Part shown: one piece after another, positions 1-64,000 of the stretch
Layout of the letters: each line of letters starts with the position of its first letter
Position numbering within the stretch: the stretch's first letter is position 1
Source of the DNA: a virus
Reading direction: 5' to 3' (one strand)
DNA: 64,000 nucleotides
IMG/VR virus record: IMGVR_UViG_3300037156_000189
Location: 1 to 64,000 of that record
Position numbers and translations under genes: made by a program
The notes under the pieces: model-generated
The model's database searches: none
Seen by the model: the letters and a program-made list of their open reading frames with translations, nothing else
What the model was told of the DNA's origin: nothing

Positions 1-2
1 CC

Positions 3-3000
3 AATCAAGGTCAAATCTATATAGATAACCTGAATGGACAGATTTATTCCTGCAACGGGACTATCTGGCAAATAGCTTCCACCACCACCGTGCCAGCTTC
101 TCCTTCCTTTGCAATACAGTTTGCTAACTCGGGGGCTACACACTTTCAGGCGGACTCATCTATAACTGTGAATCCAACTACGCACACGTTCACAGCACCG
201 AATGTATCTGCAAGCAACGTTGCGGCTAGCATTGTCAACACGGTCTATTACTCAAACATGTACGCCTCTCTTTCGGCGGGTGTGTCTGCGGCTTGCAACG
301 GTACCGCGCCCGGCAAGCTGGTAGTTCCGGTCGGGACCACCCAAATATCCTCCACTCTGACGATCCCATCGAACTGCCACGTAACCGGCGCAGGCAAAGG
401 GCAGACCATTATCCAAGCGTCTTCCACGTTTCCCGGTGGCGAACTGATCGTCATTCCGACCGGGGCATCGAATGTCACGATTGACGATCTCGCTGCCGAT
501 GGCAACCGTTCGGTAAATTCAGCCGGTATTTGGTGCATCTCTTTGGATGGCGCTTCGGGTGTTGACTTGAAAGGCGTCACGGCTTCGAACTGCCTGAATC
601 AAGGTGTTCGGCTCATCGGCAACAATGCCCACGTGCACATCGAAGATTCGGAAATATTCAACAACGGCTCTGCGGCTGCTAGTTCTCAATCCGGGGGTGG
701 AATCTCCGTGCAGTACTATACGGGGCTTGGAACAGCCTCGGACGTGTTGATCTCGCACAATAAGATTCACGACAATAACACAGGTATCCTTGTCAGTGGC
801 AGTGGGGTGGTTGGACAGGATGTGAACGGAGTCACCATCTCGGAAAATCACATCTACAGTAATGCCAACGATGCCGTCAGCATAGGCGCATCTAATGTGG
901 CGGGCGGAAACATCAACGGGCTGGTGGTGACAGGGAACGAAATCAACTGCAATGGCTGGCCACCGTCCGGGGCGGGATTTTCTGTTTCCTGCACTCCCGG
1001 ATTTCAGCAGAACGGTGCAAGTCAATCGCAGGGCGGTGTAGGGGTGGACCTCATCCAGCAGGGACTCGGCACGATCAACCGGCCCATCGTGAGCTTAAAC
1101 AATATCCACGACAACGTGTTTGAAGGGATCGCCCCCACCACGAACATCACGCCTATTGTGAGTACGTCGGGAACTGCGGTTAGCTGGGTGTCTGGTCCAC
1201 ATTTCAATGTCAATCTCAAGGCTTATCAGCCAGTGATTATCAATGGAACCAATTACTTCTTATCGTCGGTAGGCAGCACAACATCGGCAACTCTGACAAC
1301 CTCCGCAGGAACGCAGACTTCGGTAACTTCCAATTTCCCTGGCTATATGGGGGGCACATTCACCGGCAATACCATCGTGAACAGCGGCAATGGCAACATG
1401 GGATTCGGGGGCGTTGGCCCCTGTATCTACAACGCCTTCTCCGATTCCAACGTCTTCACCGGCAATGTGGGGGTTGGCTGCTGGCTTGAGGGCTTCGAGG
1501 ACTTCTACTCCAGTTTCACAATCCACAACGGCGACAAAGCGTATAGCAACGGCGTAGGTGGAGCCGCACTTAGAACGAGTGGCTTCAACAACTTCTTTGG
1601 CCTTAGTAATTCCTATGCCGACATTGGCACGTGGGATGTGACAAGTTCTCCCTCGCAGACCGTTGGTTGGAAAAACAGTGGCACCAATGCCTCGATCACA
1701 TCGAATCAGATTTATGCAACGACGCCGATATCCGATTTAGGAACACTGACTACTTCCCTGATAAACGGCAACGTTGCGGCTAGCACTATGGTAACTACGC
1801 CAAAGGTAAACGGATACGTCTATGCTAGTCAATTTGCCACAAGCGGAACGGGGACTCCCAGCAGCCCTTGGACATCTGCAAGCGGCACAGGTGGTATACA
1901 GGAAGCCATCAATAGCCTGCCGGTTACGACGGGCAACGCGGCAGCCCGCACGGTATACATCTCATCCGGCTATTACCTCATCACCGCGAATATTTTGATT
2001 ACTACGCCAGTAACCCTCCGTGGTGCGGGGTGGGACAGCGTTTTATATGTCTCATCTTCACTAGGCTCTACGACGGACGTGATAAATGTCACCCCCACGT
2101 CTTCCGCAGAGATGAAGGGCATCACCCTTGAGGACTTCGCTATTATCCCTCAATCAGGAACGCCGGGGAGATATGGAATTAACTTTGACGGGTCGAACAA
2201 TGTAATTGTGGATGGCGTGATACGGCATGTGAGTGTCCACCCTCTCGGGAGCTATGCGTTTTATGCGTATTCCAGCGGCCCGAGCGCATGGTATGGCACC
2301 CCATCTCACTTCACGATTGAAGAGTCCAATCTTCTCGGCGGTATCTCGTGTACCACTTGCGGCGATAACGTTCTAATTAAGCATAATCTGCTGGGTCTAA
2401 ATGGTACCAACACCTTTGATTTTGTCGCGGGTGGGACCAGTTTTGTGTTTGAGAATAACCTCGTAACCAACTCCGGGGGAACATACTTTGGTGGGGCAAC
2501 TCAAGTAACATCCTTGCAAATCCAGAACAATGAGTTTGAGACAGAACCGGGGTTCACCGGGTCAAACAGTTCTGTTCTTGATTTAGATGGGCCGGTGTAC
2601 GCTGGTTCTGTCTCAGGAAACTCTTTTCAGGTTGTAAACGGCATCACTGCGAATGGGTTGCGCCTGAATAACACAGTGGGGGTTACGGTTGAACACAACA
2701 ACTTTATGCGCGGCGCAACGACATCCAGCGACATCCTTGCTACCTCTACCTCTGCCCACAACCACATCGGCGTGAACTATTGGGTCAACGGACCACCTTA
2801 TACCTCGATGTTCAACGATTCTGGATCAGGTAATGTGTTCTACCCCGATTACAGTGCCATAACTGGCTTTGCTGGACCTCTCTTAGGTAATAACACGGCA
2901 TTCAACGCTATTGATGGCTCCGGGGTTGTGCATCCGTTGTTAAAAGTTGATAGTTCAAGCATCGTGTATTACTACGGCAATGCTGGCGTTCGTACAGTAG

Positions 3001-3473
3001 AAAGCGTACCCGGCTTGAACTATTGGTTTAATGGCAGTGCCAACAGCCAAATCTTCATGGTGAGCGGGTTATATGCTGTCGGTACCCAGCCGTCGCAGGT
3101 CGCACAATCGGCATCTTACGCCGCCTTTTATAACATTGCACTGACACAGATGCTGATGTCCCGCACATTGCCGACAGTGGGCAGCGGGTTTGGGACGGGC
3201 GCATTCGTCGCTGCTGGCAACGGTACGGCGGTCTTTACCGTAAACGTGGGCACCGGAGGGACGGCCACAAGCGGAGTCATTTCATTACCCACGGCGGCAC
3301 AGGGGTGGGGTTGTACTTGTGCAGACACATCCACAACGTCAGCCACGGTTTTTATGACCAAGCAGACAGCCTCGTCAACCACCAGTTGCACGGTCGGTAA
3401 CTTCAATACGAGTGGTGTGGCGGCAGCGTGGGCGTCAACTGATTACCTCTCCTGCAAGGCGTTGGCATACTAG
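3..3473 (+). CDS. Tailspike/tail fibre with two parallel beta-helix (pectate-lyase-like) modules; 5'-truncated by the window edge
   Basis: The frame is open from base 3 (NQGQIYIDNLNGQIYSCNG...). It carries N/G/S/T-rich beta-helix repeats (ISHNKIHDNNTG, ISENHIYSNAND), two entry motifs (LVVPVGT...LTIPSNCHVTGAG and VYISSGYY...PVTLRGAG) and a fibre-type C-terminal domain. Confidence 0.8.
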   Translation, partial: NQGQIYIDNLNGQIYSCNGTIWQIASTTTVPASPSFAIQFANSGATHFQADSSITVNPTTHTFTAPNVSASNVAASIVNTVYYSNMYASLSAGVSAACNGTAPGKLVVPVGTTQISSTLTIPSNCHVTGAGKGQTIIQASSTFPGGELIVIPTGASNVTIDDLAADGNRSVNSAGIWCISLDGASGVDLKGVTASNCLNQGVRLIGNNAHVHIEDSEIFNNGSAAASSQSGGGISVQYYTGLGTASDVLISHNKIHDNNTGILVSGSGVVGQDVNGVTISENHIYSNANDAVSIGASNVAGGNINGLVVTGNEINCNGWPPSGAGFSVSCTPGFQQNGASQSQGGVGVDLIQQGLGTINRPIVSLNNIHDNVFEGIAPTTNITPIVSTSGTAVSWVSGPHFNVNLKAYQPVIINGTNYFLSSVGSTTSATLTTSAGTQTSVTSNFPGYMGGTFTGNTIVNSGNGNMGFGGVGPCIYNAFSDSNVFTGNVGVGCWLEGFEDFYSSFTIHNGDKAYSNGVGGAALRTSGFNNFFGLSNSYADIGTWDVTSSPSQTVGWKNSGTNASITSNQIYATTPISDLGTLTTSLINGNVAASTMVTTPKVNGYVYASQFATSGTGTPSSPWTSASGTGGIQEAINSLPVTTGNAAARTVYISSGYYLITANILITTPVTLRGAGWDSVLYVSSSLGSTTDVINVTPTSSAEMKGITLEDFAIIPQSGTPGRYGINFDGSNNVIVDGVIRHVSVHPLGSYAFYAYSSGPSAWYGTPSHFTIEESNLLGGISCTTCGDNVLIKHNLLGLNGTNTFDFVAGGTSFVFENNLVTNSGGTYFGGATQVTSLQIQNNEFETEPGFTGSNSSVLDLDGPVYAGSVSGNSFQVVNGITANGLRLNNTVGVTVEHNNFMRGATTSSDILATSTSAHNHIGVNYWVNGPPYTSMFNDSGSGNVFYPDYSAITGFAGPLLGNNTAFNAIDGSGVVHPLLKVDSSSIVYYYGNAGVRTVESVPGLNYWFNGSANSQIFMVSGLYAVGTQPSQVAQSASYAAFYNIALTQMLMSRTLPTVGSGFGTGAFVAAGNGTAVFTVNVGTGGTATSGVISLPTAAQGWGCTCADTSTTSATVFMTKQTASSTTSCTVGNFNTSGVAAAWASTDYLSCKALAY

Positions 3474-3512
3474 CAACGTGGTTGAGGGCGCAGCGGTACC
3501 CTGAGGAGCAAT

Positions 3513-4190
3513 ATGCAAACAACCTTCGATCAGATTCAAGCGATGCCGGGATGGGGTTTCCATCTTCCGAACGATGGCAGCAAGATCGGTGGAGTCCAGC
3601 CCACAACCTACGGCTTCGAGCAGGGGTTGCCGGAAGATGAGCAGGCGATGCTTATATTCGTGGGCGGCGTTGCCTACGCGACCTACGAGGTTTACAAGTC
3701 AATTCCTCTGCCGGTGAGCACGGTCAACCCCTCCATCGTGGGCGCAATTCTGAGTTTCGACCTAATGCCAGATGCGCGGGTTCCGCTGGGCAATGAGATC
3801 GTGGAGACTGACTTCCTGTACACTTCTTCGGCCGGCCTGACGCACAACTGCTCAGTGCAGCGCAACTTCGTCGAGAAGGAGATGATGCAGGTTTCCGACC
3901 AGACCGGCCACTGGCTCGATAGCGGTTTCACAGCACCGCCGTTGACTGCGGATGTTTGGCATACGCACAAGTTCTACTACAGTTTCGACCTGAACAAAGG
4001 GCGCTACGGTACTCAGGCGATGCAGATTGACGGCTCGCTCGGCATTGTGCCTTTTCAGTTGCAGGGCCTGACGCCGATTGCAAAAGGTTGGGCTCCGGGT
4101 ATGATGATTCAGTTGCAGACCACATTGAACTCGAAGCAAGGGGCATCCTCGATCAAGGTGCGGAATATGCGTTTGGTAATATCGCAATGA
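3513..4190 (+). CDS. Lectin/beta-jelly-roll-like protein, apparent paralogue of the C-terminus of 56474-57634
   Basis: SD GAGGAG; shared pattern ETD...HNCSVQ...W...WH...IDG...W...QLQ. Confidence 0.5.
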   Translation: MQTTFDQIQAMPGWGFHLPNDGSKIGGVQPTTYGFEQGLPEDEQAMLIFVGGVAYATYEVYKSIPLPVSTVNPSIVGAILSFDLMPDARVPLGNEIVETDFLYTSSAGLTHNCSVQRNFVEKEMMQVSDQTGHWLDSGFTAPPLTADVWHTHKFYYSFDLNKGRYGTQAMQIDGSLGIVPFQLQGLTPIAKGWAPGMMIQLQTTLNSKQGASSIKVRNMRLVISQ

Positions 4191-4348
4191 GGAATCCCGC
4201 GCTGGAACTGCTTGCCGACTTCGATAACTTGCACGACAGGATGCAAGATTTGCCACATCACGGCTTTACGCCGCTATGGATGCTGAAGCGGTTGGATGCT
4301 CTGATTGAACGTCTGGAAGAACTACAGAGAGGGCCTCAGTGCCGATGA
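4187..4348 (+). CDS. Hypothetical small protein (MRNPALELL...)
   Basis: ATGA overlap with the upstream stop. Confidence 0.45.
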   Translation: MRNPALELLADFDNLHDRMQDLPHHGFTPLWMLKRLDALIERLEELQRGPQCR

Positions 4349-4377
4349 AGGAAGATAAGCGAAGTAGAGGATAGTTC

Positions 4378-4611
4378 ATGGAAAAAATTATCTCAATTCG
4401 AGATACACCGCTCAAGAATTGCATCGGAGCGCGGATTCTAGACATAACCGGAGTCGATACCGAAGACTTCCTAGCAGGCGAAGACAATACAATCTACTTT
4501 CATCTCGACAATGGCGAAACTTTATATGCCACGATGGGTGTAGATGGTCAAAATCTTCTTGGTATGCTGAACATGGAAGCGCCTGAAGGTGAAGATGAAC
4601 AGTCCGTCTAA
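4378..4611 (+). CDS. Hypothetical acidic protein
   Basis: SD GAGGA, 77-aa ORF. Confidence 0.55.
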   Translation: MEKIISIRDTPLKNCIGARILDITGVDTEDFLAGEDNTIYFHLDNGETLYATMGVDGQNLLGMLNMEAPEGEDEQSV

Positions 4612-4755
4612 CAAGCCGAAACCCCCGAAGAAGCGTTTTACGCGCAAGCGTAACCAGCCGCTAGACCTGGTACCTGGGGAACCGCGAGAATTGACGCCGG
4701 AAGAGAACGCGAAGCTGGACAGAAAACTGCTCCAGTGGAAGAGGGAGCAGGGCCT

Positions 4756-5277
4756 ATGACGGATGCGAGTAACGGCACCAATATAGACCCGACTCAAAAT
4801 GTCAAAGAACTCGTCAATCTTCAAATGCGGCGGCAGGATGATCTCCGCGATGCGGAAGGGCGTAGGACCAACGATCTGCGGGAGGCTGAGTCAAGACGAG
4901 TGAACGAAGCTCTTGCGCTGACCTCATCTTATGAGGAAAAGCTCAGGCTGGCTGAAGCGAAGAGAATTGACGCCATCCGCGCCGTCGATGTGAATGCTGT
5001 TTCAATTGCTAACGAGCGGGCCGTCCAGCAGGCAGCGGTATTGCAGACTCAGGTTGCATCCTCGGCAGAGGCGCTGAGGGGACTGGTTGCTACCACCGCT
5101 TCGACCATTGCCCAGCAACTGCAGCAACTCACCACCCAGATTACCGAACGCCTTGCCGCTGTCGAGAAAGCGCAATACGAGGGGCAGGGGCGTGGCGGCG
5201 GGCTCAAAGACTTCTACGGGTGGCTTGTCGGGCTCGTAGGTCTAGGGCTCTATTTGTGGTCAAAGATGAGCAAGTGA
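4756..5277 (+). CDS. Coiled-coil protein with C-terminal transmembrane helix (lysis-region membrane protein)
   Basis: Heptad-like helix, C-terminal FYGWLVGLVGLGLYLWSK. Confidence 0.55.
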   Translation: MTDASNGTNIDPTQNVKELVNLQMRRQDDLRDAEGRRTNDLREAESRRVNEALALTSSYEEKLRLAEAKRIDAIRAVDVNAVSIANERAVQQAAVLQTQVASSAEALRGLVATTASTIAQQLQQLTTQITERLAAVEKAQYEGQGRGGGLKDFYGWLVGLVGLGLYLWSKMSK

Positions 5278-5351
5278 TGAAAAGGGGAACCGCCTAGTGC
5301 AGTAATAGCGAACCCGAAAGGGCGGCGGAGTAGTAGACCAAGGGGCTACCA

Positions 5352-5864
5352 GTGGCAACTAAACTATCTGAGGCTGAAATGAAACGTATCGCCGCAGAAG
5401 AGGTCAGAACGGAACTAGCACCCGTATTGGCAGCGCTTGCCAAGCTCAACTCTTGGAAGCTATCACTGTGGGCAAATGGCTCTGGCGGTCCCCCTGGATA
5501 TTTAGAAAAAGCGCGTCAGGAAGACGATGAGCGTTATGGGCGATTGTTGGCGATGGCCCAGGAATCAAGTGCGGCCCGAACCTGCATGAATAATTTTATG
5601 TCTCTCCATGAAGATCGAGAGAAGCGATGGGATGAAACCAAGTCGAAACTGTTCAAGATTGGATGGAAGGCGGCAGTCGGCTTATTTGCTGTCTTCATGG
5701 CCGTTATGGGATGGGCCTATCACGCAACTGCTCCGGTTCTGAAGATTCTTTGGGAAGACTATCTTCGCGCCCATCCGATTGCTGAGCAGAAGTTGAAAAC
5801 GCTCTCCTATAATCCAGAGTGTGTAGTTGTAGCGTCTGAAGCCGCACTTCCGAATATGAGGTAA
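5352..5864 (+). CDS. Membrane protein (one TM), lysis region
   Basis: TM segment AAVGLFAVFMAVMGWAY. Confidence 0.55.
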   Translation: MATKLSEAEMKRIAAEEVRTELAPVLAALAKLNSWKLSLWANGSGGPPGYLEKARQEDDERYGRLLAMAQESSAARTCMNNFMSLHEDREKRWDETKSKLFKIGWKAAVGLFAVFMAVMGWAYHATAPVLKILWEDYLRAHPIAEQKLKTLSYNPECVVVASEAALPNMR

Positions 5865-5867
5865 GAT

Positions 5868-6008
5868 ATGGGCACGAAACCAAATCAGCCGCTCCCGCCA
5901 GATCCGAATAACCCGAACCCAACTCCTCAACCTCAACCGCAACCGTGCAGCCAACCGCAGCGGTACGACCTTTTCGAGAAGGCGTACAATCCTTTACGTG
6001 TACCATAA
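5868..6008 (+). CDS. Pro/Gln-rich small protein (MGTKPNQPLPPDPNNPNPTPQPQPQP...)
   Basis: SD GAGGT, 46 aa, not in the ORF track. Confidence 0.4.
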   Translation: MGTKPNQPLPPDPNNPNPTPQPQPQPCSQPQRYDLFEKAYNPLRVP

Positions 6009-6016
6009 AACCGGCT

Positions 6017-6048
6017 TGGGGGTGCTTACAGGGCGCCCCCGATTTTTT
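6017..6048 (+). terminator. Intrinsic terminator
   Basis: GGGGGTGC/GCGCCCCC stem followed by a T run. Confidence 0.6.
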
Positions 6049-6059
6049 GAAAGGAAACC

Positions 6060-6359
6060 GTGAACTGGAAAGGCTGGATTTACTCGCTGATTTCCGCAGG
6101 AATCGGAGGCGCAGCTAGTGCCCTTGGCGGCGCTGTTGTGGCCCCATCGGTATTCAACTTCACGCCCACTGGCCTGCAAAAACTAGGGGAACTGGCGATT
6201 TTCGGATTCGCTGTTCCGGTACTCGCGTACCTAAAGACATCTCCGCTGCCGCCAGAATCGCAAGTTACGACCGTACAGAACGTGCAGACCAGCACAACGA
6301 CGGTCACCCCTGTTCCTATGCCAGCGCCGCCGTCTACAGCAAACACTTCCACAAAGTAA
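6060..6359 (+). CDS. Holin-like two-TM protein
   Basis: SD AAGGA; two hydrophobic segments, then YLKTSPLP and a hydrophilic tail. Confidence 0.5.
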   Translation: MNWKGWIYSLISAGIGGAASALGGAVVAPSVFNFTPTGLQKLGELAIFGFAVPVLAYLKTSPLPPESQVTTVQNVQTSTTTVTPVPMPAPPSTANTSTK

Positions 6360-6370
6360 AGGAGCCTCAC

Positions 6371-6892
6371 ATGTGTACCAACGCCACAAAGACCGCCGCT
6401 AGCCTCATGCTGGCAATCGAGCCAACTATCAAGAGCCTGCTTACTCTCACAGGCATCATCAACACGCCGCAAGGCATCGCGGCTATGGCTGCATACAACG
6501 CCGCACTGACCGCCCTACAGGGCTGGCAATCAGGAACCGCAGCACAGACTGTGCTCGAATTGATGGCCGCATTCCAGTCCGTCTTCAACACGCTTCCGAT
6601 TCCTGCCACGTATCAAGTGCTCGTGAACATCATCCTTGCGGGCATTGAAACCGTGATCGGCGTTCTGACCGCAAACAGCCCTGCGCCCGCCGCGCCCGTT
6701 GGCGTCAAAGCACACGCGGATACTCAGGCTATGCACGCTTCGTTCGTTGCAATGGATACCACGTCGAAGGTCGAAGCTCTGGTCCCCGGCTTCAAGCGCA
6801 GCATTTGGCACTCCCCGGAATCGCAGTACAACAAGGCGTGGGACAACGCAGTGACCACCGGCGGATTCGATTCGAGCCTGAAAGTAGCGTAA
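6371..6892 (+). CDS. Hypothetical amphipathic helical protein, last gene of the + operon
   Basis: SD AAGGAG, 173 aa. Confidence 0.6.
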   Translation: MCTNATKTAASLMLAIEPTIKSLLTLTGIINTPQGIAAMAAYNAALTALQGWQSGTAAQTVLELMAAFQSVFNTLPIPATYQVLVNIILAGIETVIGVLTANSPAPAAPVGVKAHADTQAMHASFVAMDTTSKVEALVPGFKRSIWHSPESQYNKAWDNAVTTGGFDSSLKVA

Positions 6893-6914
6893 GATTCAGA
6901 CAGACAACATCGGT

Positions 6915-6945
6915 TTGGGGCGGCTTTCGAGTCGCCCCTATTTTT
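6915..6945. terminator. Terminator at the convergence of the + late and - replication arms
   Basis: GGGGCGGC-TTTCGA-GTCGCCCC hairpin followed by TATTTTT. Confidence 0.7.
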
Positions 6946-7083
6946 GCGCCCTCTTCCCGCACTTCACGCATGTGCAAGCCTTCATGGTGCAGCGGTTGCA
7001 TTCGCCGGCCTTACAGCGGTAGCAGATGCGCGGAGCCCGCAGTTCGCGGTGGATTGGCAGCTTGATGCAGCGGGAGGGTGTGC

Positions 7084-7278
7084 TCATGCCAAATCACCCT
7101 TTGTTGGATCATCGTTCGGCCCTTTGCATGGGCGCATCAGTTGTGCATAAACCTCGTCAGAAGACAGCGTGTTACCTTCCTCGGGAGGCTTGCTCACGAT
7201 CTTAGCTACGGCCGCGTTCTGCGTCACTTGCAGCCAAAGGTTGTTCAGATCCAATGGTGGTCTTGGTTCGTTGCTCAT
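7084..7278 (-). CDS. Hypothetical small protein (MSNEPRPPLD...)
   Basis: ATGA coupling to the upstream gene. Confidence 0.45.
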   Translation of the reverse strand: MSNEPRPPLDLNNLWLQVTQNAAVAKIVSKPPEEGNTLSSDEVYAQLMRPCKGPNDDPTKGDLA

Positions 7279-7697
7279 GGCTGCTCCTGCGGTAGCGCAT
7301 CCTCGTCGTATTCCGTTTGCGCTTTGCGATCGGCCTCTTCCTCTTCTGGCGTGATTTGTTTCCGGCACTCGACGCAGAGAGTCTCGTCGCTGTAGTACCC
7401 GGAATCGCACTCGACGCAAATCTCCTTGCCGCAATCAACGCATGTGGAGTCAATGGCATTCTCTTTGCAGAGATCACATATCCTATCGCTCACTGAGCCT
7501 TCCAGCCGCTCGCACTTCGCCACCAGTGCCCTCACAGCATCTGCAATGCTTCCAGAGTGCGTCTGCGGTCCCAGTGCCTCAGTAATCTGCGCCATATCTT
7601 CAGAGGCATCGCGGAGCAGGTTGTTGGTGCTCTCTACCTGCGCTTCAAGGTCACGAATTATGGTCATTGCAGTTTCAAAATCAGGAATTGCTCCCAT
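7275..7697 (-). CDS. Coiled-coil protein with C-terminal Zn-finger (three CxxC-type pairs plus CVEC)
   Basis: SD AAGGAGG; CDLC, CVDC, CVEC motifs. Confidence 0.6.
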   Translation of the reverse strand: MGAIPDFETAMTIIRDLEAQVESTNNLLRDASEDMAQITEALGPQTHSGSIADAVRALVAKCERLEGSVSDRICDLCKENAIDSTCVDCGKEICVECDSGYYSDETLCVECRKQITPEEEEADRKAQTEYDEDALPQEQP

Positions 7698-8002
7698 TAC
7701 CTATCCTCCTTGGCGCGGTCTGTATGTTCTCAGCAGCGCGGCCCTCGTACAGTGCAGGCCATTGCGGTTGATTGGGCCACGCGTCAGCGCAAGCAATCTT
7801 CAATGCTTCTTTCAGCACCACAACCTGAGCCTCAGCTACGGCGAAGTCCTCTTTCAGACAGCGGATCGTTTCCTTGCTCATGCTCCAGTCAAGACGGGCA
7901 AGGTCGTCTGCCGCTACCTGCGCTTCAAGGTCACGAATTATGGTCATTGCAGTTTCAAAATCAGGAATTGCTCCCATTACTATCCTCCTTTGGCGCGGTC
8001 TG
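7634..8002. repeat. Direct repeat of about 89 bp (7634-7722 and 7914-8002; 67-bp identical core, 280-bp period)
   Basis: CTACCTGCGCTTCAAGG...CTCCCATTAC is present twice. Confidence 0.95.
7681..7977 (-). CDS. Hypothetical protein sharing its first 21 aa with 7275-7697
   Basis: SD AAGGAGG; MGAIPDFETAMTIIRDLEAQV. Confidence 0.55.
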   Translation of the reverse strand: MGAIPDFETAMTIIRDLEAQVAADDLARLDWSMSKETIRCLKEDFAVAEAQVVVLKEALKIACADAWPNQPQWPALYEGRAAENIQTAPRRIGNGSNS

Positions 8003-8128
8003 GGATTCAATAGCGCGCGCGATGCGGTTGAGTGTGTTTATCGTAAAAACAAAACCTATACTGACAGCTAACAACAAAAGTAAGAGTTCAGGGATTAAAT
8101 CACGGACGGCTGACTCTAGCTCATTCAC
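7961..8128 (-). CDS. Small single-TM protein (MNELESAVRDLIPELLLLLLAVSIGFVF...)
   Basis: SD AAGGAGG, GTG start, 55 aa. Confidence 0.5.
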   Translation of the reverse strand: MNELESAVRDLIPELLLLLLAVSIGFVFTINTLNRIARAIESQTAPKEDSNGSNS

Positions 8129-8215
8129 GTTCCGCCTCCTTTGGCGCGATCTGGGCGATGGCAGTCGGCTCCATCGCTTCCACGAACGCAGTCCATGCCG
8201 CTCTGTCTCGGTCGC

Positions 8216-8458
8216 TCATTGCGCCTCCGGGGGTGCGGGAAAGGGTTGCCAGTGGGTAATGCTATCCCACAGTTGCCATTCAGAACTCATCGTTGAGGAA
8301 GCCCGCCACGCATAGGTCCGCTTTTCGTTCCACCAGTCGATGCTCTTCAAATAGAACTCGGCGGGTATTACATACCGTCCATCTGACACAAGGACGCGAA
8401 CTATGCCGCCGACTGCTACCTCTGGCAACCGCTCGCTGACGCTGATCCATTCGCTCAC
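8216..8458 (-). CDS. DUF551-family phage protein
   Basis: WISVSERLP...ITHWQPFP signature. Confidence 0.8.
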   Translation of the reverse strand: MSEWISVSERLPEVAVGGIVRVLVSDGRYVIPAEFYLKSIDWWNEKRTYAWRASSTMSSEWQLWDSITHWQPFPAPPEAQ

Positions 8459-8664
8459 TGCCTCACCACCCAATCTACGGTTACCTTGCCGCCGAACCTC
8501 ATCCCGTCGCGTGAGTCGATCACTAGCGCCCGGTTGGGGATGATGCGGTCAATCATCGGGCGCACTGCCTGGATGCTTGCCGATCCGCAATCACAGCGGA
8601 CAGAGTTAGCCCCGACGCAGTTGCAATCCGAGCATAAATACGCCGATCCGAGTGGAATGCTCAT
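8455..8664 (-). CDS. Small Zn-ribbon protein
   Basis: CSDC...CDCGS. Confidence 0.45.
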   Translation of the reverse strand: MSIPLGSAYLCSDCNCVGANSVRCDCGSASIQAVRPMIDRIIPNRALVIDSRDGMRFGGKVTVDWVVRQ

Positions 8665-8674
8665 AACCTCACAT

Positions 8675-8878
8675 CTAGCCCTTCGGTCTGACAAATTCCG
8701 TAACCACGCGCCGGTCGCGTTCATACTGCGTCACGTCCAGCTCCCGGTACATCACCCGCCGGTTGAGCTTGATATAAGGGCAACCCTTTCCCTGGCTCCT
8801 CAGATTGGCCAGATAGCTGCAGGAGGTTGACCATCTCGCTGCAAGATGCTCCGGTGTGATGAGCTTTATTCCGGCCAT
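8675..8878 (-). CDS. Excisionase-like / AlpA-type HTH DNA-binding protein
   Basis: LITPEHLAARW...LANLRSQGKGCPYIKLNRRVMYRELDV. Confidence 0.75.
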   Translation of the reverse strand: MAGIKLITPEHLAARWSTSCSYLANLRSQGKGCPYIKLNRRVMYRELDVTQYERDRRVVTEFVRPKG

Positions 8879-11043
8879 GGCGTGGACCCCCCGATGTACG
8901 TGTCAAACTCCTGCCGCAGGACCTCAAGTGACGATTTGAAATAGGCATAGCTTGTGTCGCCGTCCGCGACCTTCGATCCGCCGATCTTTTTCTTCTCGAA
9001 GCTGGGAGCCATCTGGCGAAGAATCTTTCCAAAGCCCACGTCGTTGGGCAGACGGCCCTTGATGTTGCGATTCCCGACCCAGCGCCTGAGCGCGTCCCGC
9101 AATCGATTGGATGGGATCGTATCCGGCCATTCCCCGCCCCAATCGCCGCCTGCAATCATACCGGCCGAGAGGGTGTCGTACCACCATTGCTGGACTGGCT
9201 CCAAGGAGGAGATTTTCTGCGATACAAGCCCGGCCGTGTTCGGAGCCAGATTGATGTCCTGGGTGATTTTGTAGTCCATGAGGTACCGGAGCAGGTAGGC
9301 CGCGCCACCTTGATCGTCCAGGCCCACACGCATCTCCTCGAAATACTTCCGGTCCTGCCTGCGGCCGTCTCCCACTTCAAAGACCGCCCAGCGGCGCTCG
9401 TCTTCCGAGGCCGGCACGAGCCACTCCTCGTTGCCGATGACGACCACTCGGGTCAGGTTGCGCACGGTGTAGGTTTCCTTGCCCTTCGGCTCGATTACAT
9501 GTTTGGCGCCAGTCACCAGATCCTTGACGACTCCTTCGCATTCCTTATCCCCGGACCAGAAGGCCTCGTCGAGAATGAACAGCAGAGAGTATTGAAGATG
9601 GGCTGTAAAATTGCTGACAAGGTACCGGCGCCGGGCCGTAGTCATCGCGTGGCCTCCGAGCAATTTGCTGATGCGCTCGACCAGCGCGTTCTTGCCCACG
9701 CCTTTCCCGCCGCGGAAGACGGTCGCCACCAGGGGCTTTTCGTAAGGCTTTTGGATCAAATGAGCGAACCAGCAGGTCAGCCAGTCAGCGAGGCCTTTAT
9801 CGTGGTTGCAGATGTTCTCGAACAGGTGCTCTTTCCAGCGCTCGACCATCGGGTGATTAGGAGAATCAGCAGGTTTCACGGAGAATCCGTGCCACATGTT
9901 ATACCATCTTTTGGACACGTCGACTTCAGGCTCAAAAACTACGCCGTCGTAGCTCCTGCGTTCTCCCCACTCCAACCACAATTGCGCCGTGGGCTTGCTC
10001 TTGTCCCCGATCGGCAGCTTGTTGCCGGCGTTCATGTCAAAGAACGACTGCTTGTTCATCAGGTGAAAGACATACGATCCATCTGGATTCGTGGTCTCCC
10101 ACAAAATGTTCCCCGTTCCCCCGGAGAAGACAAAAGCGAAAGACTTATTCATCTTGTGGAATGGATGGGCCTTTTCAAGTTCTTTCGCTGGCTCGGGGAT
10201 CGGCGGGAAGATCGCCTCGGGTGCTGCGACTCCTTGCGGTTCCCGTCCATACTTGAACGCATTGCGGACCTTGGTTTCGAGTTCTTCTTCAGACCATGGG
10301 GGCAGGCAGCGCTCGTTCCAGGGGCTCAGTAGCTCGAGCGCTTGATCGGCGTCGCAGCCGAGGTCTTTGAGATGCAGAGCGACCTTGTAGGTCGTGTCGT
10401 CACCTCCCTGGCCTTCGATGGCCAGGGGAGCTTGGTTCGCGAGCCATTGGGATGCCCGCTGCGCCGCGCGATCGGGTTCGATGCCTTCCAGAGTCTCTGC
10501 TTTGACTTCTGCGCGCTCTTGGACACCGGCAAGTTTTTCGACTAACCAAGCAGGAGCCGATGCGATGTGTGACTTGTTCACCACCTCGTACTTCCGGCCG
10601 TCGATGACCGAGCCCGGCGCCAACACATAGCCCCCGACACAGCGGGTGTCGATGCCCTGCCCCAGGGTATTCACTCCCTGACGCAAAGCAATCGGCGCGT
10701 GGTAGTAGAGGTGCCGGCCGTTCGATGGCGTCCGAACTTCAAACGTGGGAGGAAATTCGAAACCTTCCGTTTCCAATTGGAAGAGAGTCGCATCTCCTCT
10801 CTTACCGTCTTTTACGTCAACGTCTACGACCGTGAGGATTCCGCCCTCGCCGAGATGTCCGGTCGACACCGCAACGTTTTTCGGCTTTCCATTCCACCAT
10901 ACTGCAACCTGCGCCGGGTCAGTAGTCGCTCTCTCGGGATAATTTTTAATCGCGGGCAATTTACCGTTGACTTCGCACGGGAATACCGGCAGACCGCTCT
11001 TGGCCAGGAGTGCCGCGAATTCCGATTGAGAGGTGGTGGTCAC
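8866..11043 (-). CDS. Bifunctional primase-polymerase (Prim-Pol) fused to a DUF5906/SF3-like helicase
   Basis: PVFPC, VVDVDVK, RTPSNGRHLYY, GIDTR..GGYV; Walker A GGKGVGKN, Walker B FILDE, SEDERRW; GTG start coupled to the upstream stop. Confidence 0.9.
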   Translation of the reverse strand: MTTTSQSEFAALLAKSGLPVFPCEVNGKLPAIKNYPERATTDPAQVAVWWNGKPKNVAVSTGHLGEGGILTVVDVDVKDGKRGDATLFQLETEGFEFPPTFEVRTPSNGRHLYYHAPIALRQGVNTLGQGIDTRCVGGYVLAPGSVIDGRKYEVVNKSHIASAPAWLVEKLAGVQERAEVKAETLEGIEPDRAAQRASQWLANQAPLAIEGQGGDDTTYKVALHLKDLGCDADQALELLSPWNERCLPPWSEEELETKVRNAFKYGREPQGVAAPEAIFPPIPEPAKELEKAHPFHKMNKSFAFVFSGGTGNILWETTNPDGSYVFHLMNKQSFFDMNAGNKLPIGDKSKPTAQLWLEWGERRSYDGVVFEPEVDVSKRWYNMWHGFSVKPADSPNHPMVERWKEHLFENICNHDKGLADWLTCWFAHLIQKPYEKPLVATVFRGGKGVGKNALVERISKLLGGHAMTTARRRYLVSNFTAHLQYSLLFILDEAFWSGDKECEGVVKDLVTGAKHVIEPKGKETYTVRNLTRVVVIGNEEWLVPASEDERRWAVFEVGDGRRQDRKYFEEMRVGLDDQGGAAYLLRYLMDYKITQDINLAPNTAGLVSQKISSLEPVQQWWYDTLSAGMIAGGDWGGEWPDTIPSNRLRDALRRWVGNRNIKGRLPNDVGFGKILRQMAPSFEKKKIGGSKVADGDTSYAYFKSSLEVLRQEFDTYIGGSTPWPE

Positions 11044-12257
11044 GAGAGAACCTCTGCAAGGAGGCGACGATTCGCCATTGCGATGTAATCCGCGTTCAAT
11101 TCTATGCCGATGAAATCCCGCTGGTGGCGCAAAGCGACAACACCCGTCGTTCCTGATCCCGCGAAAGGATCGAGAACGACTCCCCCAATTGGGGATCCGG
11201 CGAGGACGCAAGGCTCGATCAACTTGGGCGGGAAGGTAGCGAAGTGAGCTTCTTTGAAGGGCTGCGTAGCGACAGTCCACACATCGCGTTTGTTGCGAGT
11301 CTCTTTCGCAGGAATCCCCAAAGACGATCGCTCGGTGCCCCCGCTTATTAAGCCGCCTGTACGTGCAATAGCCTGCTCCGCCAGTTTGCGCGAAGATGGG
11401 CCACCAACCGCTTTCATCGGCCCGTTCGTCTTTCCCGGTACACGGTCAGAACCCTTTTGATTCTCGATGTCCTGATCCCAGCGGGCCAAAGAAGAAGAAG
11501 CGCAAGGTTCCTTGATCGCTTCATGATCGAAATAATACTTCTCTGATTTCGTCAACAGGAACAGATACTCATGGCTCTTGGTGCAGCGGTCGGTCACGCT
11601 CTCGGGCATCGGGTTTGGCTTGGCCCAGATGATGTCCTGCCGCAGATACCAGCCATCGGTGCGGAGAGCGAAGGCGAGCATCCAGGGAATACCTACAAGG
11701 TCTTTGTGCTTCAATCCGTATTTAGTACAATCACGTTTTGGATTGTAGTCTGACCTATCGCCACGGCCCCGGTGTGAACTTTCGTCTCCGTGTCCCCCAA
11801 CTCCTCCAGCGAGCGTTTCAGCAGGCATCCCGGTTCCGCCGCGCGCAGCGGCGTAAGAATCCCCAATATTCAACCACAACGTTCCGTCATCTCGCAGTGT
11901 TCGCCTGACTCCACGGAATATTTCAACGGCGTGCTCGACGTACAATTCGGGTGTCGGTTCCAACCCAAACGATCCGAGCCACGCGCCGCAGTTTATGCAA
12001 AATCTTCCACGTGCTGCGTCTCTTCCATAACCCTCGCCGCGGCCATTCTTATCGGTTGGAGTACCGCTTCCGCCACGGTTGCTACCGGGAATTGTTGCGC
12101 CCCATTCGTGTTTGCAAGACAACTCGCCACCCCAAATTTGTGGCTCGGATTTATAGTCCCGCAAACCCCAATAAGGAGGCGACGTAATGCAGCATTGAAT
12201 GGACTCGCTTTCCATCTCTCGCAACCTATCGAGTACGTTCCCTTGCAGCATTTTCAT
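11040..12257 (-). CDS. DNA N4-cytosine/N6-adenine methyltransferase (beta class)
   Basis: TSPPY precedes VLDPFAGSGTT; IIWAKPNPMPESVTDRCTKSHEY; HFATFP. Confidence 0.9.
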   Translation of the reverse strand: MKMLQGNVLDRLREMESESIQCCITSPPYWGLRDYKSEPQIWGGELSCKHEWGATIPGSNRGGSGTPTDKNGRGEGYGRDAARGRFCINCGAWLGSFGLEPTPELYVEHAVEIFRGVRRTLRDDGTLWLNIGDSYAAARGGTGMPAETLAGGVGGHGDESSHRGRGDRSDYNPKRDCTKYGLKHKDLVGIPWMLAFALRTDGWYLRQDIIWAKPNPMPESVTDRCTKSHEYLFLLTKSEKYYFDHEAIKEPCASSSLARWDQDIENQKGSDRVPGKTNGPMKAVGGPSSRKLAEQAIARTGGLISGGTERSSLGIPAKETRNKRDVWTVATQPFKEAHFATFPPKLIEPCVLAGSPIGGVVLDPFAGSGTTGVVALRHQRDFIGIELNADYIAMANRRLLAEVLS

Positions 12258-12769
12258 CGTTCTTTCCAAGGCTGGCCCGGTGATTCGCGCGCGGCCTGCG
12301 CCTGCTCACGTTGAGCGAAAACGCATTCCAGCATGCAGTTGAAAGCCGCGGCGGCCAGATGCGCCTGCAAAGTCCCCAGCTTGTCGTGCGGAATCTCGTC
12401 CTCGTACTGCAACAAGTGCTTCCGGGCATGCCTCAGAATCTCTTCCTTCTGGTGGCGCCCAATCTTCCGCACACTGCCAGCGGCCTCGAAAGCATCGGCG
12501 CCGAACTTCTCATGGCCTAAGCGGCCGATGTCGTTCATCAGGGTGAGGAAGTCACTATGAAGAAAGGGGAACGGAGGCGTCACTATGATGGTTCTGTCTT
12601 GTTTGAGCACGGCAATTTCTTCTGCCATTGCGTTGAACACCTTGACCAGGGCTTCACCAACAGCATAGTCCTCAACTCGGCCAACGTATGCCCCGTCCAA
12701 ACGGAGAACTCTGTAACCGCCGGCATCAGCGCCATAGTCACTATGCCTCGATTCAATTTCCAGTTTCAT
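12254..12769 (-). CDS. Putative dATP/dGTP diphosphohydrolase-like (DUF5664-like) protein
   Basis: G.EKFG...RHARKHL..YE...D..GTLQAHLAAAAFNCM. Confidence 0.55.
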   Translation of the reverse strand: MKLEIESRHSDYGADAGGYRVLRLDGAYVGRVEDYAVGEALVKVFNAMAEEIAVLKQDRTIIVTPPFPFLHSDFLTLMNDIGRLGHEKFGADAFEAAGSVRKIGRHQKEEILRHARKHLLQYEDEIPHDKLGTLQAHLAAAAFNCMLECVFAQREQAQAARESPGQPWKER

Positions 12770-12923
12770 TGGAACCCTTTCCCCTTCGGATCAGGCTTGA
12801 TCCGTTCCCCGCACTTGCTGCAACGAGCTTCGCGCTCCTCGAAGTCAAACAGGATGCGCTCGCCCTCGTCGATGTTACGGGTGCATTGGACGCACTCGCC
12901 CTTGAATTTTGCTGTCATCCAGT

Positions 12924-13184
12924 TCACATGGCCCTCTCTTTCTCGATCTTCGCCTTCGTCGCCTGATACTGCTCTTTATTCCAAACGAGCAGGCACAAAT
13001 GAAGCTCGTTGTTCATGACAGCGCCGATCACGTTGCCCGCGACGCCGATGGTGATATCGGTGTCCTTGCCTTTGTGGACTGCATTCATGTGGCGCAGGTT
13101 TTCACTCGTTGAAAGACGAATGTCAAGGTTGTCATCGCACATCCGTTTCAAGATGTCGAAAGAACTGATTTTGGTTTCACTCAC
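12924..13184 (-). CDS. Hypothetical protein
   Basis: Coupled 86-aa ORF in the operon. Confidence 0.5.
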   Translation of the reverse strand: MSETKISSFDILKRMCDDNLDIRLSTSENLRHMNAVHKGKDTDITIGVAGNVIGAVMNNELHLCLLVWNKEQYQATKAKIEKERAM

Positions 13185-13462
13185 CGCTGTTTCCTCTCTT
13201 CAATCCTGCGCACTAATTCGCCAGCGATATCTTCCTCGTTCAAGTGCTTCCATGGGTTCGGCTCACCTGCAGATCGAACAATCTGGATGGCCGCATCGCA
13301 CCACTCTACGGCAGAACGAAAGCCGGCTGAAATATTCTCCCCCTTGGAAAGAAAGGTCAACGCCGCTGACAGTCCTTCTCCATCTGGCACAGCGTCCTTG
13401 GCCATCTTGAGAAATACAAACTTTTTGAAGTTTGGCCCCAACGGACGTTTCGGATCACTCAT
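13181..13462 (-). CDS. Hypothetical protein (MSDPKRPLG...)
   Basis: SD GAGG; likely start downstream of the pol stop. Confidence 0.5.
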   Translation of the reverse strand: MSDPKRPLGPNFKKFVFLKMAKDAVPDGEGLSAALTFLSKGENISAGFRSAVEWCDAAIQIVRSAGEPNPWKHLNEEDIAGELVRRIEERKQR

Positions 13463-13472
13463 CTCAAATACC

Positions 13473-15518
13473 TCAGTTCTTGCGATATCGTTTTGCGTGA
13501 TATCCCTCCGCGGCCAACGGCAATCCTGGTGCGTAACTTGGTGTAGTGGACATGATCGCCACCATGCGCTCAAGCGCGTACTGCGCGCGGAACTTCTGGA
13601 CTTCAGCCACGGGCTCATCGTGGACGTGCATTACGATTGGTATACCTTCAGCCTCAATCGTGGTCATCGCAGTGGCCAGGAGATCACGGCAGAAGCCTTG
13701 CGTTGCGTTCTCAGCAAGCGGGCCTCCGTGAGTTGACACACGCATCCACCTGCCCTTGGAATTCGGATCGGGGAGGACTTTCTTTTTCTGAGCGAAATCG
13801 ACGATCGTCATGAACGTGAGAGCTTCCTTCTCCGCTCCCCACGGTGTCATGACTGTGCGAATTTCCGGATACGGATAGCAGAGAGCGCGATTGCTTGGCA
13901 GCAGCATCCACAGGAAAGATCCGGCCTTGCGGAACTTCACTTGACGGCCTGGGAGGCCAACTGCGAAGACCCCGCTCGACTCCATAGAGTCCATTGCTGC
14001 CCGCTCAAGGGCGTACCAGTAAGAAACCGTCTTTCGATTGGCTTCGCGCCAGGCCGTTTTGATTGTGTCAGCCTCGGCATCAGGAACCTTGACATTGTAA
14101 TTTTTGGCCATGGATTGAAAGGCACCTACTGAACCTCCATAACCCAGAGCCAAAATCGAAACCTTGCCTATCAATCTTTGAAACCAATTCACTTCATCCA
14201 TCGGTACGTGATAGATACCAGACGCCGCGTGCTCATAAATCTTGCCATGAGTGCGGAATACTTCAAGCACGTTGTCCTGTCCTGCGAGCCACGGGAGCGC
14301 GCGGGCCTCGACCTGGGAGAAGTCGCAAGCTACTAACTCATTCCCTTCGGAGGCGACCAGCATCCCACGAAGACAATCGGAGATAGCCGTCATGCTTGGA
14401 CCGTAAAAGAAGTCGAGCATCTCCTTGTTGTCGAATAGCTCGAACATCGCGTCAACATCTTTTTGCTTCGTCTCCAGGCGGGGCCTAGGAAGATTTTGAC
14501 ATTGTACTCCGCGTCCGGCCCAACGGCCCGTAGATGCCGCATGGAACTGGTGCATATTGCGCATGCGACCGTCAGTGGACGCCTTCTCCCGCATAGTAAC
14601 CAGCTTCGCTGTGGAGGACTTGGCCGCTTCCTGGCGGAGTTCCAACGCGCGGCGCACGGCAGGCGGGAGGCCAATCGGAACAGTCTGCCCGTCGTCATCG
14701 ATTCCGTCGCTTTCTTCTTCGGCCAAAGCATCCAGCACATCTGCCTTGGCCAGCCCGTCCATCTCGACGCCCTGGGATTTAATCCACTTGCCGAGCATCT
14801 GGACCTCGGTGCAAGCGCCAACCACACCTCCGGTGACCTTGAGCATCTCAGCGTTCAGCCTCTTCTGTTCGGACTGGATAATCGCAATCGCCTTGTCGGC
14901 GCTCGTGAGATCACACATGACGCCGCGGTTGTTGATCTTGTAGTCCAGTTCCCACAAAGCGCATTCGGACGGAGACAATTCCATCAGACGCTCAAGACAG
15001 GAAAGCTCGGTGCGCACGTCCTGCGCGTTGTATTCGTAGAGCCTGAGAAATTTGTCGAGGGATTCCGGAGTGCGGCGCCACATGCTGCCGTCTTTCTTCG
15101 GTTTGCTTAGCTGCAGCATGATCCGGTGGCCTGCAGCGTCCTTGCGCTGGTCGACGCCCAGGGCAGGTGCGGCGTCGTCCAGGGCTCCCGGCAGGGCCAT
15201 CGCGTAGGCCCGCACCATGGAGCAGCGGACCTGACGGATGGGGAGGGGAATCCAGCCATACTTACGGACGCAACAGAGATTCCAGATCGCTAGTTCGAAC
15301 TGAGCGTTCCAGGCGGTGAGGATGCCACCGGCCGCGATGTGGGCTGCGAGGTCTGCGGGGAACAAATCGTTTTCAAACCAAGTCTTGATGTGGTCGGGAT
15401 CGGGGCCATAAGAGAGGCAATGAACGCCGGTAGATGGGTCTGTGGCGTAGTTGTGCAAGCCTGATTTCTTCAGGTCTATTCGGGAAAAAGTTTCATAGTC
15501 AATTCCAAAAGAGGGCAT
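13473..15518 (-). CDS. polA: Family A DNA polymerase with 3'-5' exonuclease, no 5'-3' exonuclease
   Basis: IDYETFS, AWNAQFE, YNAQDV; TGRWAG, motif A CDFSQVEAR, motif B RLIGKVSILALGYGG, ENATQ, motif C HVHDE. Confidence 0.95.
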   Translation of the reverse strand: MPSFGIDYETFSRIDLKKSGLHNYATDPSTGVHCLSYGPDPDHIKTWFENDLFPADLAAHIAAGGILTAWNAQFELAIWNLCCVRKYGWIPLPIRQVRCSMVRAYAMALPGALDDAAPALGVDQRKDAAGHRIMLQLSKPKKDGSMWRRTPESLDKFLRLYEYNAQDVRTELSCLERLMELSPSECALWELDYKINNRGVMCDLTSADKAIAIIQSEQKRLNAEMLKVTGGVVGACTEVQMLGKWIKSQGVEMDGLAKADVLDALAEEESDGIDDDGQTVPIGLPPAVRRALELRQEAAKSSTAKLVTMREKASTDGRMRNMHQFHAASTGRWAGRGVQCQNLPRPRLETKQKDVDAMFELFDNKEMLDFFYGPSMTAISDCLRGMLVASEGNELVACDFSQVEARALPWLAGQDNVLEVFRTHGKIYEHAASGIYHVPMDEVNWFQRLIGKVSILALGYGGSVGAFQSMAKNYNVKVPDAEADTIKTAWREANRKTVSYWYALERAAMDSMESSGVFAVGLPGRQVKFRKAGSFLWMLLPSNRALCYPYPEIRTVMTPWGAEKEALTFMTIVDFAQKKKVLPDPNSKGRWMRVSTHGGPLAENATQGFCRDLLATAMTTIEAEGIPIVMHVHDEPVAEVQKFRAQYALERMVAIMSTTPSYAPGLPLAAEGYHAKRYRKN

Positions 15519-15543
15519 GGGGATTCTTTCTGAGAGTGCCTAT

Positions 15544-15876
15544 TTATTCGATTGGGTAAAGTGCGTCAGCAATAATCTTCCGTGGCACTTCATGAGCGCG
15601 CTGGCGCATCATCCACAACGGATCGTTGGTGTCAGTCCCCTGGAGCGCCTCGAACCATGCTGCGAGTTTCTTCAACCCATCCTCAAGTGCCGCAGTACGC
15701 TGCTCCGCTAAAAGTAAATCGATCGCGAGGTCCATCCCCACGAGAGTTTCCGTGTCTTTTCCTTCATTCATCAATCGCAGGCCCATGTCCTCGGAACTGT
15801 CGATTAGTTCCACACACCGGCTATTCCAGAGATTGATTCCGTCGTTCTTCAATTCCTCGCGAGTCTTCATTTTCAT
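15544..15876 (-). CDS. Hypothetical protein
   Basis: SD GAGGGAG, 110 aa. Confidence 0.55.
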   Translation of the reverse strand: MKMKTREELKNDGINLWNSRCVELIDSSEDMGLRLMNEGKDTETLVGMDLAIDLLLAEQRTAALEDGLKKLAAWFEALQGTDTNDPLWMMRQRAHEVPRKIIADALYPIE

Positions 15877-15998
15877 TTCTCCCTCTTAAATTACGTGGGG
15901 CTTCTCATTCACGGATCAATGCCATCGCCGCTGATCTTGCCACCTTTTCGAAGGGTAGCTCTGCGTGTAACACGCCGCCCCACGTATCAAATTGAGAC

Positions 15999-16571
15999 TT
16001 AGCCGAAGATCGACGTTGCGGTCTTCCCGTTCGCCGCCCCGGCAGGCACGTCGACGGGCTCGAATGCCTTGGATGCGGGGATGCGGCCGGAACCGAGCGG
16101 ATCGTCGTCGCGCAGCTTCTGCACGTTCTGCAGGCCGAACGACACGCCCTTGTTGCCGGCGTTCTCGTAGGCAAAGGCGCGCACCTGGGCGCGGTACCAC
16201 GCGCCAGAGTACACGTCAGCGTCGTCGATAATGTCCTGCAGCTTGGCGTCGACGATGCCGGGCCGGCGATCTTCGTTGGCGGAGAAGCTCATGATCACCC
16301 AGTCGTCACCGATGCCGACGATGGGGTTTTCGAGTTCCTCGTTCAAACGAAACGGGCTGCGGAGGGTCTTCGGGATTTTGTCACCCCATTTTTCCTGTGC
16401 GGCGGCCTGGGCTTCCTTCTTGAGCGCGTCGAGCTTTGCCCCGGGCGGGAACACGGCGCGGATGGAATACTTGGGCTTGTTGGTTGTGCCGTCAGCATTC
16501 TTCATGCTGGTGGCGCGAAATACGCTGATGAACGCAGCGCGAAATTCAGGGGTCAAAAGGTTCTCGGACAT
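15999..16571 (-). CDS. Single-stranded DNA-binding protein, DUF2815 family
   Basis: KPKYS, LRSPFR, VYSGAWYRA, YENAGNKGVSFGLQNVQKLRDDDPLG. Confidence 0.9.
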   Translation of the reverse strand: MSENLLTPEFRAAFISVFRATSMKNADGTTNKPKYSIRAVFPPGAKLDALKKEAQAAAQEKWGDKIPKTLRSPFRLNEELENPIVGIGDDWVIMSFSANEDRRPGIVDAKLQDIIDDADVYSGAWYRAQVRAFAYENAGNKGVSFGLQNVQKLRDDDPLGSGRIPASKAFEPVDVPAGAANGKTATSIFG

Positions 16572-16648
16572 TTATTGCTCTCCTTGATGTTGTCGGTTGA
16601 TAGCTGTGGTTGTCGGATATCGGCTTGGGGAGCGTAATGCTCTTGGCC

Positions 16649-17866
16649 TTACGAAAGTAAATCTTGAATGACTGGGCCCGCGAAAGCCGCCTTCGCGTCG
16701 ATCCTTACTGGATCGCGCTTGTCCGAGATGTGAACCAGGGTGTGGCCGCTGGACTTCCGTTCCACAAATGGTTCCAGCATCGCGGCGCGCTCCTTGGCGT
16801 TCTTGCCCGGAGCCAGTTTCTCAGCATCGCCTACGTTGATGAGTTCCTTGGGCTTCCAAACATCTTTCTCATCGCAGCCGAGGTGCTTCGCCAGAGCGTA
16901 ACCCGGATCCGGAAGACCTTCTTTCCACTTGCGGACAGCCAGCTTCTCGACCAACTTATAGTCGGGAATCTCAACGCCCTTCTCGGCCTCCTGGTAGGCA
17001 AACTCGCGGGTGTTTTTGATCCAAGCTTCCAAAATCGGAAGAAAATCGAGAGCGCGCGCGAGTTCCAGTGGATCGTAGGTAGGCACGGGAGGCAGGATCT
17101 CGCCGCTTGTCGGGACGATTGCAAATACCTGCTTCGCCAATGCCTGAGCCCTGTTTTTGATCGCAGGACATTTGGGAGACGCGGCACACCACCGGCAGCC
17201 CTTCTCGGAAGGTTTGAGAAAGTTGTCTTCCCACCCCTTCGAGCCTTTCGCCTGTTCAGCCGTGGCGGCGCGGCCTACCGCGTCCACCACATCTGCGTGC
17301 AAGTCCAGAAGATCGGCAACGTCGAAGTCCACGCTGCGGATCGGGCCGTCGGGATGATCGTACCGCGGCTGGACGATGCCGATGTTGATCGTGCGGGCCG
17401 GCAGCTTCATGGTGATCAGCGTCGCCAGGGCGTAAATGCGGAGCTGGATGTTGCGCTCCACATTGACGACCACCCCGGCGCCGTACTTCAGATCCCGCAC
17501 GTAGAGGGTATGGGTATCCGGGTGCCAAGTGATGAAATCAGCGGTCCCGTATACCTCATTGTTGACCGCTACCTGCTTTTCCACATAGACCTTGGAGCCC
17601 TTAATCCGAATGCATTCATCGATGTAGATTTTGACGTGGTTGTGGATCTCGATCTCTTCACCAGGAAGCGGGGTTGGTATCGAGCCGTGCTGCGCGAAGT
17701 GCAGCAGCAGCCACTTCTCCGCGTAGGCGTGGGCTCGCGTGCCCTCATCAGCGTATTCGGATTCGCTCTCCGGCATGCCTTCGGAGAGCACGACTGAGCC
17801 GGGGCAGGTCATCCAGCGTTCTGCCCCTGACGGCGGGAGTTTGGAGTGAAGACTGGGGCTACCCAT
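16649..17866 (-). CDS. DUF2800 Cas4-like PD-(D/E)XK exonuclease
   Basis: HSKLPPSGAERWMTCPGS, EGTRAH, GTADF, DLKYG, QLRIYA, CRWC....KCP. Confidence 0.9.
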   Translation of the reverse strand: MGSPSLHSKLPPSGAERWMTCPGSVVLSEGMPESESEYADEGTRAHAYAEKWLLLHFAQHGSIPTPLPGEEIEIHNHVKIYIDECIRIKGSKVYVEKQVAVNNEVYGTADFITWHPDTHTLYVRDLKYGAGVVVNVERNIQLRIYALATLITMKLPARTINIGIVQPRYDHPDGPIRSVDFDVADLLDLHADVVDAVGRAATAEQAKGSKGWEDNFLKPSEKGCRWCAASPKCPAIKNRAQALAKQVFAIVPTSGEILPPVPTYDPLELARALDFLPILEAWIKNTREFAYQEAEKGVEIPDYKLVEKLAVRKWKEGLPDPGYALAKHLGCDEKDVWKPKELINVGDAEKLAPGKNAKERAAMLEPFVERKSSGHTLVHISDKRDPVRIDAKAAFAGPVIQDLLS

Positions 17867-18013
17867 TGGCTGTCCCCCGTTCCGCGCGCGCTCTACGAAC
17901 CGCTTCGGCATACGAAGCCTTGTCCCGTCTACCACGGCGCACGACATCAATACCTATGGTCGCGAGGTTGCAAGCGAGGCACACGAGAAGCGCCCCGAGT
18001 GTGATGTACCCAA

Positions 18014-18289
18014 TCATTTCTTTACTCCTGTCTTGGCGAGCGCGTCTACTGCCCAAGCGGCTACTGAAGCCCATGCGTGTTGGTTGCCGAGGCTTACGGG
18101 GTACTCGCGATAGGCAAGATCCCGTATTTTAACCAGTGCCGCATGGAGTTCCGGCGCCGCCGCCATCAAACGGGCGTCTGCTTCGATAAAATTCTCATTG
18201 CCGTAGCTCGGGGGCTTTGGACCGTCTATATTCCAATCGTTGTTGCATATCCAGCGCGCTGTCCACGGCCCCGGCGTGAAGCTACCCAT
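18014..18289 (-). CDS. Phage protein of the TPGPW...ADARLMAAAPEL family
   Basis: Signature motifs. Confidence 0.65.
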   Translation of the reverse strand: MGSFTPGPWTARWICNNDWNIDGPKPPSYGNENFIEADARLMAAAPELHAALVKIRDLAYREYPVSLGNQHAWASVAAWAVDALAKTGVKK

Positions 18290-18887
18290 TGAGAGTAGCT
18301 GCAAGTTCGTTCAACTTGACAGCCTCCAAGGCGAGGGCCTCGGTAACCCGGTTGCAGCCGAAGGCGCGCAGCTTCTCGATCGCCTCTTCCATGCTGTGCC
18401 TCGCAATGTAGCCGTTCAGCAAGGCGCGTAGCTCGTCCGCGGAGAGCTTTGCGGCTCCGTTGACGGCTTGTGCGGCTGGAGTGGCTGTGGTGGCCTGAGC
18501 AGCCTCAGCAGCAGCGGCCTTCCGCGCGGCCTCGGCGGCCATGAGCTGATCTCCGGTGGTGGGAGGCCTGTCAGCCTGCGCAGCAGCATCGGCAGCCATC
18601 TCGGCCTTGGTGCGACGCTTGCGCGTGGTGGTCTCGGCTGTAGGTACGGGATCGGATTGGACGAGAGTGGGGCCGGTGGGAAGGTTATCACTGACAGCGG
18701 TGACGGCGGTCACAGGTTCGGATTGGAGGGGAACGCCGAAGATGGCTTCCTGCTCATTCTTTGGCGCTGGCGCTGGAAGGTTGGAATCAGTCCGACCGCA
18801 GAGAACGGACAAGAGCGCGATGAGGGCCTGCCCGTCTCGTTTGTTCGTGGAAGTGGTGTCGAAATTGATGTCGAAATTGATGATCAT
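18282..18887 (-). CDS. Conserved phage replication-module protein (Ala/Pro linker plus C-terminal helical domain) usually found beside DUF2800
   Basis: KRRTKAEM; ELRALLNGYIARHSMEEAIEKLRAFG. Confidence 0.6.
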   Translation of the reverse strand: MIINFDINFDTTSTNKRDGQALIALLSVLCGRTDSNLPAPAPKNEQEAIFGVPLQSEPVTAVTAVSDNLPTGPTLVQSDPVPTAETTTRKRRTKAEMAADAAAQADRPPTTGDQLMAAEAARKAAAAEAAQATTATPAAQAVNGAAKLSADELRALLNGYIARHSMEEAIEKLRAFGCNRVTEALALEAVKLNELAATLNG

Positions 18888-18977
18888 TTGTTTGTAGCCT
18901 TTCTGATGTGAAGTTAACTGTAGATCACGTTGGTTGGGATTGCAAGTGGAAAATTTAGAGAATTTTGGCACCAGATT

Positions 18978-19187
18978 CTACGGCTCAAATCCAGGCTGTA
19001 ACTGGTACTCGGAATCAACAACTTTCCAAAACCGAGTTGCGTGGTCGTCCTTGCAAAGTTCCGCATTGATAGCATCCGCTACACGTTGCGCGCTTTTCTG
19101 ACTCCAGAAAGTCAGTGGCAAAAAAGACTCTTCCGGGTAATCGCTACCGAAGTTATCGGTGTTGACTATCTTGAATAACTTTGTCAT
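18978..19187 (-). CDS. Hypothetical protein
   Basis: SD GAGGA, 69 aa. Confidence 0.55.
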   Translation of the reverse strand: MTKLFKIVNTDNFGSDYPEESFLPLTFWSQKSAQRVADAINAELCKDDHATRFWKVVDSEYQLQPGFEP

Positions 19188-19289
19188 CTCATTTCATCCT
19201 CTCTATAATATCTTTGCAAGCTTGGTGAGTATCCGAAAGCTGAAGGCGCAATGCAAGCGCGACCGAATCTTTCCCGCCGACAACGTGTC

Positions 19290-20645
19290 TCATAGGATTT
19301 TTGAAAGCTCGCGGGTTTTACGAACCAGAACTTCAGAAATTCTCTCATCGACCGAGTTGAAGAGGCTGAACACGCGGACCCGGACAGAGTTTTTCTGATT
19401 GACTCCCTGCAGCCGTGCCACAGCTTGTTGGTTGTCTCCGGGTACAAAGGAGCATTCGAGGAGTACGCATTCGGAACAGTGCGCAAGATCGATGCCTACG
19501 CCCGCGGCCACCAAATTTCCCACGAACACGCGGACGTTAGGACTGGTGCGAAAAGAATCGATGTTCTCCTGACGCTGTTTGGATGGTGTATCTCCGTTGA
19601 GGGTCACCACCCCAAATTTCTCAAGACGTTTAGCCATATAGTCCACGCCAATTTTGAACACACAGAACACCACAATTTTATCAATACCGCCGGTCGATAA
19701 ATCTTCCTCCAACTGGTCTCCGATGGCGGGGAGTTTACTCGCGAGAATGAACCGGCGTAGTGTCGTCACACTGCTCGCGGTCTTTTCTAACATCGAAACT
19801 TGCGATGCTTGGCCCATGGATGAGAGCGCCGCCTGAAGTTCCGCATCGGCTTGAATGAGTTGAGGAAACTGATCGCGGAACTCGGGGCTCAGGAAGGCAT
19901 CAGATCGCGGCACGGTGACAGTCTCGAATGTGACCGGGGGAAGCTGTGGCATCACATCTTGAAGAGTACGTCTCAGCACGAAGCCGGAGAGACGCTGCTT
20001 GAGTTCCTCGACGTTCTTGGAGCCTGTACAAACATATCCGTAAGCTGACTCCCAACCCGTTGTGTATTTCAATGTGAAGTCCCAGTAACTTTCGTCGGCT
20101 AACCCGGCCGCGTGAAGGTGGACCCAGAGTTCTGACGCATTATTTGGAGCTATTGTACCCGAGAGTCCCCAAAATCTTTTGCAAGTGGAAGCTATGCCCG
20201 CCGATCTTCGGCCACACCCATACACCGTTTTTGCACGACGGCTAGTCCTAGATTTTAGAAAATGTACTTCGTCGCATATAAGGGTCTGGAACCCAACCGA
20301 TTGAAGAATTTCCTTGTGCTTGACCGCTCCTTCATAACTGACTATCGTAACTCCGACTCCGGAAATGCGCGGGATTTCATTCGGCATCACCGCTTGAGTA
20401 ACACGGTCCATTGGTGAAAATCGCTGGAATTCCCTCAGCCAATTGATTCTCAGATTCGCCGGACAAATCACAAGAATTTTCTCCAAGCCAAGCATGTCAC
20501 AAGCTCTGATCGCACTGGGCGTTTTCCCAACCCTCATGCCGTCCCCCAACACGCAAAACGTCTTCGACGCCATCCATTCAGCCGCAACGATCTGGAAGGG
20601 AAAAGGCTGGACGAATTCGGGACGGAAGCCGGCGGCGAAGATCAT
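19290..20645 (-). CDS. SNF2-family helicase (HARP-like)
   Basis: DGMRVGKT, LVICPA, DEVH, LSGT, AGVGIDL, QAVAR. Confidence 0.9.
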   Translation of the reverse strand: MIFAAGFRPEFVQPFPFQIVAAEWMASKTFCVLGDGMRVGKTPSAIRACDMLGLEKILVICPANLRINWLREFQRFSPMDRVTQAVMPNEIPRISGVGVTIVSYEGAVKHKEILQSVGFQTLICDEVHFLKSRTSRRAKTVYGCGRRSAGIASTCKRFWGLSGTIAPNNASELWVHLHAAGLADESYWDFTLKYTTGWESAYGYVCTGSKNVEELKQRLSGFVLRRTLQDVMPQLPPVTFETVTVPRSDAFLSPEFRDQFPQLIQADAELQAALSSMGQASQVSMLEKTASSVTTLRRFILASKLPAIGDQLEEDLSTGGIDKIVVFCVFKIGVDYMAKRLEKFGVVTLNGDTPSKQRQENIDSFRTSPNVRVFVGNLVAAGVGIDLAHCSECVLLECSFVPGDNQQAVARLQGVNQKNSVRVRVFSLFNSVDERISEVLVRKTRELSKIL

Positions 20646-21196
20646 CTGTTGCTGCCCCAGTATATGTCTTCTGCGAGCAAGCGCGCTGCTTTGGCGGCTT
20701 CGATGTTCTTGAATAAGTAAAAACGCCCGATCAAATACGCTTCCGCGCGATCCGCGTTTTTAACTTTCTCAAACTTGTCTGCGCATTTTGGCAGAAGCTT
20801 CGAAGCTAATTGACGCGCTCGGCTTTTGGTATCGCTTTGAGATTCGTTAACCGCTCGGCCTAAACCCATCGCCGGTTTCCATTGGGAGGCCGAAACCAAA
20901 CTATAGGGTACGCCAGCGGCTTCGAGAATTCCCAAAACTTTTCCGAAGCCTGTTCCAAACGCGAAAGAATGAGCTTGACCTGGACGACTTGAAACGTTCT
21001 CAACTGCGGCGTGAAGCCCTCCCGATCCTACCTGGACCAAACACATTTCTACAATTGCCGCAAGGCGCGCACCATCGACCTTACCATCTTTGGCCGGCAT
21101 ATCGAAAAACTCCACAGGAACCGCGGACGAATCCATGAGGCAGAGAGCGCCCTTTATCCCTGGATCGATTGACAGGATATATCGTGGCGGAGTCAC
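20642..21196 (-). CDS. RuvC-like Holliday junction resolvase
   Basis: SIDPG, AVENV, FAFGTGFG, SQWK, DRAEAYLI. Confidence 0.85.
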   Translation of the reverse strand: MTPPRYILSIDPGIKGALCLMDSSAVPVEFFDMPAKDGKVDGARLAAIVEMCLVQVGSGGLHAAVENVSSRPGQAHSFAFGTGFGKVLGILEAAGVPYSLVSASQWKPAMGLGRAVNESQSDTKSRARQLASKLLPKCADKFEKVKNADRAEAYLIGRFYLFKNIEAAKAARLLAEDIYWGSNR

Positions 21197-21452
21197 GGAC
21201 GCGGCTCCAAAGTTTTGGCGATTTGAAGAGGGATACTGGCCTTCAGCCCGGACTCTCCGGTCAGAATGAATTTTTCCCAACAGCTTACATGCTGCCAACC
21301 CGCAACATACTCTTCGTTGATGTGCCCGTTAACATAATGCGCGCGCGAACCTTGCTCGACAACTTGAGGGCACAAATCACAAGCGTGGTCGGTCATGGTG
21401 GGATTCACATATTTACCCCAAAAGCTAATGCTGAACAAATTCGCCATTGGCC

Positions 21453-21650
21453 TCACTTTTTCTTCACCCAAAGAAGTTGATAGCCGAGCCCCGCGGCGAC
21501 CTTCTGGCTGATCGACCGGCCGCCGGATTTCATTTCCCTCAAATGCCTCGGCTCCACGCCCAACTCCCGCGCCGCGCGTTCTCCGTTGCCGTGACCGGCC
21601 ATGCGCCGGTCCAGTTCGTGGAGAACCTCTTCATCATTGACAGGGCGCAT
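21453..21650 (-). CDS. Small HTH (Cro-like) regulator
   Basis: AARELGVEPRHLREMKSGGRSISQKVAAGLG. Confidence 0.65.
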   Translation of the reverse strand: MRPVNDEEVLHELDRRMAGHGNGERAARELGVEPRHLREMKSGGRSISQKVAAGLGYQLLWVKKK

Positions 21651-21843
21651 CAGCGGCCTTCGATCCAGTCGCGCTTGGCTTGTGGGGTGTCGGTAAGAAC
21701 ATCGAGGAAAACCAGCAAGTCGGCCACACACAACTTCCGCTCCCAGGACCACTCGTCGCGATGGTTGCTACCGAGAGACCTGACTACAGCCAGCGCCAGT
21801 CTTTCCAATTCCTGCTCGGCGATCTGCTGCCTTGACAATGTGA

Positions 21844-22149
21844 TCATAAAACCCCCAACCATTTCAAAATTGCGTATGTGATTCCGAGCACGAAGCCGAT
21901 GACGATCGTGCCGTTACGAAGGCCAATCCAGAACTTTCCCCACTCATCGTCCTCGGTGTGGCTCACGTTCGGACCTTCGCCCAGGATGCCGGCTTGCGGG
22001 TAGGGCGGCAGGAGGTCGATGTTCTGCTCAAGAGATTCAGGCAGGTGCGACCGGTCGTAGGCCTGATTCGGAAAGCTGATGCCCATGTCTTCGTATCCCG
22101 TCTCTTCCCAGAGGTTGTCGAGCGTGATCTTCGTGCGGTCGTTCGTCAT
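21844..22149 (-). CDS. Hypothetical protein with C-terminal TM
   Basis: GTIVIGFVLGITYAILKWL. Confidence 0.55.
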   Translation of the reverse strand: MTNDRTKITLDNLWEETGYEDMGISFPNQAYDRSHLPESLEQNIDLLPPYPQAGILGEGPNVSHTEDDEWGKFWIGLRNGTIVIGFVLGITYAILKWLGVL

Positions 22150-22823
22150 TTTGCGGCCTCTTTCTCAACCCATTGCGGTTCAGGTAATTCGCGCCGGACG
22201 ATCGCCGCGCACTCCGCGAGCGCTATCGCGCGAGCGTCGGCGGCGTCGGCGGCCCAGGCGGCGGCGGCGGCGGCGACGGCGGCGGCGGCGACGGCGGCGG
22301 CGACGGATGTGGCGGCGGCGGATGTGGCGGCGGCGGCGGCGGCGGCGACGGACTTGCGGCGCGCCGCGTGCAGCTTGTCCACCCGCTCGTCGACGACGTG
22401 GGTGGCGGCGGCGGCGGCGTAGGCGGCGGTGGTGGCGGTGGTGGCGGCGTCGGCGTCGGCGGCGTCGGCGTAGGCGGCGTAGGTGGCGGTTCTAGCTCGG
22501 CGAACATCTTCGATGTTCACCTCGCCGCGTGCCCACGCGCGGGCCGTTTCGATGGCCAGGCGCGGCCGATCTTCTCCCACCTTGACATATTTCAACGCGG
22601 TTTCAGCGCACGCGCAGGCGGCCAGAACAATCTGTTGGCGCGTATGCCATCCGGGCGCTCCGCACATGCGACCAGCGAGCCACAACCCCCAATCGCCGCG
22701 ATCGCAGGTTGTCCAAACTTCGTGCAGGTCTTTGCCTTCCGCCCAGCGAGTCGCTTCGGCGCAGGCGCTCAGATCGTGCAGCAAGTCGTGGAATCGTTGT
22801 GCGTTCATGGAGCTATCTTTCAT
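22146..22823 (-). CDS. Imm5-like phage protein with a long poly-Ala tract
   Basis: LSACAEATRW, CDRGDW.LWL, ACACAETAL, EDRPRLAIETARAW; GCC-codon tract. Confidence 0.7.
   Translation of the reverse strand: MKDSSMNAQRFHDLLHDLSACAEATRWAEGKDLHEVWTTCDRGDWGLWLAGRMCGAPGWHTRQQIVLAACACAETALKYVKVGEDRPRLAIETARAWARGEVNIEDVRRARTATYAAYADAADADAATTATTAAYAAAAATHVVDERVDKLHAARRKSVAAAAAAATSAAATSVAAAVAAAAVAAAAAAWAADAADARAIALAECAAIVRRELPEPQWVEKEAAK
22236..22490 (-). repeat. Imperfect (GCC)n trinucleotide tract
   Basis: Long GGC runs on the + strand. Confidence 0.9.
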
Positions 22824-23007
22824 TTCGCGGCTTCCCTCATCTCAACGCCGTCAAAGCCAGTGAAATAATTACCGCGCTTCGCCAGCACCGTATTGACGGC
22901 CCGCGCAAGTTCTTCTTCGTCCAGTACGATGTACTCATAGCTGTATACAAAATAAAGATCGCGCATCTCGGTAGCTTCTGTGAGCGTGACAGGGGTAAAA
23001 GTAGCGT

Positions 23008-23151
23008 TCATTTCGCGGCCTCTTTCTGACGGCGGGCAGTCTGCCAGTAAGGCGTCTTGCACTTCCCGCAGCGGATTGGCGCAAGCAAGCGCGAGGTAAA
23101 GCTTTTCGCGCACCGCTTGCACTTGTGCTCATACATCGTGATCTGTTTCAT
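23008..23151 (-). CDS. Small Zn-ribbon protein (CKRC...CGKCKTPYW), probably leaderless
   Basis: 47 aa; ATG 6 nt after a TATGGT box. Confidence 0.6.
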   Translation of the reverse strand: MKQITMYEHKCKRCAKSFTSRLLAPIRCGKCKTPYWQTARRQKEAAK

Positions 23152-23157
23152 ATATGC

Positions 23158-23187
23158 ACCATAGAGTACCCGCAAGGTGTATGTCAA
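23158..23187 (-). promoter_or_regulatory. Sigma70-like promoter
   Basis: TTGACA-18-TATGGT. Confidence 0.65.
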
Positions 23188-23657
23188 GAAAAATTTGAGG
23201 GCACTCGAAAATAATATGTGGGCTGATGCAGGAAAACGGCCAGCTCTCACTGCTTGAGATCTGGCCGCTTTGTTTGGTGGGATGTGCGGCGGGCGTCCAT
23301 CGGTTGTGCGCGTAACGTTCCCGGTACGCCAATGTGGACGGGTGACGGTGGGCTTAGTGGAAGATCATACAAAGTGCACCGAGAATGAGCGTCACAATGC
23401 AGAAAATAGAAGTGTAGTTCATTCGCCGGCAGCTCTTGTTTGCCCCTTCGCCGAGGATGTTGGCATGGTCGTAGAGCGGTTCGTCAATGTAACGAGCGAG
23501 TGATTCAGGCAGGTCATTCATGGCTTCCTCCGGTCTGCGCCCTTGCGCCGCTCTTCCCCAAACCAGCGATAGGCTGTGACCAGTTTGTAAATCTCAAACG
23601 CGAGCCAAACCAGCAGCCCGGCGATCATGCCCACGAGCAGAAAAATCAAGTCGCGAT

Positions 23658-23963
23658 CTACCACGGCATGCCTGCTCTCTGGGCAAAGAAAACAACAGCC
23701 CAGATCAGGACCACGGCAATGATGGCGACGAGAGCTACCAGACTCCAATCCTCTTTCTGCAGCTGCTCATCCTGCTTGAAGCTGGCCATGATGCTTTTAA
23801 CGTCAGTGGCCCGCATCTGAGATTCGAGCGCGAGGGCTTCAAGAAGGTCCAGTCGGTTGGCTTCCTCGACGCCGGTGGTGTCAATCGCTGTTTGGTGATA
23901 TGTGGTTGTCAGCATGGCCTTCCTTTGTACCGAGGGTGGGATGGGCGGGATCGCGCGATTCAT
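23658..23963 (-). CDS. Hypothetical TM protein
   Basis: LVALVAIIAVVLIWAVVFF. Confidence 0.5.
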   Translation of the reverse strand: MNRAIPPIPPSVQRKAMLTTTYHQTAIDTTGVEEANRLDLLEALALESQMRATDVKSIMASFKQDEQLQKEDWSLVALVAIIAVVLIWAVVFFAQRAGMPW

Positions 23964-24268
23964 TTTATGTACACCTTCCCGGCGCCAGTGTAAGAGTCTT
24001 GTTTTTTGGGGGTTGGGGTTTTGAGGGGTAGCTTGCCTATGACTGTGACTTTCAGCCACGGTCCTTCCTCATCGATTCGGACGGTGAAGCCGGCCTCAAT
24101 AGCTCCCGCGTGGATCTGCTTAGGAGTGAACCTGGCCTTTGGGGTGCGGAAGATTCCACCAATGCCCATCAGCTTATAGTTGCCCTTGAGAAAGGCTGTG
24201 CTTTCCTTGGGGCCTTTCAGCGGATCCGTCTCATTATCAAAGTGCCAGTGTCTGTTTTGTACGAGCAT
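23960..24268 (-). CDS. Hypothetical protein
   Basis: SD GAGG, 102 aa. Confidence 0.5.
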   Translation of the reverse strand: MLVQNRHWHFDNETDPLKGPKESTAFLKGNYKLMGIGGIFRTPKARFTPKQIHAGAIEAGFTVRIDEEGPWLKVTVIGKLPLKTPTPKKQDSYTGAGKVYIK

Positions 24269-24282
24269 GGGATTGGTCCTCT

Positions 24283-24711
24283 CTATTCAAAAATGGTGTC
24301 TTCAGTAACCGGGACGGCATCGAGGTCATCGGTCCAAAAACGAGAGCTCCATTGATTCGTCCGGTAGTAGCCCGAGCGCTTCGGTGACTTGAGAGTCGTG
24401 GGTGGGGCCGGGGCTGCGGTCGGAGTTGGAGCGTCGTCAAAGATCGAGGTTGGGACTGAGGTTGGGGCCACGGCGGGGCTTACCGCTGCGGAGCCCGAAC
24501 CCGCAGCCGAATCTGTCCTCCAGACGGTCACAGTCCCATCTCCGTTGCCGCGAGTCTTCACCCTGGCGCCGACGGATCGCGCGCAAGAATGAACGCTCAT
24601 CTGTTGCGCGGCAGGTATATCGATGCAGTCCCCATGACCCATAGATTTGATGGCGCCCGACAAACCTTTGGATCGAGGAATCGGAACGCCTCTGCGTATT
24701 GTGTATTGCAT
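24283..24711 (-). CDS. Small DNA-binding-like phage protein (IRRGVPIP...M..GD...TVWR)
   Basis: SD GAGGT; motif pattern common in small phage DNA-binding proteins. Confidence 0.55.
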   Translation of the reverse strand: MQYTIRRGVPIPRSKGLSGAIKSMGHGDCIDIPAAQQMSVHSCARSVGARVKTRGNGDGTVTVWRTDSAAGSGSAAVSPAVAPTSVPTSIFDDAPTPTAAPAPPTTLKSPKRSGYYRTNQWSSRFWTDDLDAVPVTEDTIFE

Positions 24712-24731
24712 GGAAACACCTCTTATTGTGC

Positions 24732-24760
24732 ATGGTATAGGATAGGCGCGGGAATGTCAA
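24732..24760 (-). promoter_or_regulatory. Sigma70-like promoter
   Basis: TTGACA-17-TACCAT. Confidence 0.7.
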
Positions 24761-25299
24761 TGTAAAATGGATGGATACAAGGGGTATACGCGAAGGAAGC
24801 CATGCAAGGGTTGTGTAAAATCCTTTTAACGCTGGGGGAGAATGTGTGTGATGTTTTTGTAAAAAACCGGACGAAGCACTTATTTTTACACAAAACATGT
24901 ATTGTCACTGTGGGATCGTTGCGAGATTGTTGCGCTGTCCGCGCAAAAACGACCGGTGGTCTCCTGTACCAAGGTGGTGGAAGACTGGCGATCCCAGGGG
25001 CGGGACCGCTCCGCAAAACCACAAACATCTCTGTGTCAAAAACCCCTGTAGGTGCGCAAGGTTGGAAAGGCCGCGGCTGAGGGTGCCGTAGGCTGTCACA
25101 GGCTCACGGCGGCCCCGCAGAGACCTCAGACAACCCCCACAAGAGGGGGGCTCACGGAGCGGTCCAGATGGCTTTTCCAGGCAATTCCATGCTGACCTGG
25201 TGATTCCCTGTCATTCTGAGTGAAAAAAACAGGGGATATACGTCTGATTCCACAAGAGATACTAACCGCCGAAAGGTCGAAACGCGTCGGTTCAGATCA

Positions 25300-25580
25300 G
25301 CCATGAAAAACGCATTATCATGAATACAATGTATTGCAGTGAAAATACACGGTATACAACATTTCAATCCCCTATTATTTATTATTGAATTGATTTTCTA
25401 CCTAGAATATAAAGAAAGCTTAGAAAAGAGGTGCTAAACGCTTTGTTTTCAACAGTGATTTTTTCTACGTGAAGATGAGGCTTTCTATGTAGCAGATAGA
25501 ACGAAAGCTCCCACCTCTGCCGCTGGGCCTCAACTGTCTCTCTGTCTGTTGATTCTAAAGGGGTTGCATGAAAATAGAAA
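25300..25580. other. Candidate replication origin: AT-rich segment with repeated TTTCTA(C/T) and IHF-like sites
   Basis: Lies in a roughly 900-bp stretch without credible ORFs; motifs at 25395, 25462, 25482 and inverted at 25421, 25574. Confidence 0.4.
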
Positions 25581-25608
25581 AGGCTCCCCCGATGAAGAGG
25601 AGCCTTTT
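25578..25608. terminator. Bidirectional terminator
   Basis: AAAAGGCTCC...GGAGCCTTTT. Confidence 0.7.
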
Positions 25609-25627
25609 AGACGCCGTGCGGCGAAGA

Positions 25628-26122
25628 TCAGAGCCCAACCAGGTCGGAACGACCCTCGGCAATAGAGGCCATCATTGTGCTGATCGCATCCTGAACGTGG
25701 GCCTCCCATTTGTCGGCGTTGATGTGCTCCACGAGCCAAGCAATCTCAGCGTCAGTTGCAGCCACATCAGAGCAGAGGATTGCTTTGGCCCAACCCTTAT
25801 CTGGCCGTGCCATCAAATTCAAAAAACCGCGCGACACTGTGTACTCGCCAAAACGGTAGCCACGGGCCTTAAGCATATCCTTGATCGGATAAGTGGAGCG
25901 CGTAAACACGATCTCCAAGGTACGCTTTACGCCATCGCCATACACGCGGGATGTGATGAGTGGCCCTTTGGCCTCATCATCTGCGCGCTTGGCTTTGCCC
26001 CAGCACTGTGGGCAATCTTGAGAGGCGCGATAAGCTACGGTACGATCCCGCTCTTTGCCGGGGCCATACAGTTGGACGGTTGAGGTGTGTCCACAGGAGT
26101 GATTGATTGTAGTCCAAGCCAT
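25628..26122 (-). CDS. Phage early protein (HSCGH...LYG...R...CPQC N-terminal Zn motif)
   Basis: SD AAAGGA; recurring phage N-terminal motif. Confidence 0.65.
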   Translation of the reverse strand: MAWTTINHSCGHTSTVQLYGPGKERDRTVAYRASQDCPQCWGKAKRADDEAKGPLITSRVYGDGVKRTLEIVFTRSTYPIKDMLKARGYRFGEYTVSRGFLNLMARPDKGWAKAILCSDVAATDAEIAWLVEHINADKWEAHVQDAISTMMASIAEGRSDLVGL

Positions 26123-26139
26123 TTCGGGTCGTCCTTTCC

Positions 26140-26195
26140 GTTGTCTGTTGTCTGCTGTCTGTTGTCTGTTGTCTGTTGTCTGTTGTCTGTTGTCT
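26140..26195. repeat. Heptamer tandem repeat (GTTGTCT)x8, one variant unit GCTGTCT
   Basis: Read directly; intergenic. Confidence 0.95.
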
Positions 26196-26289
26196 CACTC
26201 GACGGCTAGGGCCAGTACTGCGCACACCAAGGCTATGATCAGCCAGCCGAAAGCGCGCAGGAGGTGAGAGTGGTCAGAGGATGAGGGGG

Positions 26290-26859
26290 TCATAAATTGG
26301 CCTCCTGTTTTGCTTTCAATAACCATTCTCCCAACACGGGGAACCGTTCTGCGATCTCGCCCCAGGTCGGATACTTACCACACGCTTTGCTGTATTCGGC
26401 TGGCCATTGAGTGCTCGTTTTGTATCCCCGCTGGTATCTCTTCCGAGCGGTCAGCAGATTCAGGAAGTAGGCGTCCAGCTCGCGTAAGGGGGTGCTGATC
26501 CCCCAGGCAGGTTCGCAGGCTGTCAAGCTTGGGTAGCCGTACCCGCCGGTTCCCACCACTGGAACTTTCCTTGGCAGCTCGACCCTGAAGGCTTCGCGGT
26601 ATTTGGCGATGTCGTCTGTGTCGGCGTCATAAATCCGGACGTTGCAATGGTCGTGCCAGGCGATGCAGTTGTACCGGGCCAGGACTTCGAAGTCAGCCGG
26701 TGGGATAAGGGCCTCAAAATGCCGCGTGATGGCCTCTGTGACCTCCGCCTGGCGTTCCGGGGACGCGATCCGGTCTGAATAGTCCTGCCATGCCTCTTGC
26801 ACCAGTCGGGACAGCAGCCCGGCCTCGGCGCGTGGTTTGAATCTTGCTTTTAGGTTCAT
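26290..26859 (-). CDS. Hypothetical protein
   Basis: ATGA-coupled to the resolvase. Confidence 0.55.
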   Translation of the reverse strand: MNLKARFKPRAEAGLLSRLVQEAWQDYSDRIASPERQAEVTEAITRHFEALIPPADFEVLARYNCIAWHDHCNVRIYDADTDDIAKYREAFRVELPRKVPVVGTGGYGYPSLTACEPAWGISTPLRELDAYFLNLLTARKRYQRGYKTSTQWPAEYSKACGKYPTWGEIAERFPVLGEWLLKAKQEANL

Positions 26860-27431
26860 GCCGCGACCTCCTCTTTTGCTTGGTTTTTCAGCCACGAATA
26901 CACCGTTTGCCTTGAAACGCCCACGGCGCGTGCCATCTCCGCCACACCTTTGCCCTCGGCCGCGAGTTTGGTCAGTTGGTCGAGCTTGCCGTTGTTTGAG
27001 CGGATGGCGGGCGCTCTGCCCTTGTAGACCCCTTTGGCGCGAGCGATTGCGACGCCTTCCCGTTGCCGGGACAGTATCATCGCTCTTTCCAGTTCTGCGA
27101 ACGAGCCCATGATGTTTAGCATGAATTGGGCCATAGGCGTGGAATCGTTTGTGAAGACCATATTTTCTTTAATGAACTCCACTGCGACTCCGCGAGACGT
27201 GAGGTTTTTCACAATGTCTCGCAAGTCGCCCAGGTTGCGACAAAGCCTGTCCATGCTGTGGACAATCAGCCGGTCACCCTCGCGAGCCCACTCAAGCGCC
27301 GCCTGTAGCTGGGGCCTTTGGATATCCTTACCTGACAGATGGTCTTCGAAAATTTTATCAACTTGCACGCCTTCGAGCTGGCGAGCTGTGTTCTGGTCGA
27401 TTGAAGAGACGCGCTTATATCCGATTTTCAT
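26856..27431 (-). CDS. Small serine recombinase (resolvase/invertase family)
   Basis: GYKRVSS.DQN..RQL, SGKD..RPQL, MDRLCRN, FAELER..I..RQREG..IAR..G.YKGR, C-terminal HTH VSRQTVY. Confidence 0.95.
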   Translation of the reverse strand: MKIGYKRVSSIDQNTARQLEGVQVDKIFEDHLSGKDIQRPQLQAALEWAREGDRLIVHSMDRLCRNLGDLRDIVKNLTSRGVAVEFIKENMVFTNDSTPMAQFMLNIMGSFAELERAMILSRQREGVAIARAKGVYKGRAPAIRSNNGKLDQLTKLAAEGKGVAEMARAVGVSRQTVYSWLKNQAKEEVAA

Positions 27432-27961
27432 AAGTTTTTCTTTCTTGCTTCGGCTTCGGTTGCTTCCAGTTGTTCGATAGCTGCGGCGGATGGCCAGCGG
27501 TGATAATCATCTCGGCAGTCTCCGTTAAATCCAGCTGGATGGTAGCCATCGCATTGGCCACACTCTTCCCAATCGTCAGGCGGGTTTTTAACGTAAAAAC
27601 CGGCGTGTTTCAAGGCCGGCGCCCAAGTGCCGGCCGCCTTTGTTTTCGCCATGATGGCCCGGTACCTATCACCATCTTCAGAGCAGCTATAGCAGGTGAT
27701 GAGATCCCGGCCTTTCATGCCGTATTCGTTTGCGTGGTAGAGGTTCATGCAGTGTTCGGGCGGAATGATGCCGCGCGGGTCCGGGCTGGAGGCTACTGTG
27801 TCTCCGCACGGTTTCGCCCCTTGGCAGCCGTGCGAATAGACGGATCGGTTGCAAGCCTCGCAGGTTCCCATGAAGCGAATAACGTGAACCTGGCCGCATC
27901 CGAAGGATTGAAAGAATTGAGCTTGTTTGGTGCGCCAAGATAGGCGCTTGGTAAGTTCCAT
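27428..27961 (-). CDS. Cys-rich hypothetical protein
   Basis: CEAC, CYSC, CGQC..YH...F.GDCRDD. Confidence 0.6.
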   Translation of the reverse strand: MELTKRLSWRTKQAQFFQSFGCGQVHVIRFMGTCEACNRSVYSHGCQGAKPCGDTVASSPDPRGIIPPEHCMNLYHANEYGMKGRDLITCYSCSEDGDRYRAIMAKTKAAGTWAPALKHAGFYVKNPPDDWEECGQCDGYHPAGFNGDCRDDYHRWPSAAAIEQLEATEAEARKKNL

Positions 27962-28006
27962 TGTGATCCTCGTTTTTCTCGTCCTGAGTGCCGGACGTTG
28001 GGTGTT

Positions 28007-28162
28007 TTAGTATTTGTTGGAACGGCGGACAGTGATACTCACGTCGTAGCCGTCGTGATTGATGAGACTCCGCCGAACGTCCCCGGCGTCGTCTGTTGGG
28101 CTGCAGAAAACGGTGTCGATTTTCTTGCCGTGTAAGTAAACGTTCCATGCTTGGTGGGCCAT
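28007..28162 (-). CDS. Small phage early protein (MAHQAWNVYLHGKKIDTVF...VRRSLINHDGYD)
   Basis: 51 aa, SD GGAG, not in the ORF track; recognisable phage motif. Confidence 0.7.
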   Translation of the reverse strand: MAHQAWNVYLHGKKIDTVFCSPTDDAGDVRRSLINHDGYDVSITVRRSNKY

Positions 28163-28183
28163 TTTGTCCGTCTCCGTTCTTAA

Positions 28184-28250
28184 ATCCTATTACACTTTCA
28201 TCCTCTTGTCAATATGCTATTTTGACAAAAGATCCAATTTTCGTTACCCT
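28184..28250. promoter_or_regulatory. Back-to-back divergent sigma70 promoters
   Basis: - strand TTGACA-17-TAGGAT; + strand TTGACA-17-TACCCT. Confidence 0.7.
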
Positions 28251-28256
28251 CTACCC

Positions 28257-28652
28257 ATGTCCGCATCTGCCCATCCGACGCGTAAGCCGGCAAGCGCTAA
28301 AGCTAACGGCCGTATTGACGTGCTGCGGGCTGCTCGGAAGAATTCTGTTGAATTGACTTGGGAACAGCAAAAAGTTGCAGAGCAATGGCTTTTCAAGTTC
28401 TGTGCGAGATGGGGCAACGATTTGCCCCAGTGGCGGGTCAACATTCTTAAGGGCGTAGCTCGGCGATTGGCTGTCCATCCGGTTCCCGCTGGATTCGGTC
28501 TGTCTTTGCTTAATCATCGTGGCGCGAATGCCCTTGCTTGCCGATGCCGCGCGGAAGGCGTACAGCATCCCCATATCGCCGCAATGTGGCGTGGGCAGGC
28601 GTGGAAGCGGGCAGGCCGGCCGGTATTGCCTGCCTGCCAACTTCTGGTTTAG
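28257..28652 (+). CDS. Lone + strand basic hypothetical protein, probably leaderless
   Basis: ATG 6 nt after the -10 box; converges on 28654. Confidence 0.5.
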   Translation: MSASAHPTRKPASAKANGRIDVLRAARKNSVELTWEQQKVAEQWLFKFCARWGNDLPQWRVNILKGVARRLAVHPVPAGFGLSLLNHRGANALACRCRAEGVQHPHIAAMWRGQAWKRAGRPVLPACQLLV

Positions 28653-28653
28653 G

Positions 28654-29172
28654 CTACATCTCTTTTATTGCTGCAGAGATGGCCCGCTTTGAGAATCCTA
28701 TTTCGTGCAGTACCCCACGCAATTCTGATATCTGCTCTTGCTCGACTTCCGCCAGGTAACTGGCGTCTGAGTCTGATTCGATTCCCCAGAGCCCGCCCGA
28801 TGTGACTTTTTGGCAGATGTTGCCAATGACAATCTCAGCTTTGGCGCCGATACCGATAAATTCAAATTCTCCATCGTTTAGCGCGCACATCCGTTTATAG
28901 TCCTGCTCAGCATTCTTCAGCATGGCGTCATGCCAGTATTGGCGCCGTTCTTGTGCAGTCCGGCCCTTGATCCAGTCCGCATCCGGCCGGAAGTCTTCGA
29001 CCGTACCGGGATTAAACCATTGTTTTACCCTGTTCGATCCGGTTCGCTCTTGATGGTCGATTGCGAATTGAGTGTCCGCGTGGTTCGAGAACTCGCCCAT
29101 CCAAGACGTATCGGGGGATTCGTCAAACATCCGTTTAACTTCGATCTTGAGAATGCGTTTCGTTTGTTTCAT
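28654..29172 (-). CDS. Phage early protein (LWGIESDSD family)
   Basis: GGLWGIESDSDASYLAEVEQE; start MKQTKR. Confidence 0.65.
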   Translation of the reverse strand: MKQTKRILKIEVKRMFDESPDTSWMGEFSNHADTQFAIDHQERTGSNRVKQWFNPGTVEDFRPDADWIKGRTAQERRQYWHDAMLKNAEQDYKRMCALNDGEFEFIGIGAKAEIVIGNICQKVTSGGLWGIESDSDASYLAEVEQEQISELRGVLHEIGFSKRAISAAIKEM

Positions 29173-29244
29173 GGCGTCTTTTCTCTTCTTTTGTGCTCGG
29201 CATCTCCGCCGGCCGGTAAAACATGCGTAAACGAGTCTGAGTTT

Positions 29245-29312
29245 TATTCTCATTTCGATGACCATCGAACTATCGTTTAAACGACATTTCGATAACCATC
29301 GAAATGAGAATA
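29245..29312. promoter_or_regulatory. Compound palindromic site (operator or recombination site)
   Basis: 16-bp perfect outer IR, two 19-bp palindromic direct repeats, central CGTTTAAACG. Confidence 0.7.
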
Positions 29313-29330
29313 GGCTTTAAATCTCTCAAA

Positions 29331-29723
29331 CTAAGCAACTTGCTCTCTGTTCAGTTCCAATCGCTGCAGTTCGACCGCATGAAAGTACAGCGCTTGAAAC
29401 TTGCTTGTGACCGTCTGAGAGTCGAAGGAATGGCCTTCATACGCGCGTGCGATGTCCGCCAGGTAAAAGCAACGGACTGTTTTATCTCCGTTCACTCGGC
29501 TGGCGAATGTTTCCATGATGACAGCATCGTGCATGCGTGGGGTAAAGGCCATTTGCCACACCCAAGAGTCGCCTTCGTGATAAACGGAGCCAACACGCTG
29601 CAGAGTTCCCCACTTGCCAGGTCCGGTTACCATCGCGGACAGGATGAAATGATACGCAAGGCGCTCCCGCTCGGTCGCGCGATAGGCGTCGACCTGGGCC
29701 TGATGTGCCGCACTGAGTTTCAT
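29331..29723 (-). CDS. Hypothetical early protein
   Basis: SD GAGGA, start MKLSAAH. Confidence 0.55.
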   Translation of the reverse strand: MKLSAAHQAQVDAYRATERERLAYHFILSAMVTGPGKWGTLQRVGSVYHEGDSWVWQMAFTPRMHDAVIMETFASRVNGDKTVRCFYLADIARAYEGHSFDSQTVTSKFQALYFHAVELQRLELNREQVA

Positions 29724-29994
29724 AGTTTCCTCATTCGTGCCGTCCATACCCGCGGCTGGTTAGCTTACCGGGTCGACCGCGCGCCAAATACGCGCGGTCA
29801 TTCTCTTCTTTCGAATTCTCACATTTTTGGTACAGCGTGAACCGCGGCGCGCGTGCAATCGCGCGCCGCGCGCCCCTGTTGTTTGGTTTGGGTCTTCGGA
29901 TCGTAGGAATAACCCCCATGGCGGAGGAAAAACAGATAGGCTTGCTGTTTGGCAGTGGTGGACATATCTCTCACCTTTCTTTGGTTGGATTGGA

Positions 29995-30516
29995 TTAAAC
30001 GGTTGTGCAGACTTCCCATTTGCGGATGACTTCATTCCGTTCCATTTGGAAGTCAAACAAGTAAACAGTCATGCGCAGTTCCGAATTGATGCGCGCGTCG
30101 ACGAATCCATGGAATCTACGCTCGCCATTGGCGCAATAGCAGATGAGCATTCCCATGTCCTTATTGATAGGACCGTCGCCATCTGTGCGCATCTGCTTCG
30201 GAACCCAGACGGATTTGACGATAGAAGACCAGCCTTTAGTGGTCATTGTTTCTTGGGGCAGATAGCGCCACGGCTTAAGGTTGCGCGCGTACACTGTGCG
30301 GCCGTTGAAACGCGCGGTAAACTTACACGTGCCATACTGCAGGCGCGACGTGCACTCTACGCGGCCGTCCGCAAAGCATCTCATCTCACGTTCGATCACG
30401 TCGCCACGGCCATACAGCCAGTTCAATCGCTGAATAGCTGTGAAGAGCTCAGCGCGCGTCAAACGGCCATGCTCAGGCGATAGACCGTTAGCCAGATGCG
30501 TTAGTTGATTGTTCAT
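29995..30516 (-). CDS. Hypothetical early protein
   Basis: SD GAGGTG, 173 aa. Confidence 0.55.
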   Translation of the reverse strand: MNNQLTHLANGLSPEHGRLTRAELFTAIQRLNWLYGRGDVIEREMRCFADGRVECTSRLQYGTCKFTARFNGRTVYARNLKPWRYLPQETMTTKGWSSIVKSVWVPKQMRTDGDGPINKDMGMLICYCANGERRFHGFVDARINSELRMTVYLFDFQMERNEVIRKWEVCTTV

Positions 30517-30543
30517 CGGATCACCTCAGGTGATGGGTTTGGA

Positions 30544-30777
30544 TTAGTCAAACATGTAAAAGCCGAACCAGGTGCGGCGTGGCGTCTTTGTTCCGAGCTG
30601 GTACAGCGCGTGCTTCCAATCGTGGCAACCAGCGAGGACAATCGGCAAACCCTTATAGGTTCCGATGATCCTATCGGTGGCGCATTCCACGTATGCGGTC
30701 GGATCAGCAAGTATGATGTGTGCTTCACATTCTGCAGGCGTCATTAGTTCAAAGGCAGTCATAATCAAACCTTTCAT
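30544..30777 (-). CDS. Hypothetical early protein, first gene of the leftward arm
   Basis: Directly downstream of the leftward promoter. Confidence 0.5.
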   Translation of the reverse strand: MKGLIMTAFELMTPAECEAHIILADPTAYVECATDRIIGTYKGLPIVLAGCHDWKHALYQLGTKTPRRTWFGFYMFD

Positions 30778-30789
30778 GATGCTGGTATC

Positions 30790-30867
30790 ACTCTAAACGC
30801 CGTTCCATTCTCTTGTCAATAGCCTCTATGAATTTATTTTGACTTGCTAGTCCATCAAGGCTACACC
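30790..30867. promoter_or_regulatory. Divergent promoters at the main strand switch
   Basis: - strand TTGACA-18-TAGAGT; + strand TTGACT-17-TACACC. Confidence 0.6.
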
Positions 30868-30879
30868 GTATAGGGCCAT

Positions 30880-31172
30880 GAGTTTAGACATACAGATACG
30901 TTCGGCTAGATTCCTTTTCACCTCTAGTTAGACAGTTAGGGGAGTTCCTAAGAGTCTAGTTAGACAATTGGACGCTCGCCAGGTCGACCAGATTCAGCGT
31001 CGACCCCCGTTGACTCCCTTGGGGGGTCCAATGCGGAACGTCGAGCCCCCCGTTCGCCGGCTGGATACGGGATGGTTGTCCTTGTCTAAGCTCGTGTAGA
31101 AATCAGGGCGGCTTTTGTTATTTGCAAACTAAGTACATGTTTAGGGGGTTCCTGCCGAATAAAAAATTTTAG
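30880..31172. other. Candidate packaging/terminus (cos/pac-like) region with TTAGACA repeats
   Basis: Non-coding; TCTAGTTAGACA x2, further TTAGACA, inverted TGTCTAA, G/C runs, AAAAAATTTT. Confidence 0.4.
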
Positions 31173-31205
31173 TTGGATTTCTACCCACAAGTCTAGTAGA
31201 ATAAA

Positions 31206-31266
31206 GGGGTCAGGAGGCTGTAACCTCCGGCAAGCCTAATCTCCCCAAGGAGGAGACCATGACCCC
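31206..31266 (+). promoter_or_regulatory. Structured 5' leader of HNH-AP2 gene 1
   Basis: GGGGTCA pairs with TGACCCC over the start codon; GGAGG-CTGTAA-CCTCC hairpin. Confidence 0.7.
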
Positions 31267-32047
31267 AGAACCAGCATACATCGAATTGTCCACCAGCCGT
31301 GGCATCAGATTTTGGGTTGACATCGAGGACTACCCCAAGATTAGGTGCCGGCCGTGGTGGGCGCAAGCGACAGACCAAGGTACTTTCTACTTGACCAGCA
31401 GAGATACTGGGCTTGATGAGGACGGGCACAAGTGGCAGCGTTCTGTGCAGATCGCTCGCCTGATCATGGGCTTGGAGTCGGGTAACCCACTTGTTGTAGG
31501 CCACATTAACGGCGAGCCCCGCGATAACAGGAAGATCAATCTGCGCGTCTGCACTCAGCGCGATAATGCGCGGAACAGACGGATATCTTGCATCAATACG
31601 TCGGGGTTTAAGGGTGTATCGCAGCTAGGCTTGGATTGTTGGGCAGCCGTGATAAGGGTGAACGGCCACGCATACCATTTGGGCACATTCGATTCCGCGG
31701 AGAAGGCATACCAGGCTTATTGCGAAGCGGCAGCATGGGCTTTCGGGCAGTTTGCTAACTTCGGGGAGGTTCGTGACGATAATTTCCGATTGCCTTCAGT
31801 ACCGCGTTCTGTCGTGATGCCGCCAAGACTGGCGGATAAGAAGCCCATGCGGCGTAGGCTGGCCGAATGGACTCCTGGAATAAGGGAAGAGGTCCCTGCC
31901 GATTTTGCGGGGCACCGACACGAAGAGTTCTGTTCGGTTGCGTCTTCGGTTCTCAAGCCTCGCACTCAGAGAGCAAGAGCGGGCCTTGGAGTTTGGGGTT
32001 TGTCCAAGAGCCCATTGGCCATCAGGAGCCACTTCATTTTCTCCTAG
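31259..32047 (+). CDS. HNH-AP2 homing endonuclease
   Basis: VGHINGEPRDNRKINLRVCT..DNARN, TSGFKGV, HLGTFDSAEKAYQAY...FGQFANFG. Confidence 0.9.
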   Translation: MTPEPAYIELSTSRGIRFWVDIEDYPKIRCRPWWAQATDQGTFYLTSRDTGLDEDGHKWQRSVQIARLIMGLESGNPLVVGHINGEPRDNRKINLRVCTQRDNARNRRISCINTSGFKGVSQLGLDCWAAVIRVNGHAYHLGTFDSAEKAYQAYCEAAAWAFGQFANFGEVRDDNFRLPSVPRSVVMPPRLADKKPMRRRLAEWTPGIREEVPADFAGHRHEEFCSVASSVLKPRTQRARAGLGVWGLSKSPLAIRSHFIFS

Positions 32048-32131
32048 CGCCTGTTCACGTTTTAATGTTTGCAATTTATTATTGCTTCGGTTTATAATCC
32101 GTAATGCGTGAGGATCTAGGAGGTCGCCAAC

Positions 32132-32383
32132 ATGCTGACTGATTCAGAATTTTGCTGCCCTCTCTGCGGTCTCGTCCTCACTTCCCTCCATGCTTTCCAC
32201 CAACATCTCGCCAAAGTTCACAACTCTCGGTCTCAGCAGGCGGCTGTGGGACCGGGACCCACAGCGGAGCCCGGACCCGCCGCTGCTGTGGGACCGGGGC
32301 CTGCGGCGGAGCCCGCAGCTGCCGCAGCCAGTTATGTCAATGGCTGCCCAATCCTGGACGACAAGATCGAGGTTTGGTCATGA
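32132..32383 (+). CDS. C2H2 Zn-finger small protein with an AAVGPGPxAEP tandem repeat
   Basis: CPLC...HLAKVH; SD AGGAGG. Confidence 0.6.
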   Translation: MLTDSEFCCPLCGLVLTSLHAFHQHLAKVHNSRSQQAAVGPGPTAEPGPAAAVGPGPAAEPAAAAASYVNGCPILDDKIEVWS

Positions 32384-32576
32384 GCAAGGATTCTTTTCCT
32401 ATCGTTGACCATTGTTTTGAGCCTCCCCAAGTACGATTCGAAAGTTCCTGATTTGGGGAGGGTATCTTGAGCGGCAAGGTGTATCGTGTGTGCCCGAGGT
32501 GCGGTCGTAGGGTTGGTGTGAAAAAAGATGGTCGTCAGGTTTGCGGGGGTAAGTTGGGTTGTGGTTGGAGGACAAA

Positions 32577-32978
32577 ATGAGCAAGTATGTGGTTCCTGAA
32601 GGTATGCTGAAGGCGGTAGACAAGGCAATCGGTGAGATGCGACTTGGACAGGCCAGCCGGTTAGCCCCACGCAATGGCGAACTTTGGCCGAACGAGTTGA
32701 AGCAGGTAGCTTTGGAGGCGGCTATCGGATGGCTGGACGGGAAACTAACCGAATTCGACCAGCCCGGGGCCTTCGATCAGTACCGGAATGGTTACAACGC
32801 GGCTATCAGATGTGTGCGCCGGATGTTTCTTGCTCCCGAGCCGGAAGTACCAGAAGCGATCAAAGACTTGATGTGGAGTCAACCGCTCTATAAATGCGAC
32901 ACGGAGTTCTACGAGGCGATACCAAATGCCAACGCCTCTGTCCTCGAAGCCTACCGGCGCGGCAAGGCCGGAAAGTGA
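32577..32978 (+). CDS. Hypothetical phage protein
   Basis: SD GGAGG, start MSKYVVPEGML. Confidence 0.6.
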   Translation: MSKYVVPEGMLKAVDKAIGEMRLGQASRLAPRNGELWPNELKQVALEAAIGWLDGKLTEFDQPGAFDQYRNGYNAAIRCVRRMFLAPEPEVPEAIKDLMWSQPLYKCDTEFYEAIPNANASVLEAYRRGKAGK

Positions 32979-33109
32979 GTTCCTCGTCCTCTGCTGGATG
33001 GGGTGGGTGCCGGTTCCATGCCTGGCCGGTTGTTTCCGTGGGGAGCGCATTCGGAGAACCCAAGACGCTTAGAATTTAGTGCGATATCGCACCTTTTGGA
33101 GAGAAAGAC

Positions 33110-34039
33110 ATGCCGGAATTTAGAGAGTTCCCGTCTATTGAGCAGTACAGGAATGTCGTAAAACTCGTCCGTGAGAGAGCGCAGTTCGACGGAAAGCCTC
33201 TGCCTACGATCTTGTTTTACGGGTCCGTCAAGCTCCACGGCACGAACGCGGCTGTTGGATTCGATGAAGACGGTGAATTGTTCACCCAGTCCAGAAGCCA
33301 GATCATCACTCCGGATAATGACAATGCCGGGTTTGCGAAGTGGGTGCGGGCCAACGATCAGATGTTCCCGAAACTCAAGTCGGCTGTGATCTACGGGGAG
33401 TGGTGCGGGCAGGGCATTCAGAAGAACGTTGGAATTAGCCAACTCCCAAAGATGTTCGTCCCTTTCGCCATCAAGTCGGGAGACAGGTGGTGGTCCCCGG
33501 AAGAAATGAAGACGTTCTTCTTCCACTCCGGCTTGCGTTGCATCTACGATTTCCCGTCATGGTCGATGCTGATTGATTTCAGCCGGCCAGAAGAGTTTCA
33601 GAACGATCTTGTCGATCTGACCGTAAAAGTGGAGCAGCAGTGCCCCGTGGCTCTCGCGCACGGCGTTGAGGGTATCGGTGAGGGCATCGTGTGGTGGGCG
33701 GCTCCCTGTGACGGGTTTAACACTGAGGGGCTGGTATTCAAGGTGAAGGGCGAGAAGCACAGCGAAACCAAAGTCAAAACCCTTGCCGCCGTCGATGTGG
33801 AGAAGATTGGAAATATCCGGGAGCTGGTAGCGACGATTGCTACCCCTCACCGCATGGAGAAGAAACTAGAAGGGATTCCGGTGGATATCAAGAACACAGG
33901 AACCTTCCTAAAAGCGGTCACGGAAGACGTGATGAAGGAAGAGGCCGACACCATCGACGCCAGCGGGTTGCCGAAAACGGACGTGATGAAAGGCATTGCA
34001 ATGGCTGCAAAGAAGTTCTTCATGGAACAGGTAAAGTAA
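33110..34039 (+). CDS. RNA ligase, Rnl2-like family
   Basis: Motif I KLHGTN, QSR, motif III YGEWCG, FAIK, motif IV EGIVW, motif V FKVKGEK. Confidence 0.85.
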   Translation: MPEFREFPSIEQYRNVVKLVRERAQFDGKPLPTILFYGSVKLHGTNAAVGFDEDGELFTQSRSQIITPDNDNAGFAKWVRANDQMFPKLKSAVIYGEWCGQGIQKNVGISQLPKMFVPFAIKSGDRWWSPEEMKTFFFHSGLRCIYDFPSWSMLIDFSRPEEFQNDLVDLTVKVEQQCPVALAHGVEGIGEGIVWWAAPCDGFNTEGLVFKVKGEKHSETKVKTLAAVDVEKIGNIRELVATIATPHRMEKKLEGIPVDIKNTGTFLKAVTEDVMKEEADTIDASGLPKTDVMKGIAMAAKKFFMEQVK

Positions 34040-34079
34040 GCCCAACTCTAGTGAGATATCGCACCTCCCGGGAGCAAGC

Positions 34080-34304
34080 GTGAAAAGCATCAAGCGTGAC
34101 ACCAGAAAGCCGAGAATGCGTCAAAGGGATCGTGTGAACGCCCGCGAACAGTACGAGGAGTACAAGCGCCTGGAGGCCGAGTACCTGGCCGCGAGATGTG
34201 AGGATTCCTGCGACTACGGGTTTTCGGAGCTGCGGGACCGGGACCCGCAGCGCCTGACGCCCTATGACCGTATGTTCCTGCGGGCTTTGAAGATCAAAAC
34301 CTGA
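34080..34304 (+). CDS. Hypothetical protein
   Basis: SD GGGAG, GTG start. Confidence 0.5.
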   Translation: MKSIKRDTRKPRMRQRDRVNAREQYEEYKRLEAEYLAARCEDSCDYGFSELRDRDPQRLTPYDRMFLRALKIKT

Positions 34305-34368
34305 GAAAGTTCAAAATAGCTCATCCACTTGTATCCGCCCTGGCGTACTATTCCTAGTGGAGATTCAT

Positions 34369-34921
34369 CATGCACGAACGTTACCGTTATCTTCTCGAAG
34401 TTCTCGAAACGACCCTCAAGACCGTCGAGCGCGTCACTCGCCGCATGGATAAGGAGGCCGCGGAGGACCGGGAGACCCTGGGCTTCCTGCTCCACGAGCT
34501 GAGAAACATCGAGCACGACCTGCACCCGCCCACCCCTCCCCCGCCACCTCCCCCTCCCCCTCCCTCTCCAACTTTCGCAACCAGCATCAGCTTCACGGAG
34601 ACTTCAATGAACCCGACTCAAGCAGGCAACACCCAAGTATTTACCGGCACGCTCGTTCCCGCCGGCGCAACTTACCCCGCGGACACCACGTTTACTCTGA
34701 CGTCCAACGATCCGGCGGTAAGCCCCACTGTGGATTCAACAGGGCTGGTGGTCAGCGTTACCTATCCCGACGGATGGGTTGAGAGCACCAGCACACCCCT
34801 CGCGTTCTCCTATGGCGCTGCCAGCGTCAGCGAGAACGGAGCCATCAGCGCGACCATTACCCCCTCGGCTCCCGTCGGCGGCGCGTTCCCCAGCGGAATT
34901 TCCTTTCAACAGTCTCAGTAG
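34369..34921 (+). CDS. Coiled-coil / poly-Pro / Ig-like beta-domain protein
   Basis: Domain composition; internal SD and ATG at 34607. Confidence 0.6.
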
Positions 34922-34942
34922 TCAGCGGCTTCCCATCACTAA

Positions 34943-34980
34943 AGAAGGCCTCGGCCCTAACCAGGACCGGGGCCTTTTCT
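34943..34980 (+). terminator. Intrinsic terminator
   Basis: AGGCCTCGG/CCGGGGCCT stem followed by TTTCT. Confidence 0.65.
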
Positions 34981-35025
34981 GCACCAATAGTTGACAACAT
35001 AATCTAATCGTGGCGGTATTATTGA

Positions 35026-35686
35026 ATGAGCGCGCGCGATCCCATCCCCCATCTTCCGTCTGCCCCGCCTCTCGCTCTCTCCCTTTCTACTCTCCCCACC
35101 GCGCGCGATCTTCTCTCCATCCAGGATTTCCGCCTGCGCCTGCGCAGGACTCTTCTCGACTGTCCCACCCTGACTCTCAAACAGGTTGCTCAAGCCCTCG
35201 GCGTCACCAGGCAGTACGTCGGAGCCCTCGTTGGCTCCCTCGGCCGCCCCACATGTGCTCGTCACGACAAGCCGGGGGCCGAAGCGTGATCAAGCCCAAT
35301 CCCACCTCAAGGAACTGACCGTACGGGTGGCCAGGGGCGAATCAGCGGAGCAGGCCGCCCGCGCTCTCGGCATCTCCCTCCCTGCTGCGGCGAAACTTGG
35401 CTTTAGAACCAAAGCCATTCGCCCCTCTCATGGCGGCGGGCGAAAGGATTGTTTTTGTTGGCGATGTAAGAAGGCTCAGGGACTTGTCACGCCGAGAGGG
35501 CCAAAGAGCGGAGCGGCGACAAGGGCCGAGGTCGAAGACTGGTTGGCGTGGACAGATCCCTATGACGGAACTCAGCTAACACAGGCAACGATTGGGCGCC
35601 TGGCGGGAACGCATCAGGGCGCAGTGTCCAGGATTGCGAGGAGAAGAGGAAGGTTCGCGCTACTTGACGAAGTTACCGATCAATAG
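35026..35686 (+). pseudogene. Multi-HTH protein split by a +1 frameshift at the G5 run (35274-35278)
   Basis: HTH TLKQVAQALGVTRQYV in the first frame; AARALGIS and TQATIGRLAGTHQGAVSRI in the second frame. Confidence 0.55.
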
Positions 35687-35916
35687 GCTGAGGCACCAGA
35701 ATGCCATTCCTGCCCATCCAAGGTTGACTCGTGGAGACGATGGGACATTCAATGCGGCTAGGGCCAACAGCACAAACGCGAAAACCAGAAGGATTGTTCC
35801 GAGCACAGACTACCTCCAAGACTAGATCATTGGATGCCTCACCCGCCCATCCACGCTGTACTCTTTGGATCACCCCTTAAATTTTCCTCTTGATAGTTGC
35901 TATTATTTGGTATACT

Positions 35917-35985
35917 GGGGGTGTCTCCAGTTGCATCTGGAGGTCCCACACTCAAGCGCCTTGGAGGACGATCGGTGACACCCCC
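35917..35985 (+). promoter_or_regulatory. Structured 5' leader of HNH-AP2 gene 2
   Basis: GGGGGTGTC/GACACCCCC pairing; TCCAG-TTGCAT-CTGGA hairpin; TGn-TATACT upstream. Confidence 0.65.
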
Positions 35986-36685
35986 GAAGAAAAGTCTAGT
36001 GCAGATTCGCGCAGAGCGCGAGCAACGTTGTGCTGAGATGCGAAGGTTATCAGGTCAAGGAAAAAATCAGACAGAGATTGCAGAATTGTTTGGGCTTACG
36101 CCTCAACGTGTAAGCCAGTTGGTGGGGAAGGCCCGCGGCCCTGGGTGTAACTATCCCAGGACTGTATCAGAGCGCATAGATGCCGATCAAAAAGCGTATT
36201 TAGAAATTCAAATGTGCAGCGGCGAGAAGTTTCTTTTGGACCCAGAAGAATTGGAGAAGGTCAGCGGATTCGGTTGGCGTACGCGCTCAAACCGTTCTGC
36301 ACAAGCTCGTTACGTAGTTGCCCCGCTGGTTGAAATTGTGGATGGAAAGAAGTTATCCACTACCTTGCAACTTGGTCGTGTGATCATGGGGCTGGGTCGA
36401 GGCGACCCGCGCGTTATCGATCACATTAACGGGGACACTTTGGATAATCGTAAGGCTAATTTGAGGGTGTGTACTAACGCGGAGAATATTAGAAACAGGT
36501 GCAGGGACAAAGACAACGCTTCTGGATTTAAAGGGGTTACATGTGAGGGCAAGAAATGGTTAGCCCAAATATTTCACAATGGGCGGGGGTACCGTTTAGG
36601 TAGGTTTTCTACTCCGGAAGAGGCGCACGCTGCGTATTGCGCGGCGGCCGTGCGTTTCTACGGTAAGTTTGCGAATTTTGGTTGA
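35975..36685 (+). CDS. HTH-HNH-AP2 homing endonuclease
   Basis: NQTEIAELFGLTPQRVSQ; IDHINGDTLDNRKANLRVCT; SGFKGV; LGRFSTPEEAHAAY; GTG start after GGAGG. Confidence 0.9.
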   Translation: MTPPKKSLVQIRAEREQRCAEMRRLSGQGKNQTEIAELFGLTPQRVSQLVGKARGPGCNYPRTVSERIDADQKAYLEIQMCSGEKFLLDPEELEKVSGFGWRTRSNRSAQARYVVAPLVEIVDGKKLSTTLQLGRVIMGLGRGDPRVIDHINGDTLDNRKANLRVCTNAENIRNRCRDKDNASGFKGVTCEGKKWLAQIFHNGRGYRLGRFSTPEEAHAAYCAAAVRFYGKFANFG

Positions 36686-36733
36686 AAAAGATTTATTGCA
36701 AACCTTCGACTTTATGTTATGCTTTGTCCTGTT

Positions 36734-37108
36734 ATGTCAGACAAGTCCCCCACTACCGTAGCTGAGAAGCGCCTGCTCTGGCTGATCCGTGATATCGTGG
36801 CGCAGTCCTGCGCTGACTACAAGAAAAGCGCTACCCCCGCTTACGATGATCCCATCCATGTCTTCTCTGGTTTCATCGGCATCCATGCCGAGGCGATCGC
36901 GCTGCTTGCCGAGTATGGGTTGGTAAAGGACCTGGCCGACAACGGCGGCCGAGTGGTCAGAGGGAAGCTGTTGCCGGTGGGCGAGGCAGCCAAAGTGCTG
37001 AAGACGGGGCCATTCCGTCCGAAGGAGGATGTGAATCCTCTCCCATCCGCCGCGGACCTCGATGCCGTGGCGCAAGAAGACTCAGCGCGGGAGGCCACGC
37101 AGAAATGA
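36734..37108 (+). CDS. Hypothetical protein
   Basis: Follows TTGCAA-16-TATGCT. Confidence 0.55.
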   Translation: MSDKSPTTVAEKRLLWLIRDIVAQSCADYKKSATPAYDDPIHVFSGFIGIHAEAIALLAEYGLVKDLADNGGRVVRGKLLPVGEAAKVLKTGPFRPKEDVNPLPSAADLDAVAQEDSAREATQK

Positions 37109-37476
37109 CCGACAAGCCCCCCATCATTCGGATCGATCCCTGCAGAAGCCGTGTTTTTGCTTGGATCGAGTTCAACTCCGATGCCTCTGAGGTGAGGGAC
37201 GAAGTCACAAATCGTTTGGTTCAGCCGGCGGGGCCTGCGATCACAGCGAGATATCGAACCACTGGCATGGAGATGACGGCGTGGCCGATCACAGAGGAAG
37301 AGGCGAGGCGCATCATGCAGCCCGGCGCCGAGTTCGACTACTCCTCCGGCCGCGCCTGGTCCCAGATCGTGATGCCTTACAAATCCAAGAGAACGGTCAA
37401 ATCAGGCCAAAGACAAGAGACGGTCAAACAACGTACCGAGATCGAGCAGCGCGCGGGAAGGCGGTGGTTGGCGTGA
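37105..37476 (+). CDS. KTSC-like small protein
   Basis: Weak pattern match (Y.TTG...W.ITEEEARRIM...SSGRAWS.IV..Y). Confidence 0.35.
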   Translation: MTDKPPIIRIDPCRSRVFAWIEFNSDASEVRDEVTNRLVQPAGPAITARYRTTGMEMTAWPITEEEARRIMQPGAEFDYSSGRAWSQIVMPYKSKRTVKSGQRQETVKQRTEIEQRAGRRWLA

Positions 37477-39188
37477 GACAATCTCTCCGAATCAGCGAGT
37501 CCCTCTCTCTTCCTTCCAACGCGGTGACTCAGACCTTCGCGTGCATTGGTCGCAAAGGTGCCGGGAAAACATACCTCGCGTCTATGCTGGCTGAGCAGAT
37601 GCTCGATCTCGGTGCGCAGGTAGTCATCATTGATCCTGTCGGAAATTGGTGGGGGCTACGTGTAGATGCCGATGGGAAATCCAAAGGCAAAGACATCTTC
37701 ATTGCCGGCGGTGAGCGCGGAGACGTGCCAGTCCTGCCTGAATCCGGTGCGCGGTTCGCGCGGCTGGTTGTCGAGCGCAATGTTTCGATGGTGTTGGACG
37801 TTTCTGGTTTTCGTCAGGGCGAGCGCAAGCGATTTGCTGCCGATTTTGCTGAGGAGTTTTTTCATCTCAAGAAGACTCAACGTAGTGCTGTTCATCTGTT
37901 CGTTGAGGAAGCGCAATTGTTTGTTCCTCAGCGGTGCGGTCCTGAAGAAGCGCGAATGCTCGGTGCGTTTGAGAACATCATTCGACTTGGCAGGAATTAC
38001 GGAGTGGGTGCGACTTTAATTTCCCAACGGCCGCAATCGGTCAATAAGGAAGTTCTCTCCCAGGTCGAATGCCTTTGCGTGCTTCAGGTCAACGGTTCGC
38101 ACGAGCGAAAGGCTCTGGAAGAATGGGTGCAGGAAGCCGGTGCAGACCGAAAGCTCGTCGGCGAGTTGCCGGGGTTGTCGCAAGGTCAAGGCTATGTCTG
38201 GTCGCCTTCTTGGCTCAGGGTATTCGAGCGGGTCAAGTTCGCTAAGAAAGTTACGTTCGATGCCTCGGCGACTCCGGAAGTCGGTAAGGCGACGAAGGCC
38301 GCGTTGTTGACTGCTGTCGATGTTGAAGCGCTAAAGGCCGATCTCCAGTCGGTGATCGCCAGTGCTGAGAAAGACGATCCGAAAGTTCTGCGGCGAAAGA
38401 TTGCAGAATTGGAGCGTGCTGTGAATCAGACGGCTCCTAAAGATTCTGAAGAGACAAAACGGCGGTTGGCAGTAGCCGAGGAAGATGTTCGCAAGCTTGC
38501 ACAGTCGTTGTCGGAGGCACAACTTCGCTGTAACACGCTTCAGGGCTACATGGCTGCGTTGCAGAAGATTCAGGCGGCAGCAGAAACGATGCAGCCCCTG
38601 GAGTCTGTCGTAGTCACGCGATCTGAATATCGAAGCCCTGTGACCCCTAAGTTGAAGCCACAGCGAGAATGGCCGAAGCCGTTCAAGTCTGTTGCGGCTT
38701 CGTCGAACGGTCATCTTCGCGCCGGAGCACGCCGCATGCTCGCGTGTCTGTGCCAGTGGCTTCCTGCCGGTCGCACTGAGTCTCAGGTTGCTGCGCAGGT
38801 GCAGATGAAGAAAACCGGAGGTACGTGGTCGGCTTACAAATCCGATCTGCGCAATGGCGGTTACATCGAGATTGGTGGTGGCGGCCTCTGGTACGCTACC
38901 GATCAGGGACGCAATTATTTAGGCGCGGATGTTCCCGATACACCTACCACTACTAATGAGGTTGTTGAACTCTGGGGTCAGAAACTTCGCCTTGGTGCGC
39001 GGAATATGCTGGATGTACTCGTGCGGCACAAAGGCCGGGCGATTGCCAAGGATGAATTGGGCCAGGCTGTGAACATGGAGTCGAGCGGCGGAACATTCTC
39101 CGCTTACCTCTCTGATCTCAAGCAGGCGGGACTGATTGTAGTGGACCGTGACGGCGTGCGTGCGAATACGGAGACATTGTTGCTATGA
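37473..39188 (+). CDS. HerA/FtsK-like (DUF87) ATPase with coiled coil and two C-terminal winged-helix repeats
   Basis: GRKGAGKT, IIDPVG, FVEEAQ.F.PQ, RLGRNYG..L.SQRP; repeats GARRML...GGTWSAYKSDL / GARNML...GGTFSAYLSDL. Confidence 0.8.
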   Translation: MRQSLRISESLSLPSNAVTQTFACIGRKGAGKTYLASMLAEQMLDLGAQVVIIDPVGNWWGLRVDADGKSKGKDIFIAGGERGDVPVLPESGARFARLVVERNVSMVLDVSGFRQGERKRFAADFAEEFFHLKKTQRSAVHLFVEEAQLFVPQRCGPEEARMLGAFENIIRLGRNYGVGATLISQRPQSVNKEVLSQVECLCVLQVNGSHERKALEEWVQEAGADRKLVGELPGLSQGQGYVWSPSWLRVFERVKFAKKVTFDASATPEVGKATKAALLTAVDVEALKADLQSVIASAEKDDPKVLRRKIAELERAVNQTAPKDSEETKRRLAVAEEDVRKLAQSLSEAQLRCNTLQGYMAALQKIQAAAETMQPLESVVVTRSEYRSPVTPKLKPQREWPKPFKSVAASSNGHLRAGARRMLACLCQWLPAGRTESQVAAQVQMKKTGGTWSAYKSDLRNGGYIEIGGGGLWYATDQGRNYLGADVPDTPTTTNEVVELWGQKLRLGARNMLDVLVRHKGRAIAKDELGQAVNMESSGGTFSAYLSDLKQAGLIVVDRDGVRANTETLLL

Positions 39189-39485
39189 CCCATGAAATCC
39201 CCCACACTTGCCACAGTCTTACCCCCACCGAGCGCCAACAGATCCTAAGGCGCCTCAAGTACGGCCCCGCTCTTCCGCGAGAGGAACTGGCTGAATACGC
39301 GAACAAGCTGAAGCGGGATGTGTTGGACAAACGAGAGGGAGTGAAGAAGTGAGCGCCAGTACCCAATTCCTAGTTGCGTTTGTTGCAGGCGGCGTTCTCA
39401 TGTTGCTCGGCCGTATAGTCGGCGAATGGATGAGCGAGCGCAAGTTTAACAGAGAAAGGCTCGCAGCGAAAGAGAAGGTGCAGAA

Positions 39486-39833
39486 GTGAGCCCCCGCCCC
39501 CGACTTCCCAAAACGCAGTGGGCCAACGACAGTATCCGGGTGGACGTGAAGGCCGCCGGACTGGTTGACGAGCCGGCCAATCAAGAGGTTTTCAACGCCT
39601 GTCTCAATGAGATGGGTTCTGTGAGATTCAGAATCATGCTGGGCTGTTACGGCCCTGGGACAGAAACTGCTCCGAAGCCCAAGTACCACTGGATTCTCGG
39701 GGAGTCGGCGACAATTCTATGCCGCGATCTTGAAACTGCCGAATGGTTCAGGGAGTCTCTTCTCTCCTGGCTGAAGTCTCTTGACGGCATTCGTCTAGAG
39801 GCCGTCGACGACGGAGCGGAGGACGCGCAATGA
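39486..39833 (+). CDS. Hypothetical protein
   Basis: Coupled ORF. Confidence 0.5.
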   Translation: MSPRPRLPKTQWANDSIRVDVKAAGLVDEPANQEVFNACLNEMGSVRFRIMLGCYGPGTETAPKPKYHWILGESATILCRDLETAEWFRESLLSWLKSLDGIRLEAVDDGAEDAQ

Positions 39834-40390
39834 AACTCGAACGCGCTCTCGCTTGTGCAGGCTGGATGTCCGAAGCTGAGTTGGCCTACATCGCCGGTCT
39901 TGCTCCTCGCAGCAAGATCGTTGTTGAACTCGGCTCGTGGCGCGGGCGCTCCGCGATCGCATGGGCCGAGAACGGGGCCAAGGTTGTCTACTGCGTGGAT
40001 ACCTGGGATGACTCCGCATTTGGTTGCGAGAATTTCCCCGGCGATGCTCCTGATCTCAAGCAGCGGCCCGAGTGGCTTTGGAATGAGTTCCTGCGCAATA
40101 CCGTGGGCCTCCCCAACATTTTCCCTTTGCGCATGACCACGGCGGAGGCGGCTGGATTCTTAGCCCCCCTGGGGATCAAAGCCGATGTGGTTTTTATCGA
40201 CGCCGGGCATCTCGCGCATGAAGTTGTTGCCGACATCGAAGCGTGGCGGCCGTTGCTGAGGGATGAGAATTCAGTTCTTTGTGGCCATGATTACAATTTC
40301 TCAGGATGGCCTGACGTGAAGACCGTAGTAGACCAGATGATTCCCAAATTCAGTGTGATTGGGACGATCTGGACCACGGAGGGCGTCTGA
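39830..40390 (+). CDS. Class I SAM-dependent (O-)methyltransferase, Methyltransf_24-like
   Basis: VVELGSWRGRS, CVDTW, VFIDAGH, CGHDY. Confidence 0.85.
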   Translation: MKLERALACAGWMSEAELAYIAGLAPRSKIVVELGSWRGRSAIAWAENGAKVVYCVDTWDDSAFGCENFPGDAPDLKQRPEWLWNEFLRNTVGLPNIFPLRMTTAEAAGFLAPLGIKADVVFIDAGHLAHEVVADIEAWRPLLRDENSVLCGHDYNFSGWPDVKTVVDQMIPKFSVIGTIWTTEGV

Positions 40391-40974
40391 TGCCTCCCAC
40401 TTTCACGATTATTACTGCCACGATTCAAAGAGAGTCCCTTGTTCGCTGCTGCGCCTCTGTGAATGCTCAGTCTCTTACTGATTGGCAGCATCTGATCGTC
40501 ATGGACTGCGCGATAGAGGATGTGAATTCAGAGTTGATGTTTTCCCTGGCGCATCCTCGCCGCCGATTCTACTGCTGTGGTCAGCGCTACAACGATTTCG
40601 GTAACTCACCGAGGCATCAGGCTTACGAGTTCGCCACGGGAGATTTTGTATACTTCTTGGACGATGATAACGAGTTTGCGGATTCCGACGCGCTGCAGCG
40701 CATGTCCGACGCGCTTGCCAAAGCGGGTTGTCCTCTGGTTTCCATCTTTCCAATCATCCGTGATGGCCAGAGGTTCTTCAATGACCCTCCCGGCCTTTGC
40801 CTGACCGACACTGCCAACTTCTGCCTGCGCCGCCAGATTGCGCAGTGGCTTGCGGGGCCGGAGTACGAAATGGATGGGATCTTGATCGAGCGGTTGGTCA
40901 AGAAGTGCGGATACGAAGCGTTCCCCGACGTCGAACCGATCGCTATCATGGAGAAATCGAATCATGGAAAATAG
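40390..40974 (+). CDS. GT-A/GT2 glycosyltransferase
   Basis: FTIITAT, SVNAQ, IVMD, GNSPR, YFLDDDN. Confidence 0.85.
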   Translation: MPPTFTIITATIQRESLVRCCASVNAQSLTDWQHLIVMDCAIEDVNSELMFSLAHPRRRFYCCGQRYNDFGNSPRHQAYEFATGDFVYFLDDDNEFADSDALQRMSDALAKAGCPLVSIFPIIRDGQRFFNDPPGLCLTDTANFCLRRQIAQWLAGPEYEMDGILIERLVKKCGYEAFPDVEPIAIMEKSNHGK

Positions 40975-41815
40975 TCCCCGCATTTTACTTGGCTTCCTTT
41001 CGGCTTACCACCCATCGCGTTGGCACCGTCGTCAGATCTTGCGTGAGCAGTGCCTCAAGAATTCTCCGCTCCCTTGGAAGTTCGTTTTCGGGGACGAGCC
41101 CTATCCAGGGGATCGTGAGCGTTGTGGAATCCCTGACGATGAAATTCTTCACGCGTCAGGATCGGACGCGAAGAAGTATCTTCATCTTAAGGATGTCGCG
41201 CTGTTCAAATATGCGCTTGATAATGGGTTCGACTACTGCTTAAGAGGGTGCGACGACTCATGGGTTTTCCCCGACCGCATCGTCCGCGCCGGCTTGGAGC
41301 CTTTCGATTATGCCGGCAATTTTCCGTGCAAGTTCAAACTGGGTGGAACTTTTGATGTTCCCATGGCGAGAATGAATTACGCGCACGGCGGGTGTGGAAT
41401 CTGGCTCTCGCGTAAGGCCATGCAGATGATCGTGGATACTCCCTGGGATGAGCATTATTTGGACTCGTGGCCTGAGAAGCTCGATGTGGGGTTTGGGATC
41501 AAATTTCCCAAGATGCCCTGGTATTGGGACGACCATTTTCTGGGGGAGGTCTTGCAAGGGAATTTGGGTTATTTCGATCCTCTGCGCGACCAGCCGTGGC
41601 AATCCTACGCGGCCAATGGAATTGCCTGTTACGAAGACTCGGACTTGTTCTTCAACGACGAACCCCAACGGCCCCTCACGATCCATGATCCCGGCGTGCA
41701 CAAGCCAAACTCACGTGAGATGGATGAAGTTGTTGAGCAAGCGAGAGCAAGGAACATCGCGGCGATGATGATTGGTCAGCCAGTCGATGTGGAATTGGAG
41801 CCCACCCATGGTTGA
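40964..41815 (+). CDS. GT31/Fringe-like (galactosyltransferase-type) glycosyltransferase
   Basis: KFVFG, YLHLK, FDYCLRGCDDSWV, FDYAG, HGGCGIWLSRKAM, WDDHFLG. Confidence 0.75.
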   Translation: MENSPRILLGFLSAYHPSRWHRRQILREQCLKNSPLPWKFVFGDEPYPGDRERCGIPDDEILHASGSDAKKYLHLKDVALFKYALDNGFDYCLRGCDDSWVFPDRIVRAGLEPFDYAGNFPCKFKLGGTFDVPMARMNYAHGGCGIWLSRKAMQMIVDTPWDEHYLDSWPEKLDVGFGIKFPKMPWYWDDHFLGEVLQGNLGYFDPLRDQPWQSYAANGIACYEDSDLFFNDEPQRPLTIHDPGVHKPNSREMDEVVEQARARNIAAMMIGQPVDVELEPTHG

Positions 41816-42329
41816 TTTCAATCTCTTTCAAAGAGTCGGCAGTTTCTTCGAGCAGCGTCGTGAGTACAGAGCCCAAGCTCTCAAGAACCTCCGTAAGCGC
41901 GAGGGACTTCCTTCCCCAGTTGACGAGAACGGTTCTCCTCTCGAAACTCGCATGGATGACTACGGCAACGCGACATATCACAATGCTGCGGGAGAGAAGG
42001 TCGACCGAGTTCTCTTCGCCGGGGCCGGCAAGGACGGCAAGCCCGGATCGTTCGCTGTCGGCCAGCGCCGCGGTGATCCGCTCGACGAGGCAACTCGGAA
42101 CTGGGCCAGTGGCCACTCAGCTTTTGAAATCCTCGACGTCGCAGAAGACGGTCGTCGCCTTTCCGATGAGCTGAACGATCTCGACCGGGATTCCAGCACC
42201 TTCGCCATGGCTGAAACTGTGTCCCACGGCGTCGAGTCCGAGCAGGCGCCGGGATTTGAGATCACTGGGACTTCGGACGAAGAGATCGACCAACGGCTGC
42301 AGGAGTTTTTGAAGAGAGGTCCGCGGTGA
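41808..42329 (+). CDS. Hypothetical acidic protein
   Basis: SD GGAG. Confidence 0.55.
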   Translation: MVDFNLFQRVGSFFEQRREYRAQALKNLRKREGLPSPVDENGSPLETRMDDYGNATYHNAAGEKVDRVLFAGAGKDGKPGSFAVGQRRGDPLDEATRNWASGHSAFEILDVAEDGRRLSDELNDLDRDSSTFAMAETVSHGVESEQAPGFEITGTSDEEIDQRLQEFLKRGPR

Positions 42330-42778
42330 TGAGCGATAGGCCAAAGATTGTGTGTCTCTGCGGGTCCACGCGGTTTCGCGATCAGTTTGCTCAAGCGAAC
42401 TATCGTGAAACGCTGAAAGGGAGCATAGTCCTGAGTGTGGGCTTTTATGTCCATGCCGCAGATGAGTGCCCGAACTGCGATGCGTCGCAGAGCTTCGCGA
42501 AAGAGCAGAATGCTGAGGGTCCGCAAGGAAAGTGTTGGCAGTGCGGTGCAGACCTCGGCTGTACGTCGGAGCAGAAGATCGCTTTGGATGAACTTCACAA
42601 GCGCAAGATTGATTTGGCCGACGAGATTTTGGTGGTTACCGTTCAAAGATATATCGGCGAGTCTACGTTTTCTGAGATAGAATATGCTCGGCAGTGTGGT
42701 AAGTCTGTCCGATGGCTAGAGCCTACTGCTGAGGAGCGATTTCATGAGTTGGCCGAAAGGCGTGCCGCGCGCACCTGA
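42326..42778 (+). CDS. Nucleoside 2-deoxyribosyltransferase-like fold protein with a Zn-ribbon insert
   Basis: CLCGSTRF, HKRKIDLADEILVV, YIGEST..EIEYA; CPNC/CWQC insert. Confidence 0.65.
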   Translation: MMSDRPKIVCLCGSTRFRDQFAQANYRETLKGSIVLSVGFYVHAADECPNCDASQSFAKEQNAEGPQGKCWQCGADLGCTSEQKIALDELHKRKIDLADEILVVTVQRYIGESTFSEIEYARQCGKSVRWLEPTAEERFHELAERRAART

Positions 42779-43358
42779 AACGATTGCAAAAATGAAGGCG
42801 TCTTCTCCGCGCAGATCAGGATGGCGCCATTCGGAAGAGACAAAGTTGAAAATAGCAGCGGCTCGTCAAGCGCGCGAAGCGTTAAAGCCGCCGAAGGCTG
42901 CATGTAAAAAACGAGGTCGAAATGGGTGGAAGTGGACTGATGAGCAGAGGGAAAAATACAGTGCAAGTCGCAAAGGACGCCATTTTAGCGACGAGGCAAG
43001 AGCACGGCTTGCTGACAATAGGCGTATGTTTTGGGATAGTCTCCCCTCTGAAGATCGAGAACGACGATTGGTGCGTTGGCGAGGGTACGGTTCTGAAGGT
43101 GTGCGTTCACGACGCCCTAGCGGCGCTTGTCAAAAGTGTGGAGTTTATCGTCAGTCTCTTCATCGTGAGCACATTATTCCGCGTTGGAAGGGTGGAAAGG
43201 ACGATAGCGAGAATATCCAATGGCTTTGTGCAAATTGCCACGAGGATAAGACTCGCGAGGATCTCCGTGGTATACCGGGACCGAACAGAGGTAAAAAACC
43301 AAGCGAGGAGACACGAGTTAAAATGCGTGCGGCCGCGCTTCGTCGTTTGAGTCGCTAA
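42744..43358 (+). CDS. HNH endonuclease with NUMOD3 DNA-binding repeats
   Basis: HSEETKLKI, FSDEARARL, PSEETRVKM; CQKC...HREHIIP..KGG.D..ENIQWLCANCH. Confidence 0.85.
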   Translation: MSWPKGVPRAPETIAKMKASSPRRSGWRHSEETKLKIAAARQAREALKPPKAACKKRGRNGWKWTDEQREKYSASRKGRHFSDEARARLADNRRMFWDSLPSEDRERRLVRWRGYGSEGVRSRRPSGACQKCGVYRQSLHREHIIPRWKGGKDDSENIQWLCANCHEDKTREDLRGIPGPNRGKKPSEETRVKMRAAALRRLSR

Positions 43359-43430
43359 CAGTGGTAGTACGAATATTGAAATTGAGTATCCAGTAACGAG
43401 AGGTAAACCTGTGCGATATACGGAGTCAGT

Positions 43431-44129
43431 ATGAGTAACACGGCTGACACTCGTCCTGATCTTATTCACCCGTTCCAGTTCCAACCGGGGCGTGAGTCTG
43501 AATGCAGCCACTTTTACCCGTGGCTCGGCGGATACGTCAAGTGCAACGCGAAGGAATCCAGTCCAATTCATCGCAATGGCCCACATCTGCTGACGGCGAA
43601 AAACGGCGAGCAGGCTTATTGCCTTGGCGATCCTGCTGTTTGTCAGTTTTGTGCGGAAGGCCGTCCCGCAACATTTTACAACTGGAAGGCGGCTGAAGAT
43701 GCCCGCTGACTTTTTCCTCTGTCCCGGTTGCGAACTGCCGGTAGCCGAAGAAGGTTCTCTTTGCGAGTCCTGTGCTGCATGGCAGGCACAGAAGTTGGCA
43801 GCTATGAATTCCGAGTATCAGGATAGCTTGGCGAGGCAAGTGCGTCGCCGTATGAGCCCTGGCGCGCGATTCGCCGAAGACTTGTCGGATATGGCGAAGG
43901 CCGTGGAACGGAGTCGGAGATGAACATAACCGGTGTCTACCAGTTCCCGCAGAATCGGTGTATTTGCTCCATCTGCAACTTCATGTGCTGGACGGAGCAG
44001 AAGAGCGGAAAAGTGGTGGTGTCGCATCCGACTCACCCGACTTGTCCCAATTCGCATCAGGCTTTCGAAGTGCCTGTGACTGAGTGCAAACCACTACCGC
44101 CAGAGTTTTTCTCGGACCAGATAGGATAG
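43431..44129 (+). CDS. Three small Cys/His-rich Zn-binding proteins (43431-43709, 43699-43923, 43920-44129)
   Basis: Coupled ORFs with CxxC pairs. Confidence 0.5.
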
Positions 44130-44131
44130 CA

Positions 44132-44887
44132 ATGACTCAAGAAATCGAATCCATCAAGCCCGCCCTGTCGGTCATTCTTGACGACGGTGACTTCATCGTC
44201 AATTCCACCGGCCCGGTCGGCAAGGCAATGGCGCAGGCAATCTTACCTCTCGCCGCCGGTGCGAGGAAAGTGACGATCATCACAGATGGTGAGATGAAGG
44301 TGATGAAGCGGAATGGGAACGGGACTAACGCGGGACAAGCGCCGCAGACAGCGGCTCAGGCGATGGCTCAGCGCCGGCCTGCGCTCCCCGATGGTCCCGA
44401 TGTCCAGGATTCTTTTGTCTCCGATATCGAAACTGGAGTTACGGGCGAGCAGGCCATGGGTGAAACTCCTGCCCCTACTCCCGGCCCGTCCGAGCCAGTC
44501 AAGATCCCAACTAAGCGCAAACCAGTCATTTTCCAGGATGCTGCCGCCCCACCGGCTCCCGAGCTGGCTGAGGAGGAGATGGACCGGCTTATGGCCGAGG
44601 CGCAGCAGGCGGAAGCGGAAGCGGCCAAGGTGGCCGAGGATCAGCGGTTCCAGCGGCAGCAGGCTGTGCAGGCTAATCAGGAGCCCTCTGATGTTCCTGC
44701 CGAGCAGCCCGCTGAGGCCGCCAAGCCACGGCGTCGTGAGCGCCAGCTTGCCACCACGGGCCGGCCCTGCGGCCGCTGCGGCGGTGGCGGGAAGGTCATG
44801 GGGGACGCCGGGTTCACCGGAGCCTGTCCCGTGTGCCATGGTGAGGGCCAGGTGAAGACCTGGGACCGGTCGTTGAAGGTTCGATAG
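44132..44887 (+). CDS. Low-complexity protein with C-terminal DnaJ-type Zn finger
   Basis: CGRCGGGG...CPVCHGEG. Confidence 0.65.
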   Translation: MTQEIESIKPALSVILDDGDFIVNSTGPVGKAMAQAILPLAAGARKVTIITDGEMKVMKRNGNGTNAGQAPQTAAQAMAQRRPALPDGPDVQDSFVSDIETGVTGEQAMGETPAPTPGPSEPVKIPTKRKPVIFQDAAAPPAPELAEEEMDRLMAEAQQAEAEAAKVAEDQRFQRQQAVQANQEPSDVPAEQPAEAAKPRRRERQLATTGRPCGRCGGGGKVMGDAGFTGACPVCHGEGQVKTWDRSLKVR

Positions 44888-44930
44888 GCTGAATCTGTAG
44901 TATGGTAATGTTGCAAACCAAGGATACCTG

Positions 44931-47426
44931 ATGGCTCACATGCCCGATTCCGCGCTTCCTCTCTGCAACAATCCGCAGCATCCTGCGGGTCTCCCGAGGC
45001 GTATGATCTATCTTCAGACCAAGGACCAGGCCCATGTCTTTGGCTGCCAGGCCTGTCGCGACGTTAATCGTAAGCTCTCTGTCCGCGTGATTACCGATCA
45101 GTTCTACCGGCGCGAGGTCAGGAAGTCCCTGGCCGCATCCGGCCAGTTGCTGAAGGGTCCGATGCGCCGTCGTGAACGCTCTCCCATGGAACTTGGCCTG
45201 ATGCGGGAGATGAGTCTCGATGCCGCTCGCCGCGACACTCGCTCTCGCACGATCGATTGGGATTCCGAGCATCGGCGTTCCCGCGACGGCAAGTACGAAT
45301 TGGTTCGCTACGAGAGCCTGGGCAACGGCAGCCTGCGAATCCAGATGGCGATCAACGGCAAGCTCTGCCCTCAGATGGATGATCATGTAGCCAGCCGGGA
45401 AGAGTTCAAGACTGAGGAAGCATACTGGAGCCGGGTCGCGCGAGGCAGCGAGCTTATCCTGCACCTCTACGGCGATCCTAGAAATCCGTTGACGCCGGAA
45501 GAAAGCGCGCAGCGGGAAAGTGAAACTTACTAAGTCAGAACGGAGAACCAATCGTGAATTTTCAAATTACCTACGCTCAAGTCGATCCTGCGAATAACAG
45601 CATCAACAGGCAGCAGACTTTGTACAACTGCATTATCGACGGCAGCGTTGTGCGCTCCGATCTTGTTGTATTCCGGGACGAGGCCAACACCGGCTCGGTA
45701 GTCGCAGTAGTTCCGCTTGCCGGGGTGCTGATGATAGTGGAGAGCGAGCATTTGACTGCCCCGGCCGCTCCTGCTCCGGCCGTCTGAGCGGGAATCTCTT
45801 AACAGGTCCAACCAGAATCGAAAGGATTACACAGATGTCTCGACTTGCCGCAGTCCGCACCGGTCAACCAACTCAAGGTTTAGGCACAGTTCCTAACGGA
45901 AAGCATCTGCCTGCCGGCATTGATGATCTTGAACCGCCTGTGACTATAAACCCTCGCTCCGCGCATTCCGCCGCGGCTGCGACTGTGACGGCCGCCTGGC
46001 TGTCGCTGACCGCAACCGAGCTGGAGGTCCGGAAGTATTTCAAGTCGATCCCGGTTCCTTCCGGCTTGGAGGCTCTGGCAAAGATGCGCCACCAATGCGA
46101 CCTGGCGGCCGAGACTCTTCAGGGCCGGATGGACGAATCAAATACCGAACGCTGCACTGGCTGTGGGAAGACGCTTGAGGAGACGCATAAGAACCAGTGG
46201 CTGATGATCGGGGCGGATGTTGACGCTGAGACAGGCGTGCCGATGCCGTACCGCTTCTGCGGCCCGTTATGTATTCGTGAGCGCAATCGCGAGAAGATGC
46301 TTCCGAAGGAACTGCGCGATCAGAAGCGGTTTGATGGCGCCGACATGGGCGAGGTGCGGTGATGTCTCAAAAATACGAAGACATCCTCAAAAACTCCGTC
46401 GAGAAGCTCTCCCTCGGTCCGAATGACATCCTTATTGTGAAGTCTCAGGAAGCGATGTCGACGTTTCTGGAGATGACCCAGGCCGGTGTCGGCTTCTCCA
46501 AATATGCGAACCCGATTCTCCTTGTCCCCGGCGGCCTGGAGAAGGCAACACGGGACGATCTTCTCGACGCGATCAGGATTCTGGATGAGAAGATCGCGAA
46601 CGAAGGAAAGCCGGAGGAAGCGGTCAGCCGGATCATTACTGATTTGCATGCGCCGCTTGTAAGGAGAGTCCAATGAGCCACACCTACTCCATCTTGAATC
46701 CGCGAGTCCCTTGCTGCGCGCAGATATTTCTTGATCTTTCCAACCGGTCCAACACCTATTGCCAACGCGAACTGGGCCATCCGGATGAGGCCGTGAAGGA
46801 ATTTCCCGGCGGGCACAACATTGTCGACGAGCCTCCTGTGGCGAAGGTACAGAAATGACCCGTCCCCTGAGCCCGATTCATGCGCCGCTCGACGCCGACC
46901 CGCCGTCGAGCCCGCCACCGATTCCGCGCATCGCCCGCCTTGCCAAGCTCGATTCGCGCCCGCTGTCCGGTTTGCCGCGTTCGCTCGGCCCCGGCGGAGC
47001 ATCCTCCGCGTTCGCGCGGGCAGTGGACAAGGCGCTGGTCGATGAGATGGCGGATCAGTTGCGAGGATTAGACACGGGCGAGAGTGAGATCGGCGATTGG
47101 GCCGGTGAGATCATCGCTGCGTTTTGTGAGGAGTAATGGACTCCATTTCTCCGGTTCTGACAGAACTCGAAGTGCCCGCTGAGCAGGTCGTCGCGCTCGG
47201 GCAAGATGGGTTCTACCCGATCGTTGTTGCGCGCGTCAGTTGGCGAGATAAAGACGAGAAGCTCATGGCGGTGTGCTCCTACACTCGCTACCGCTTCACC
47301 GCCGCGGAGAGGGAGTTGATTTTGAAAGGGGCGGACTTGATCCTGGGGCAGCCGCATCATGGTCAGATGATGCCGGTATCGCTGCAGTTGGCGATGCCAG
47401 GAGAGTATCCGGTACAGGAGAAATAA
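44931..47426 (+). CDS. Run of hypothetical genes (44931-45533, 45554-45787, 45835-46362, 46359-46676, 46673-46858, 46855-47136, 47136-47426)
   Basis: Tightly coupled ORFs with SDs; no recognisable family. Confidence 0.55.
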
Positions 47427-47461
47427 AGTATCCAGTTGGAGGGTAAATAAAGTACACTTAT

Positions 47462-47522
47462 GGGGTCAGGAAGTTGTAGCTTCCGGCAAGCCTAATCATT
47501 CTGGAGGAATGATCATGACCCC
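47462..47522 (+). promoter_or_regulatory. Structured 5' leader of HNH-AP2 gene 3
   Basis: GGGGTCA/TGACCCC; GGAAG-TTGTAG-CTTCC; GGCAAGCCTAATC shared with 31206. Confidence 0.7.
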
Positions 47523-48228
47523 GCCCCAAGGATACTACAAAGATTTGACCGGACAGACGTTCGGCCTGTGGACAGTGCTCTCTTTTTGCGAATGCACCGC
47601 AAGAGGCACAGTCTGGTTATGCAAATGCGGGTGCGGAAAAGTACAGCGCGTCAGAAGCAGAAACATGCAGGATGGAATAAGTAAATCCTGCGGGTGCGCG
47701 GCTATTCGCAAGGGTAAAGGATGGATCAAGGGATATGTTGGATATATTCCATTGACTAAAGGTATGGTAGCCGCTGTCAGTGTGCATAGGGTTGCTGATT
47801 TGCAGCGATGGAATTGGTATGTGGTAAAGAAGAAAGGGCTGTATTACGCGTACCGAAACGGCGACCGAAGCAAAGGCGAGGGGAAAATATCAATGGCTCG
47901 GTACATTCTTGGAATGGACTATACTGATAAACGAGAAGGCGACCATCGGAATCGCTGCACGCTCGATAACAGGGATCGTAATCTTCGGCCAGCCACGCGC
48001 AATCAAAGCCAGACCAACAAAGGAGTGCGTCGGGATAGCTACACAGGATTCAAGGGCATACGCCGTTGTAAGGCAAAGGGATCTTTTGTAGGAAGATTTC
48101 AGGTGCGGCTAACGCACATGGGCGTATGTCTGCATTTAGGAACGTACGACACGATTGAAGAGGCGGTAAAGGCCCGCGATGAAGTAGCTTTGAAATTGCA
48201 CGGAGAGTTCGCTACGACTGGCGAGTAA
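47515..48228 (+). CDS. HNH-AP2 homing endonuclease with an N-terminal Cys motif
   Basis: DLTGQTFGLWTV, WLCKCGCG, SKSCGC; DHRNR.TLDNR..NLRPAT; TGFKGI; HLGTYDTIEEA. Confidence 0.9.
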   Translation: MTPPQGYYKDLTGQTFGLWTVLSFCECTARGTVWLCKCGCGKVQRVRSRNMQDGISKSCGCAAIRKGKGWIKGYVGYIPLTKGMVAAVSVHRVADLQRWNWYVVKKKGLYYAYRNGDRSKGEGKISMARYILGMDYTDKREGDHRNRCTLDNRDRNLRPATRNQSQTNKGVRRDSYTGFKGIRRCKAKGSFVGRFQVRLTHMGVCLHLGTYDTIEEAVKARDEVALKLHGEFATTGE

Positions 48229-48242
48229 GTAGGAGGTCTGTT

Positions 48243-50054
48243 TCGCCGCTCGATCTTCAGCACGTTGAAAAATTCTTCACCCGTCTGCACATAAGGGATA
48301 GGGACGACGGGAATTTTGTTCCTTTTACGCTTCGGCCTCAGCAACAAGAAGTATTTCAGATGGCCAAGGATCATCTCGCGCGGCGTCGTAGACTATTTAT
48401 TATTTTTCTGAAGGCACGGCGTTTAGGAATTTCTACGATTGCGACCGGGCTCGGTCAAGCCCATTGTATTGCACATCCTGGGTCGATGGCTCGTTGTATT
48501 GCGCAGAACGCCAAAGTGGCATCCGCTAATTTTGAGATGGCCAGTAGCTTTTTTAAAGACTGTAGAGAACTTTATCCAGGTGCGACTAAACCAACCAAGT
48601 CTCTTCTCACTTGGCCTCATTCTGACGGTCCTGATTCAACTTTCGAGCATCACACTGCAGCTACAGTTCACGGTCAGCGCGGGCTAACTTCGTCATTCCT
48701 TCACATGACCGAAGCAGCCTTCTATCCGTATGAAAATGTGTTCACTAGTTTGATGAACACTTTAAGTATGGACAAGAACAACATTTGCTTGGTGGAAACG
48801 ACCGCCAACGGCCAAGAAGGCCCCGGTGAAGCCTACTATCAGTATTGGGAAGGGGCTATGTCGGGGGAGAATGAGTTTCTTCCTATCTTCCTTCCTTGGT
48901 GGGACGACCCAGCTTACGTTCTCCCCGGCGAGTTAGCGATGGACGCTCCGAGGGACGAGTACGAAAAGTTCTTGATGAATGACATTAAGCATTGGAAGAC
49001 AGGAAAACGAGTCCGCCTCGGTAAAGATCGCATAGCATGGTTCCGTGAAACTTTGGCAACCAAGTGCGAAAACGTGATCGAGAAGTGGAGGGCCGAAATG
49101 CCTTCTACTCCAGAAGAAGCTTTTGTCGCTACTGGCAACCCCGCGTTCACCATTGAAGAGATTCAGTTCGCGGAGAATTCGTGCGTCAAAATTCCTCCGT
49201 TCCGGGGCCGCTGCGTTCTGTCTTCAGACCTCAAGCATGGTGAATTGCAAAAAGGTACGGATGGCCCCTTGGTGGTTTACGAGACTCCACAAAAAGGGGC
49301 TCATTATTTTGCGGGGGTCGATTCGGCAAGAGGTGAAGAAAACACGATGGCTCCTGGCGATTACGCGGCCATCGTAATGTGGAACGCGGAGACCGGAGAT
49401 ATGGCGGCCCGCTATATGTCTCGTGTTTCTCCGGAGGATCTTGCACCCGCAGCCGCCGCCCTTGGGTATTACTTCAACGGGGCCATGCTCAATGTTGAGT
49501 TGAATAACATTGGGTATGTGACCATGAAGGAACTCCGTGACCGGCTCTATTATCCTAACCAGTACATCTGGAAGGGCCGTGATGACCGAGTAGATCGCTC
49601 GAAGCAGGGAGTAGCTTACGGATTTGAGACTAGTGACCGTTACCGCAAGATGATGTTCTCTATGTTTCGCATGTCTTTGTACAAAAAAGAAGTCGTGCCG
49701 AAGGACCGGATATTCATTGACCAAATGAAGAAGGCGAAGATGGAGATGGCCTGGCGGTGGAACGTTGCGGTTGGGCACGATGATGTTTTAATGGCGGGCT
49801 TCCTCGGTTGGATAGCTCGTGAGCAAAACCACCCCACTGCGTGTCAGCATCGCGCTTCTAAAAACATCATGCTCACCAAAGAAGAACTCGAAACCGCAGG
49901 GTTCTCTCCCGCACGAGGTCAGATGCCTCAGTGGCTGAAATCGCCAGAGGTGACGGGCATGGGTACATTGATCACGACTGGCAACGATCATCTTCGCAAG
50001 TTAGAACTCTATGCAAAAAACAAGCAAAAACTAAAACGCTTGGAGTGGGTATGA
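48243..50054 (+). CDS. terL: Terminase large subunit
   Basis: LKARRLGIST (Walker A-like), LHMTEAAFY (Walker B), VETTANG, FLPWW, EMPSTPEEAF, AGVDSA, NVELNN.G, HDDVLMA; N-terminus extends about 39 codons upstream of the first ATG (48360). Confidence 0.9.
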   Translation, partial: SPLDLQHVEKFFTRLHIRDRDDGNFVPFTLRPQQQEVFQMAKDHLARRRRLFIIFLKARRLGISTIATGLGQAHCIAHPGSMARCIAQNAKVASANFEMASSFFKDCRELYPGATKPTKSLLTWPHSDGPDSTFEHHTAATVHGQRGLTSSFLHMTEAAFYPYENVFTSLMNTLSMDKNNICLVETTANGQEGPGEAYYQYWEGAMSGENEFLPIFLPWWDDPAYVLPGELAMDAPRDEYEKFLMNDIKHWKTGKRVRLGKDRIAWFRETLATKCENVIEKWRAEMPSTPEEAFVATGNPAFTIEEIQFAENSCVKIPPFRGRCVLSSDLKHGELQKGTDGPLVVYETPQKGAHYFAGVDSARGEENTMAPGDYAAIVMWNAETGDMAARYMSRVSPEDLAPAAAALGYYFNGAMLNVELNNIGYVTMKELRDRLYYPNQYIWKGRDDRVDRSKQGVAYGFETSDRYRKMMFSMFRMSLYKKEVVPKDRIFIDQMKKAKMEMAWRWNVAVGHDDVLMAGFLGWIAREQNHPTACQHRASKNIMLTKEELETAGFSPARGQMPQWLKSPEVTGMGTLITTGNDHLRKLELYAKNKQKLKRLEWV

Positions 50055-51016
50055 CCAATGATCACTCAGCACCAGAACGTACTCACACTGACCTTCCTGA
50101 CGGAAGCTTCAGCGACGACCTTCGCAGCTTTCTTGGGCAGCCTGCTGACGAGCCAAAACCCGCCACCCGCACCCGAAATCTCCGAACCTCCTTCCGAGCC
50201 GTCCCAGCAGCGTTCGCACCACGTCCTGTTGACGGACGACCGGCTGGAGCAACTCTCGAACCAGCGCGCCCAGGGCCTGACCGCGCACCAGCGGCTCCTG
50301 CGCGCGCAAAGTTCTTTAAGGGATGGCGTGCTCCCGTTCAGCAAGCCGGGGCAGGCGCCTCAACCGACAAACCAGTCCAGCCCGCGGATGCGAGCCCAGC
50401 AGGAGGGCGGGTTCGCGGATGGGGGCGCGGTCGCAGTGCGACCAACAGCGCCGCAGTTACGGAGCCCGGACCCGCAGCCGCAGGCCGACCTCGTGGCCGT
50501 CCACCAGGAAGCGGGAAGAAGGCCAAGCAAGCTGCGGCCAGTGACGCCAAGCCAGATCTCCCCAAAGACATAGCGAAGCTGGTTGGCAAGGTAGAACCGT
50601 CCGCGCCTCGTGCGATCATTCCCACTGAGTCCGAGCGGTCGAGCGCCACCCGTCTCTTCCGCCAGATCGGCGAGACTTTCAACACCAACCGGAAGAAGTC
50701 AAAGACTGCAGCTTATGCCGCCTTCCGTCACGACCTGATGGCGAATCTCGACACCCTGATCATGGGTGGCGCGATCGATCTCAAGGAAGCGACAACCATC
50801 ATCACCAACTTGGAGCAGTACACCAAGGAGACTGAGGCCGAGTCGACAGAGACGCCGGCGACGATCCTGGGCCGCTGGCTCAGGATGGACGCTGCGGAAG
50901 TGGCTGGGTTGTCGGTGGGCGAGCCCGGCGAGTTGGTTGCGAACGAACCGGATGAAGAGGACGAAGAGGAAGTGTCGGCTGAAGCGGATCCGGACGGAGA
51001 ACTAGAGAGCGCTTAG
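50051..51016 (+). CDS. Hypothetical protein with an AT-hook (GRPRGRPPGS) and a helical, acidic C-terminus
   Basis: ATGA-coupled to terL; overlaps an alternative-frame ORF at 50058-50573. Confidence 0.55.
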   Translation: MTNDHSAPERTHTDLPDGSFSDDLRSFLGQPADEPKPATRTRNLRTSFRAVPAAFAPRPVDGRPAGATLEPARPGPDRAPAAPARAKFFKGWRAPVQQAGAGASTDKPVQPADASPAGGRVRGWGRGRSATNSAAVTEPGPAAAGRPRGRPPGSGKKAKQAAASDAKPDLPKDIAKLVGKVEPSAPRAIIPTESERSSATRLFRQIGETFNTNRKKSKTAAYAAFRHDLMANLDTLIMGGAIDLKEATTIITNLEQYTKETEAESTETPATILGRWLRMDAAEVAGLSVGEPGELVANEPDEEDEEEVSAEADPDGELESA

Positions 51017-51093
51017 TGTTGTGGCCCGAATTTCCCAAACCATCTTTTTTTCGACTATCCTTCCCGGTAGTAACGTTTTGAGGAGGAACTCCT

Positions 51094-51294
51094 TTGTCTA
51101 CCGCCCGTGCGAAATACCAGACGACCGCTCCTGCCGAGTTCTCCTCCGATCTTCCTCGGAACCCGCGCCGGGAATTCAACTCCCCTTCGGCCCGGCCTTC
51201 CGGCCGCTCCGGCGGTGGCCCCGCCGTTTCCACCCCCCACCGCGTTTCATCCTCGATTCGTAAGGGGAAGAAAGCGAGCCGCCGCCGTGGATGA
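51094..51294 (+). CDS. Small basic protein
   Basis: SD GAGGAGG, TTG start, C-terminus RKGKKASRRRG. Confidence 0.55.
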   Translation: MSTARAKYQTTAPAEFSSDLPRNPRREFNSPSARPSGRSGGGPAVSTPHRVSSSIRKGKKASRRRG

Positions 51295-51637
51295 CGACCA
51301 GGCCCCTCCGGAAGTCACCATTGAGCCAGCCGACAATGGTCATGTCGTCCGTTGGCATCAGCGCTCGACCAAGAAGGATCAGTCTGGCCGCACAGTTCGC
51401 CGCGTGGCTTCGACTGTTGACGAAGCCCTGGGCCACGCTAAGGCCGCGCTCAGCGGTGGGCCAACCAAGTCGTCCAAAAAGAAATCATCCAGGGATGGGC
51501 AATCTGGCGCCGGGCTTGGCTCGGATGCTGAGGGGGAGTCAGGTTCGGCCTCCTCCCCCGCTGCCCATTCTTTTGGAGGCAAGTCGCGTAACAGTGCGCG
51601 TCGTCGCCGTCCCAGAGTCGGAAGCCGGCGGGCATAG
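51287..51637 (+). CDS. Small protein with a basic C-terminal tail
   Basis: VTIEPADNGHVV; ARRRRPRVGSRRA. Confidence 0.55.
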   Translation: MDDDQAPPEVTIEPADNGHVVRWHQRSTKKDQSGRTVRRVASTVDEALGHAKAALSGGPTKSSKKKSSRDGQSGAGLGSDAEGESGSASSPAAHSFGGKSRNSARRRRPRVGSRRA

Positions 51638-51674
51638 CATCGGCTCAAACCAGTTTCCCTACAGGAGGATCATC

Positions 51675-52247
51675 ATGGAAAAATTCGTAGCAGTAACCAA
51701 ATCTTCGCCGCAGGATATCGCCGCTGTTCAGTTCAAAGGCAAGCCCGACAACGCTACGGATGGCACATTCGCAGGCTTTCCTACTCGCGAAGATCCTTCT
51801 CGCAATCCGGTCGAGGTTGCTGTACTCGTTCCTACAGCGCACGGCGGAACACCGGCTTTCCCTGGCGATTGGATTGTGAGCGACGCCGATGGCAAGTTGT
51901 CGGTCGTCTCCGATTCGCATTTTGGCACGCACTACAAATCATCGGCGCCGTCTAAGCCTTTTGTCCCGGCTCCGCAGCTCACGTCGGAGCAGCTTGCGGC
52001 CCGGCAGGCCGGGGCTTCGCCCGTTCCTCCGCTTGTCCCGGCTGTCCCCACGCTCACGCCGCAGCAGCTCGCTGCGCAGCAGGCCGCCGGCGTCGTGTCT
52101 GCCCCAGCGCTTACGCCACAGCAGATTGCTGCGCAGCATGCTGTGCCGCCGGTTCCACAGGTCCCATCGGTTCCGCCAGCTCCGCAGTTAACGCCGCAGC
52201 AGCTTGCCGCACAAAAGGCTGAAGCGGCCAAAAACGTGATGAAATAA
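51675..52247 (+). CDS. Phage protein (PGDWIV...GKLSVV domain) with LTPQQLAAQ repeats
   Basis: SD AGGAGG; four repeats. Confidence 0.65.
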   Translation: MEKFVAVTKSSPQDIAAVQFKGKPDNATDGTFAGFPTREDPSRNPVEVAVLVPTAHGGTPAFPGDWIVSDADGKLSVVSDSHFGTHYKSSAPSKPFVPAPQLTSEQLAARQAGASPVPPLVPAVPTLTPQQLAAQQAAGVVSAPALTPQQIAAQHAVPPVPQVPSVPPAPQLTPQQLAAQKAEAAKNVMK

Positions 52248-52270
52248 CGATTGCAAGTAGGAGGCAGTAG

Positions 52271-52417
52271 ATGGAGAAGAGTCAAAGTTGTGGCGTTCCA
52301 GAGAGTCAGGAATCGCCTGCTTTTGAGGCGAAAAATCACTCTACTGCTTTCCTGCGCAAGGCCGTCCGCGCATCCGAGAAGAAGCCGGGCAGGCGTGCGG
52401 CGAAGAAACGGGGCTGA
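52271..52417 (+). CDS. Small protein with a basic tail (…KKPGRRAAKKRG)
   Basis: SD AGGAGG, 48 aa, not in the ORF track. Confidence 0.55.
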   Translation: MEKSQSCGVPESQESPAFEAKNHSTAFLRKAVRASEKKPGRRAAKKRG

Positions 52418-52419
52418 TC

Positions 52420-52629
52420 ATGCCTTGGGCGCCGAAAGAATCTTCCCGGTTTACGAAGAAGGCCAAGTCGCCGAAGCGCAAGCGCCAGTGGGCTCATGTC
52501 GCGGACTCCATGTTTGAGCGAACCGGTGATGAGGGAGCCGCGATCCGTGCGGCCAATGGCGTGGTTCGCAAGTCTCGGTCCAAATCCTCTGCCCATCATC
52601 GTGCCCCCAGAAGGAGTTATCGCTCGTGA
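52420..52629 (+). CDS. ChaB-like small basic head-region protein
   Basis: MPW...KKAKSPKRKRQWAHVA...AIRAANGVV. Confidence 0.6.
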   Translation: MPWAPKESSRFTKKAKSPKRKRQWAHVADSMFERTGDEGAAIRAANGVVRKSRSKSSAHHRAPRRSYRS

Positions 52630-55058
52630 AGGTTCATCTGTTGACTCGTGTCTTTCTTCTCTCCGTAATTCTCTTCCTGCCTTCCGTCGCTCTCGCCTCT
52701 CCTCCCTCTGGTGGATACTGCATGAATCCCTCTGGCGCGTGGATACCTATCGCCACGCCGTCCGGTATCGCCTTCCCCGGCGCCCCTCCCTCGACAGGTC
52801 TCTACGGCAGTTCCGACGGTGGCGCGACTTGGTTCCCTCTTCAGTGCGATGCCAGCGGGAATCTGGCCGCGCTTCCCGCAGGTTGGACGGTAACAGGCAC
52901 AGGATCATCGCAGGTAGTTACAGCGCCGGGAAGCCTCAAGATACCCTACTATCTGGCGGTCGGTACGCCATTCAATCTGACCAATTACCCAGGCACGGGT
53001 TTTTCGGTAAGTGAAGCGGCAGCCAGCGGAGGTTACGAACAGGCGATTATGCAAGACCAAACCCCCAGCGGGCAAGGGTGCTGGATCGCGCAGTCGGACG
53101 ACGGCACGAATGCAACACATTACGCCGAGTTCTGCATGAACAACAGCGTTGCTCCCAACCCGGCGAACGTGTATTTCACCAATCCGCATGCTGCGACGGT
53201 ATACAACGCAGACGGAGAATTCGATATCGCGGCGGGCTTGGTAACAGGGGGAACACCTGCCGGGGCGATAAATTTCTACGTCGATAACACGTCGCCGCAA
53301 GGGACGGGGCCGGTTGCGAAGATCACGTCCTCCGGAATTGCGGCCGTGAACCAGCGCGACGTGAGCAACCCGCTGCTGCAAACCTACAACGCCGCCTTGC
53401 ACAATGCCGCCAACGCACCAGTTTCCATCGTGTTTATGATGGACAGCTACGCCAACTGCGGGGGACTCACGCTTTACGTGAACTGCGACATCACCCAGGT
53501 GCAGCGGTACCTGCAGACGAAGTTTGGATCGCACGGAACTGGATTGATTACTCCGGTTGCCGCTGGCGGAATTATTGGAGCGCTGACAGTTTGGACAACT
53601 AATCCTGCTATGGGACCGACACAGACCGGGTACGGAACCAACTTCAACACCCTCTACGACGGGACAGTTGCTTCAAATTCGATGTGCACGACCACAGCGC
53701 AGTACACCGACCATTGGAACATCTACTACGCGACGTTCACAGACACGGCATCGGGTTTCGGTGTGACGGTGGATGGCGGCGGCGCAACGACCTATGGGGC
53801 GACGACCAGCGGCAGTTACACGGCGGCGGTGCAGAACATCTCCGTGGCGGCAGGCTACCACAACATCTGCGTGGTCCCGCCCGCCTCTGGGAAGGTCCAC
53901 ATATATGCGTTGCAGGGCATCGTGGGCACGACGGGCGTCGAAGTAAGCATCCTCGGCAACGGCGGCGCGGTCTCGGCATCCCTTGCAACCGCTCCAGCCG
54001 CGCAGATGGCGTTCCTGAGCGTGATGACTCCAGTCCCTCAGTTGTTCATCGTTACGGACAACGTCAATGAAGCTGGCAACTCGGTTCCGGTGGCGACCTA
54101 CACGGCGAATATGGGCACGATCCTGACGCAGTTGGCAACGCTCTCAACGCCGGGGCCGTCTGTGCTGATGTTGGATGAGGCGAATGCTTCGACCGGGGAA
54201 AGCGGCAGCGTGAAACAATCGGCTCTGCGGGTGGCGGAAGAGTCTATCGCGCAGTTGAACAACCTGGCCTTTGTATCGATGGCGCAGCGGTGGGGAACCT
54301 ACGCGAATGCGAGCTCACTCGCCTTGATGAACGGAGACGGTATTCACCCCTCAGACAAGGGGCATCTGGACACAGCCGCGATGATTCTGGAGCGTATCGA
54401 CGAGAACGCGAACAACTATCAGTACCGCGATGGAGCATCGAATCTGTTCATAGGGAGCATTCCGAATTTCATCAATAACTACATGAACACAGGGCTTGGG
54501 CTGGGGGGCTCTGGTGGGACTGGAAACAGCACGAACTACCAGAACACATGGGCTGGGTATCAGTCCTGCTCTGCGATCACTACCGGCCACAACAATGTGT
54601 GTATCGGAAGGTTCGCGGGTGGCAACAACCTGAGCAGCGGCAGCAGCAACGTGGCAATCGGCGATGGGTCGGGATTGAAAACCGCAGGCGACGGTAATGA
54701 GGATGTGATCGGCTCGGGTGCAGTTGGAAACGGCTCCAACACCGCAACCATCGGCAACTCTTCCCTCATTGGAACGTGGCTCAAGGGCACGATGCACTTT
54801 ACCGGGACCGCCCCAACTGCTAGTGCGGGTAGCGTCACAGGCTCAAACGCTGGCGGGACGATTGCCAGTCTGACCGCTGCCACTACAACCACGTTGACAT
54901 TCAACACCGCATCGCCGTGGACGGTCTGGAGTTCATGTACAGCCTCCGCCAGTGCCGCGGCTACCCCGGTGCAGGTGAGCGCGATCAGCTTGACGGCGGT
55001 GACGTTTACGTTTGCGGCGCTGACGGGTAGCGTCTACTATCAGTGCAATGGGAACTGA
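52626..55058 (+). CDS. Signal-peptide protein with an SGNH hydrolase domain and a fibre-like C-terminus
   Basis: N-terminus MKVHLLTRVFLLSVILFLPSVALA; MMDSY, GNGG, NVNE, DGIHPSDKGH. Confidence 0.75.
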   Translation: MKVHLLTRVFLLSVILFLPSVALASPPSGGYCMNPSGAWIPIATPSGIAFPGAPPSTGLYGSSDGGATWFPLQCDASGNLAALPAGWTVTGTGSSQVVTAPGSLKIPYYLAVGTPFNLTNYPGTGFSVSEAAASGGYEQAIMQDQTPSGQGCWIAQSDDGTNATHYAEFCMNNSVAPNPANVYFTNPHAATVYNADGEFDIAAGLVTGGTPAGAINFYVDNTSPQGTGPVAKITSSGIAAVNQRDVSNPLLQTYNAALHNAANAPVSIVFMMDSYANCGGLTLYVNCDITQVQRYLQTKFGSHGTGLITPVAAGGIIGALTVWTTNPAMGPTQTGYGTNFNTLYDGTVASNSMCTTTAQYTDHWNIYYATFTDTASGFGVTVDGGGATTYGATTSGSYTAAVQNISVAAGYHNICVVPPASGKVHIYALQGIVGTTGVEVSILGNGGAVSASLATAPAAQMAFLSVMTPVPQLFIVTDNVNEAGNSVPVATYTANMGTILTQLATLSTPGPSVLMLDEANASTGESGSVKQSALRVAEESIAQLNNLAFVSMAQRWGTYANASSLALMNGDGIHPSDKGHLDTAAMILERIDENANNYQYRDGASNLFIGSIPNFINNYMNTGLGLGGSGGTGNSTNYQNTWAGYQSCSAITTGHNNVCIGRFAGGNNLSSGSSNVAIGDGSGLKTAGDGNEDVIGSGAVGNGSNTATIGNSSLIGTWLKGTMHFTGTAPTASAGSVTGSNAGGTIASLTAATTTTLTFNTASPWTVWSSCTASASAAATPVQVSAISLTAVTFTFAALTGSVYYQCNGN

Positions 55059-55208
55059 GCTGATGACACTGTGGCGCAAGGGACGCGATCGATGTCTTGC
55101 TGGTGCAGCAGGCTGAAGCGGTGCTATTGTGGGAAGAGGAAAGCCAATGCCAGTTCCGAATAGAGTCGAGGGACGTAGCGGGTCACAAGCTCTTCAAGGA
55201 GCCGTTCA

Positions 55209-56477
55209 ATGAAAATCAAAGCGTTACTGGTACTGGCCTGTCTCGGCTTTCCGTTCACAATCTGTGCTCAGGCTCCTGTCCTCGTGACCGCGACAATTGT
55301 GGGCACTAACTCAGCGCCGTACATTTCCGGCACCTATCAAATCCAGCTTGTGGACGCAAATGGAAACCTAATTCCGAGTACCGGTCTGCCGACCTCATAC
55401 AACGGAGGTCTGACTTCCGTCGGCGCGTTATCGGTGACAATCAATCCGAATTCCGCTTTCGTCTCTGGCTCGCAGTGGAAGTTCACTATCTGCTCACAGA
55501 CTCCGAATCTGAATTTGCCGGTCACGGTGCAAGCGCAGAAATGCTTCAGCCAGGCGGTAACAATCGCGGGAGCAGGAGACGTCTCTGCAGCGCTTTCGGA
55601 GTTCGCTCCCGCGATTTACTATTTCAACCCTGTGACAGGGACATTGTATTCGACCAATAGCGGAGTAAGTCTTCTCCCTACAGCAAATACGTGGACCCTC
55701 CAGCAGACATTTAACCAAGGCATTCTGTTGAGCAACAATGCTCCAATTCAGGCGAACAATTCCAGCGGCATCCCTGGAACCCTTGCTTACGTTGACGTGA
55801 GCAACAACTACTACTTTGGGGATATTGGAAGCAATCTGGTGGGGACCGGGTATTGGTATCATGCAGGGTCGCCATCTCTCACATTCACCGCCGGAGCCGT
55901 AACGTTCAACCGTCCTCCCGTATTTGCATCGTTTATCTTGAACGGATCGCAGAGCGTCACCGGGGTTCAGGGTAGTTCGTCTACGAATTTGATGTTGGCA
56001 AATAGTGGGACATTCACTCCTGGGGACTGTTTGAAGGTGGCTACAGACGGAAGCGCACAGGATTTCGGGGCTGCGTGCGGTAGTGGCAGTGGAGGTGTGG
56101 TAACAGCTCTCACGACAACAGGGAGTAGCGGCGCGGCAACCTTGGGGGGAGGTATCCTCAACATTCCTGTCTACACAGGCGGTGGAGTCGCCGACATAAA
56201 CCTTACGGTTTCGGCTTTGACTATCGCGGGCAATGGATCATATCCCCAATATCCGGCGGCCGCCTCGACTGTATCCTTTCCAGGGCTAACAACCGCCATG
56301 GTTCCACTTTGCGGATTTTCAGGCGATCCGGTCATTACTAACGGTTGGGGCCAAGTGGGCGGCGCCATAATCAGGGCTTGGGCATCGGCACCCGACAATA
56401 TGTCTTACCGCATCATCAACCAGACAAATGTATCACTCACGACCAACACCACAGGTCTACGATGCAGCGCCCAATGA
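55209..56477 (+). CDS. Signal-peptide, fibre-like beta-rich protein
   Basis: MKIKALLVLACLGFPFTICA; ANTWTLQQTF, LTTTGSSGAATL..GILNIPVY. Confidence 0.7.
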   Translation: MKIKALLVLACLGFPFTICAQAPVLVTATIVGTNSAPYISGTYQIQLVDANGNLIPSTGLPTSYNGGLTSVGALSVTINPNSAFVSGSQWKFTICSQTPNLNLPVTVQAQKCFSQAVTIAGAGDVSAALSEFAPAIYYFNPVTGTLYSTNSGVSLLPTANTWTLQQTFNQGILLSNNAPIQANNSSGIPGTLAYVDVSNNYYFGDIGSNLVGTGYWYHAGSPSLTFTAGAVTFNRPPVFASFILNGSQSVTGVQGSSSTNLMLANSGTFTPGDCLKVATDGSAQDFGAACGSGSGGVVTALTTTGSSGAATLGGGILNIPVYTGGGVADINLTVSALTIAGNGSYPQYPAAASTVSFPGLTTAMVPLCGFSGDPVITNGWGQVGGAIIRAWASAPDNMSYRIINQTNVSLTTNTTGLRCSAQ

Positions 56478-57634
56478 AGATATTCATTGTCCTGATTTTG
56501 GCATTCAGTTCCGCGATTGCCCAAGCTCAGGTGGGGGCAAGCGAAACCCAGGCGACGTTGACCTCTACACCGCCACCCCCGCCGACAGGGAACATCACTT
56601 TCTCTCCTGTGGCTGGTACGTATACCGGTGCGCAGACCATTACCATCTCGACCACACTGGGAAGTGGAAGCGTGTTCTGCACTACGGATGGAACGCCGGC
56701 CAATGCTGCCGCTACGTTTGTGGGGACGGCTCCAGCGGGCATCGGAGGCGTGGCGGGTACGATTTCCGTCCCCGTTTCCGAAACGCTCAACTGCCAAGCC
56801 GTGCAGGGTGCGGTGACTCATCAGAACCTGCAAGCTTCATCTTCGGGATGGAAAGTGGTTATCGCCACCTGCACCGTGAGCGGAGTCAATGTCTGCAACC
56901 GTGGCACACCAACGGCCACATCGGGCGGCGGCGTAGGAAGCACTGTCCCGACGACCTGGACCTACACATGGGGCTCTCCACTCTCAGAAAGCATGACCAG
57001 CCCTGCTTTCGTGCAGATTCTGGCGCCGTTCTCCGGGTCAAGCAACGACAACGCAACGATGCTGGTACAGCGCAAGATTGCGCAGTCAACCACGGCTAGC
57101 CCTAATCCACAAAACAATGAAGCGGATTCACAGTCTTTCGATTCGACACACAAGGTTAGCGGTCTGACGATTGAGCACAATTTCGGTCTCCAGTGCGAAC
57201 AAGCTTCCGATACTAGTTGCCCTGGCCATTGGGCTATAGGCGGTGGAAATTCCAGTGGTTCCGATCACTGGGCCTGCACATCCATAACGGCATCCTGTCC
57301 ATGGCCAGCGAACACTAACGTCGAGTTTGCGACTCAGGGGCACTGGACGATTGGCGATACTGGATGCGCTGGCTACGGGTGCATGTACTACGACTGGCTT
57401 GAGATCAACGGAGCCAGATACGACCTCAGCACTACGCAGTGGGTGACCGGATTTCCGTTGGGGGCAATGGCCAACGAGACGAAAACATGGTCTAGTTTTA
57501 TGGGATCACAAGACCAACTCGACCAGTACAACACCACCATGACCATCGGACGCAAGGTGAACTATGCCGCGGTGACTGTGGGGACGTATTCGGCAACGCC
57601 GGTAACCGGATCAGCGCCCTATGTCATTCACTAG
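56474..57634 (+). CDS. Signal-peptide protein with a chitobiase/Fn3-associated domain and a Cys-rich lectin-like domain
   Basis: MKIFIVLILAFSSAIAQA; TFSPVAGTYTGAQTITIS...CTTDGTP. Confidence 0.75.
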   Translation: MKIFIVLILAFSSAIAQAQVGASETQATLTSTPPPPPTGNITFSPVAGTYTGAQTITISTTLGSGSVFCTTDGTPANAAATFVGTAPAGIGGVAGTISVPVSETLNCQAVQGAVTHQNLQASSSGWKVVIATCTVSGVNVCNRGTPTATSGGGVGSTVPTTWTYTWGSPLSESMTSPAFVQILAPFSGSSNDNATMLVQRKIAQSTTASPNPQNNEADSQSFDSTHKVSGLTIEHNFGLQCEQASDTSCPGHWAIGGGNSSGSDHWACTSITASCPWPANTNVEFATQGHWTIGDTGCAGYGCMYYDWLEINGARYDLSTTQWVTGFPLGAMANETKTWSSFMGSQDQLDQYNTTMTIGRKVNYAAVTVGTYSATPVTGSAPYVIH

Positions 57635-57664
57635 GCTTGTAGGATACGGTAGAGAAGAGGGAAA

Positions 57665-59440
57665 GTGGCAAACGTATTTTTGATCTCGAATCCGTCGCGC
57701 AAGTCGGCCAAGCAGGAACATCTTGACCCGAGAAGCCGTCATATTTCTGAATGGGTAGAAGCTTCTGACAGTGCCCGTAATAAGGCCTTGGGGGAGAACT
57801 TCGCAAAAGACGCAGAATCCCTCTACAATCTTTCTGACGCGATGACCCCCGGCCCGGTCTATCGGCCTTCCCTCTCGATCCCCATGCTGCAGAGGATCAT
57901 GCTGGAGGAAGCGAACCAGGTCAGCAATCTCTCGCCGAGAATGTACATTTTTCCCTCTGCCGGTGCTGGCGATCCATCCTACTCCGGCGCCAAGCAGGCT
58001 GACTCTTCACTAAGTCCAACTTCGTCCCGTGATCTTTCTCGTGAGGTCTCGCTCCAAGCTCAGTGGCAGATTTCCAAAATGAATCTGCATTTGCTGATGG
58101 CTGGATTGACCGCGCGATATTGCGGCGCTGGGTGGATCGTTGCCGGGTTTGATCCAGACCTTTCTCGTGCTCGTGGCGGTATGTGGGCAAGGTCCATCGA
58201 CCCTCGTTTGGTCTTCTTTGACCCCGGCACCGACTACACATGGAACCCCAGCTATGCCGGCTGGGGAACGTGGATGAATCTCGAAGATGTCCGGTTGAAG
58301 TGGCCGGAGACGTCGCGCGCCATTTCCCCGCGGCACACTTCAGGCGGGTTCCAGCCGTTCTCCGGCGATTCCGGTTATGGGATCTCGCAGCCTCCGGGAC
58401 CGATGAGTACGATGCCTTCTTCTCCAGGACAGAATGCGAAGACCCAAAGTTCTGAATGGCGCGTCTTAGTCCGGCATTGCTTCTGCCGCGATTACACGCG
58501 GGAACAGGTGGAGAAGCCGGACGTTCCGACTACATCTTTGATAGACCCAGAAGTTCGGTTGAAATACCCCAACGGCCGTTGGCTTGTGGAATGCGAAGGA
58601 GTTGTGCTTCAGGACGGAGATAACCCCTATCCTCCCCGGCGTGACATCTCCGCTCCGCGGTTCCCGCTCTTTCCAAATTACGTACTTCCTCCGCTGTTTG
58701 GCCCCTGGGGAATCCCCGTCACCCGTATGACCGAGAACATGCAGCGCCTCGGTCAGAGGTTCATGTCACAGACCTTCGAGAATGGTCTTCGTATGAACAA
58801 CGCGCTCTGGGTCATTGATGAAAATACAGGCATCGATATCGACGGATTTGGTGGGCTCCCAGGCGAAGTGGTGACGATCAAGCCGGGCAGCCGGCCTCCC
58901 CAGCCGATCACACCGGCTGCGATCGGTGCTGGTGCTCTCCAGGCCGTCGATAAATTATTTTCAATGCAGAACGATGTGCTCGGGTTCTCTGCCTCACGGC
59001 AGGGCAACCCCGGCGCAGGGAATGTCTCGACCGACCTGTTCGATTCCGCAGTTCTGCAGTCGTCCGGTTTACTGCAATTGGCGGGACGATTCTTGAGTGA
59101 GACAGCGCAGAGCGTTGGCGAGTTTATGTTCGACGCGATGTGCAAGTACCAGCAGAAGTCCACTCTTCCCTATCGTGGACCGGAGGGGATCACTCTCGCC
59201 TCGTGGAATGGCCAGGTTGATCCTTCGACTTACGACCTCGCTTTGGATGACGCGAGTGTCAGGCCTTTGTCTGAAGCGATCGTTCGCAAAATCACGCCGG
59301 ATTTGATGAAATCCGGAGTAGTTGGGCCAGAGCGCGGTCTTCGCACCCTCGGTTACCCTGATCCTGAAGGAATCGCCAAGGAGCAGGAGACAAGCCAGGC
59401 CCTGGCCGCTTTAGCTAAAGTTCGGAGTGGAAGGAAGTGA
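57665..59440 (+). CDS. Portal protein (P22-like)
   Basis: 591 aa between terL and scaffold; IDPRLVFFDP, PWGIPV...MQR, PGEVVTIKPG, DVLGFS..RQG. Confidence 0.8.
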   Translation: MANVFLISNPSRKSAKQEHLDPRSRHISEWVEASDSARNKALGENFAKDAESLYNLSDAMTPGPVYRPSLSIPMLQRIMLEEANQVSNLSPRMYIFPSAGAGDPSYSGAKQADSSLSPTSSRDLSREVSLQAQWQISKMNLHLLMAGLTARYCGAGWIVAGFDPDLSRARGGMWARSIDPRLVFFDPGTDYTWNPSYAGWGTWMNLEDVRLKWPETSRAISPRHTSGGFQPFSGDSGYGISQPPGPMSTMPSSPGQNAKTQSSEWRVLVRHCFCRDYTREQVEKPDVPTTSLIDPEVRLKYPNGRWLVECEGVVLQDGDNPYPPRRDISAPRFPLFPNYVLPPLFGPWGIPVTRMTENMQRLGQRFMSQTFENGLRMNNALWVIDENTGIDIDGFGGLPGEVVTIKPGSRPPQPITPAAIGAGALQAVDKLFSMQNDVLGFSASRQGNPGAGNVSTDLFDSAVLQSSGLLQLAGRFLSETAQSVGEFMFDAMCKYQQKSTLPYRGPEGITLASWNGQVDPSTYDLALDDASVRPLSEAIVRKITPDLMKSGVVGPERGLRTLGYPDPEGIAKEQETSQALAALAKVRSGRK

Positions 59441-59679
59441 AAAAGGTGGATGATAAAACGGAATCTGTGGTCCTTTCTTCTACCCGTCTCGTCCCTATTT
59501 ACAACTGGCGCGCTCATTGGTTGACCGTTCAGGAATTTAGCCGTTTAATGGGTCGAAAACCGAGGACGGTTTACGACTGGATTGACGACGGCACGCTGGC
59601 CGAATTTGGGATTCCATCATGTCAGTTCCGATACGGCAAATTACATTCAGGCCGGACTTTTATACGAAACGTGTTCTAG
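59437..59679 (+). CDS. Excisionase-like HTH protein
   Basis: WLTVQEFSRLMGRKPRTVYDWIDDGTL. Confidence 0.7.
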   Translation: MKKVDDKTESVVLSSTRLVPIYNWRAHWLTVQEFSRLMGRKPRTVYDWIDDGTLAEFGIPSCQFRYGKLHSGRTFIRNVF

Positions 59680-59701
59680 TTCTTCTTTTTGCAAACTTAG
59701 T

Positions 59702-59744
59702 GTTGCGGTGGCAACTTGCCCCCACCCCCTTCCCGTTCTATCCT
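59702..59744 (+). promoter_or_regulatory. Candidate promoter with an upstream palindrome
   Basis: GTTGC-GGTG-GCAAC, then TTGCCC-17-TATCCT. Confidence 0.4.
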
Positions 59745-59802
59745 CTCCTTAATCGCACTTCCATAGGCATTCGTGCTTACGCTCGTGCAAAGGAGAAACA
59801 CC

Positions 59803-59865
59803 ATGGCTCATCACAAGCGCAAGGAAACCAAGAAAGAGCGGCGCGCAGCCGCGCGGCGCAAGTAG
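59803..59865 (+). CDS. Basic micro-peptide MAHHKRKETKKERRAAARRK
   Basis: SD AAGGAG, 20 aa, 10 K/R. Confidence 0.6.
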   Translation: MAHHKRKETKKERRAAARRK

Positions 59866-59954
59866 TTAGACCCAGCGGATTCGTCCGCTGTTTCTTTCTG
59901 TTTGCCCGGCTTTAGCCGTCCCGCACCTAACTTCCGAAAGGAGCCTCAGTCCAG

Positions 59955-60083
59955 ATGGCCGGAACCCCTCGAACCAAAGCTTCCAGCGTCGTCAAAGACT
60001 TTGACCAACCCCGGAAGTTCCTGCGTGACATGCGTGCCAAGATCGGCAAGAACTCTCGCAAGAGCGGTTCCCGCCGGCCCTGA
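59955..60083 (+). CDS. Basic micro-peptide MAGTPRTK...KNSRKSGSRRP
   Basis: SD AAGGAG, 42 aa, 13 K/R. Confidence 0.55.
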   Translation: MAGTPRTKASSVVKDFDQPRKFLRDMRAKIGKNSRKSGSRRP

Positions 60084-60189
60084 CTCATTCCGGAGACGGC
60101 GCTGCTGGCCTTCGCGCCCCGTCTTCTTAACCGCTGAGCATTGGACTTGTCCAGCATGCCTCGGCAACCGGAGCGAAGGAGGTACGCAG

Positions 60190-60249
60190 ATGGCAGCTCG
60201 TGGGGGCAGACGATCCACGCGGCGTCGGCGCACCGCCGCTCGCAAGTAG
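60190..60249 (+). CDS. Basic micro-peptide MAARGGRRSTRRRRTAARK
   Basis: SD AAGGAGGT, 19 aa, 9 K/R. Confidence 0.65.
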   Translation: MAARGGRRSTRRRRTAARK

Positions 60250-60397
60250 GGGACGAGACTAACCTCTCGGCCTCGTTCGGCGGTGAGATGGGATTTGGTG
60301 GGGGACTAGGCCCCATCTTCTCCGTCGAAAGCGTTCGATGCGCAAGACAGGGCAAAGGTCGAGCAGGGACGGTAACCCCCGGCTCGGCCTGAGTCCC
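60250..60397 (+). ncRNA. Multi-branched structured RNA spacer (unknown class)
   Basis: GGGAC/GTCCC closing stem; TTCGGCGG..AGATGGG/CCCATCT..CCGTCGAA; AGGTCGAGC/GCTCGGCCT. Confidence 0.4.
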
Positions 60398-60411
60398 AAG
60401 GAGGTTTGACC

Positions 60412-60483
60412 GTGAAGATGACTAGTAAGATCGCTCGGATGACCCATAAGGTGGACCGCAGGGTCGGAAAAAAGCGGAAGTAA
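60412..60483 (+). CDS. Basic micro-peptide MKMTSKIARMTHKVDRRVGKKRK
   Basis: SD AAGGAGGT, GTG start, 23 aa, 10 K/R. Confidence 0.6.
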   Translation: MKMTSKIARMTHKVDRRVGKKRK

Positions 60484-60537
60484 GCTGGATAACCGGACAT
60501 TTTAGTAGCACCAATCTCACCCTCGAAGGAGCAGCAG

Positions 60538-60723
60538 ATGGCGAAGATCAAGGAAAGCATGGGCAACACTTTCAATTCCGAAATTTTGAAGAGCCCCCTC
60601 ACGGTCGGCCGTACCGGTAACGAGCCCGGCGCCGATGTGAACAATAACCCGATTGCCATGCCCAAGGATCCCCTTGGCCTGATCCCCGAAGGCGGCGACA
60701 AGCCCTATTGGTCGGGAAAGTAA
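60538..60723 (+). CDS. Small head-region protein
   Basis: SD AAGGAG, 61 aa. Confidence 0.6.
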   Translation: MAKIKESMGNTFNSEILKSPLTVGRTGNEPGADVNNNPIAMPKDPLGLIPEGGDKPYWSGK

Positions 60724-60726
60724 GCG

Positions 60727-61272
60727 ATGGCAGCAGGGAACCCAGCCTTGGCGCAGATGATGGCTCGGCAGTTGATCAGTAAGATCGCCGGAGCCGGGGG
60801 CGGTCCCTCCGCTGGCGGGCCTCCCACTGGCCCTGGCGGCCCGATGCCTCCTCCGCCAGGGATGATGGGAGCCGCCGGCTCAGGCGGCCCAGGTGCAGGT
60901 GGACCTGGCGGCCCTCCCGGTGCTGCCGGTCCGGGTGCTGCTGGACCCGGTGCTCCTCCTACCACTCCAGCCGGTATGCAGCTTTCGCAGCAACTCTCGG
61001 AACTCCAGGGAGCCGATCCTGACGCGATCATTAAAGGCCTGACCGGCATGAAGTCCATGGCCGTTCAGTTCTATACGCGCGCAGCGTTCACAATGCCGGG
61101 AGTGACGCGCAATCTCGCCCAGGTTGTCAAGTTTCTCGATAACTCAATTCAGGAAGCGGAGAAGGCTGCGGCGACGACTTCCGCTGCCGGACCCATCGCC
61201 AACAATGCAGCTATCCCCAATCCGGCCGGTCAGAACGGCTCAGGGCCGGTATCGGGATCGAACGGTCAGTAA
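60727..61272 (+). CDS. Gly/Pro-rich head-region protein
   Basis: Low-complexity N-terminal half and helical C-terminal half. Confidence 0.65.
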   Translation: MAAGNPALAQMMARQLISKIAGAGGGPSAGGPPTGPGGPMPPPPGMMGAAGSGGPGAGGPGGPPGAAGPGAAGPGAPPTTPAGMQLSQQLSELQGADPDAIIKGLTGMKSMAVQFYTRAAFTMPGVTRNLAQVVKFLDNSIQEAEKAAATTSAAGPIANNAAIPNPAGQNGSGPVSGSNGQ

Positions 61273-61289
61273 GAAGGAGTATCCCCCCG

Positions 61290-62273
61290 ATGGCTCTCAA
61301 GGACATTCTCTCGAACGCGAAGTATCCCGACGACATGGTTTTGAACCTGCCTGATGGCAGCACGGTCAATGTGGGCGAGATCCGGTCTCTCCCGGTTGCC
61401 GAACGTCAGGCCCTCACCTCTCAGATCGAGCAGCGCCAGAGCACCCTCGGTCAGGCCGAATTGGCTTTTGCGGCCAAGTTTCAGCAGGCGGTACAGGCCG
61501 GCTGGCTGGCGCAGGACGGCAGAATCGTCCCGCCGCAGCAACAGACGACCCAACAGGCCCTGTCCAAGGCTCCCACGGCTGCTGAGCTTCGTACCATGGC
61601 TCAGAATGAGTACGGTCTCTCCGACGACGATCCTCTCCTCGGCCCGGTGGTCAAGCAGATGAAGGCGGAGCTGGCCAAGCGGGATACCGAGATGGCCGAC
61701 CTTCGCACCAAGCTCGATGCTTTGCCTGGTCAATTTGACAGTCTCAAGTCCACCCTCACCGACGGTCTTGGCCGCGTGACCGGCGTGGTCAACACCTCGG
61801 TTGGCCGTTATTTGAGCGATCAGTACCAATCGCAGTTCGCACAGGCCACCAAGGATTTGCCCAAGGGCGTGACCGTTGGCTACGAAGATGCGTTCAAGTA
61901 CGCCACCGAGAAGAGTCTCAAGGACAAGGATGGCTTCCTCCAGATCGACGCCGCCGTGGACCGGCTGACCTGGGATGCGCGCAAAAAGGCCGAGCGCGAC
62001 GAGTGGAAGGCTGCGGAAACCACCAATATCAGGAAGCAGTTGGAAGAGTCCAACCGCGTCGCCACCCTGACCCCGCCTTCGCGCAATCCTCTGCAGTCGC
62101 AGGCCAAGGTCAAGGATGGAGAATTCAATCCCTACAACGAGCGTACCGACTCCAAGGGCAACAAGGTCCGTGCGGTCAAATCGTTCGAGGAAGCGATGTC
62201 GGAAGCGATGTCGGACGACGATGTTTTGAAATCGGCGCTCTCAACCGCGAGTTTCGGCGGCGGAGTGCAGTAG
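61290..62273 (+). CDS. Capsid scaffolding protein
   Basis: Helical/coiled-coil 327-aa protein directly upstream of the MCP; SD AAGGAG. Confidence 0.7.
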   Translation: MALKDILSNAKYPDDMVLNLPDGSTVNVGEIRSLPVAERQALTSQIEQRQSTLGQAELAFAAKFQQAVQAGWLAQDGRIVPPQQQTTQQALSKAPTAAELRTMAQNEYGLSDDDPLLGPVVKQMKAELAKRDTEMADLRTKLDALPGQFDSLKSTLTDGLGRVTGVVNTSVGRYLSDQYQSQFAQATKDLPKGVTVGYEDAFKYATEKSLKDKDGFLQIDAAVDRLTWDARKKAERDEWKAAETTNIRKQLEESNRVATLTPPSRNPLQSQAKVKDGEFNPYNERTDSKGNKVRAVKSFEEAMSEAMSDDDVLKSALSTASFGGGVQ

Positions 62274-62373
62274 CCAAGCAAGTTTCTCTGAGAAGCGGTT
62301 ATTCCGCTTCTCTCACCTCAATCACTAACCCGTCGGCAACCTCCCCCGTTTGCCCGACTCAGGAGCAGCCATC

Positions 62374-63360
62374 ATGGCCAATAGCGTGGTTGGACTGGGA
62401 CTAGCATCGCCGCCGGTACAGCTCTCGAACACCGTCAACGCGATTTCCCAGAAATTTATCGTCCCTGTCCTCGGCGACAACGTGTTCAAGCCCTCCCCTG
62501 TTTTCTGGGCGCTCACGCGCGAGGGAAAACGGTTTGGAGCCGGTGAGTTGATCTTCCCGGAAATCTACCAGGAAGAACTCCCCGGTGGCGCCTATTACGG
62601 CGACCAGTTGCTGGACACTTCGGTTGTCGATTCCGTGCAGCCGGCCAACCAGCAATGGAAGCCATACCGCCAGCCGGTGGTCATTCCGATTACCGACATC
62701 ATCCTGAACCGCGGCGGATCGAACAACCTGGACATCATCCGGGCGAAGTTCCAGACGGCATCCGGTTCGTTCCTGCAGAAGCTCTCCCGCGCGCTGTGGC
62801 ACACCTCGCCGCAGAACACCTCGCTCGACGTGGACGATCTGAACTCGTGGGTGGTGTCGACCACCAACACAATCGCTGGGATCAACCGCGCTTCCTCGGC
62901 CAATGCCTGGTGGCTGGCCGCAACGGCCGCGGCCGGCGGTTCCGCGGCTCTCTCATCGGCCACGGCTGAGCCAGCATATCAGTCGGTCACCTGGGGCTAC
63001 GACGAGCCCGATCTGTTCGTGATGAACCGGACTTCCTACGCTGCGTTCAAGAACAACTTCGTCACCAACATCCGCTATGGACAGGGGATGGAGGATGACG
63101 AGGCCTTGCAGGTCGGCTTCCGCAATCACTTCCTGTTCAACAACGCCGTCACGGTGGCCGATTATTTCGCGACCGCCAATCAGGCTCTGTTGCTGAACTC
63201 GAAGTACATCTTCCCGGTCTTCCATGAGGCTGACTATTTCAACGTCGACCCGTTCCTCAAGCCGAGCAATCAGCGTGTCCTGGTCTCGTGCATGTACCTG
63301 ACCTGGAATCTGAGCTGCATCTCGACAAGAATGAACGTGGCGATCACGCCCATCACGTAG
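62374..63360 (+). CDS. Major capsid protein (HK97 fold)
   Basis: 328 aa; DNVFKPSP, Y.GD..LD, WK.Y..PV.I, IAGINRA...WW, PDLFVM, LLNSKY. Confidence 0.85.
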   Translation: MANSVVGLGLASPPVQLSNTVNAISQKFIVPVLGDNVFKPSPVFWALTREGKRFGAGELIFPEIYQEELPGGAYYGDQLLDTSVVDSVQPANQQWKPYRQPVVIPITDIILNRGGSNNLDIIRAKFQTASGSFLQKLSRALWHTSPQNTSLDVDDLNSWVVSTTNTIAGINRASSANAWWLAATAAAGGSAALSSATAEPAYQSVTWGYDEPDLFVMNRTSYAAFKNNFVTNIRYGQGMEDDEALQVGFRNHFLFNNAVTVADYFATANQALLLNSKYIFPVFHEADYFNVDPFLKPSNQRVLVSCMYLTWNLSCISTRMNVAITPIT

Positions 63361-63443
63361 GACTGAGCTTGGAGCAGGGTAGGCAGACTGGACCTCTGGC
63401 CTGGATTCAACCTACCCGGCCCCCACCCCCAAGGAGATTTCCA

Positions 63444-63875
63444 ATGGCACTTCCTTTCGCAAATCCAGTTTCACAGTGCATGCCGGGGTTCGGCTCGCCG
63501 AGTTTCTACGGGTCGGCCACTCAGACTCCCACCACCACGGCTGCCGTTACCATCACCATCGGTGCGACGGCCACCACACCGAGCACTGGCGGCACCGGGT
63601 TCAACCTCAACGGCGGCCCGGCTCCGACTTCGGGCAAGTGGCATCTGCGTATGACCAACGCGACTTCGACCGCCACGCTCGCGCTCCAGGTCACGGTCTC
63701 GGATGGTACCAACACCTGGACCGTCGCGACGATCCCGGCTTCCGTGGCCACCGGCTACGCAGACTACACTGGGGAATTCAAGACGGATGTCGGAATCACC
63801 TCAGTTGCGTTCGTCACCACACCGGGCGGGACCGCGGCTTCGATCCCGCTGGACGCCGAAGTTTCGATGGTCTAA
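63444..63875 (+). CDS. Thr-rich beta protein after the MCP (decoration/minor capsid candidate)
   Basis: SD AAGGAG; position. Confidence 0.55.
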   Translation: MALPFANPVSQCMPGFGSPSFYGSATQTPTTTAAVTITIGATATTPSTGGTGFNLNGGPAPTSGKWHLRMTNATSTATLALQVTVSDGTNTWTVATIPASVATGYADYTGEFKTDVGITSVAFVTTPGGTAASIPLDAEVSMV

Positions 63876-63912
63876 AGGCTGTTCTACCGCTGATTAACCG
63901 CTGCCCATTGTC

Positions 63913-63952
63913 GGCGGATGCGTCACCTGACCGGGCGCATCCGCCATTTTTT
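63913..63952 (+). terminator. Intrinsic terminator after the capsid genes
   Basis: GGCGGATGCG/CGCATCCGCC stem followed by ATTTTTT. Confidence 0.75.
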
Positions 63953-64000
63953 GTAGGGAGGATTTAGATGAGTCAGTGGAGTCTAGTCGGGGATGTTCTG

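Follow-up and report, generated by a model that had tools for sequence, protein, structure and literature searches.

The HNH-AP2 endonuclease genes 1 and 3 of the window, as we call the whole 64,000-nucleotide stretch analysed (IMG/VR record IMGVR_UViG_3300037156_000189, positions 1 to 64,000), are preceded by a leader of approx. 61 nt which, judged by its pairing and covariation, is a real and undescribed RNA motif, a conserved version of the control known from T4 I-TevI and mobE. The leader of gene 2 is at best a marginal, divergent member of the same family. The leader probably acts in cis in the mRNA and gates the translation of free-standing homing-endonuclease genes, plausibly with promoter escape. 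No description of it was found in the literature. Rfam 15 gave no match at gathering scores in the whole window and none at E<=1 at the three leader loci, so the novelty suggested by the sequence-only reading stands.

Reading out the sequence confirmed the three leaders where they had been placed, with every element described, including GGCAAGCCTAATC in leader 1 (Table 1). The leader consists of P1, P2, a mini-hairpin and P3. P1 is a 7-bp helix between the first bases of the leader and UG-ACC-CC or UG-ACA-CC of the start, second and third codons, and the Thr codon in it (ACC or ACA) is always matched by GGGG or GGUG. P2, a variable hairpin, follows immediately 3' of the P1 5' arm; P2 is joined to P3 by a short segment, GGC..GCC, and the linker AAUC, and the Shine-Dalgarno (SD) sequence is held in the loop and 3' arm of P3. 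In the computed structures of every copy the start codon falls within P1 and the SD within P3. The minimum free energy folds of all three window leaders include P1 (z = -2.6, -1.9 and -2.8). Of 140 ORF starts, a rough set from the 74.8-kb genome, six had a Watson-Crick helix of at least 7 bp between -85..-25 and -3..+13, and the three HNH-AP2 genes make up half of these six. Genes 1 and 3 have a 36-nt core in common, for which the expected number of chance matches is 0. A tRNA or tRNA-like cloverleaf was rejected: ARAGORN detected neither tRNA nor tmRNA in the window, and the leader departs in its arm lengths and loops from D-, anticodon- and T-arm geometry.

Table 1. Features of the three endonuclease loci (window positions)
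Feature	Position	Strand	Remarks
-10-like box TAGAAT	31197-31202	+	3 nt 5' of P1; kept in family
Leader 1	31206-31266	+	model R1 78.2 bits, E = 2e-17; fold; covariation
Leader 1 P1, GGGGTCA/TGACCCC	31206-31212 with 31260-31266	+	over ATG 31259
Leader 1 P2, GGAGG/CCTCC	31213-31217 with 31224-31228	+	
Leader 1 mini-hairpin, GGCAAGCC	31229-31236	+	
Leader 1 P3, TCTCC/GGAGA	31240-31244 with 31252-31256	+	SD AAGGAGG in loop and 3' arm
HNH_3-AP2 endonuclease gene 1	31259-32047	+	262 aa, MTP start
Gene-1 cassette	31070-32154	+	upstream spacer, -10 box, leader, endonuclease gene, 3' spacer
-10-like box TATACT	35911-35916	+	preceding TGG gives extended -10 form; abuts longer P1
Leader 2	35917-35985	+	divergent; no clear mini-hairpin or P3
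Leader 2 P1, GGGGGTGTC/GACACCCCC	35917-35925 with 35977-35985	+	9 bp; Thr ACA with UGU
Leader 2 P2, TCCAG/CTGGA	35926-35930 with 35937-35941	+	
Leader 2 SD GGAGGA	35963-35968	+	GTG start at 35975
HTH-HNH_3-AP2 endonuclease gene 2	35975-36685	+	236 aa from GTG, MTP start
-10-like box TACACT	47453-47458	+	3 nt 5' of P1; kept in family
Leader 3	47462-47522	+	model R1 84.2 bits, E = 6e-19; fold
Leader 3 P1, GGGGTCA/TGACCCC	47462-47468 with 47516-47522	+	over ATG 47515
Leader 3 P2, GGAAG/CTTCC	47469-47473 with 47480-47484	+	
Leader 3 GGCAAGCC	47485-47492	+	
Leader 3 P3, ATCATTC/GAATGAT	47495-47501 with 47507-47513	+	SD GGAGG 47503-47507
HNH_3-AP2-type endonuclease gene 3	47515-48228	+	237 aa, MTP start; directly 5' of large terminase gene
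Gene-3 cassette	47408-48257	+	repeat of upstream gene's 3' end, -10 box, leader, endonuclease gene

The covariation supports P1, P2 and P3 alike, with compensatory changes among relatives in all three helices, and the multi-stem element proposed from the window holds in this respect. Pair 3 of P1 is G-C in 19 and U-A in 9 distinct sequences, while P2 and P3 show compensatory changes at four of five and four of six pairs, respectively. The share of paired cells was 92.9% as compared with 80.8% after shuffling (0/500 shuffles reached the leader value), the covariation score was 0.318 as compared with 0.114, and slid controls were paired to 35-58%; most P1 bases were fixed by the search patterns and the alignment, A4, was fitted to the model, and in P1 a single pair covaries, apart from A-U/G.U at pair 7. 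The P1 arms were still conserved where the search pattern left them free. A metagenome scan for GGKG...CMCC, which admitted all four base combinations, gave compensated pairs in 22/22 true copies and uncompensated ones in 6 of 15 chance matches. G.U pairs occur, seven of them at P1 pair 7, which indicates the sense RNA strand. Variable regions are the P2 and P3 loops and the junction from P3 to P1, and the loop consensus YTGYAN formulated for P2 on the window copies fails across the wider family. A riboswitch would be expected to have many invariant unpaired bases in its junctions and loops, which form a pocket; here the conserved stretches are GGC..GCC and AAUC only, and even these vary among the divergent copies.

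About 33 distinct copies were collected by pattern, covariance-model and protein-guided searches; they come from about 20 metagenome contigs and from 12 IMG/VR virus records, one of which is the window's own. Each copy is located directly 5' of an endonuclease gene whose product starts with M/V-T-P. The covariance-model search of other phages, suggested earlier as a check, was run, and the R1 matches (in 10 other virus records and the own genome) all adjoin endonuclease genes. At least five nuclease families carry the leader (HNH_3-AP2, HNH_2, classic HNH, EndoVII-like and phrog_374-type), and the carriers span at least two phage lineages, their large terminase (TerL) being 78-92% identical to that of the window in some and 27-28% in others. 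The leader is thus portable across unrelated endonuclease families, judging by the genes it precedes, as the sequence-only reading had supposed. That reading also took it for a companion of HNH-AP2 genes, which does not hold generally: the leader was absent from all of 80 other HNH-AP2 loci and from five HNH-AP2 genes of carrier or related phage records, and HNH-AP2 genes without it lack the MTP start.

In gene 1, Pfam recognised HNH_3 (E = 2e-6; 27.7 bits, cut-off 24.8) and, under the cut-off of 33.3, AP2 (E = 2.5e-5, 24.9 bits). Gene 2 matched HNH_3 (E = 2.7e-8), Sigma70_r4 (E = 1e-5) and, under the cut-off, AP2 (E = 1.7e-5). In case of gene 3 both AP2 (E = 1.5e-4) and HNH_3 (E = 0.016) stayed under the cut-off; the protein aligns with HNH-AP2 relatives, and the core motifs match. 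Its start was set to ATG 47515, which has proper SD spacing and is kept in relatives, in place of ATG 47509 of the ORF list. Genes 1 and 3 are paralogues with 43% identity. By these sequence features the three genes qualify as HNH_3-AP2 homing endonucleases, with presence/absence at a fixed locus for genes 1 and 3. The gene-1 cassette is missing in a related peat population (joint 31069->32155; run X2, depth 32; the shorter side covers 48 nt, the letters between the sides not being known). The gene-3 cassette is swapped for 34 nt in a related peat population (joint 47407->48258; run X4, one contig, depth 3.6). The gene-3 locus is the same in the relatives G001, G004, G005, G007 and G008, and the homologue in G001 carries an internal stop. 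Since the peat-run contigs without gene 1 or gene 3 are also without the leader, the leader is part of the mobile cassette; it is lost together with the endonuclease in these population variants, in line with the claim that the two travel together. Such polymorphism was not seen for gene 2.

The earlier assignment of one shared leader to all three genes holds for genes 1 and 3. Model R1 gave no match to leader 2 at E<=10, and model R2 gave a marginal one (18.1 bits, E = 0.076 in 106 kb). Leader 2 has the family's box, the ACA/UGU form of P1, P2 and the SD-ACGAUC block, it is without mini-hairpin and P3, and no close relatives were found on which its covariation could be followed. The lock on the start of gene 2 was borne out as to P1 pairing and MTP start; the codon concerned is GTG, not ATG.

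The -10 boxes noted before the three leaders were confirmed, and in the wider family a TAnA(A/C)T box lies exactly 3 nt 5' of P1 in 18/18 copies, which had not been selected on the box (positions -9 to -4: T-9 in 16, A-8 in 18, A-6 in 16 and T-4 in 17 of the 18). These copies showed no -35 conservation, and a full sigma-70 scan, which used E. coli promoter rules that may not be those of the host, gave no match at the leaders. The box may need an extra factor, or it may be no promoter. From 29304 on all genes are on the + strand, and leaders 2 and 3 are not separated by any terminator-like site from the genes before them, so read-through is expected. The modelled cost of opening -13..+6 (n = 18) was on average 12.8 kcal/mol in read-through RNA, 11.2 kcal/mol in a transcript from P1 position 1, and 7.4-8.0 kcal/mol with a start at P1 positions 3-5, the same as after deletion of the P1 5' arm (7.6 kcal/mol). 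Since P3 keeps the SD covered in the short transcript (approx. 7.5 kcal/mol), the 'unlocked' state would be only partly open.

In the mechanism that we favour, read-through transcripts from upstream genes would hold the whole fold, start codon and SD would be sequestered and the nuclease would not be made. Transcripts of the built-in promoter would begin with G3/G4 of P1, approx. 7 nt past the box; they would lose the G-C-rich half of P1, keep the weaker P3 alone and permit translation at a low level while the -35-less promoter is active. The modelled energies make the promoter-escape step plausible.

An alternative which we regard as unlikely is a trans-regulated operator, in which the full four-way junction (P1/P2/mini-hairpin/P3) would be present on all transcripts and be opened or stabilised by a common factor reading the invariant P1 and GGCAAGCC..AAUC; this factor would be an RNA-binding protein of phage or host, a small RNA, or perhaps a small ligand. 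P1 and GGC..GCC/AAUC are indeed conserved in sequence well past the needs of pairing, and P1 together with GGCAAGCC more than a passive lock would need, which hints at recognition by a factor; the mini-hairpin switches from C-G to A-U in three sequences, the transcript from P1 position 1 retains most of the lock, and one leader serving nucleases with differing DNA-binding modules argues for a shared external reader. However, the other loop and junction bases are variable, unlike those of ligand aptamers, the window holds no complement to the conserved segment elsewhere, there is no candidate factor, and the fixed 3-nt spacing of the box is left unexplained. The same spread over five nuclease families would also suit an element acting mainly as DNA, either a patch of homology over which endonuclease cargo is exchanged by recombination or the operator of a DNA-binding repressor as in I-TevI autorepression. 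GGGG and GGUG forms of P1 are found inside single protein families, one contig follows the leader as far as 31241 and departs from it thereafter (joint 31241->31745), the cassettes are polymorphic, and there are precedents in the PeSLs (PMC2839356, PMC4122927) and in the I-TevI operator over the late promoter (PMC2988022). Compensatory changes and G.U pairs, however, point to selection on the single-stranded sense transcript and not on duplex DNA, and autorepression by each nuclease is improbable because their DNA-binding modules differ. We therefore consider a DNA element quite unlikely as the explanation; such a role could coexist with the RNA function and need not replace it.

The short fixed distance between box and P1 and the compact stable fold would also agree with a 5'-terminal stabiliser or a mark for RNase cleavage, on a transcript beginning at or just before P1, translation control being secondary. 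This we hold to be very unlikely, as it has no need for start-codon pairing or SD enclosure and would put +1 just 4 nt past the -10 hexamer, which is atypical for sigma-70 promoters. Absence of any function would mean that the similarity is mere paralogy, or that duplicated endonuclease genes have recently spread and taken their upstream DNA along, and that the helices arose by chance. In its favour, genes 1 and 3 are paralogues with 36 near-identical nucleotides in common. It is hardly credible, as the roughly 33 distinct copies have compensated stems and loops that have diverged, stand before unrelated proteins and occur in phages with TerL identity down to 27%, and it is contradicted by the covariation counts.

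The favoured translational lock has its nearest parallel in T4 I-TevI, I-TevII, I-TevIII and segB and in Aeh1 mobE, in which late-promoter transcripts lack the 5' part of the structure sequestering the ribosome binding site (PMC2988022, PMC3014915). There a -35-less promoter stands at the 5' edge of the structure, the place that the putative promoter has in the leader, whose own transcripts would likewise lose the inhibitory 5' strand. Pairing of SD and start codon in the RNA is found computationally in the leader; as to an own promoter whose transcripts would lack the 5' strand, the box is present in 18/18 copies and the modelled contribution of P1 is lost from position 3 on. The T-even hairpins, however, are single, idiosyncratic stem-loops without a common sequence family and have the promoter box inside the helix, whereas the leader is one multi-helix fold conserved over its copies, nuclease families and lineages, has its box beyond the end of the helix, always 3 nt away, and makes the first three codons (MTP), start codon included, one strand of the lock. 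The control in T4 and Aeh1 was shown by experiment, while the leader is known here from sequence and modelling. In the T4 late genes e, soc and 49 the long early transcripts pair the SD and/or AUG and the late ones are translated (PMC3014915); those structures are gene-specific, with no transferable conserved family and no tie to mobile nucleases, in which the leader differs.

PeSLs, or promoter-early stem-loops, are short conserved promoter and hairpin modules of T4-type phages, which are found on either side of variable genes and at the boundaries of insertions and deletions, and which seem to be shuffled among loci (PMC2839356, PMC4122927). The leader also stands at such boundaries, the joints 31069->32155 and 47407->48258 removing leader and gene together. 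PeSLs have a strong full sigma-70 promoter and a terminator hairpin and lie between ORFan genes, whereas the leader is endonuclease-specific and encloses SD and start codon; identity with them was rejected, since there is no -35 conservation, no sigma-70- or terminator-like match and no U-run after any stem. With the I-TevI operator, which overlaps the late promoter, resembles the enzyme's own homing site and is bound by I-TevI, the leader has in common a conserved sequence overlapping or adjoining the endonuclease's own promoter, a putative one in the leader (PMC2988022); unlike that operator it precedes nucleases of differing DNA-binding modules and varies by RNA pairing rules.

The leader was not found in cultured phages or prokaryote genomes; its carriers are uncultured phages from peat and soil. 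As its occurrence among sequenced loci indicates, it is tied to this phage community and not to the HNH-AP2 protein family. The box and the leader, together with the M-T-P codons that open the gene, would form one moving regulatory cassette, which would have been joined to several unrelated nuclease genes in the phage community of peat and soil.

The leader elements which a sequence-only reading had placed before the three HNH-AP2 homing-endonuclease genes were all found by sequence read-out, each at its reported position. The ATG claimed for gene 1 stood, while gene 2 starts with GTG instead. By Pfam, genes 1 and 2 carry HNH_3 plus a sub-threshold AP2 and gene 3 carries AP2 plus a weak HNH_3; no further HNH_3 gene is present in the genome. 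P1, the helix locking the start codon, was included in the MFE fold of all three leaders. Of 140 ORF starts taken as a crude set, only six had a Watson-Crick helix of at least 7 bp between -85..-25 and the start region, and the HNH-AP2 genes made up three of the six.

Further copies were obtained by exact-pattern scans of IMG/VR contigs, from which chance matches were sorted out, and a search of full virus records with R1, a covariance model built from 13 copies, recovered more divergent ones. Two more came from a protein-guided search blind to the RNA (protein alignment A3). Metagenomes were scanned with the pattern TATACT-N3-GGKGTCRG...TGACMCC only, which left P2 (the hairpin after the P1 5' arm), the junction and P3 (the SD-covering helix) free and admitted all four combinations at P1 pair 3. 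This gave 37 loci, 22 with the full architecture and 15 chance matches that the models rejected. The family extends well beyond the window: about 33 distinct leader sequences came from about 20 metagenome contigs and 12 virus records, one of them the window's own. In representative prokaryote genomes the -10/P1 pattern matched 11 times, never with the fold, and R2, another covariance model of the leader, scored no higher than 15.9 bits there, on a long palindrome from an Acidobacteriaceae MAG. Blastn of leader 3 against 50,697 records of cultured phages returned chance fragments only.

Covariation was computed on a model-based alignment of 29 distinct sequences. In this alignment, which was fitted to the model and came from search patterns fixing most P1 bases, standard pairs filled 92.9% of the cells against 80.8% in column shuffles (0 of 500 as high), the covariation score was 0.318 against 0.114, and slid controls were 35-58% paired. 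The complementary P1 arm was still returned by scans leaving one arm free. Double changes were seen at four of the five pairs of P2 and four of the six pairs of P3. At P1 pair 3, 19 sequences had G-C and 9 had U-A, the 3'-side change being a synonymous switch of the Thr codon from ACC to ACA; in the metagenome scan this pair was compensated in 22/22 true copies and uncompensated in 6/15 chance matches (hypergeometric estimate about 0.002). At P1 pair 7, A-U and G.U alternate. Since G.U pairs would mismatch on the opposite strand, the fold is assigned to the sense transcript. The claim of a multi-stem RNA with compensatory changes was therefore borne out in P1, P2 and P3, while the proposed loop consensus YTGYAN was not kept across the wider family. 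In the P2-P3 segment (GGCAAGCC, GGACGAAUCC, GGCUCACGCC and others) a mini-hairpin of 2-3 bp is possible, with one C-G to A-U switch that weakly suggests a fourth stem; in its commonest form the third pair would give a loop of only 2 nt. Two other pairings were rejected: AGGCU (P2 of leader 1) with AGCCU, taken from the MFE fold, is not conserved in other copies, and a pseudoknot of the junction CCU with the SD AGG, seen by eye, was dropped on uncompensated CCU to CCC variants.

The box, a -10-like hexamer TAnA(A/C)T, was counted in 18 copies, none selected on the box. Relative to P1, T occupied -9 in 16/18, A -8 in 18/18, A -6 in 16/18 and T -4 in 17/18. No -35 was conserved across these copies, and a full sigma-70 scan did not call the leader box sites. 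By general sigma-70 rules, transcription would start about 7 nt after the hexamer, corresponding to G3/G4 of P1. A phage-wide promoter built on box hexamers was rejected, as no consistent context was found elsewhere in the genome. Taken together, the aligned copies show a conserved predicted RNA fold that encloses the SD and the start codon, and upstream of it a conserved box whose spacing is fixed.

Leader 2 has in common with the family the box, a 9-bp P1 (ACA/UGU form), the P2 hairpin and the SD-ACGAUC-start block, and is without a recognisable mini-hairpin or P3. It was missed by R1 and scored 18.1 bits (E = 0.076) with R2, and no close relative was found among 80 HNH-AP2 loci from IMG/VR. 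On this sequence comparison it is treated as a divergent relative and not as an established member.

In the window's own genome and ten other virus records an endonuclease ORF directly followed every model match. About 17 of the 22 HNH-AP2 genes of these records had the leader, and those without it began other than with MTP. The leader also preceded an HNH_2 gene, a classic PF01844 HNH gene, an EndoVII-like gene (phrog_1035) and phrog_374/3377-type HNH genes, and all of these nucleases begin M/V-T-P. The proposed tie to HNH genes thus holds in that the leader always abuts an endonuclease ORF, but 80 diverse HNH-AP2 loci from IMG/VR had no copy. One group of carrier phages has a large terminase (TerL) 78-92% identical to the window's, another only 27-28%. 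Judged from these distributions, the leader follows a phage community rather than one protein family. Contigs were compared along the window from four peat runs only (DNA); over 30500-48500, some skip gene 1 with its box and leader, and others have 34 nt in place of gene 3 with box and leader. This joint loss indicates that the leader is part of a mobile cassette, and the portability suggested earlier was upheld for at least five nuclease families in at least two phage lineages.

Features of the window and of related records, with their positions
Feature	Position	Observation
Leader 1	31206-31266	gene 1 starts with ATG
Leader 2	35917-35985	gene 2 start GTG at 35975
Leader 3	47462-47522	gene 3 start ATG 47515; ORF list uses ATG 47509
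Repeats before gene 1	30920-31200	TCTAGTTAGACA at 30924 and 30955; TCTAGTAGAAT at 31190
G/C-rich hairpins	about 31000-31030	in 500-nt non-coding stretch upstream of gene 1
Tandem repeat	47398-47452	imperfect, GTATCCGGTACAGGAGAAATAAAG / GTATCCAGTTGGAGGGTAAATAAAG, just before gene 3's box
Fourth nuclease gene	42744-43358	HNH_5 + NUMOD3
Segment with gene 1	31070-32154	skipped by some peat contigs
Segment with gene 3	47408-48257	34 nt instead in other peat contigs
Ligase segment	32375-34240	contigs from three peat runs have 27 nt instead (joint 32374->34241); includes RNA ligase gene region 33110-34039 (phrog_548)
Partial-terminase segment	37477-39220	contigs from three peat runs lack this 1.7 kb (joint 37476->39221, CCCTC between)
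Segment with fourth nuclease gene	42329-43430	contigs from two peat runs lack it (joint 42328->43431)
Terminase N-terminus	48231-48362	conserved upstream of first ATG (48360); TCG (48243) at relatives' start position
Gene-3 homologue of G001	L013 810-1106 (G001:C1:14911-15621)	internal TGA after 98 codons
Terminase of record G005	G005:C1:22097-24853	split by about 1.07 kb, between residues 479 and 478-564
Terminase of record G009	G009:C1:704-2405	two overlapping pieces with stop
Terminal repeat	249-348	repeated as final 100 bases of source record (G000)

The fourth nuclease gene, of a family distinct from genes 1-3, overlaps the preceding ORF and has no leader before it. The segment missing around it, which holds this gene and the overlapped ORF, is another mobile cassette, without leader. 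The tandem repeat before gene 3 copies the last ~25 nt of the upstream gene; the same arrangement occurs at the relative locus L010, and at L016 a single copy runs straight into the box. The repeat may have been left behind when the cassette was inserted or exchanged. The gene-3 homologue of G001, a 74.5-kb syntenic relative, has kept an intact leader (80 bits) although the nuclease gene that follows is decaying.

The terminase of relatives starts with TTG (L016, L017, L022), ATC (L010) or ATT (L091), 6 nt after AGGAG(G), and the population variant without gene 3 has an in-frame GTG within the 34 replacement letters; this pattern places the 3' boundary of gene 3 inside the terminase start region. 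The partial-terminase segment spans most of a 635-aa ORF whose match to large terminases is confined to their C-terminal part (phrog_2666, positions 304-516); in record G007, too, a partial copy of this kind precedes the real TerL. The interrupted terminases of G005 and G009 may reflect an intron, intein or nuclease insertion. The source record, whose first 64 kb make up the window, is 74,763 bp and about 97% complete (IMG/VR); its terminal repeat indicates a circularly permuted or terminally redundant record, despite the linear label. All long ORFs from 29304 on lie on the + strand. Megablast of 31000-36800 against 50,697 deposited phage genomes revealed no near relative, and the DNA polymerase shares 56% identity with its counterpart in Ralstonia phage RpY1. 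Public runs with this DNA are labelled peat, permafrost and freshwater metagenomes, and among the 24 runs listed for 30900-36900 there was none of RNA.

The modelled mean cost of opening -13..+6 (n=18) was 12.8 kcal/mol in the read-through RNA, 11.2 when transcription began at P1 position 1, 7.4-8.0 from positions 3-5 and 7.6 with the P1 5' arm removed. On these energies we infer that control would follow the promoter-escape logic established for T4 I-TevI/II/III, segB and Aeh1 mobE (PMC2988022, PMC3014915): the start region would be locked in read-through RNAs, and RNAs started at the box would lose P1. Because P3 would still form in the shorter RNA, only low expression would be expected. Another possibility, a trans-regulated operator in which an external factor opens or controls the leader, is suggested by how strongly the sequences of P1 and GGCAAGCC are conserved. 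Nucleases behind the same leader differ in their DNA-binding modules, which makes it unlikely that each represses its own gene. The leader could also serve as a 5' stabiliser, and a role of the DNA segment itself, as recombination handle or operator, may coexist with the RNA role.

A broader reading, to which we give little credence, makes the leader more than a passive lock: a dedicated control module for endonucleases that can move between genes and is read by one shared factor of phage or host, and also a recombination handle for swapping unrelated nucleases. The factor would recognise the invariant P1 and GGCAAGCC..AAUC, and nuclease genes would be exchanged into a pre-existing set of promoter, leader and MTP start. 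If true, this would be a gene-cassette system for the selfish nucleases of soil phages, with a logic comparable to integron attC or PeSL exchange. The leader itself is not a PeSL, the promoter-early stem-loop cassette of T4-type phages, because it has neither a -35 nor a terminator.

The suggestion that the motif is undescribed agrees with the comparison to Rfam 15, which gave no match at gathering scores or at E<=1. Neither GGCAAGCCTAATC nor GGCAAGCCUAAUC was found in published papers (9-mer matches were unrelated), and the literature on RNA motifs near HNH genes held nothing relevant and no description of the leader. The principle of the lock is already known from the T4 and Aeh1 endonucleases, but those hairpins are gene-specific, whereas here one sequence-and-structure family is reused across nuclease families and phage lineages. 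In contrast to the T4-type locks, the leader folds into three helices, or perhaps four if the tentative mini-hairpin is counted, and one strand of the lock consists of the first three codons.

Expression of homing endonucleases must spare the carrier phage. T4 has a separate solution for each endonuclease gene; here one conserved fold, combined with a promoter-like box and a fixed three-codon start, serves at least five nuclease families in different uncultured phages. The leader is a candidate new RNA family for Rfam, and its signature, box-N3-GGGGUCA...AUGACCCC with a protein starting MTP, can be used in annotation to find mobile nuclease cassettes and true start codons in viromes. It also offers a small natural part whose translation may depend on the position of the transcript start, and a case in which to ask whether selfish genes exchange regulatory leaders as modules.

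Follow-up and report, generated by a model that had tools for sequence, protein, structure and literature searches.

Conserved genes for polycationic micro-proteins alternate with structured RNA elements between the portal and head genes of an uncultured clade of peat phages

An uncultured tailed phage from peat carries, between its genes for portal and major head protein, four very short reading frames rich in Arg and Lys which alternate with spacers that appear to fold. Are these reading frames genes, do the spacers act as RNA, and for what purpose would a phage maintain such an array? The window, i.e., the whole stretch of DNA analysed, comprises 64,000 nucleotides (positions 1 to 64,000 of IMG/VR record IMGVR_UViG_3300037156_000189) of a genome of 74.7 kb. 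The host is probably an acidobacterium. Positions are those of the window and all features described below are on the + strand. The array at 59.7-60.5 kb forms the 5' part of a head-gene operon.

The array is flanked as follows. Upstream is a gene for a helix-turn-helix protein of 80 aa (59437..59679; HTH_17/excisionase-like), already noticed in the preliminary description of this DNA and now identified by Pfam PF12728 (1.4e-6) and phrog_575. It overlaps the portal stop codon and, according to tblastn, lies upstream of the array in all relatives. It is followed by a conserved bipartite box (59696..59758) which consists of CTTAGTGTTGYGG, about 29 nt, and then CTATCCTYYCC(TTAATCGCAC). In the entire 74.7-kb genome the box exists in two copies only, at 51012 and 59696. 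Both are intergenic, on the + strand and equally spaced, and the box is conserved in relatives. We infer a candidate late promoter or regulator site ahead of the array. The first ordinary gene downstream codes for p61 (60538..60723), a protein of 61 aa which is not basic, carries an ILKSPLTVGR motif and is 73-92% identical in relatives. Next are p181, a 327-aa protein and the major head protein (phrog_9953, 2e-23).

About 60 relatives share this layout of 3-5 tiny genes for polycationic peptides with conserved RNA hairpins in between, and metagenomes from peat, soil and freshwater commonly contain the phage group. Conservation was assessed in 43 distinct relatives with portals 63-94% identical; the DNA of the array interval is only about 70% identical among them. 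On these comparisons the four micro-ORFs, termed m1 to m4, are real, conserved and translated-looking genes. Conservation in relatives, on which the preliminary description had staked them, holds for m1, m2 and m3 in 43 of 43 genomes and for m4 in 42 of 43, the exception being L065 (L-numbers designate individual relatives). An AAGGAG-type Shine-Dalgarno sequence (SD) precedes each micro-ORF in the relatives, and starts and stops are kept. Indels inside the ORFs are restricted to whole codons, those in the spacers are of any length, and variation in the micro-ORFs is highest at third codon positions. When both strands of the 74.7-kb genome were scanned for ORFs of 10-60 aa with a strong SD and a K+R fraction of at least 0.31, these four, packed within 700 bp, and one other were found. 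Their positions, strong SDs and K/R contents of 31-50% had been correctly described at the outset, as had the common C-terminal end of m1 and m3, CGCAAGTAG. The K+R fractions of m1 through m4 are 0.50, 0.31, 0.47 and 0.43 with net charges of +8, +10, +9 and +9. The micro-proteins have 19-42 aa and a pI of about 12; over all relatives peptide lengths span 12-45 aa. In two metatranscriptome runs of a study which holds this DNA 0 contigs mapped to the stretch, which is evidence neither for nor against expression.

The individual members are conserved in different ways. m1 (59803..59865; 20 aa, MAHHKRKETKKERRAAARRK; SD AAGGAG at 59790-59795) corresponds to a K/R-rich, SD-led ORF of 12-23 aa at the same position in 43/43 relatives. 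Its sequence varies with little identity, K and R are swapped freely, and the median K+R fraction is 0.56. As far as the alignments tell, m1 keeps charge, not sequence. m2 (59955..60083; 42 aa, SD at 59938-59943) possesses a conserved core, VVKDFGQPRKFLRDMRAK, and its homologues are confined to this phage clade. The entropies at its three codon positions are 0.66/0.47/0.91 and the pooled pN/pS is 0.52. An AF2 model predicts a single helix comprising residues 19-36 (pLDDT 67). m3 (60190..60249; 19 aa, MAARGGRRSTRRRRTAARK; SD AAGGAGGT at 60176-60183) is Arg-rich, with 9 Arg in 19 codons, and 80-100% identical in all 43 relatives, in which it measures 17-20 aa with indels in multiples of three. 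The pooled pN/pS of m3 is 0.36, and Gly and Arg codons in its 5' half change synonymously. The K/R interchange and an RGG kept through synonymous changes argue for selection on the m3 peptide itself. In the 3' half even synonymous sites do not vary. A hairpin within m3 as the cause of this invariance was considered and rejected, its pairing being broken in L020-type variants. m4 (60412..60483; 23 aa, core RMTKKVDRRVGK) starts with GTG; an in-frame ATG at 60418 would yield 21 aa. Its SD at 60398-60405 is again AAGGAGGT; for m3 and m4 alike this element may also be written AAGGAGGU. The specific conserved motifs of m2, m3 and m4, i.e., KDFGQPRKFLRDMRAK, RGGRR and VDRRVGK, suggest that these peptides may have specific partners in addition to charge.

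The membership of the array is not fixed. L052 carries a fifth ORF. L065, L076, L108, L162 and L163 are devoid of m4 and/or m2 and possess a new basic ORF of 30-46 aa after p61. Where members are swapped, too, the summed net charge of the array remains at about +32 to +38 (median 35), a constancy which depends on the ORF-calling thresholds, some calls being false and some missed. Two further kinds of reading frame were encountered. Long stop-free frames opposite m3 exist in every relative (median 136 codons). An antisense gene was rejected at this place: the frame relative to m3 differs among relatives and the translations are unrelated, so these frames are compositional. Further, L027 and L030 contain an inserted 181-aa ORF without a Pfam match.

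No described module, protein family or Rfam model fits the array; the preliminary description, too, had recognised no described module. The peptides, p61, p181 and the 327-aa protein are without match in Pfam, NCBIfam and PHROGs. A PDB sequence search with the peptides returned nothing and the ESM Atlas no usable match. Protein collections of 5.8 billion and 1.8 billion entries yielded no homologues outside this phage clade. A search of 50,697 phage records with the portal gave no match, and no cultured relative was found. The major head protein is 25% identical to its counterpart in Myxococcus phage Mx9; no array of this kind separates the portal and capsid genes of that phage. An Rfam search at E up to 10 returned noise only, the best being SorY with 24 bits against a gathering threshold of 111.

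The evidence for structure in the spacers is comparative. When single sequences were folded, spacer 2 was no better than its shuffles (z = 0.08) and spacer 3 had a z of -2.6. On the comparative evidence we regard the spacers as functional RNA. The expectation that they would covary and outfold shuffled sequence was borne out for covariation in the E1 stem and in helix H2 of E5; it failed for the folding energy of spacer 2. Between m2 and m3 a three-way junction at 60088-60173 had been drawn. Two of its helices are real, AGACGG/CCGTCT in E1 and GCTGAG...CTCGGC in E2. The closing helix, TTCCGG/CCGGAG, is not conserved, and the junction is not supported: the helix is 75% paired, which is no more than in a control shifted by one column, and one of its pairs is broken in 50 of 58 sequences.

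The E1 hairpin (60092..60126) has the stem GGAGACGG/CCGUCUUC and a near-invariant loop, UGCUGGCCUUCGCGCC. The stem begins 9 nt past the m2 stop codon, a distance which is fixed. In the alignments 93.5-94.8% of its cells are paired and both sides change in 6-7 of 8 pairs, which was reached by 0 of 500 shuffles. The loop length is 11-22 nt. The core of the loop, CCUUCGC (60109..60115), pairs with GCGAAGG (60173-60179) in the nearly invariant translation-initiation region of m3 (60173..60189), where it overlaps the SD (60176-60183). This 7-bp pairing, CCUUCGC:GCGAAGG, exists in 58 of 58 distinct sequences. One pair is C-G in 56 sequences and U-A in two, L162 and L197, which belong to different lineages; no sequence has a single-sided change at this pair. 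These are two independent C-G to U-A double changes, one of which falls inside the SD itself. Base pairing across the m3 SD region is therefore backed by covariation, as expected of a pseudoknot that sequesters a ribosome-binding site (RBS), with the support residing in one covarying pair while the other six are invariant. As judged from these comparisons, the most conserved RNA contact of the array is the E1 loop-to-SD pseudoknot, formed around the variable hairpin E2. Pairing with the m3 SD accounts for the invariant E1 loop core, and recognition by a peptide is not needed to explain it.

The other RNA elements differ in their conservation. After m1, a hairpin CAGCGGA-UUCG-UCCGCUG with a U/C tract (59873..59903), which resembles a terminator or 3' stabiliser, was recovered by a terminator scan; its stem-loop, 59873-59890, had been recognised by eye. 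Relatives retain the GGA-UUCG-UCC cap and differ in the lower stem. E2 (60133..60165), between E1 and the m3 RBS, occurs in 34 distinct variants, which measure 27-75 nt and are unrelated in sequence; each of them folds into a single hairpin (median z -2.9). For 60250-60397 a multi-branched fold had been proposed, in place of which we find three hairpins in series, E4, E5 and E6. E4 (60250..60275) follows the m3 stop, folds in 20 distinct variants (median z -2.5), often has a UUCG loop in relatives and is missing from some. E6 (60352..60397) folds in 29 distinct variants (median z -4.2) upon a basal helix CAGGR/YCC, which ends 2-3 nt ahead of the m4 SD; it is the most variable spot in a strain that is 97% identical. 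Thus E2, E4 and E6 fold in every variant despite differing sequences.

E5 (60276..60329) contains H1, UUCGGCGG/CCGUCGAA, and H2, AGAUGGG (60286-60292)/CCCAUCU (60312-60318), and carries the invariant GGUGGGGGAC (60297-60306) in an apical loop of 18-20 nt. In H2 6-7 of 7 positions are paired in 29 of 29 sequences, taking the best of seven offsets per sequence, and compensatory variants such as GGCGAA/UUUGCC and GGUGGU/AUCACC occur. RNAalifold favoured a competing register that uses a copy of GGUGGG in the loop. A pairing of the E5 loop with the m2 leader was rejected, since the duplex energies of cognate (-15.7), non-cognate (-15.6) and shuffled (-15.3) combinations are alike. E5 is followed by a near-invariant tail, AGCGUUCGAUGCGCAAGACAGG (60330..60351), also given as GCGCAAGACAGG, which we consider non-coding because its reading frame differs among relatives. 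Its core, GAUGCGCAAG, survives even in L065, the most diverged relative; L076 and L108 retain only a shorter remnant, CCGCAAGGCAGG. The hairpin after m1 is the only terminator-like one. Most of the others are unlikely terminators, as no U-tract follows E4 or E6 and the U/C tail of E1 is lost in diverged relatives.

We are highly confident that the genes, the RNA helices and the pseudoknot are real. What might they do? We propose that the peptides would be late, bulk polycations, made together with the capsid proteins; most likely they are packaged along with the 75-kb genome and act on its DNA as counter-ions or condensing agents. The conservation of m1 by charge alone, the free interchange of K and R, and a total charge that stays constant with varying member number favour such polycations. 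One set amounts to +36 charges; if each capsid subunit were matched by one set (415-535 copies), the peptides would neutralise about 10-13% of the phosphates in the DNA. Some control at the RNA level is favoured as well, by the RBS-sequestering pseudoknot before m3 with its compensatory changes. The pseudoknot would mask the m3 ribosome-binding site and set m3 synthesis. It could be opened by ribosomes that terminate on m2 and disrupt E1, thereby coupling the m2 and m3 cistrons, or be stabilised by free peptide in an autoregulatory manner. Under either option m3 output would be tied to m2 and to demand. The remaining hairpins, i.e., the UUCG-capped and variable ones, most likely protect or process segments of a polycistronic mRNA and may so adjust the relative yields. 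A counter-ion role does not account for the invariant apical loop of E5, nor for the fact that the 3' half of m3 and the AGCGUUCGAUGCGCAAGACAGG tail do not vary at the nucleotide level. For the explanation as a whole, counter-ion role included, our confidence stays slightly short of even.

Both readings offered initially, packaged protamine-like peptides and a peptide-RNA relay, retain some support. In the latter, ARM peptides would bind the adjacent E1 loop, E5 loop and GCGCAAG tail and so control read-through or translation of the capsid/tail operon. m1 and m3 are ARM-like in composition, being Arg/Lys-rich throughout, although the match is one of composition only. The invariant E1 and E5 loops and the tail are more conserved than the neighbouring genes, the order of RNA site, variable hairpin, SD and Arg-rich ORF resembles pL-nutL-N, the array follows a putative promoter, and the specific motifs of m2, m3 and m4 would suit such a role. 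Yet peptides of 12-23 aa are too short for the NusA and RNA polymerase contacts of an N-type protein, a boxB-like hairpin with a GNRA pentaloop and an Rfam match are missing, and most hairpins are unlikely terminators. Antitermination, as initially considered, is thus without direct support. Further, charge alone is conserved in m1, the E1 loop core is explained by its pairing with the SD, and it would be odd for 4-5 different regulators to keep their summed charge constant. We consider regulation by peptide-RNA contacts rather unlikely, though it is the strongest of the rivals. The polycations might also remain unpackaged and act in head assembly, neutralising an acidic scaffold, p181 or the portal, or aiding the terminase-DNA complex, to be lost afterwards. 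The location in the head-assembly module, just before p61, p181, the 327-aa protein and the major head protein, and the strong SDs are compatible with this, and the predicted, amphipathic-looking helix of m2 could dock on a protein. A composition-only conservation of m1 with a constant total charge fits a bulk role better; the present evidence fits assembly cofactors and co-packaging alike. On balance transient cofactors appear distinctly unlikely to us.

Are the targets perhaps in the host? Polycations which late in infection attach to the ribosomes, rRNA or nucleoid of the host, e.g., to shut down or compact its nucleic acids, would share their extreme basicity with very small ribosomal proteins and nucleoid binders. 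However, the genes are part of a structural operon and not among early genes, no homologue was found beyond the phage clade in the two large protein collections, and PDB, Pfam and NCBIfam are without match, which makes a host target very unlikely. The 9 Arg codons of m3 and its 3' half, invariant at synonymous sites, would also suit a leader peptide, perhaps with others, on which stalling at Arg codons switches downstream RNA pairings. Such pairings compete around E5, where UUCGGCGG or UUCGAUGCG may pair with CCGCCGAA, and where two GGUGGG copies compete for one 3' strand. Against Arg sensing, K and R interchange and the RGG is kept synonymously, i.e., the peptide is selected; Arg codon usage in the micro-ORFs is ordinary with no enrichment of rare codons; a U-tract terminator is missing after E5 and E6; and the conserved cores of m2 and m4 are non-Arg. 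We give this hardly any credence. Equally little can be said for the view that the interval is a single extended non-coding RNA with structure, or else a DNA site (pac/cos), with incidental ORFs. The most conserved nucleotides are indeed partly outside the ORFs (E1, the m3 translation-initiation region, the E5 loop and the tail), and the 3' half of m3 is conserved at the nucleotide level. But SD, start, stop and frame are kept in 43/43 or 42/43 diverged relatives, indels within the ORFs are whole codons, and variation at third positions dominates. Against a DNA site in particular, UUCG tetraloops and G-U pairs indicate that the structure acts as RNA. Extremely unlikely is therefore how we rate an interval without peptides.

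We return to packaged polycations, our preferred reading. Tailed phages are generally thought to rely on polyamines and metal ions, not on encoded peptides, and we know of no encoded peptide counter-ions for the DNA of a tailed phage. A bolder proposition, which we ourselves regard as doubtful, is that phages of ion-poor, acidic peat encode 'protamines': 3-5 micro-proteins of about +35 per set would be co-packaged in hundreds of copies and neutralise at least 10% of the DNA charge, their synthesis being balanced by a pseudoknot through which one peptide is translated in step with its predecessor. If true, Caudoviricetes would gain their first example of a DNA counter-ion system encoded by the phage. 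Current accounts of how tailed phages pressurise, package and eject their DNA assume small ions and polyamines as counter-ions; should the peptides prove to be packaged, these accounts would have to be given an additional term for this clade. Encoded counter-ions would be expected to be most important where the environment is poor in cations. Whatever their role, four conserved genes have mostly been overlooked by standard gene callers. A clean, covariation-supported example of an RBS-masking pseudoknot is added, and the conserved E5 loop and GCGCAAGACAGG tail extend the phage RNA elements.

How does the array compare with known systems? Protein J of phiX174 and G4 (Microviridae) has 25-38 aa, is very basic and is encoded among morphogenesis genes beside those for scaffold and capsid. 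Produced late in infection, it enters the particle along with the genome and serves there as a counter-ion; the genome is ssDNA, the capsid is T=1, and a hydrophobic C-terminus serves as anchor. The likeness lies in a small basic peptide encoded among head or morphogenesis genes, with packaging only inferred for the peptides described here. However, J is a single gene of an ssDNA phage, whereas 3-5 different peptides without sequence similarity to J are encoded by a dsDNA tailed phage. Adenovirus VII and baculovirus P6.9 are called protamine-like core proteins (PMC10548178, PMC5899202). The traits of viral core polycations, small size, high K/R content and strong positive charge, are all found in the array, which is located between portal and major head protein behind a putative late box; homology to such proteins was not detected in Pfam, NCBIfam, PHROGs or PDB. 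Adenovirus mu (pX) and VII and baculovirus P6.9 are likewise short Arg-rich polycations, which are synthesised late and condense the dsDNA inside the virion. In contrast to the array peptides, they come from viruses of eukaryotes, undergo processing from precursors or phosphorylation, are not homologous and lack interleaved RNA operators.

With respect to RNA, lambda N is the obvious reference. N is an early gene product of 107 aa with NusA- and RNA polymerase-binding parts, encoded just downstream of nutL. Its SD is preceded by a large hairpin, and its translation is controlled through the leader RNA, N repressing its own synthesis; boxB has a stem of 5 bp and a GNRA-like pentaloop. An Arg-rich peptide gene directly 3' of a conserved RNA site and a hairpin before the SD are common to both; here, however, the conserved loop pairs with the SD itself. 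A boxB-type hairpin beside a boxA and a protein of about 100 aa with C-terminal regions binding NusA and RNA polymerase are missing from the array. Leader-peptide attenuators are less similar: U-tract terminators after E5/E6 are missing, and the peptide sequences are not unconstrained, as evident from RGG and the m2 and m4 cores. The coat-replicase 'Min Jou' interaction of MS2 and the operators of T4 gene 32 and of ribosomal proteins S15 and S4 share with the array the sequestration of a downstream RBS by an upstream element. In such systems, ribosomes translating the upstream cistron free the site, or the gene product keeps it closed. The array differs from them in sequence and architecture, in that a hairpin loop reaches the SD across a variable hairpin.

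The array interval, roughly 860 bp, follows an HTH_17/excisionase-like gene of 80 aa (59437-59679), which is itself preceded by the portal gene (57665-59440; a weak SU10_portal match). Downstream lie ORFs of 61 aa (p61, 60538-60723), 181 aa (p181) and 327 aa without family match, and the major head protein (62350-63360; phrog_9953, 2e-23). No tRNAs were found. The contig is 74,763 bp long, and its first 64 kb make up the window. The phage is uncultured and probably has an acidobacterial host, because its relatives reside in IMG/VR and JGI metagenomes from peat, soil and freshwater and on contigs binned into MAGs of Terracidiphilus and other Acidobacteria. A portal similar to this one was not found in any cultured phage. 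Among cultured phages the head protein matches only that of Myxococcus phage Mx9, with 25% identity.

The preliminary description called four SD-led ORFs, and all four are confirmed at their positions on the + strand: m1 (59803-59865), m2 (59955-60083), m3 (60190-60249) and m4 (60412-60483). A search of both strands of the whole genome for ORFs of 10-60 aa with a strong SD and a K+R fraction of 0.31 or more gave just five, and m1-m4, inside 700 bp, account for four. A portal-based search for relatives yielded 70 loci, with distinct versions of the interval in 43. DNA identity of the interval among relatives is only about 70%. Conservation of the ORFs and their SDs, a test set beforehand, is nevertheless evident: the SD-led K/R-rich ORF at the m1 position, m2 and m3 are each present in 43 of 43 distinct versions, and m4 is absent only from L065, the most diverged locus. 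At the protein level m3 is 80-100% identical among relatives; its length is 17, 18, 19 or 20 aa, always through gain or loss of entire codons, and synonymous changes occur at Gly-Gly and several Arg codons. Codon variation is greatest at third positions (pooled pN/pS 0.52 for m2, 0.36 for m3). The spacers behave differently, with indels of any length and conserved blocks that stand in differing frames between relatives. Conservation, whole-codon indels and third-position variation make it very probable that m1-m4 are translated genes.

In nearly every main-clade relative, synonymous sites are without variation in the 3' half of m3 (60220-60249, CGG CGU CGG CGC ACC GCC GCU CGC AAG UAG), in contrast to the 5' half, where synonymous variation is seen; a pairing partner for the 3' half was sought and no conserved one was found. 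Two antisense ORFs on the - strand, 59927-60355 (142 aa) and 60306-60701 (131 aa), which ORF callers could report, were rejected as compositional artefacts; their frame relative to m3 shifts among relatives.

The hairpin E1 (60092-60126), between m2 and m3, has a stem which is wholly replaced in diverged relatives while pairing is kept: GGAGACGG/CCGUCUUC becomes GGGAGUG/CACUCCC, GUCAGGGA/UCCCUGAC, GUGAGCGA/UCGCUCAC or GACAAUG/CAUUGUC. Pairing holds in about 94% of cells, and 6-7 of 8 pairs change on both sides, which is matched by none of 500 shuffles. The E1 loop UGCUGGCCUUCGCGCC and the 16 nt upstream of the m3 start are near-invariant. The loop core CCUUCGC exactly complements a GCGAAGG that overlaps the m3 SD AAGGAGG, and all 7 pairs are possible in 58 of 58 distinct sequences. 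Only one of these pairs varies, always with a matching change of both bases (C-G in 56 sequences, U-A in 2). The two exceptions are L162, of a diverged lineage, and L197, inside the main clade and 82% identical to L054, which has the standard C-G pair; as they belong to separate lineages, the double change arose twice. In both the change weakens the m3 SD (AAGGAGG to AAAGAGG) and the loop changes to match. The comparison thus offers good, if thin, evidence that the E1 loop and the m3 SD form a pseudoknot. The three-way junction proposed in the preliminary description gives way to this loop-to-SD pairing, its closing helix being unconserved. In nearly all sequences E1 begins 9 nt past the m2 stop codon, so a ribosome terminating on m2 would reach the base of E1.

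Between m3 and m4, E5 (60276-60329) is a hairpin of two helices. Its inner helix shows compensatory change and joins the E1 stem in answering the call for spacer covariation. The apical loop has 18-20 nt, and GGUGGGGGAC (60297-60306) stands unchanged in all genuine E5 loops seen; a pairing partner for this loop was sought and not found. A second GGUGGG copy, 5' of GGUGGGGGAC, is a rival for pairing with the same 3' strand, and RNAalifold favours a competing register with the loop's own GGUGGG; this suggests a two-state element with two possible conformations. E2 (between m2 and m3), E4 and E6 (both between m3 and m4) have sequences and lengths unrelated between relatives, yet each is always one stable hairpin (median folding z -2.9, -2.5 and -4.2, respectively), frequently with a UUCG tetraloop. 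The hairpin at 59873-59890 is likewise present where first noted, and a conserved tail of 22 nt reads AGCGUUCGAUGCGCAAGACAGG. A strain of about 97% identity, from a different sample (run X4), has its substitutions and 1-nt indels clustered in E6 (60352-60393); m2, E1, m3 and E5 together carry only four changes, including a synonymous GGG to GGA in m3.

A bipartite box (CTTAGTGTTGYGG, a gap of about 29 nt, then CTATCCTYYCC) occurs in exactly two copies in the 74.7-kb genome, both intergenic, on the + strand and ahead of structural gene blocks: the copy at 51012-51065 precedes the block running to the portal, that at 59696-59758 the array. The box is kept in relatives and does not match sigma-70 spacing. 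Probably it serves as a late promoter or as a regulator-binding site; the neighbouring HTH protein is a possible regulator. Downstream of the copy at 51012 we noted small SD-led ORFs with polybasic tails at 51094-51294 (66 aa, ending IRKGKKASRRRG), 52271-52417 (48 aa, ending KKPGRRAAKKRG) and 52420-52629 (a basic 69-aa ORF), calls which are uncertain because of overlapping frames. The junction of HTH gene and box appears to be a hot spot of gene gain, with insertions of 0.15-1.1 kb in L038 (8060-9240) and, upstream of m1, in L028, L029, L036, L041 and L043. Two further loci (L027:8791-9333, L030:7707-8249) carry an inserted 181-aa ORF between m4 and p61 without a Pfam match; its AAYIDGEGC resembles a LAGLIDADG motif, a tentative hint of a homing endonuclease.

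The peptides have net charges of +8 (m1), +10 (m2), +9 (m3) and +9 (m4) and a pI of about 12. In m1 the composition is kept (median K+R 0.56), sequence and length (12-23 aa) are not, and K and R are swapped freely; four loci (L006, L017, L023, L040) have MAKRHVRKEKKRK. The conserved cores of m2 and m4 are KDFGQPRKFLRDMRAK and RMTKKVDRRVGK. From P19 onwards m2 is predicted by AlphaFold2, with moderate confidence, to be a single helix; searches of two collections, with 5.8 and 1.8 billion proteins, placed its family (32-53 aa) in this phage group only. The make-up of the array changes between relatives: L052 carries an additional, fifth basic ORF and L214 two copies of m4. Diverged lineages (L065, L076, L108, L162, L163) have no m4, some also no m2, and all have a new basic ORF of 30-46 aa between p61 and p181, e.g., MANPGLKSKGLKSSHTRVPKNSFRNIPQRKGRR, frequently start/stop-coupled to its neighbours (L076:3100-4000, - strand; L108; L162:4480-4580; L163:4478-4580; in L065 after p61). 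Despite such gain and loss, the net charges add up to around +32 to +38 throughout (median 35), in ORF calls that include some false and missed ones.

These patterns are what one would expect of a bulk supply of polycation and not of four specific regulators, a reading favoured because m1 conserves composition only, membership is fluid and total charge is steady. One peptide set per capsid subunit would, we infer, neutralise about 10-13% of the genome phosphates. The main rival is a peptide-RNA regulator like lambda N, which the invariant RNA loops and the order RNA site, hairpin, SD, Arg-rich ORF would fit; against it stand the size of the peptides, an m1 sequence free of constraint, the steady total charge and the missing boxB-like element. 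The peptides could also be assembly cofactors, host-directed polycations or Arg-sensing attenuators, or the interval a purely non-coding RNA, but each of these is less likely than the two readings above.

For a polycation supply we envisage the following course, in which genes, RNA helices and pseudoknot are what the alignments document. The box would drive transcription, presumably late, of a polycistronic RNA with m1-m4 as its first cistrons, and the stable hairpins between cistrons may delimit or protect RNA segments. The E1 loop would mask the m3 ribosome-binding site up to the point at which E1 is disturbed by ribosomes completing m2; or else free peptide might reinforce the mask in an autoregulatory manner. 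The peptides would leave the cytoplasm bound to DNA undergoing packaging.

To our knowledge, no tailed phage has been described with an array in which such micro-protein genes alternate with conserved RNA operators, and our literature searches on protamine-like and small phage proteins gave none. In Mx9 the genes follow the same order (portal, small ORF, about 130 aa, about 350 aa, capsid), yet no micro-ORF array is present. The separate ingredients have precedents: encoded small polycations accompany viral DNA in Microviridae (protein J), adenoviruses and baculoviruses, and RNA pairings which mask ribosome-binding sites are known too.
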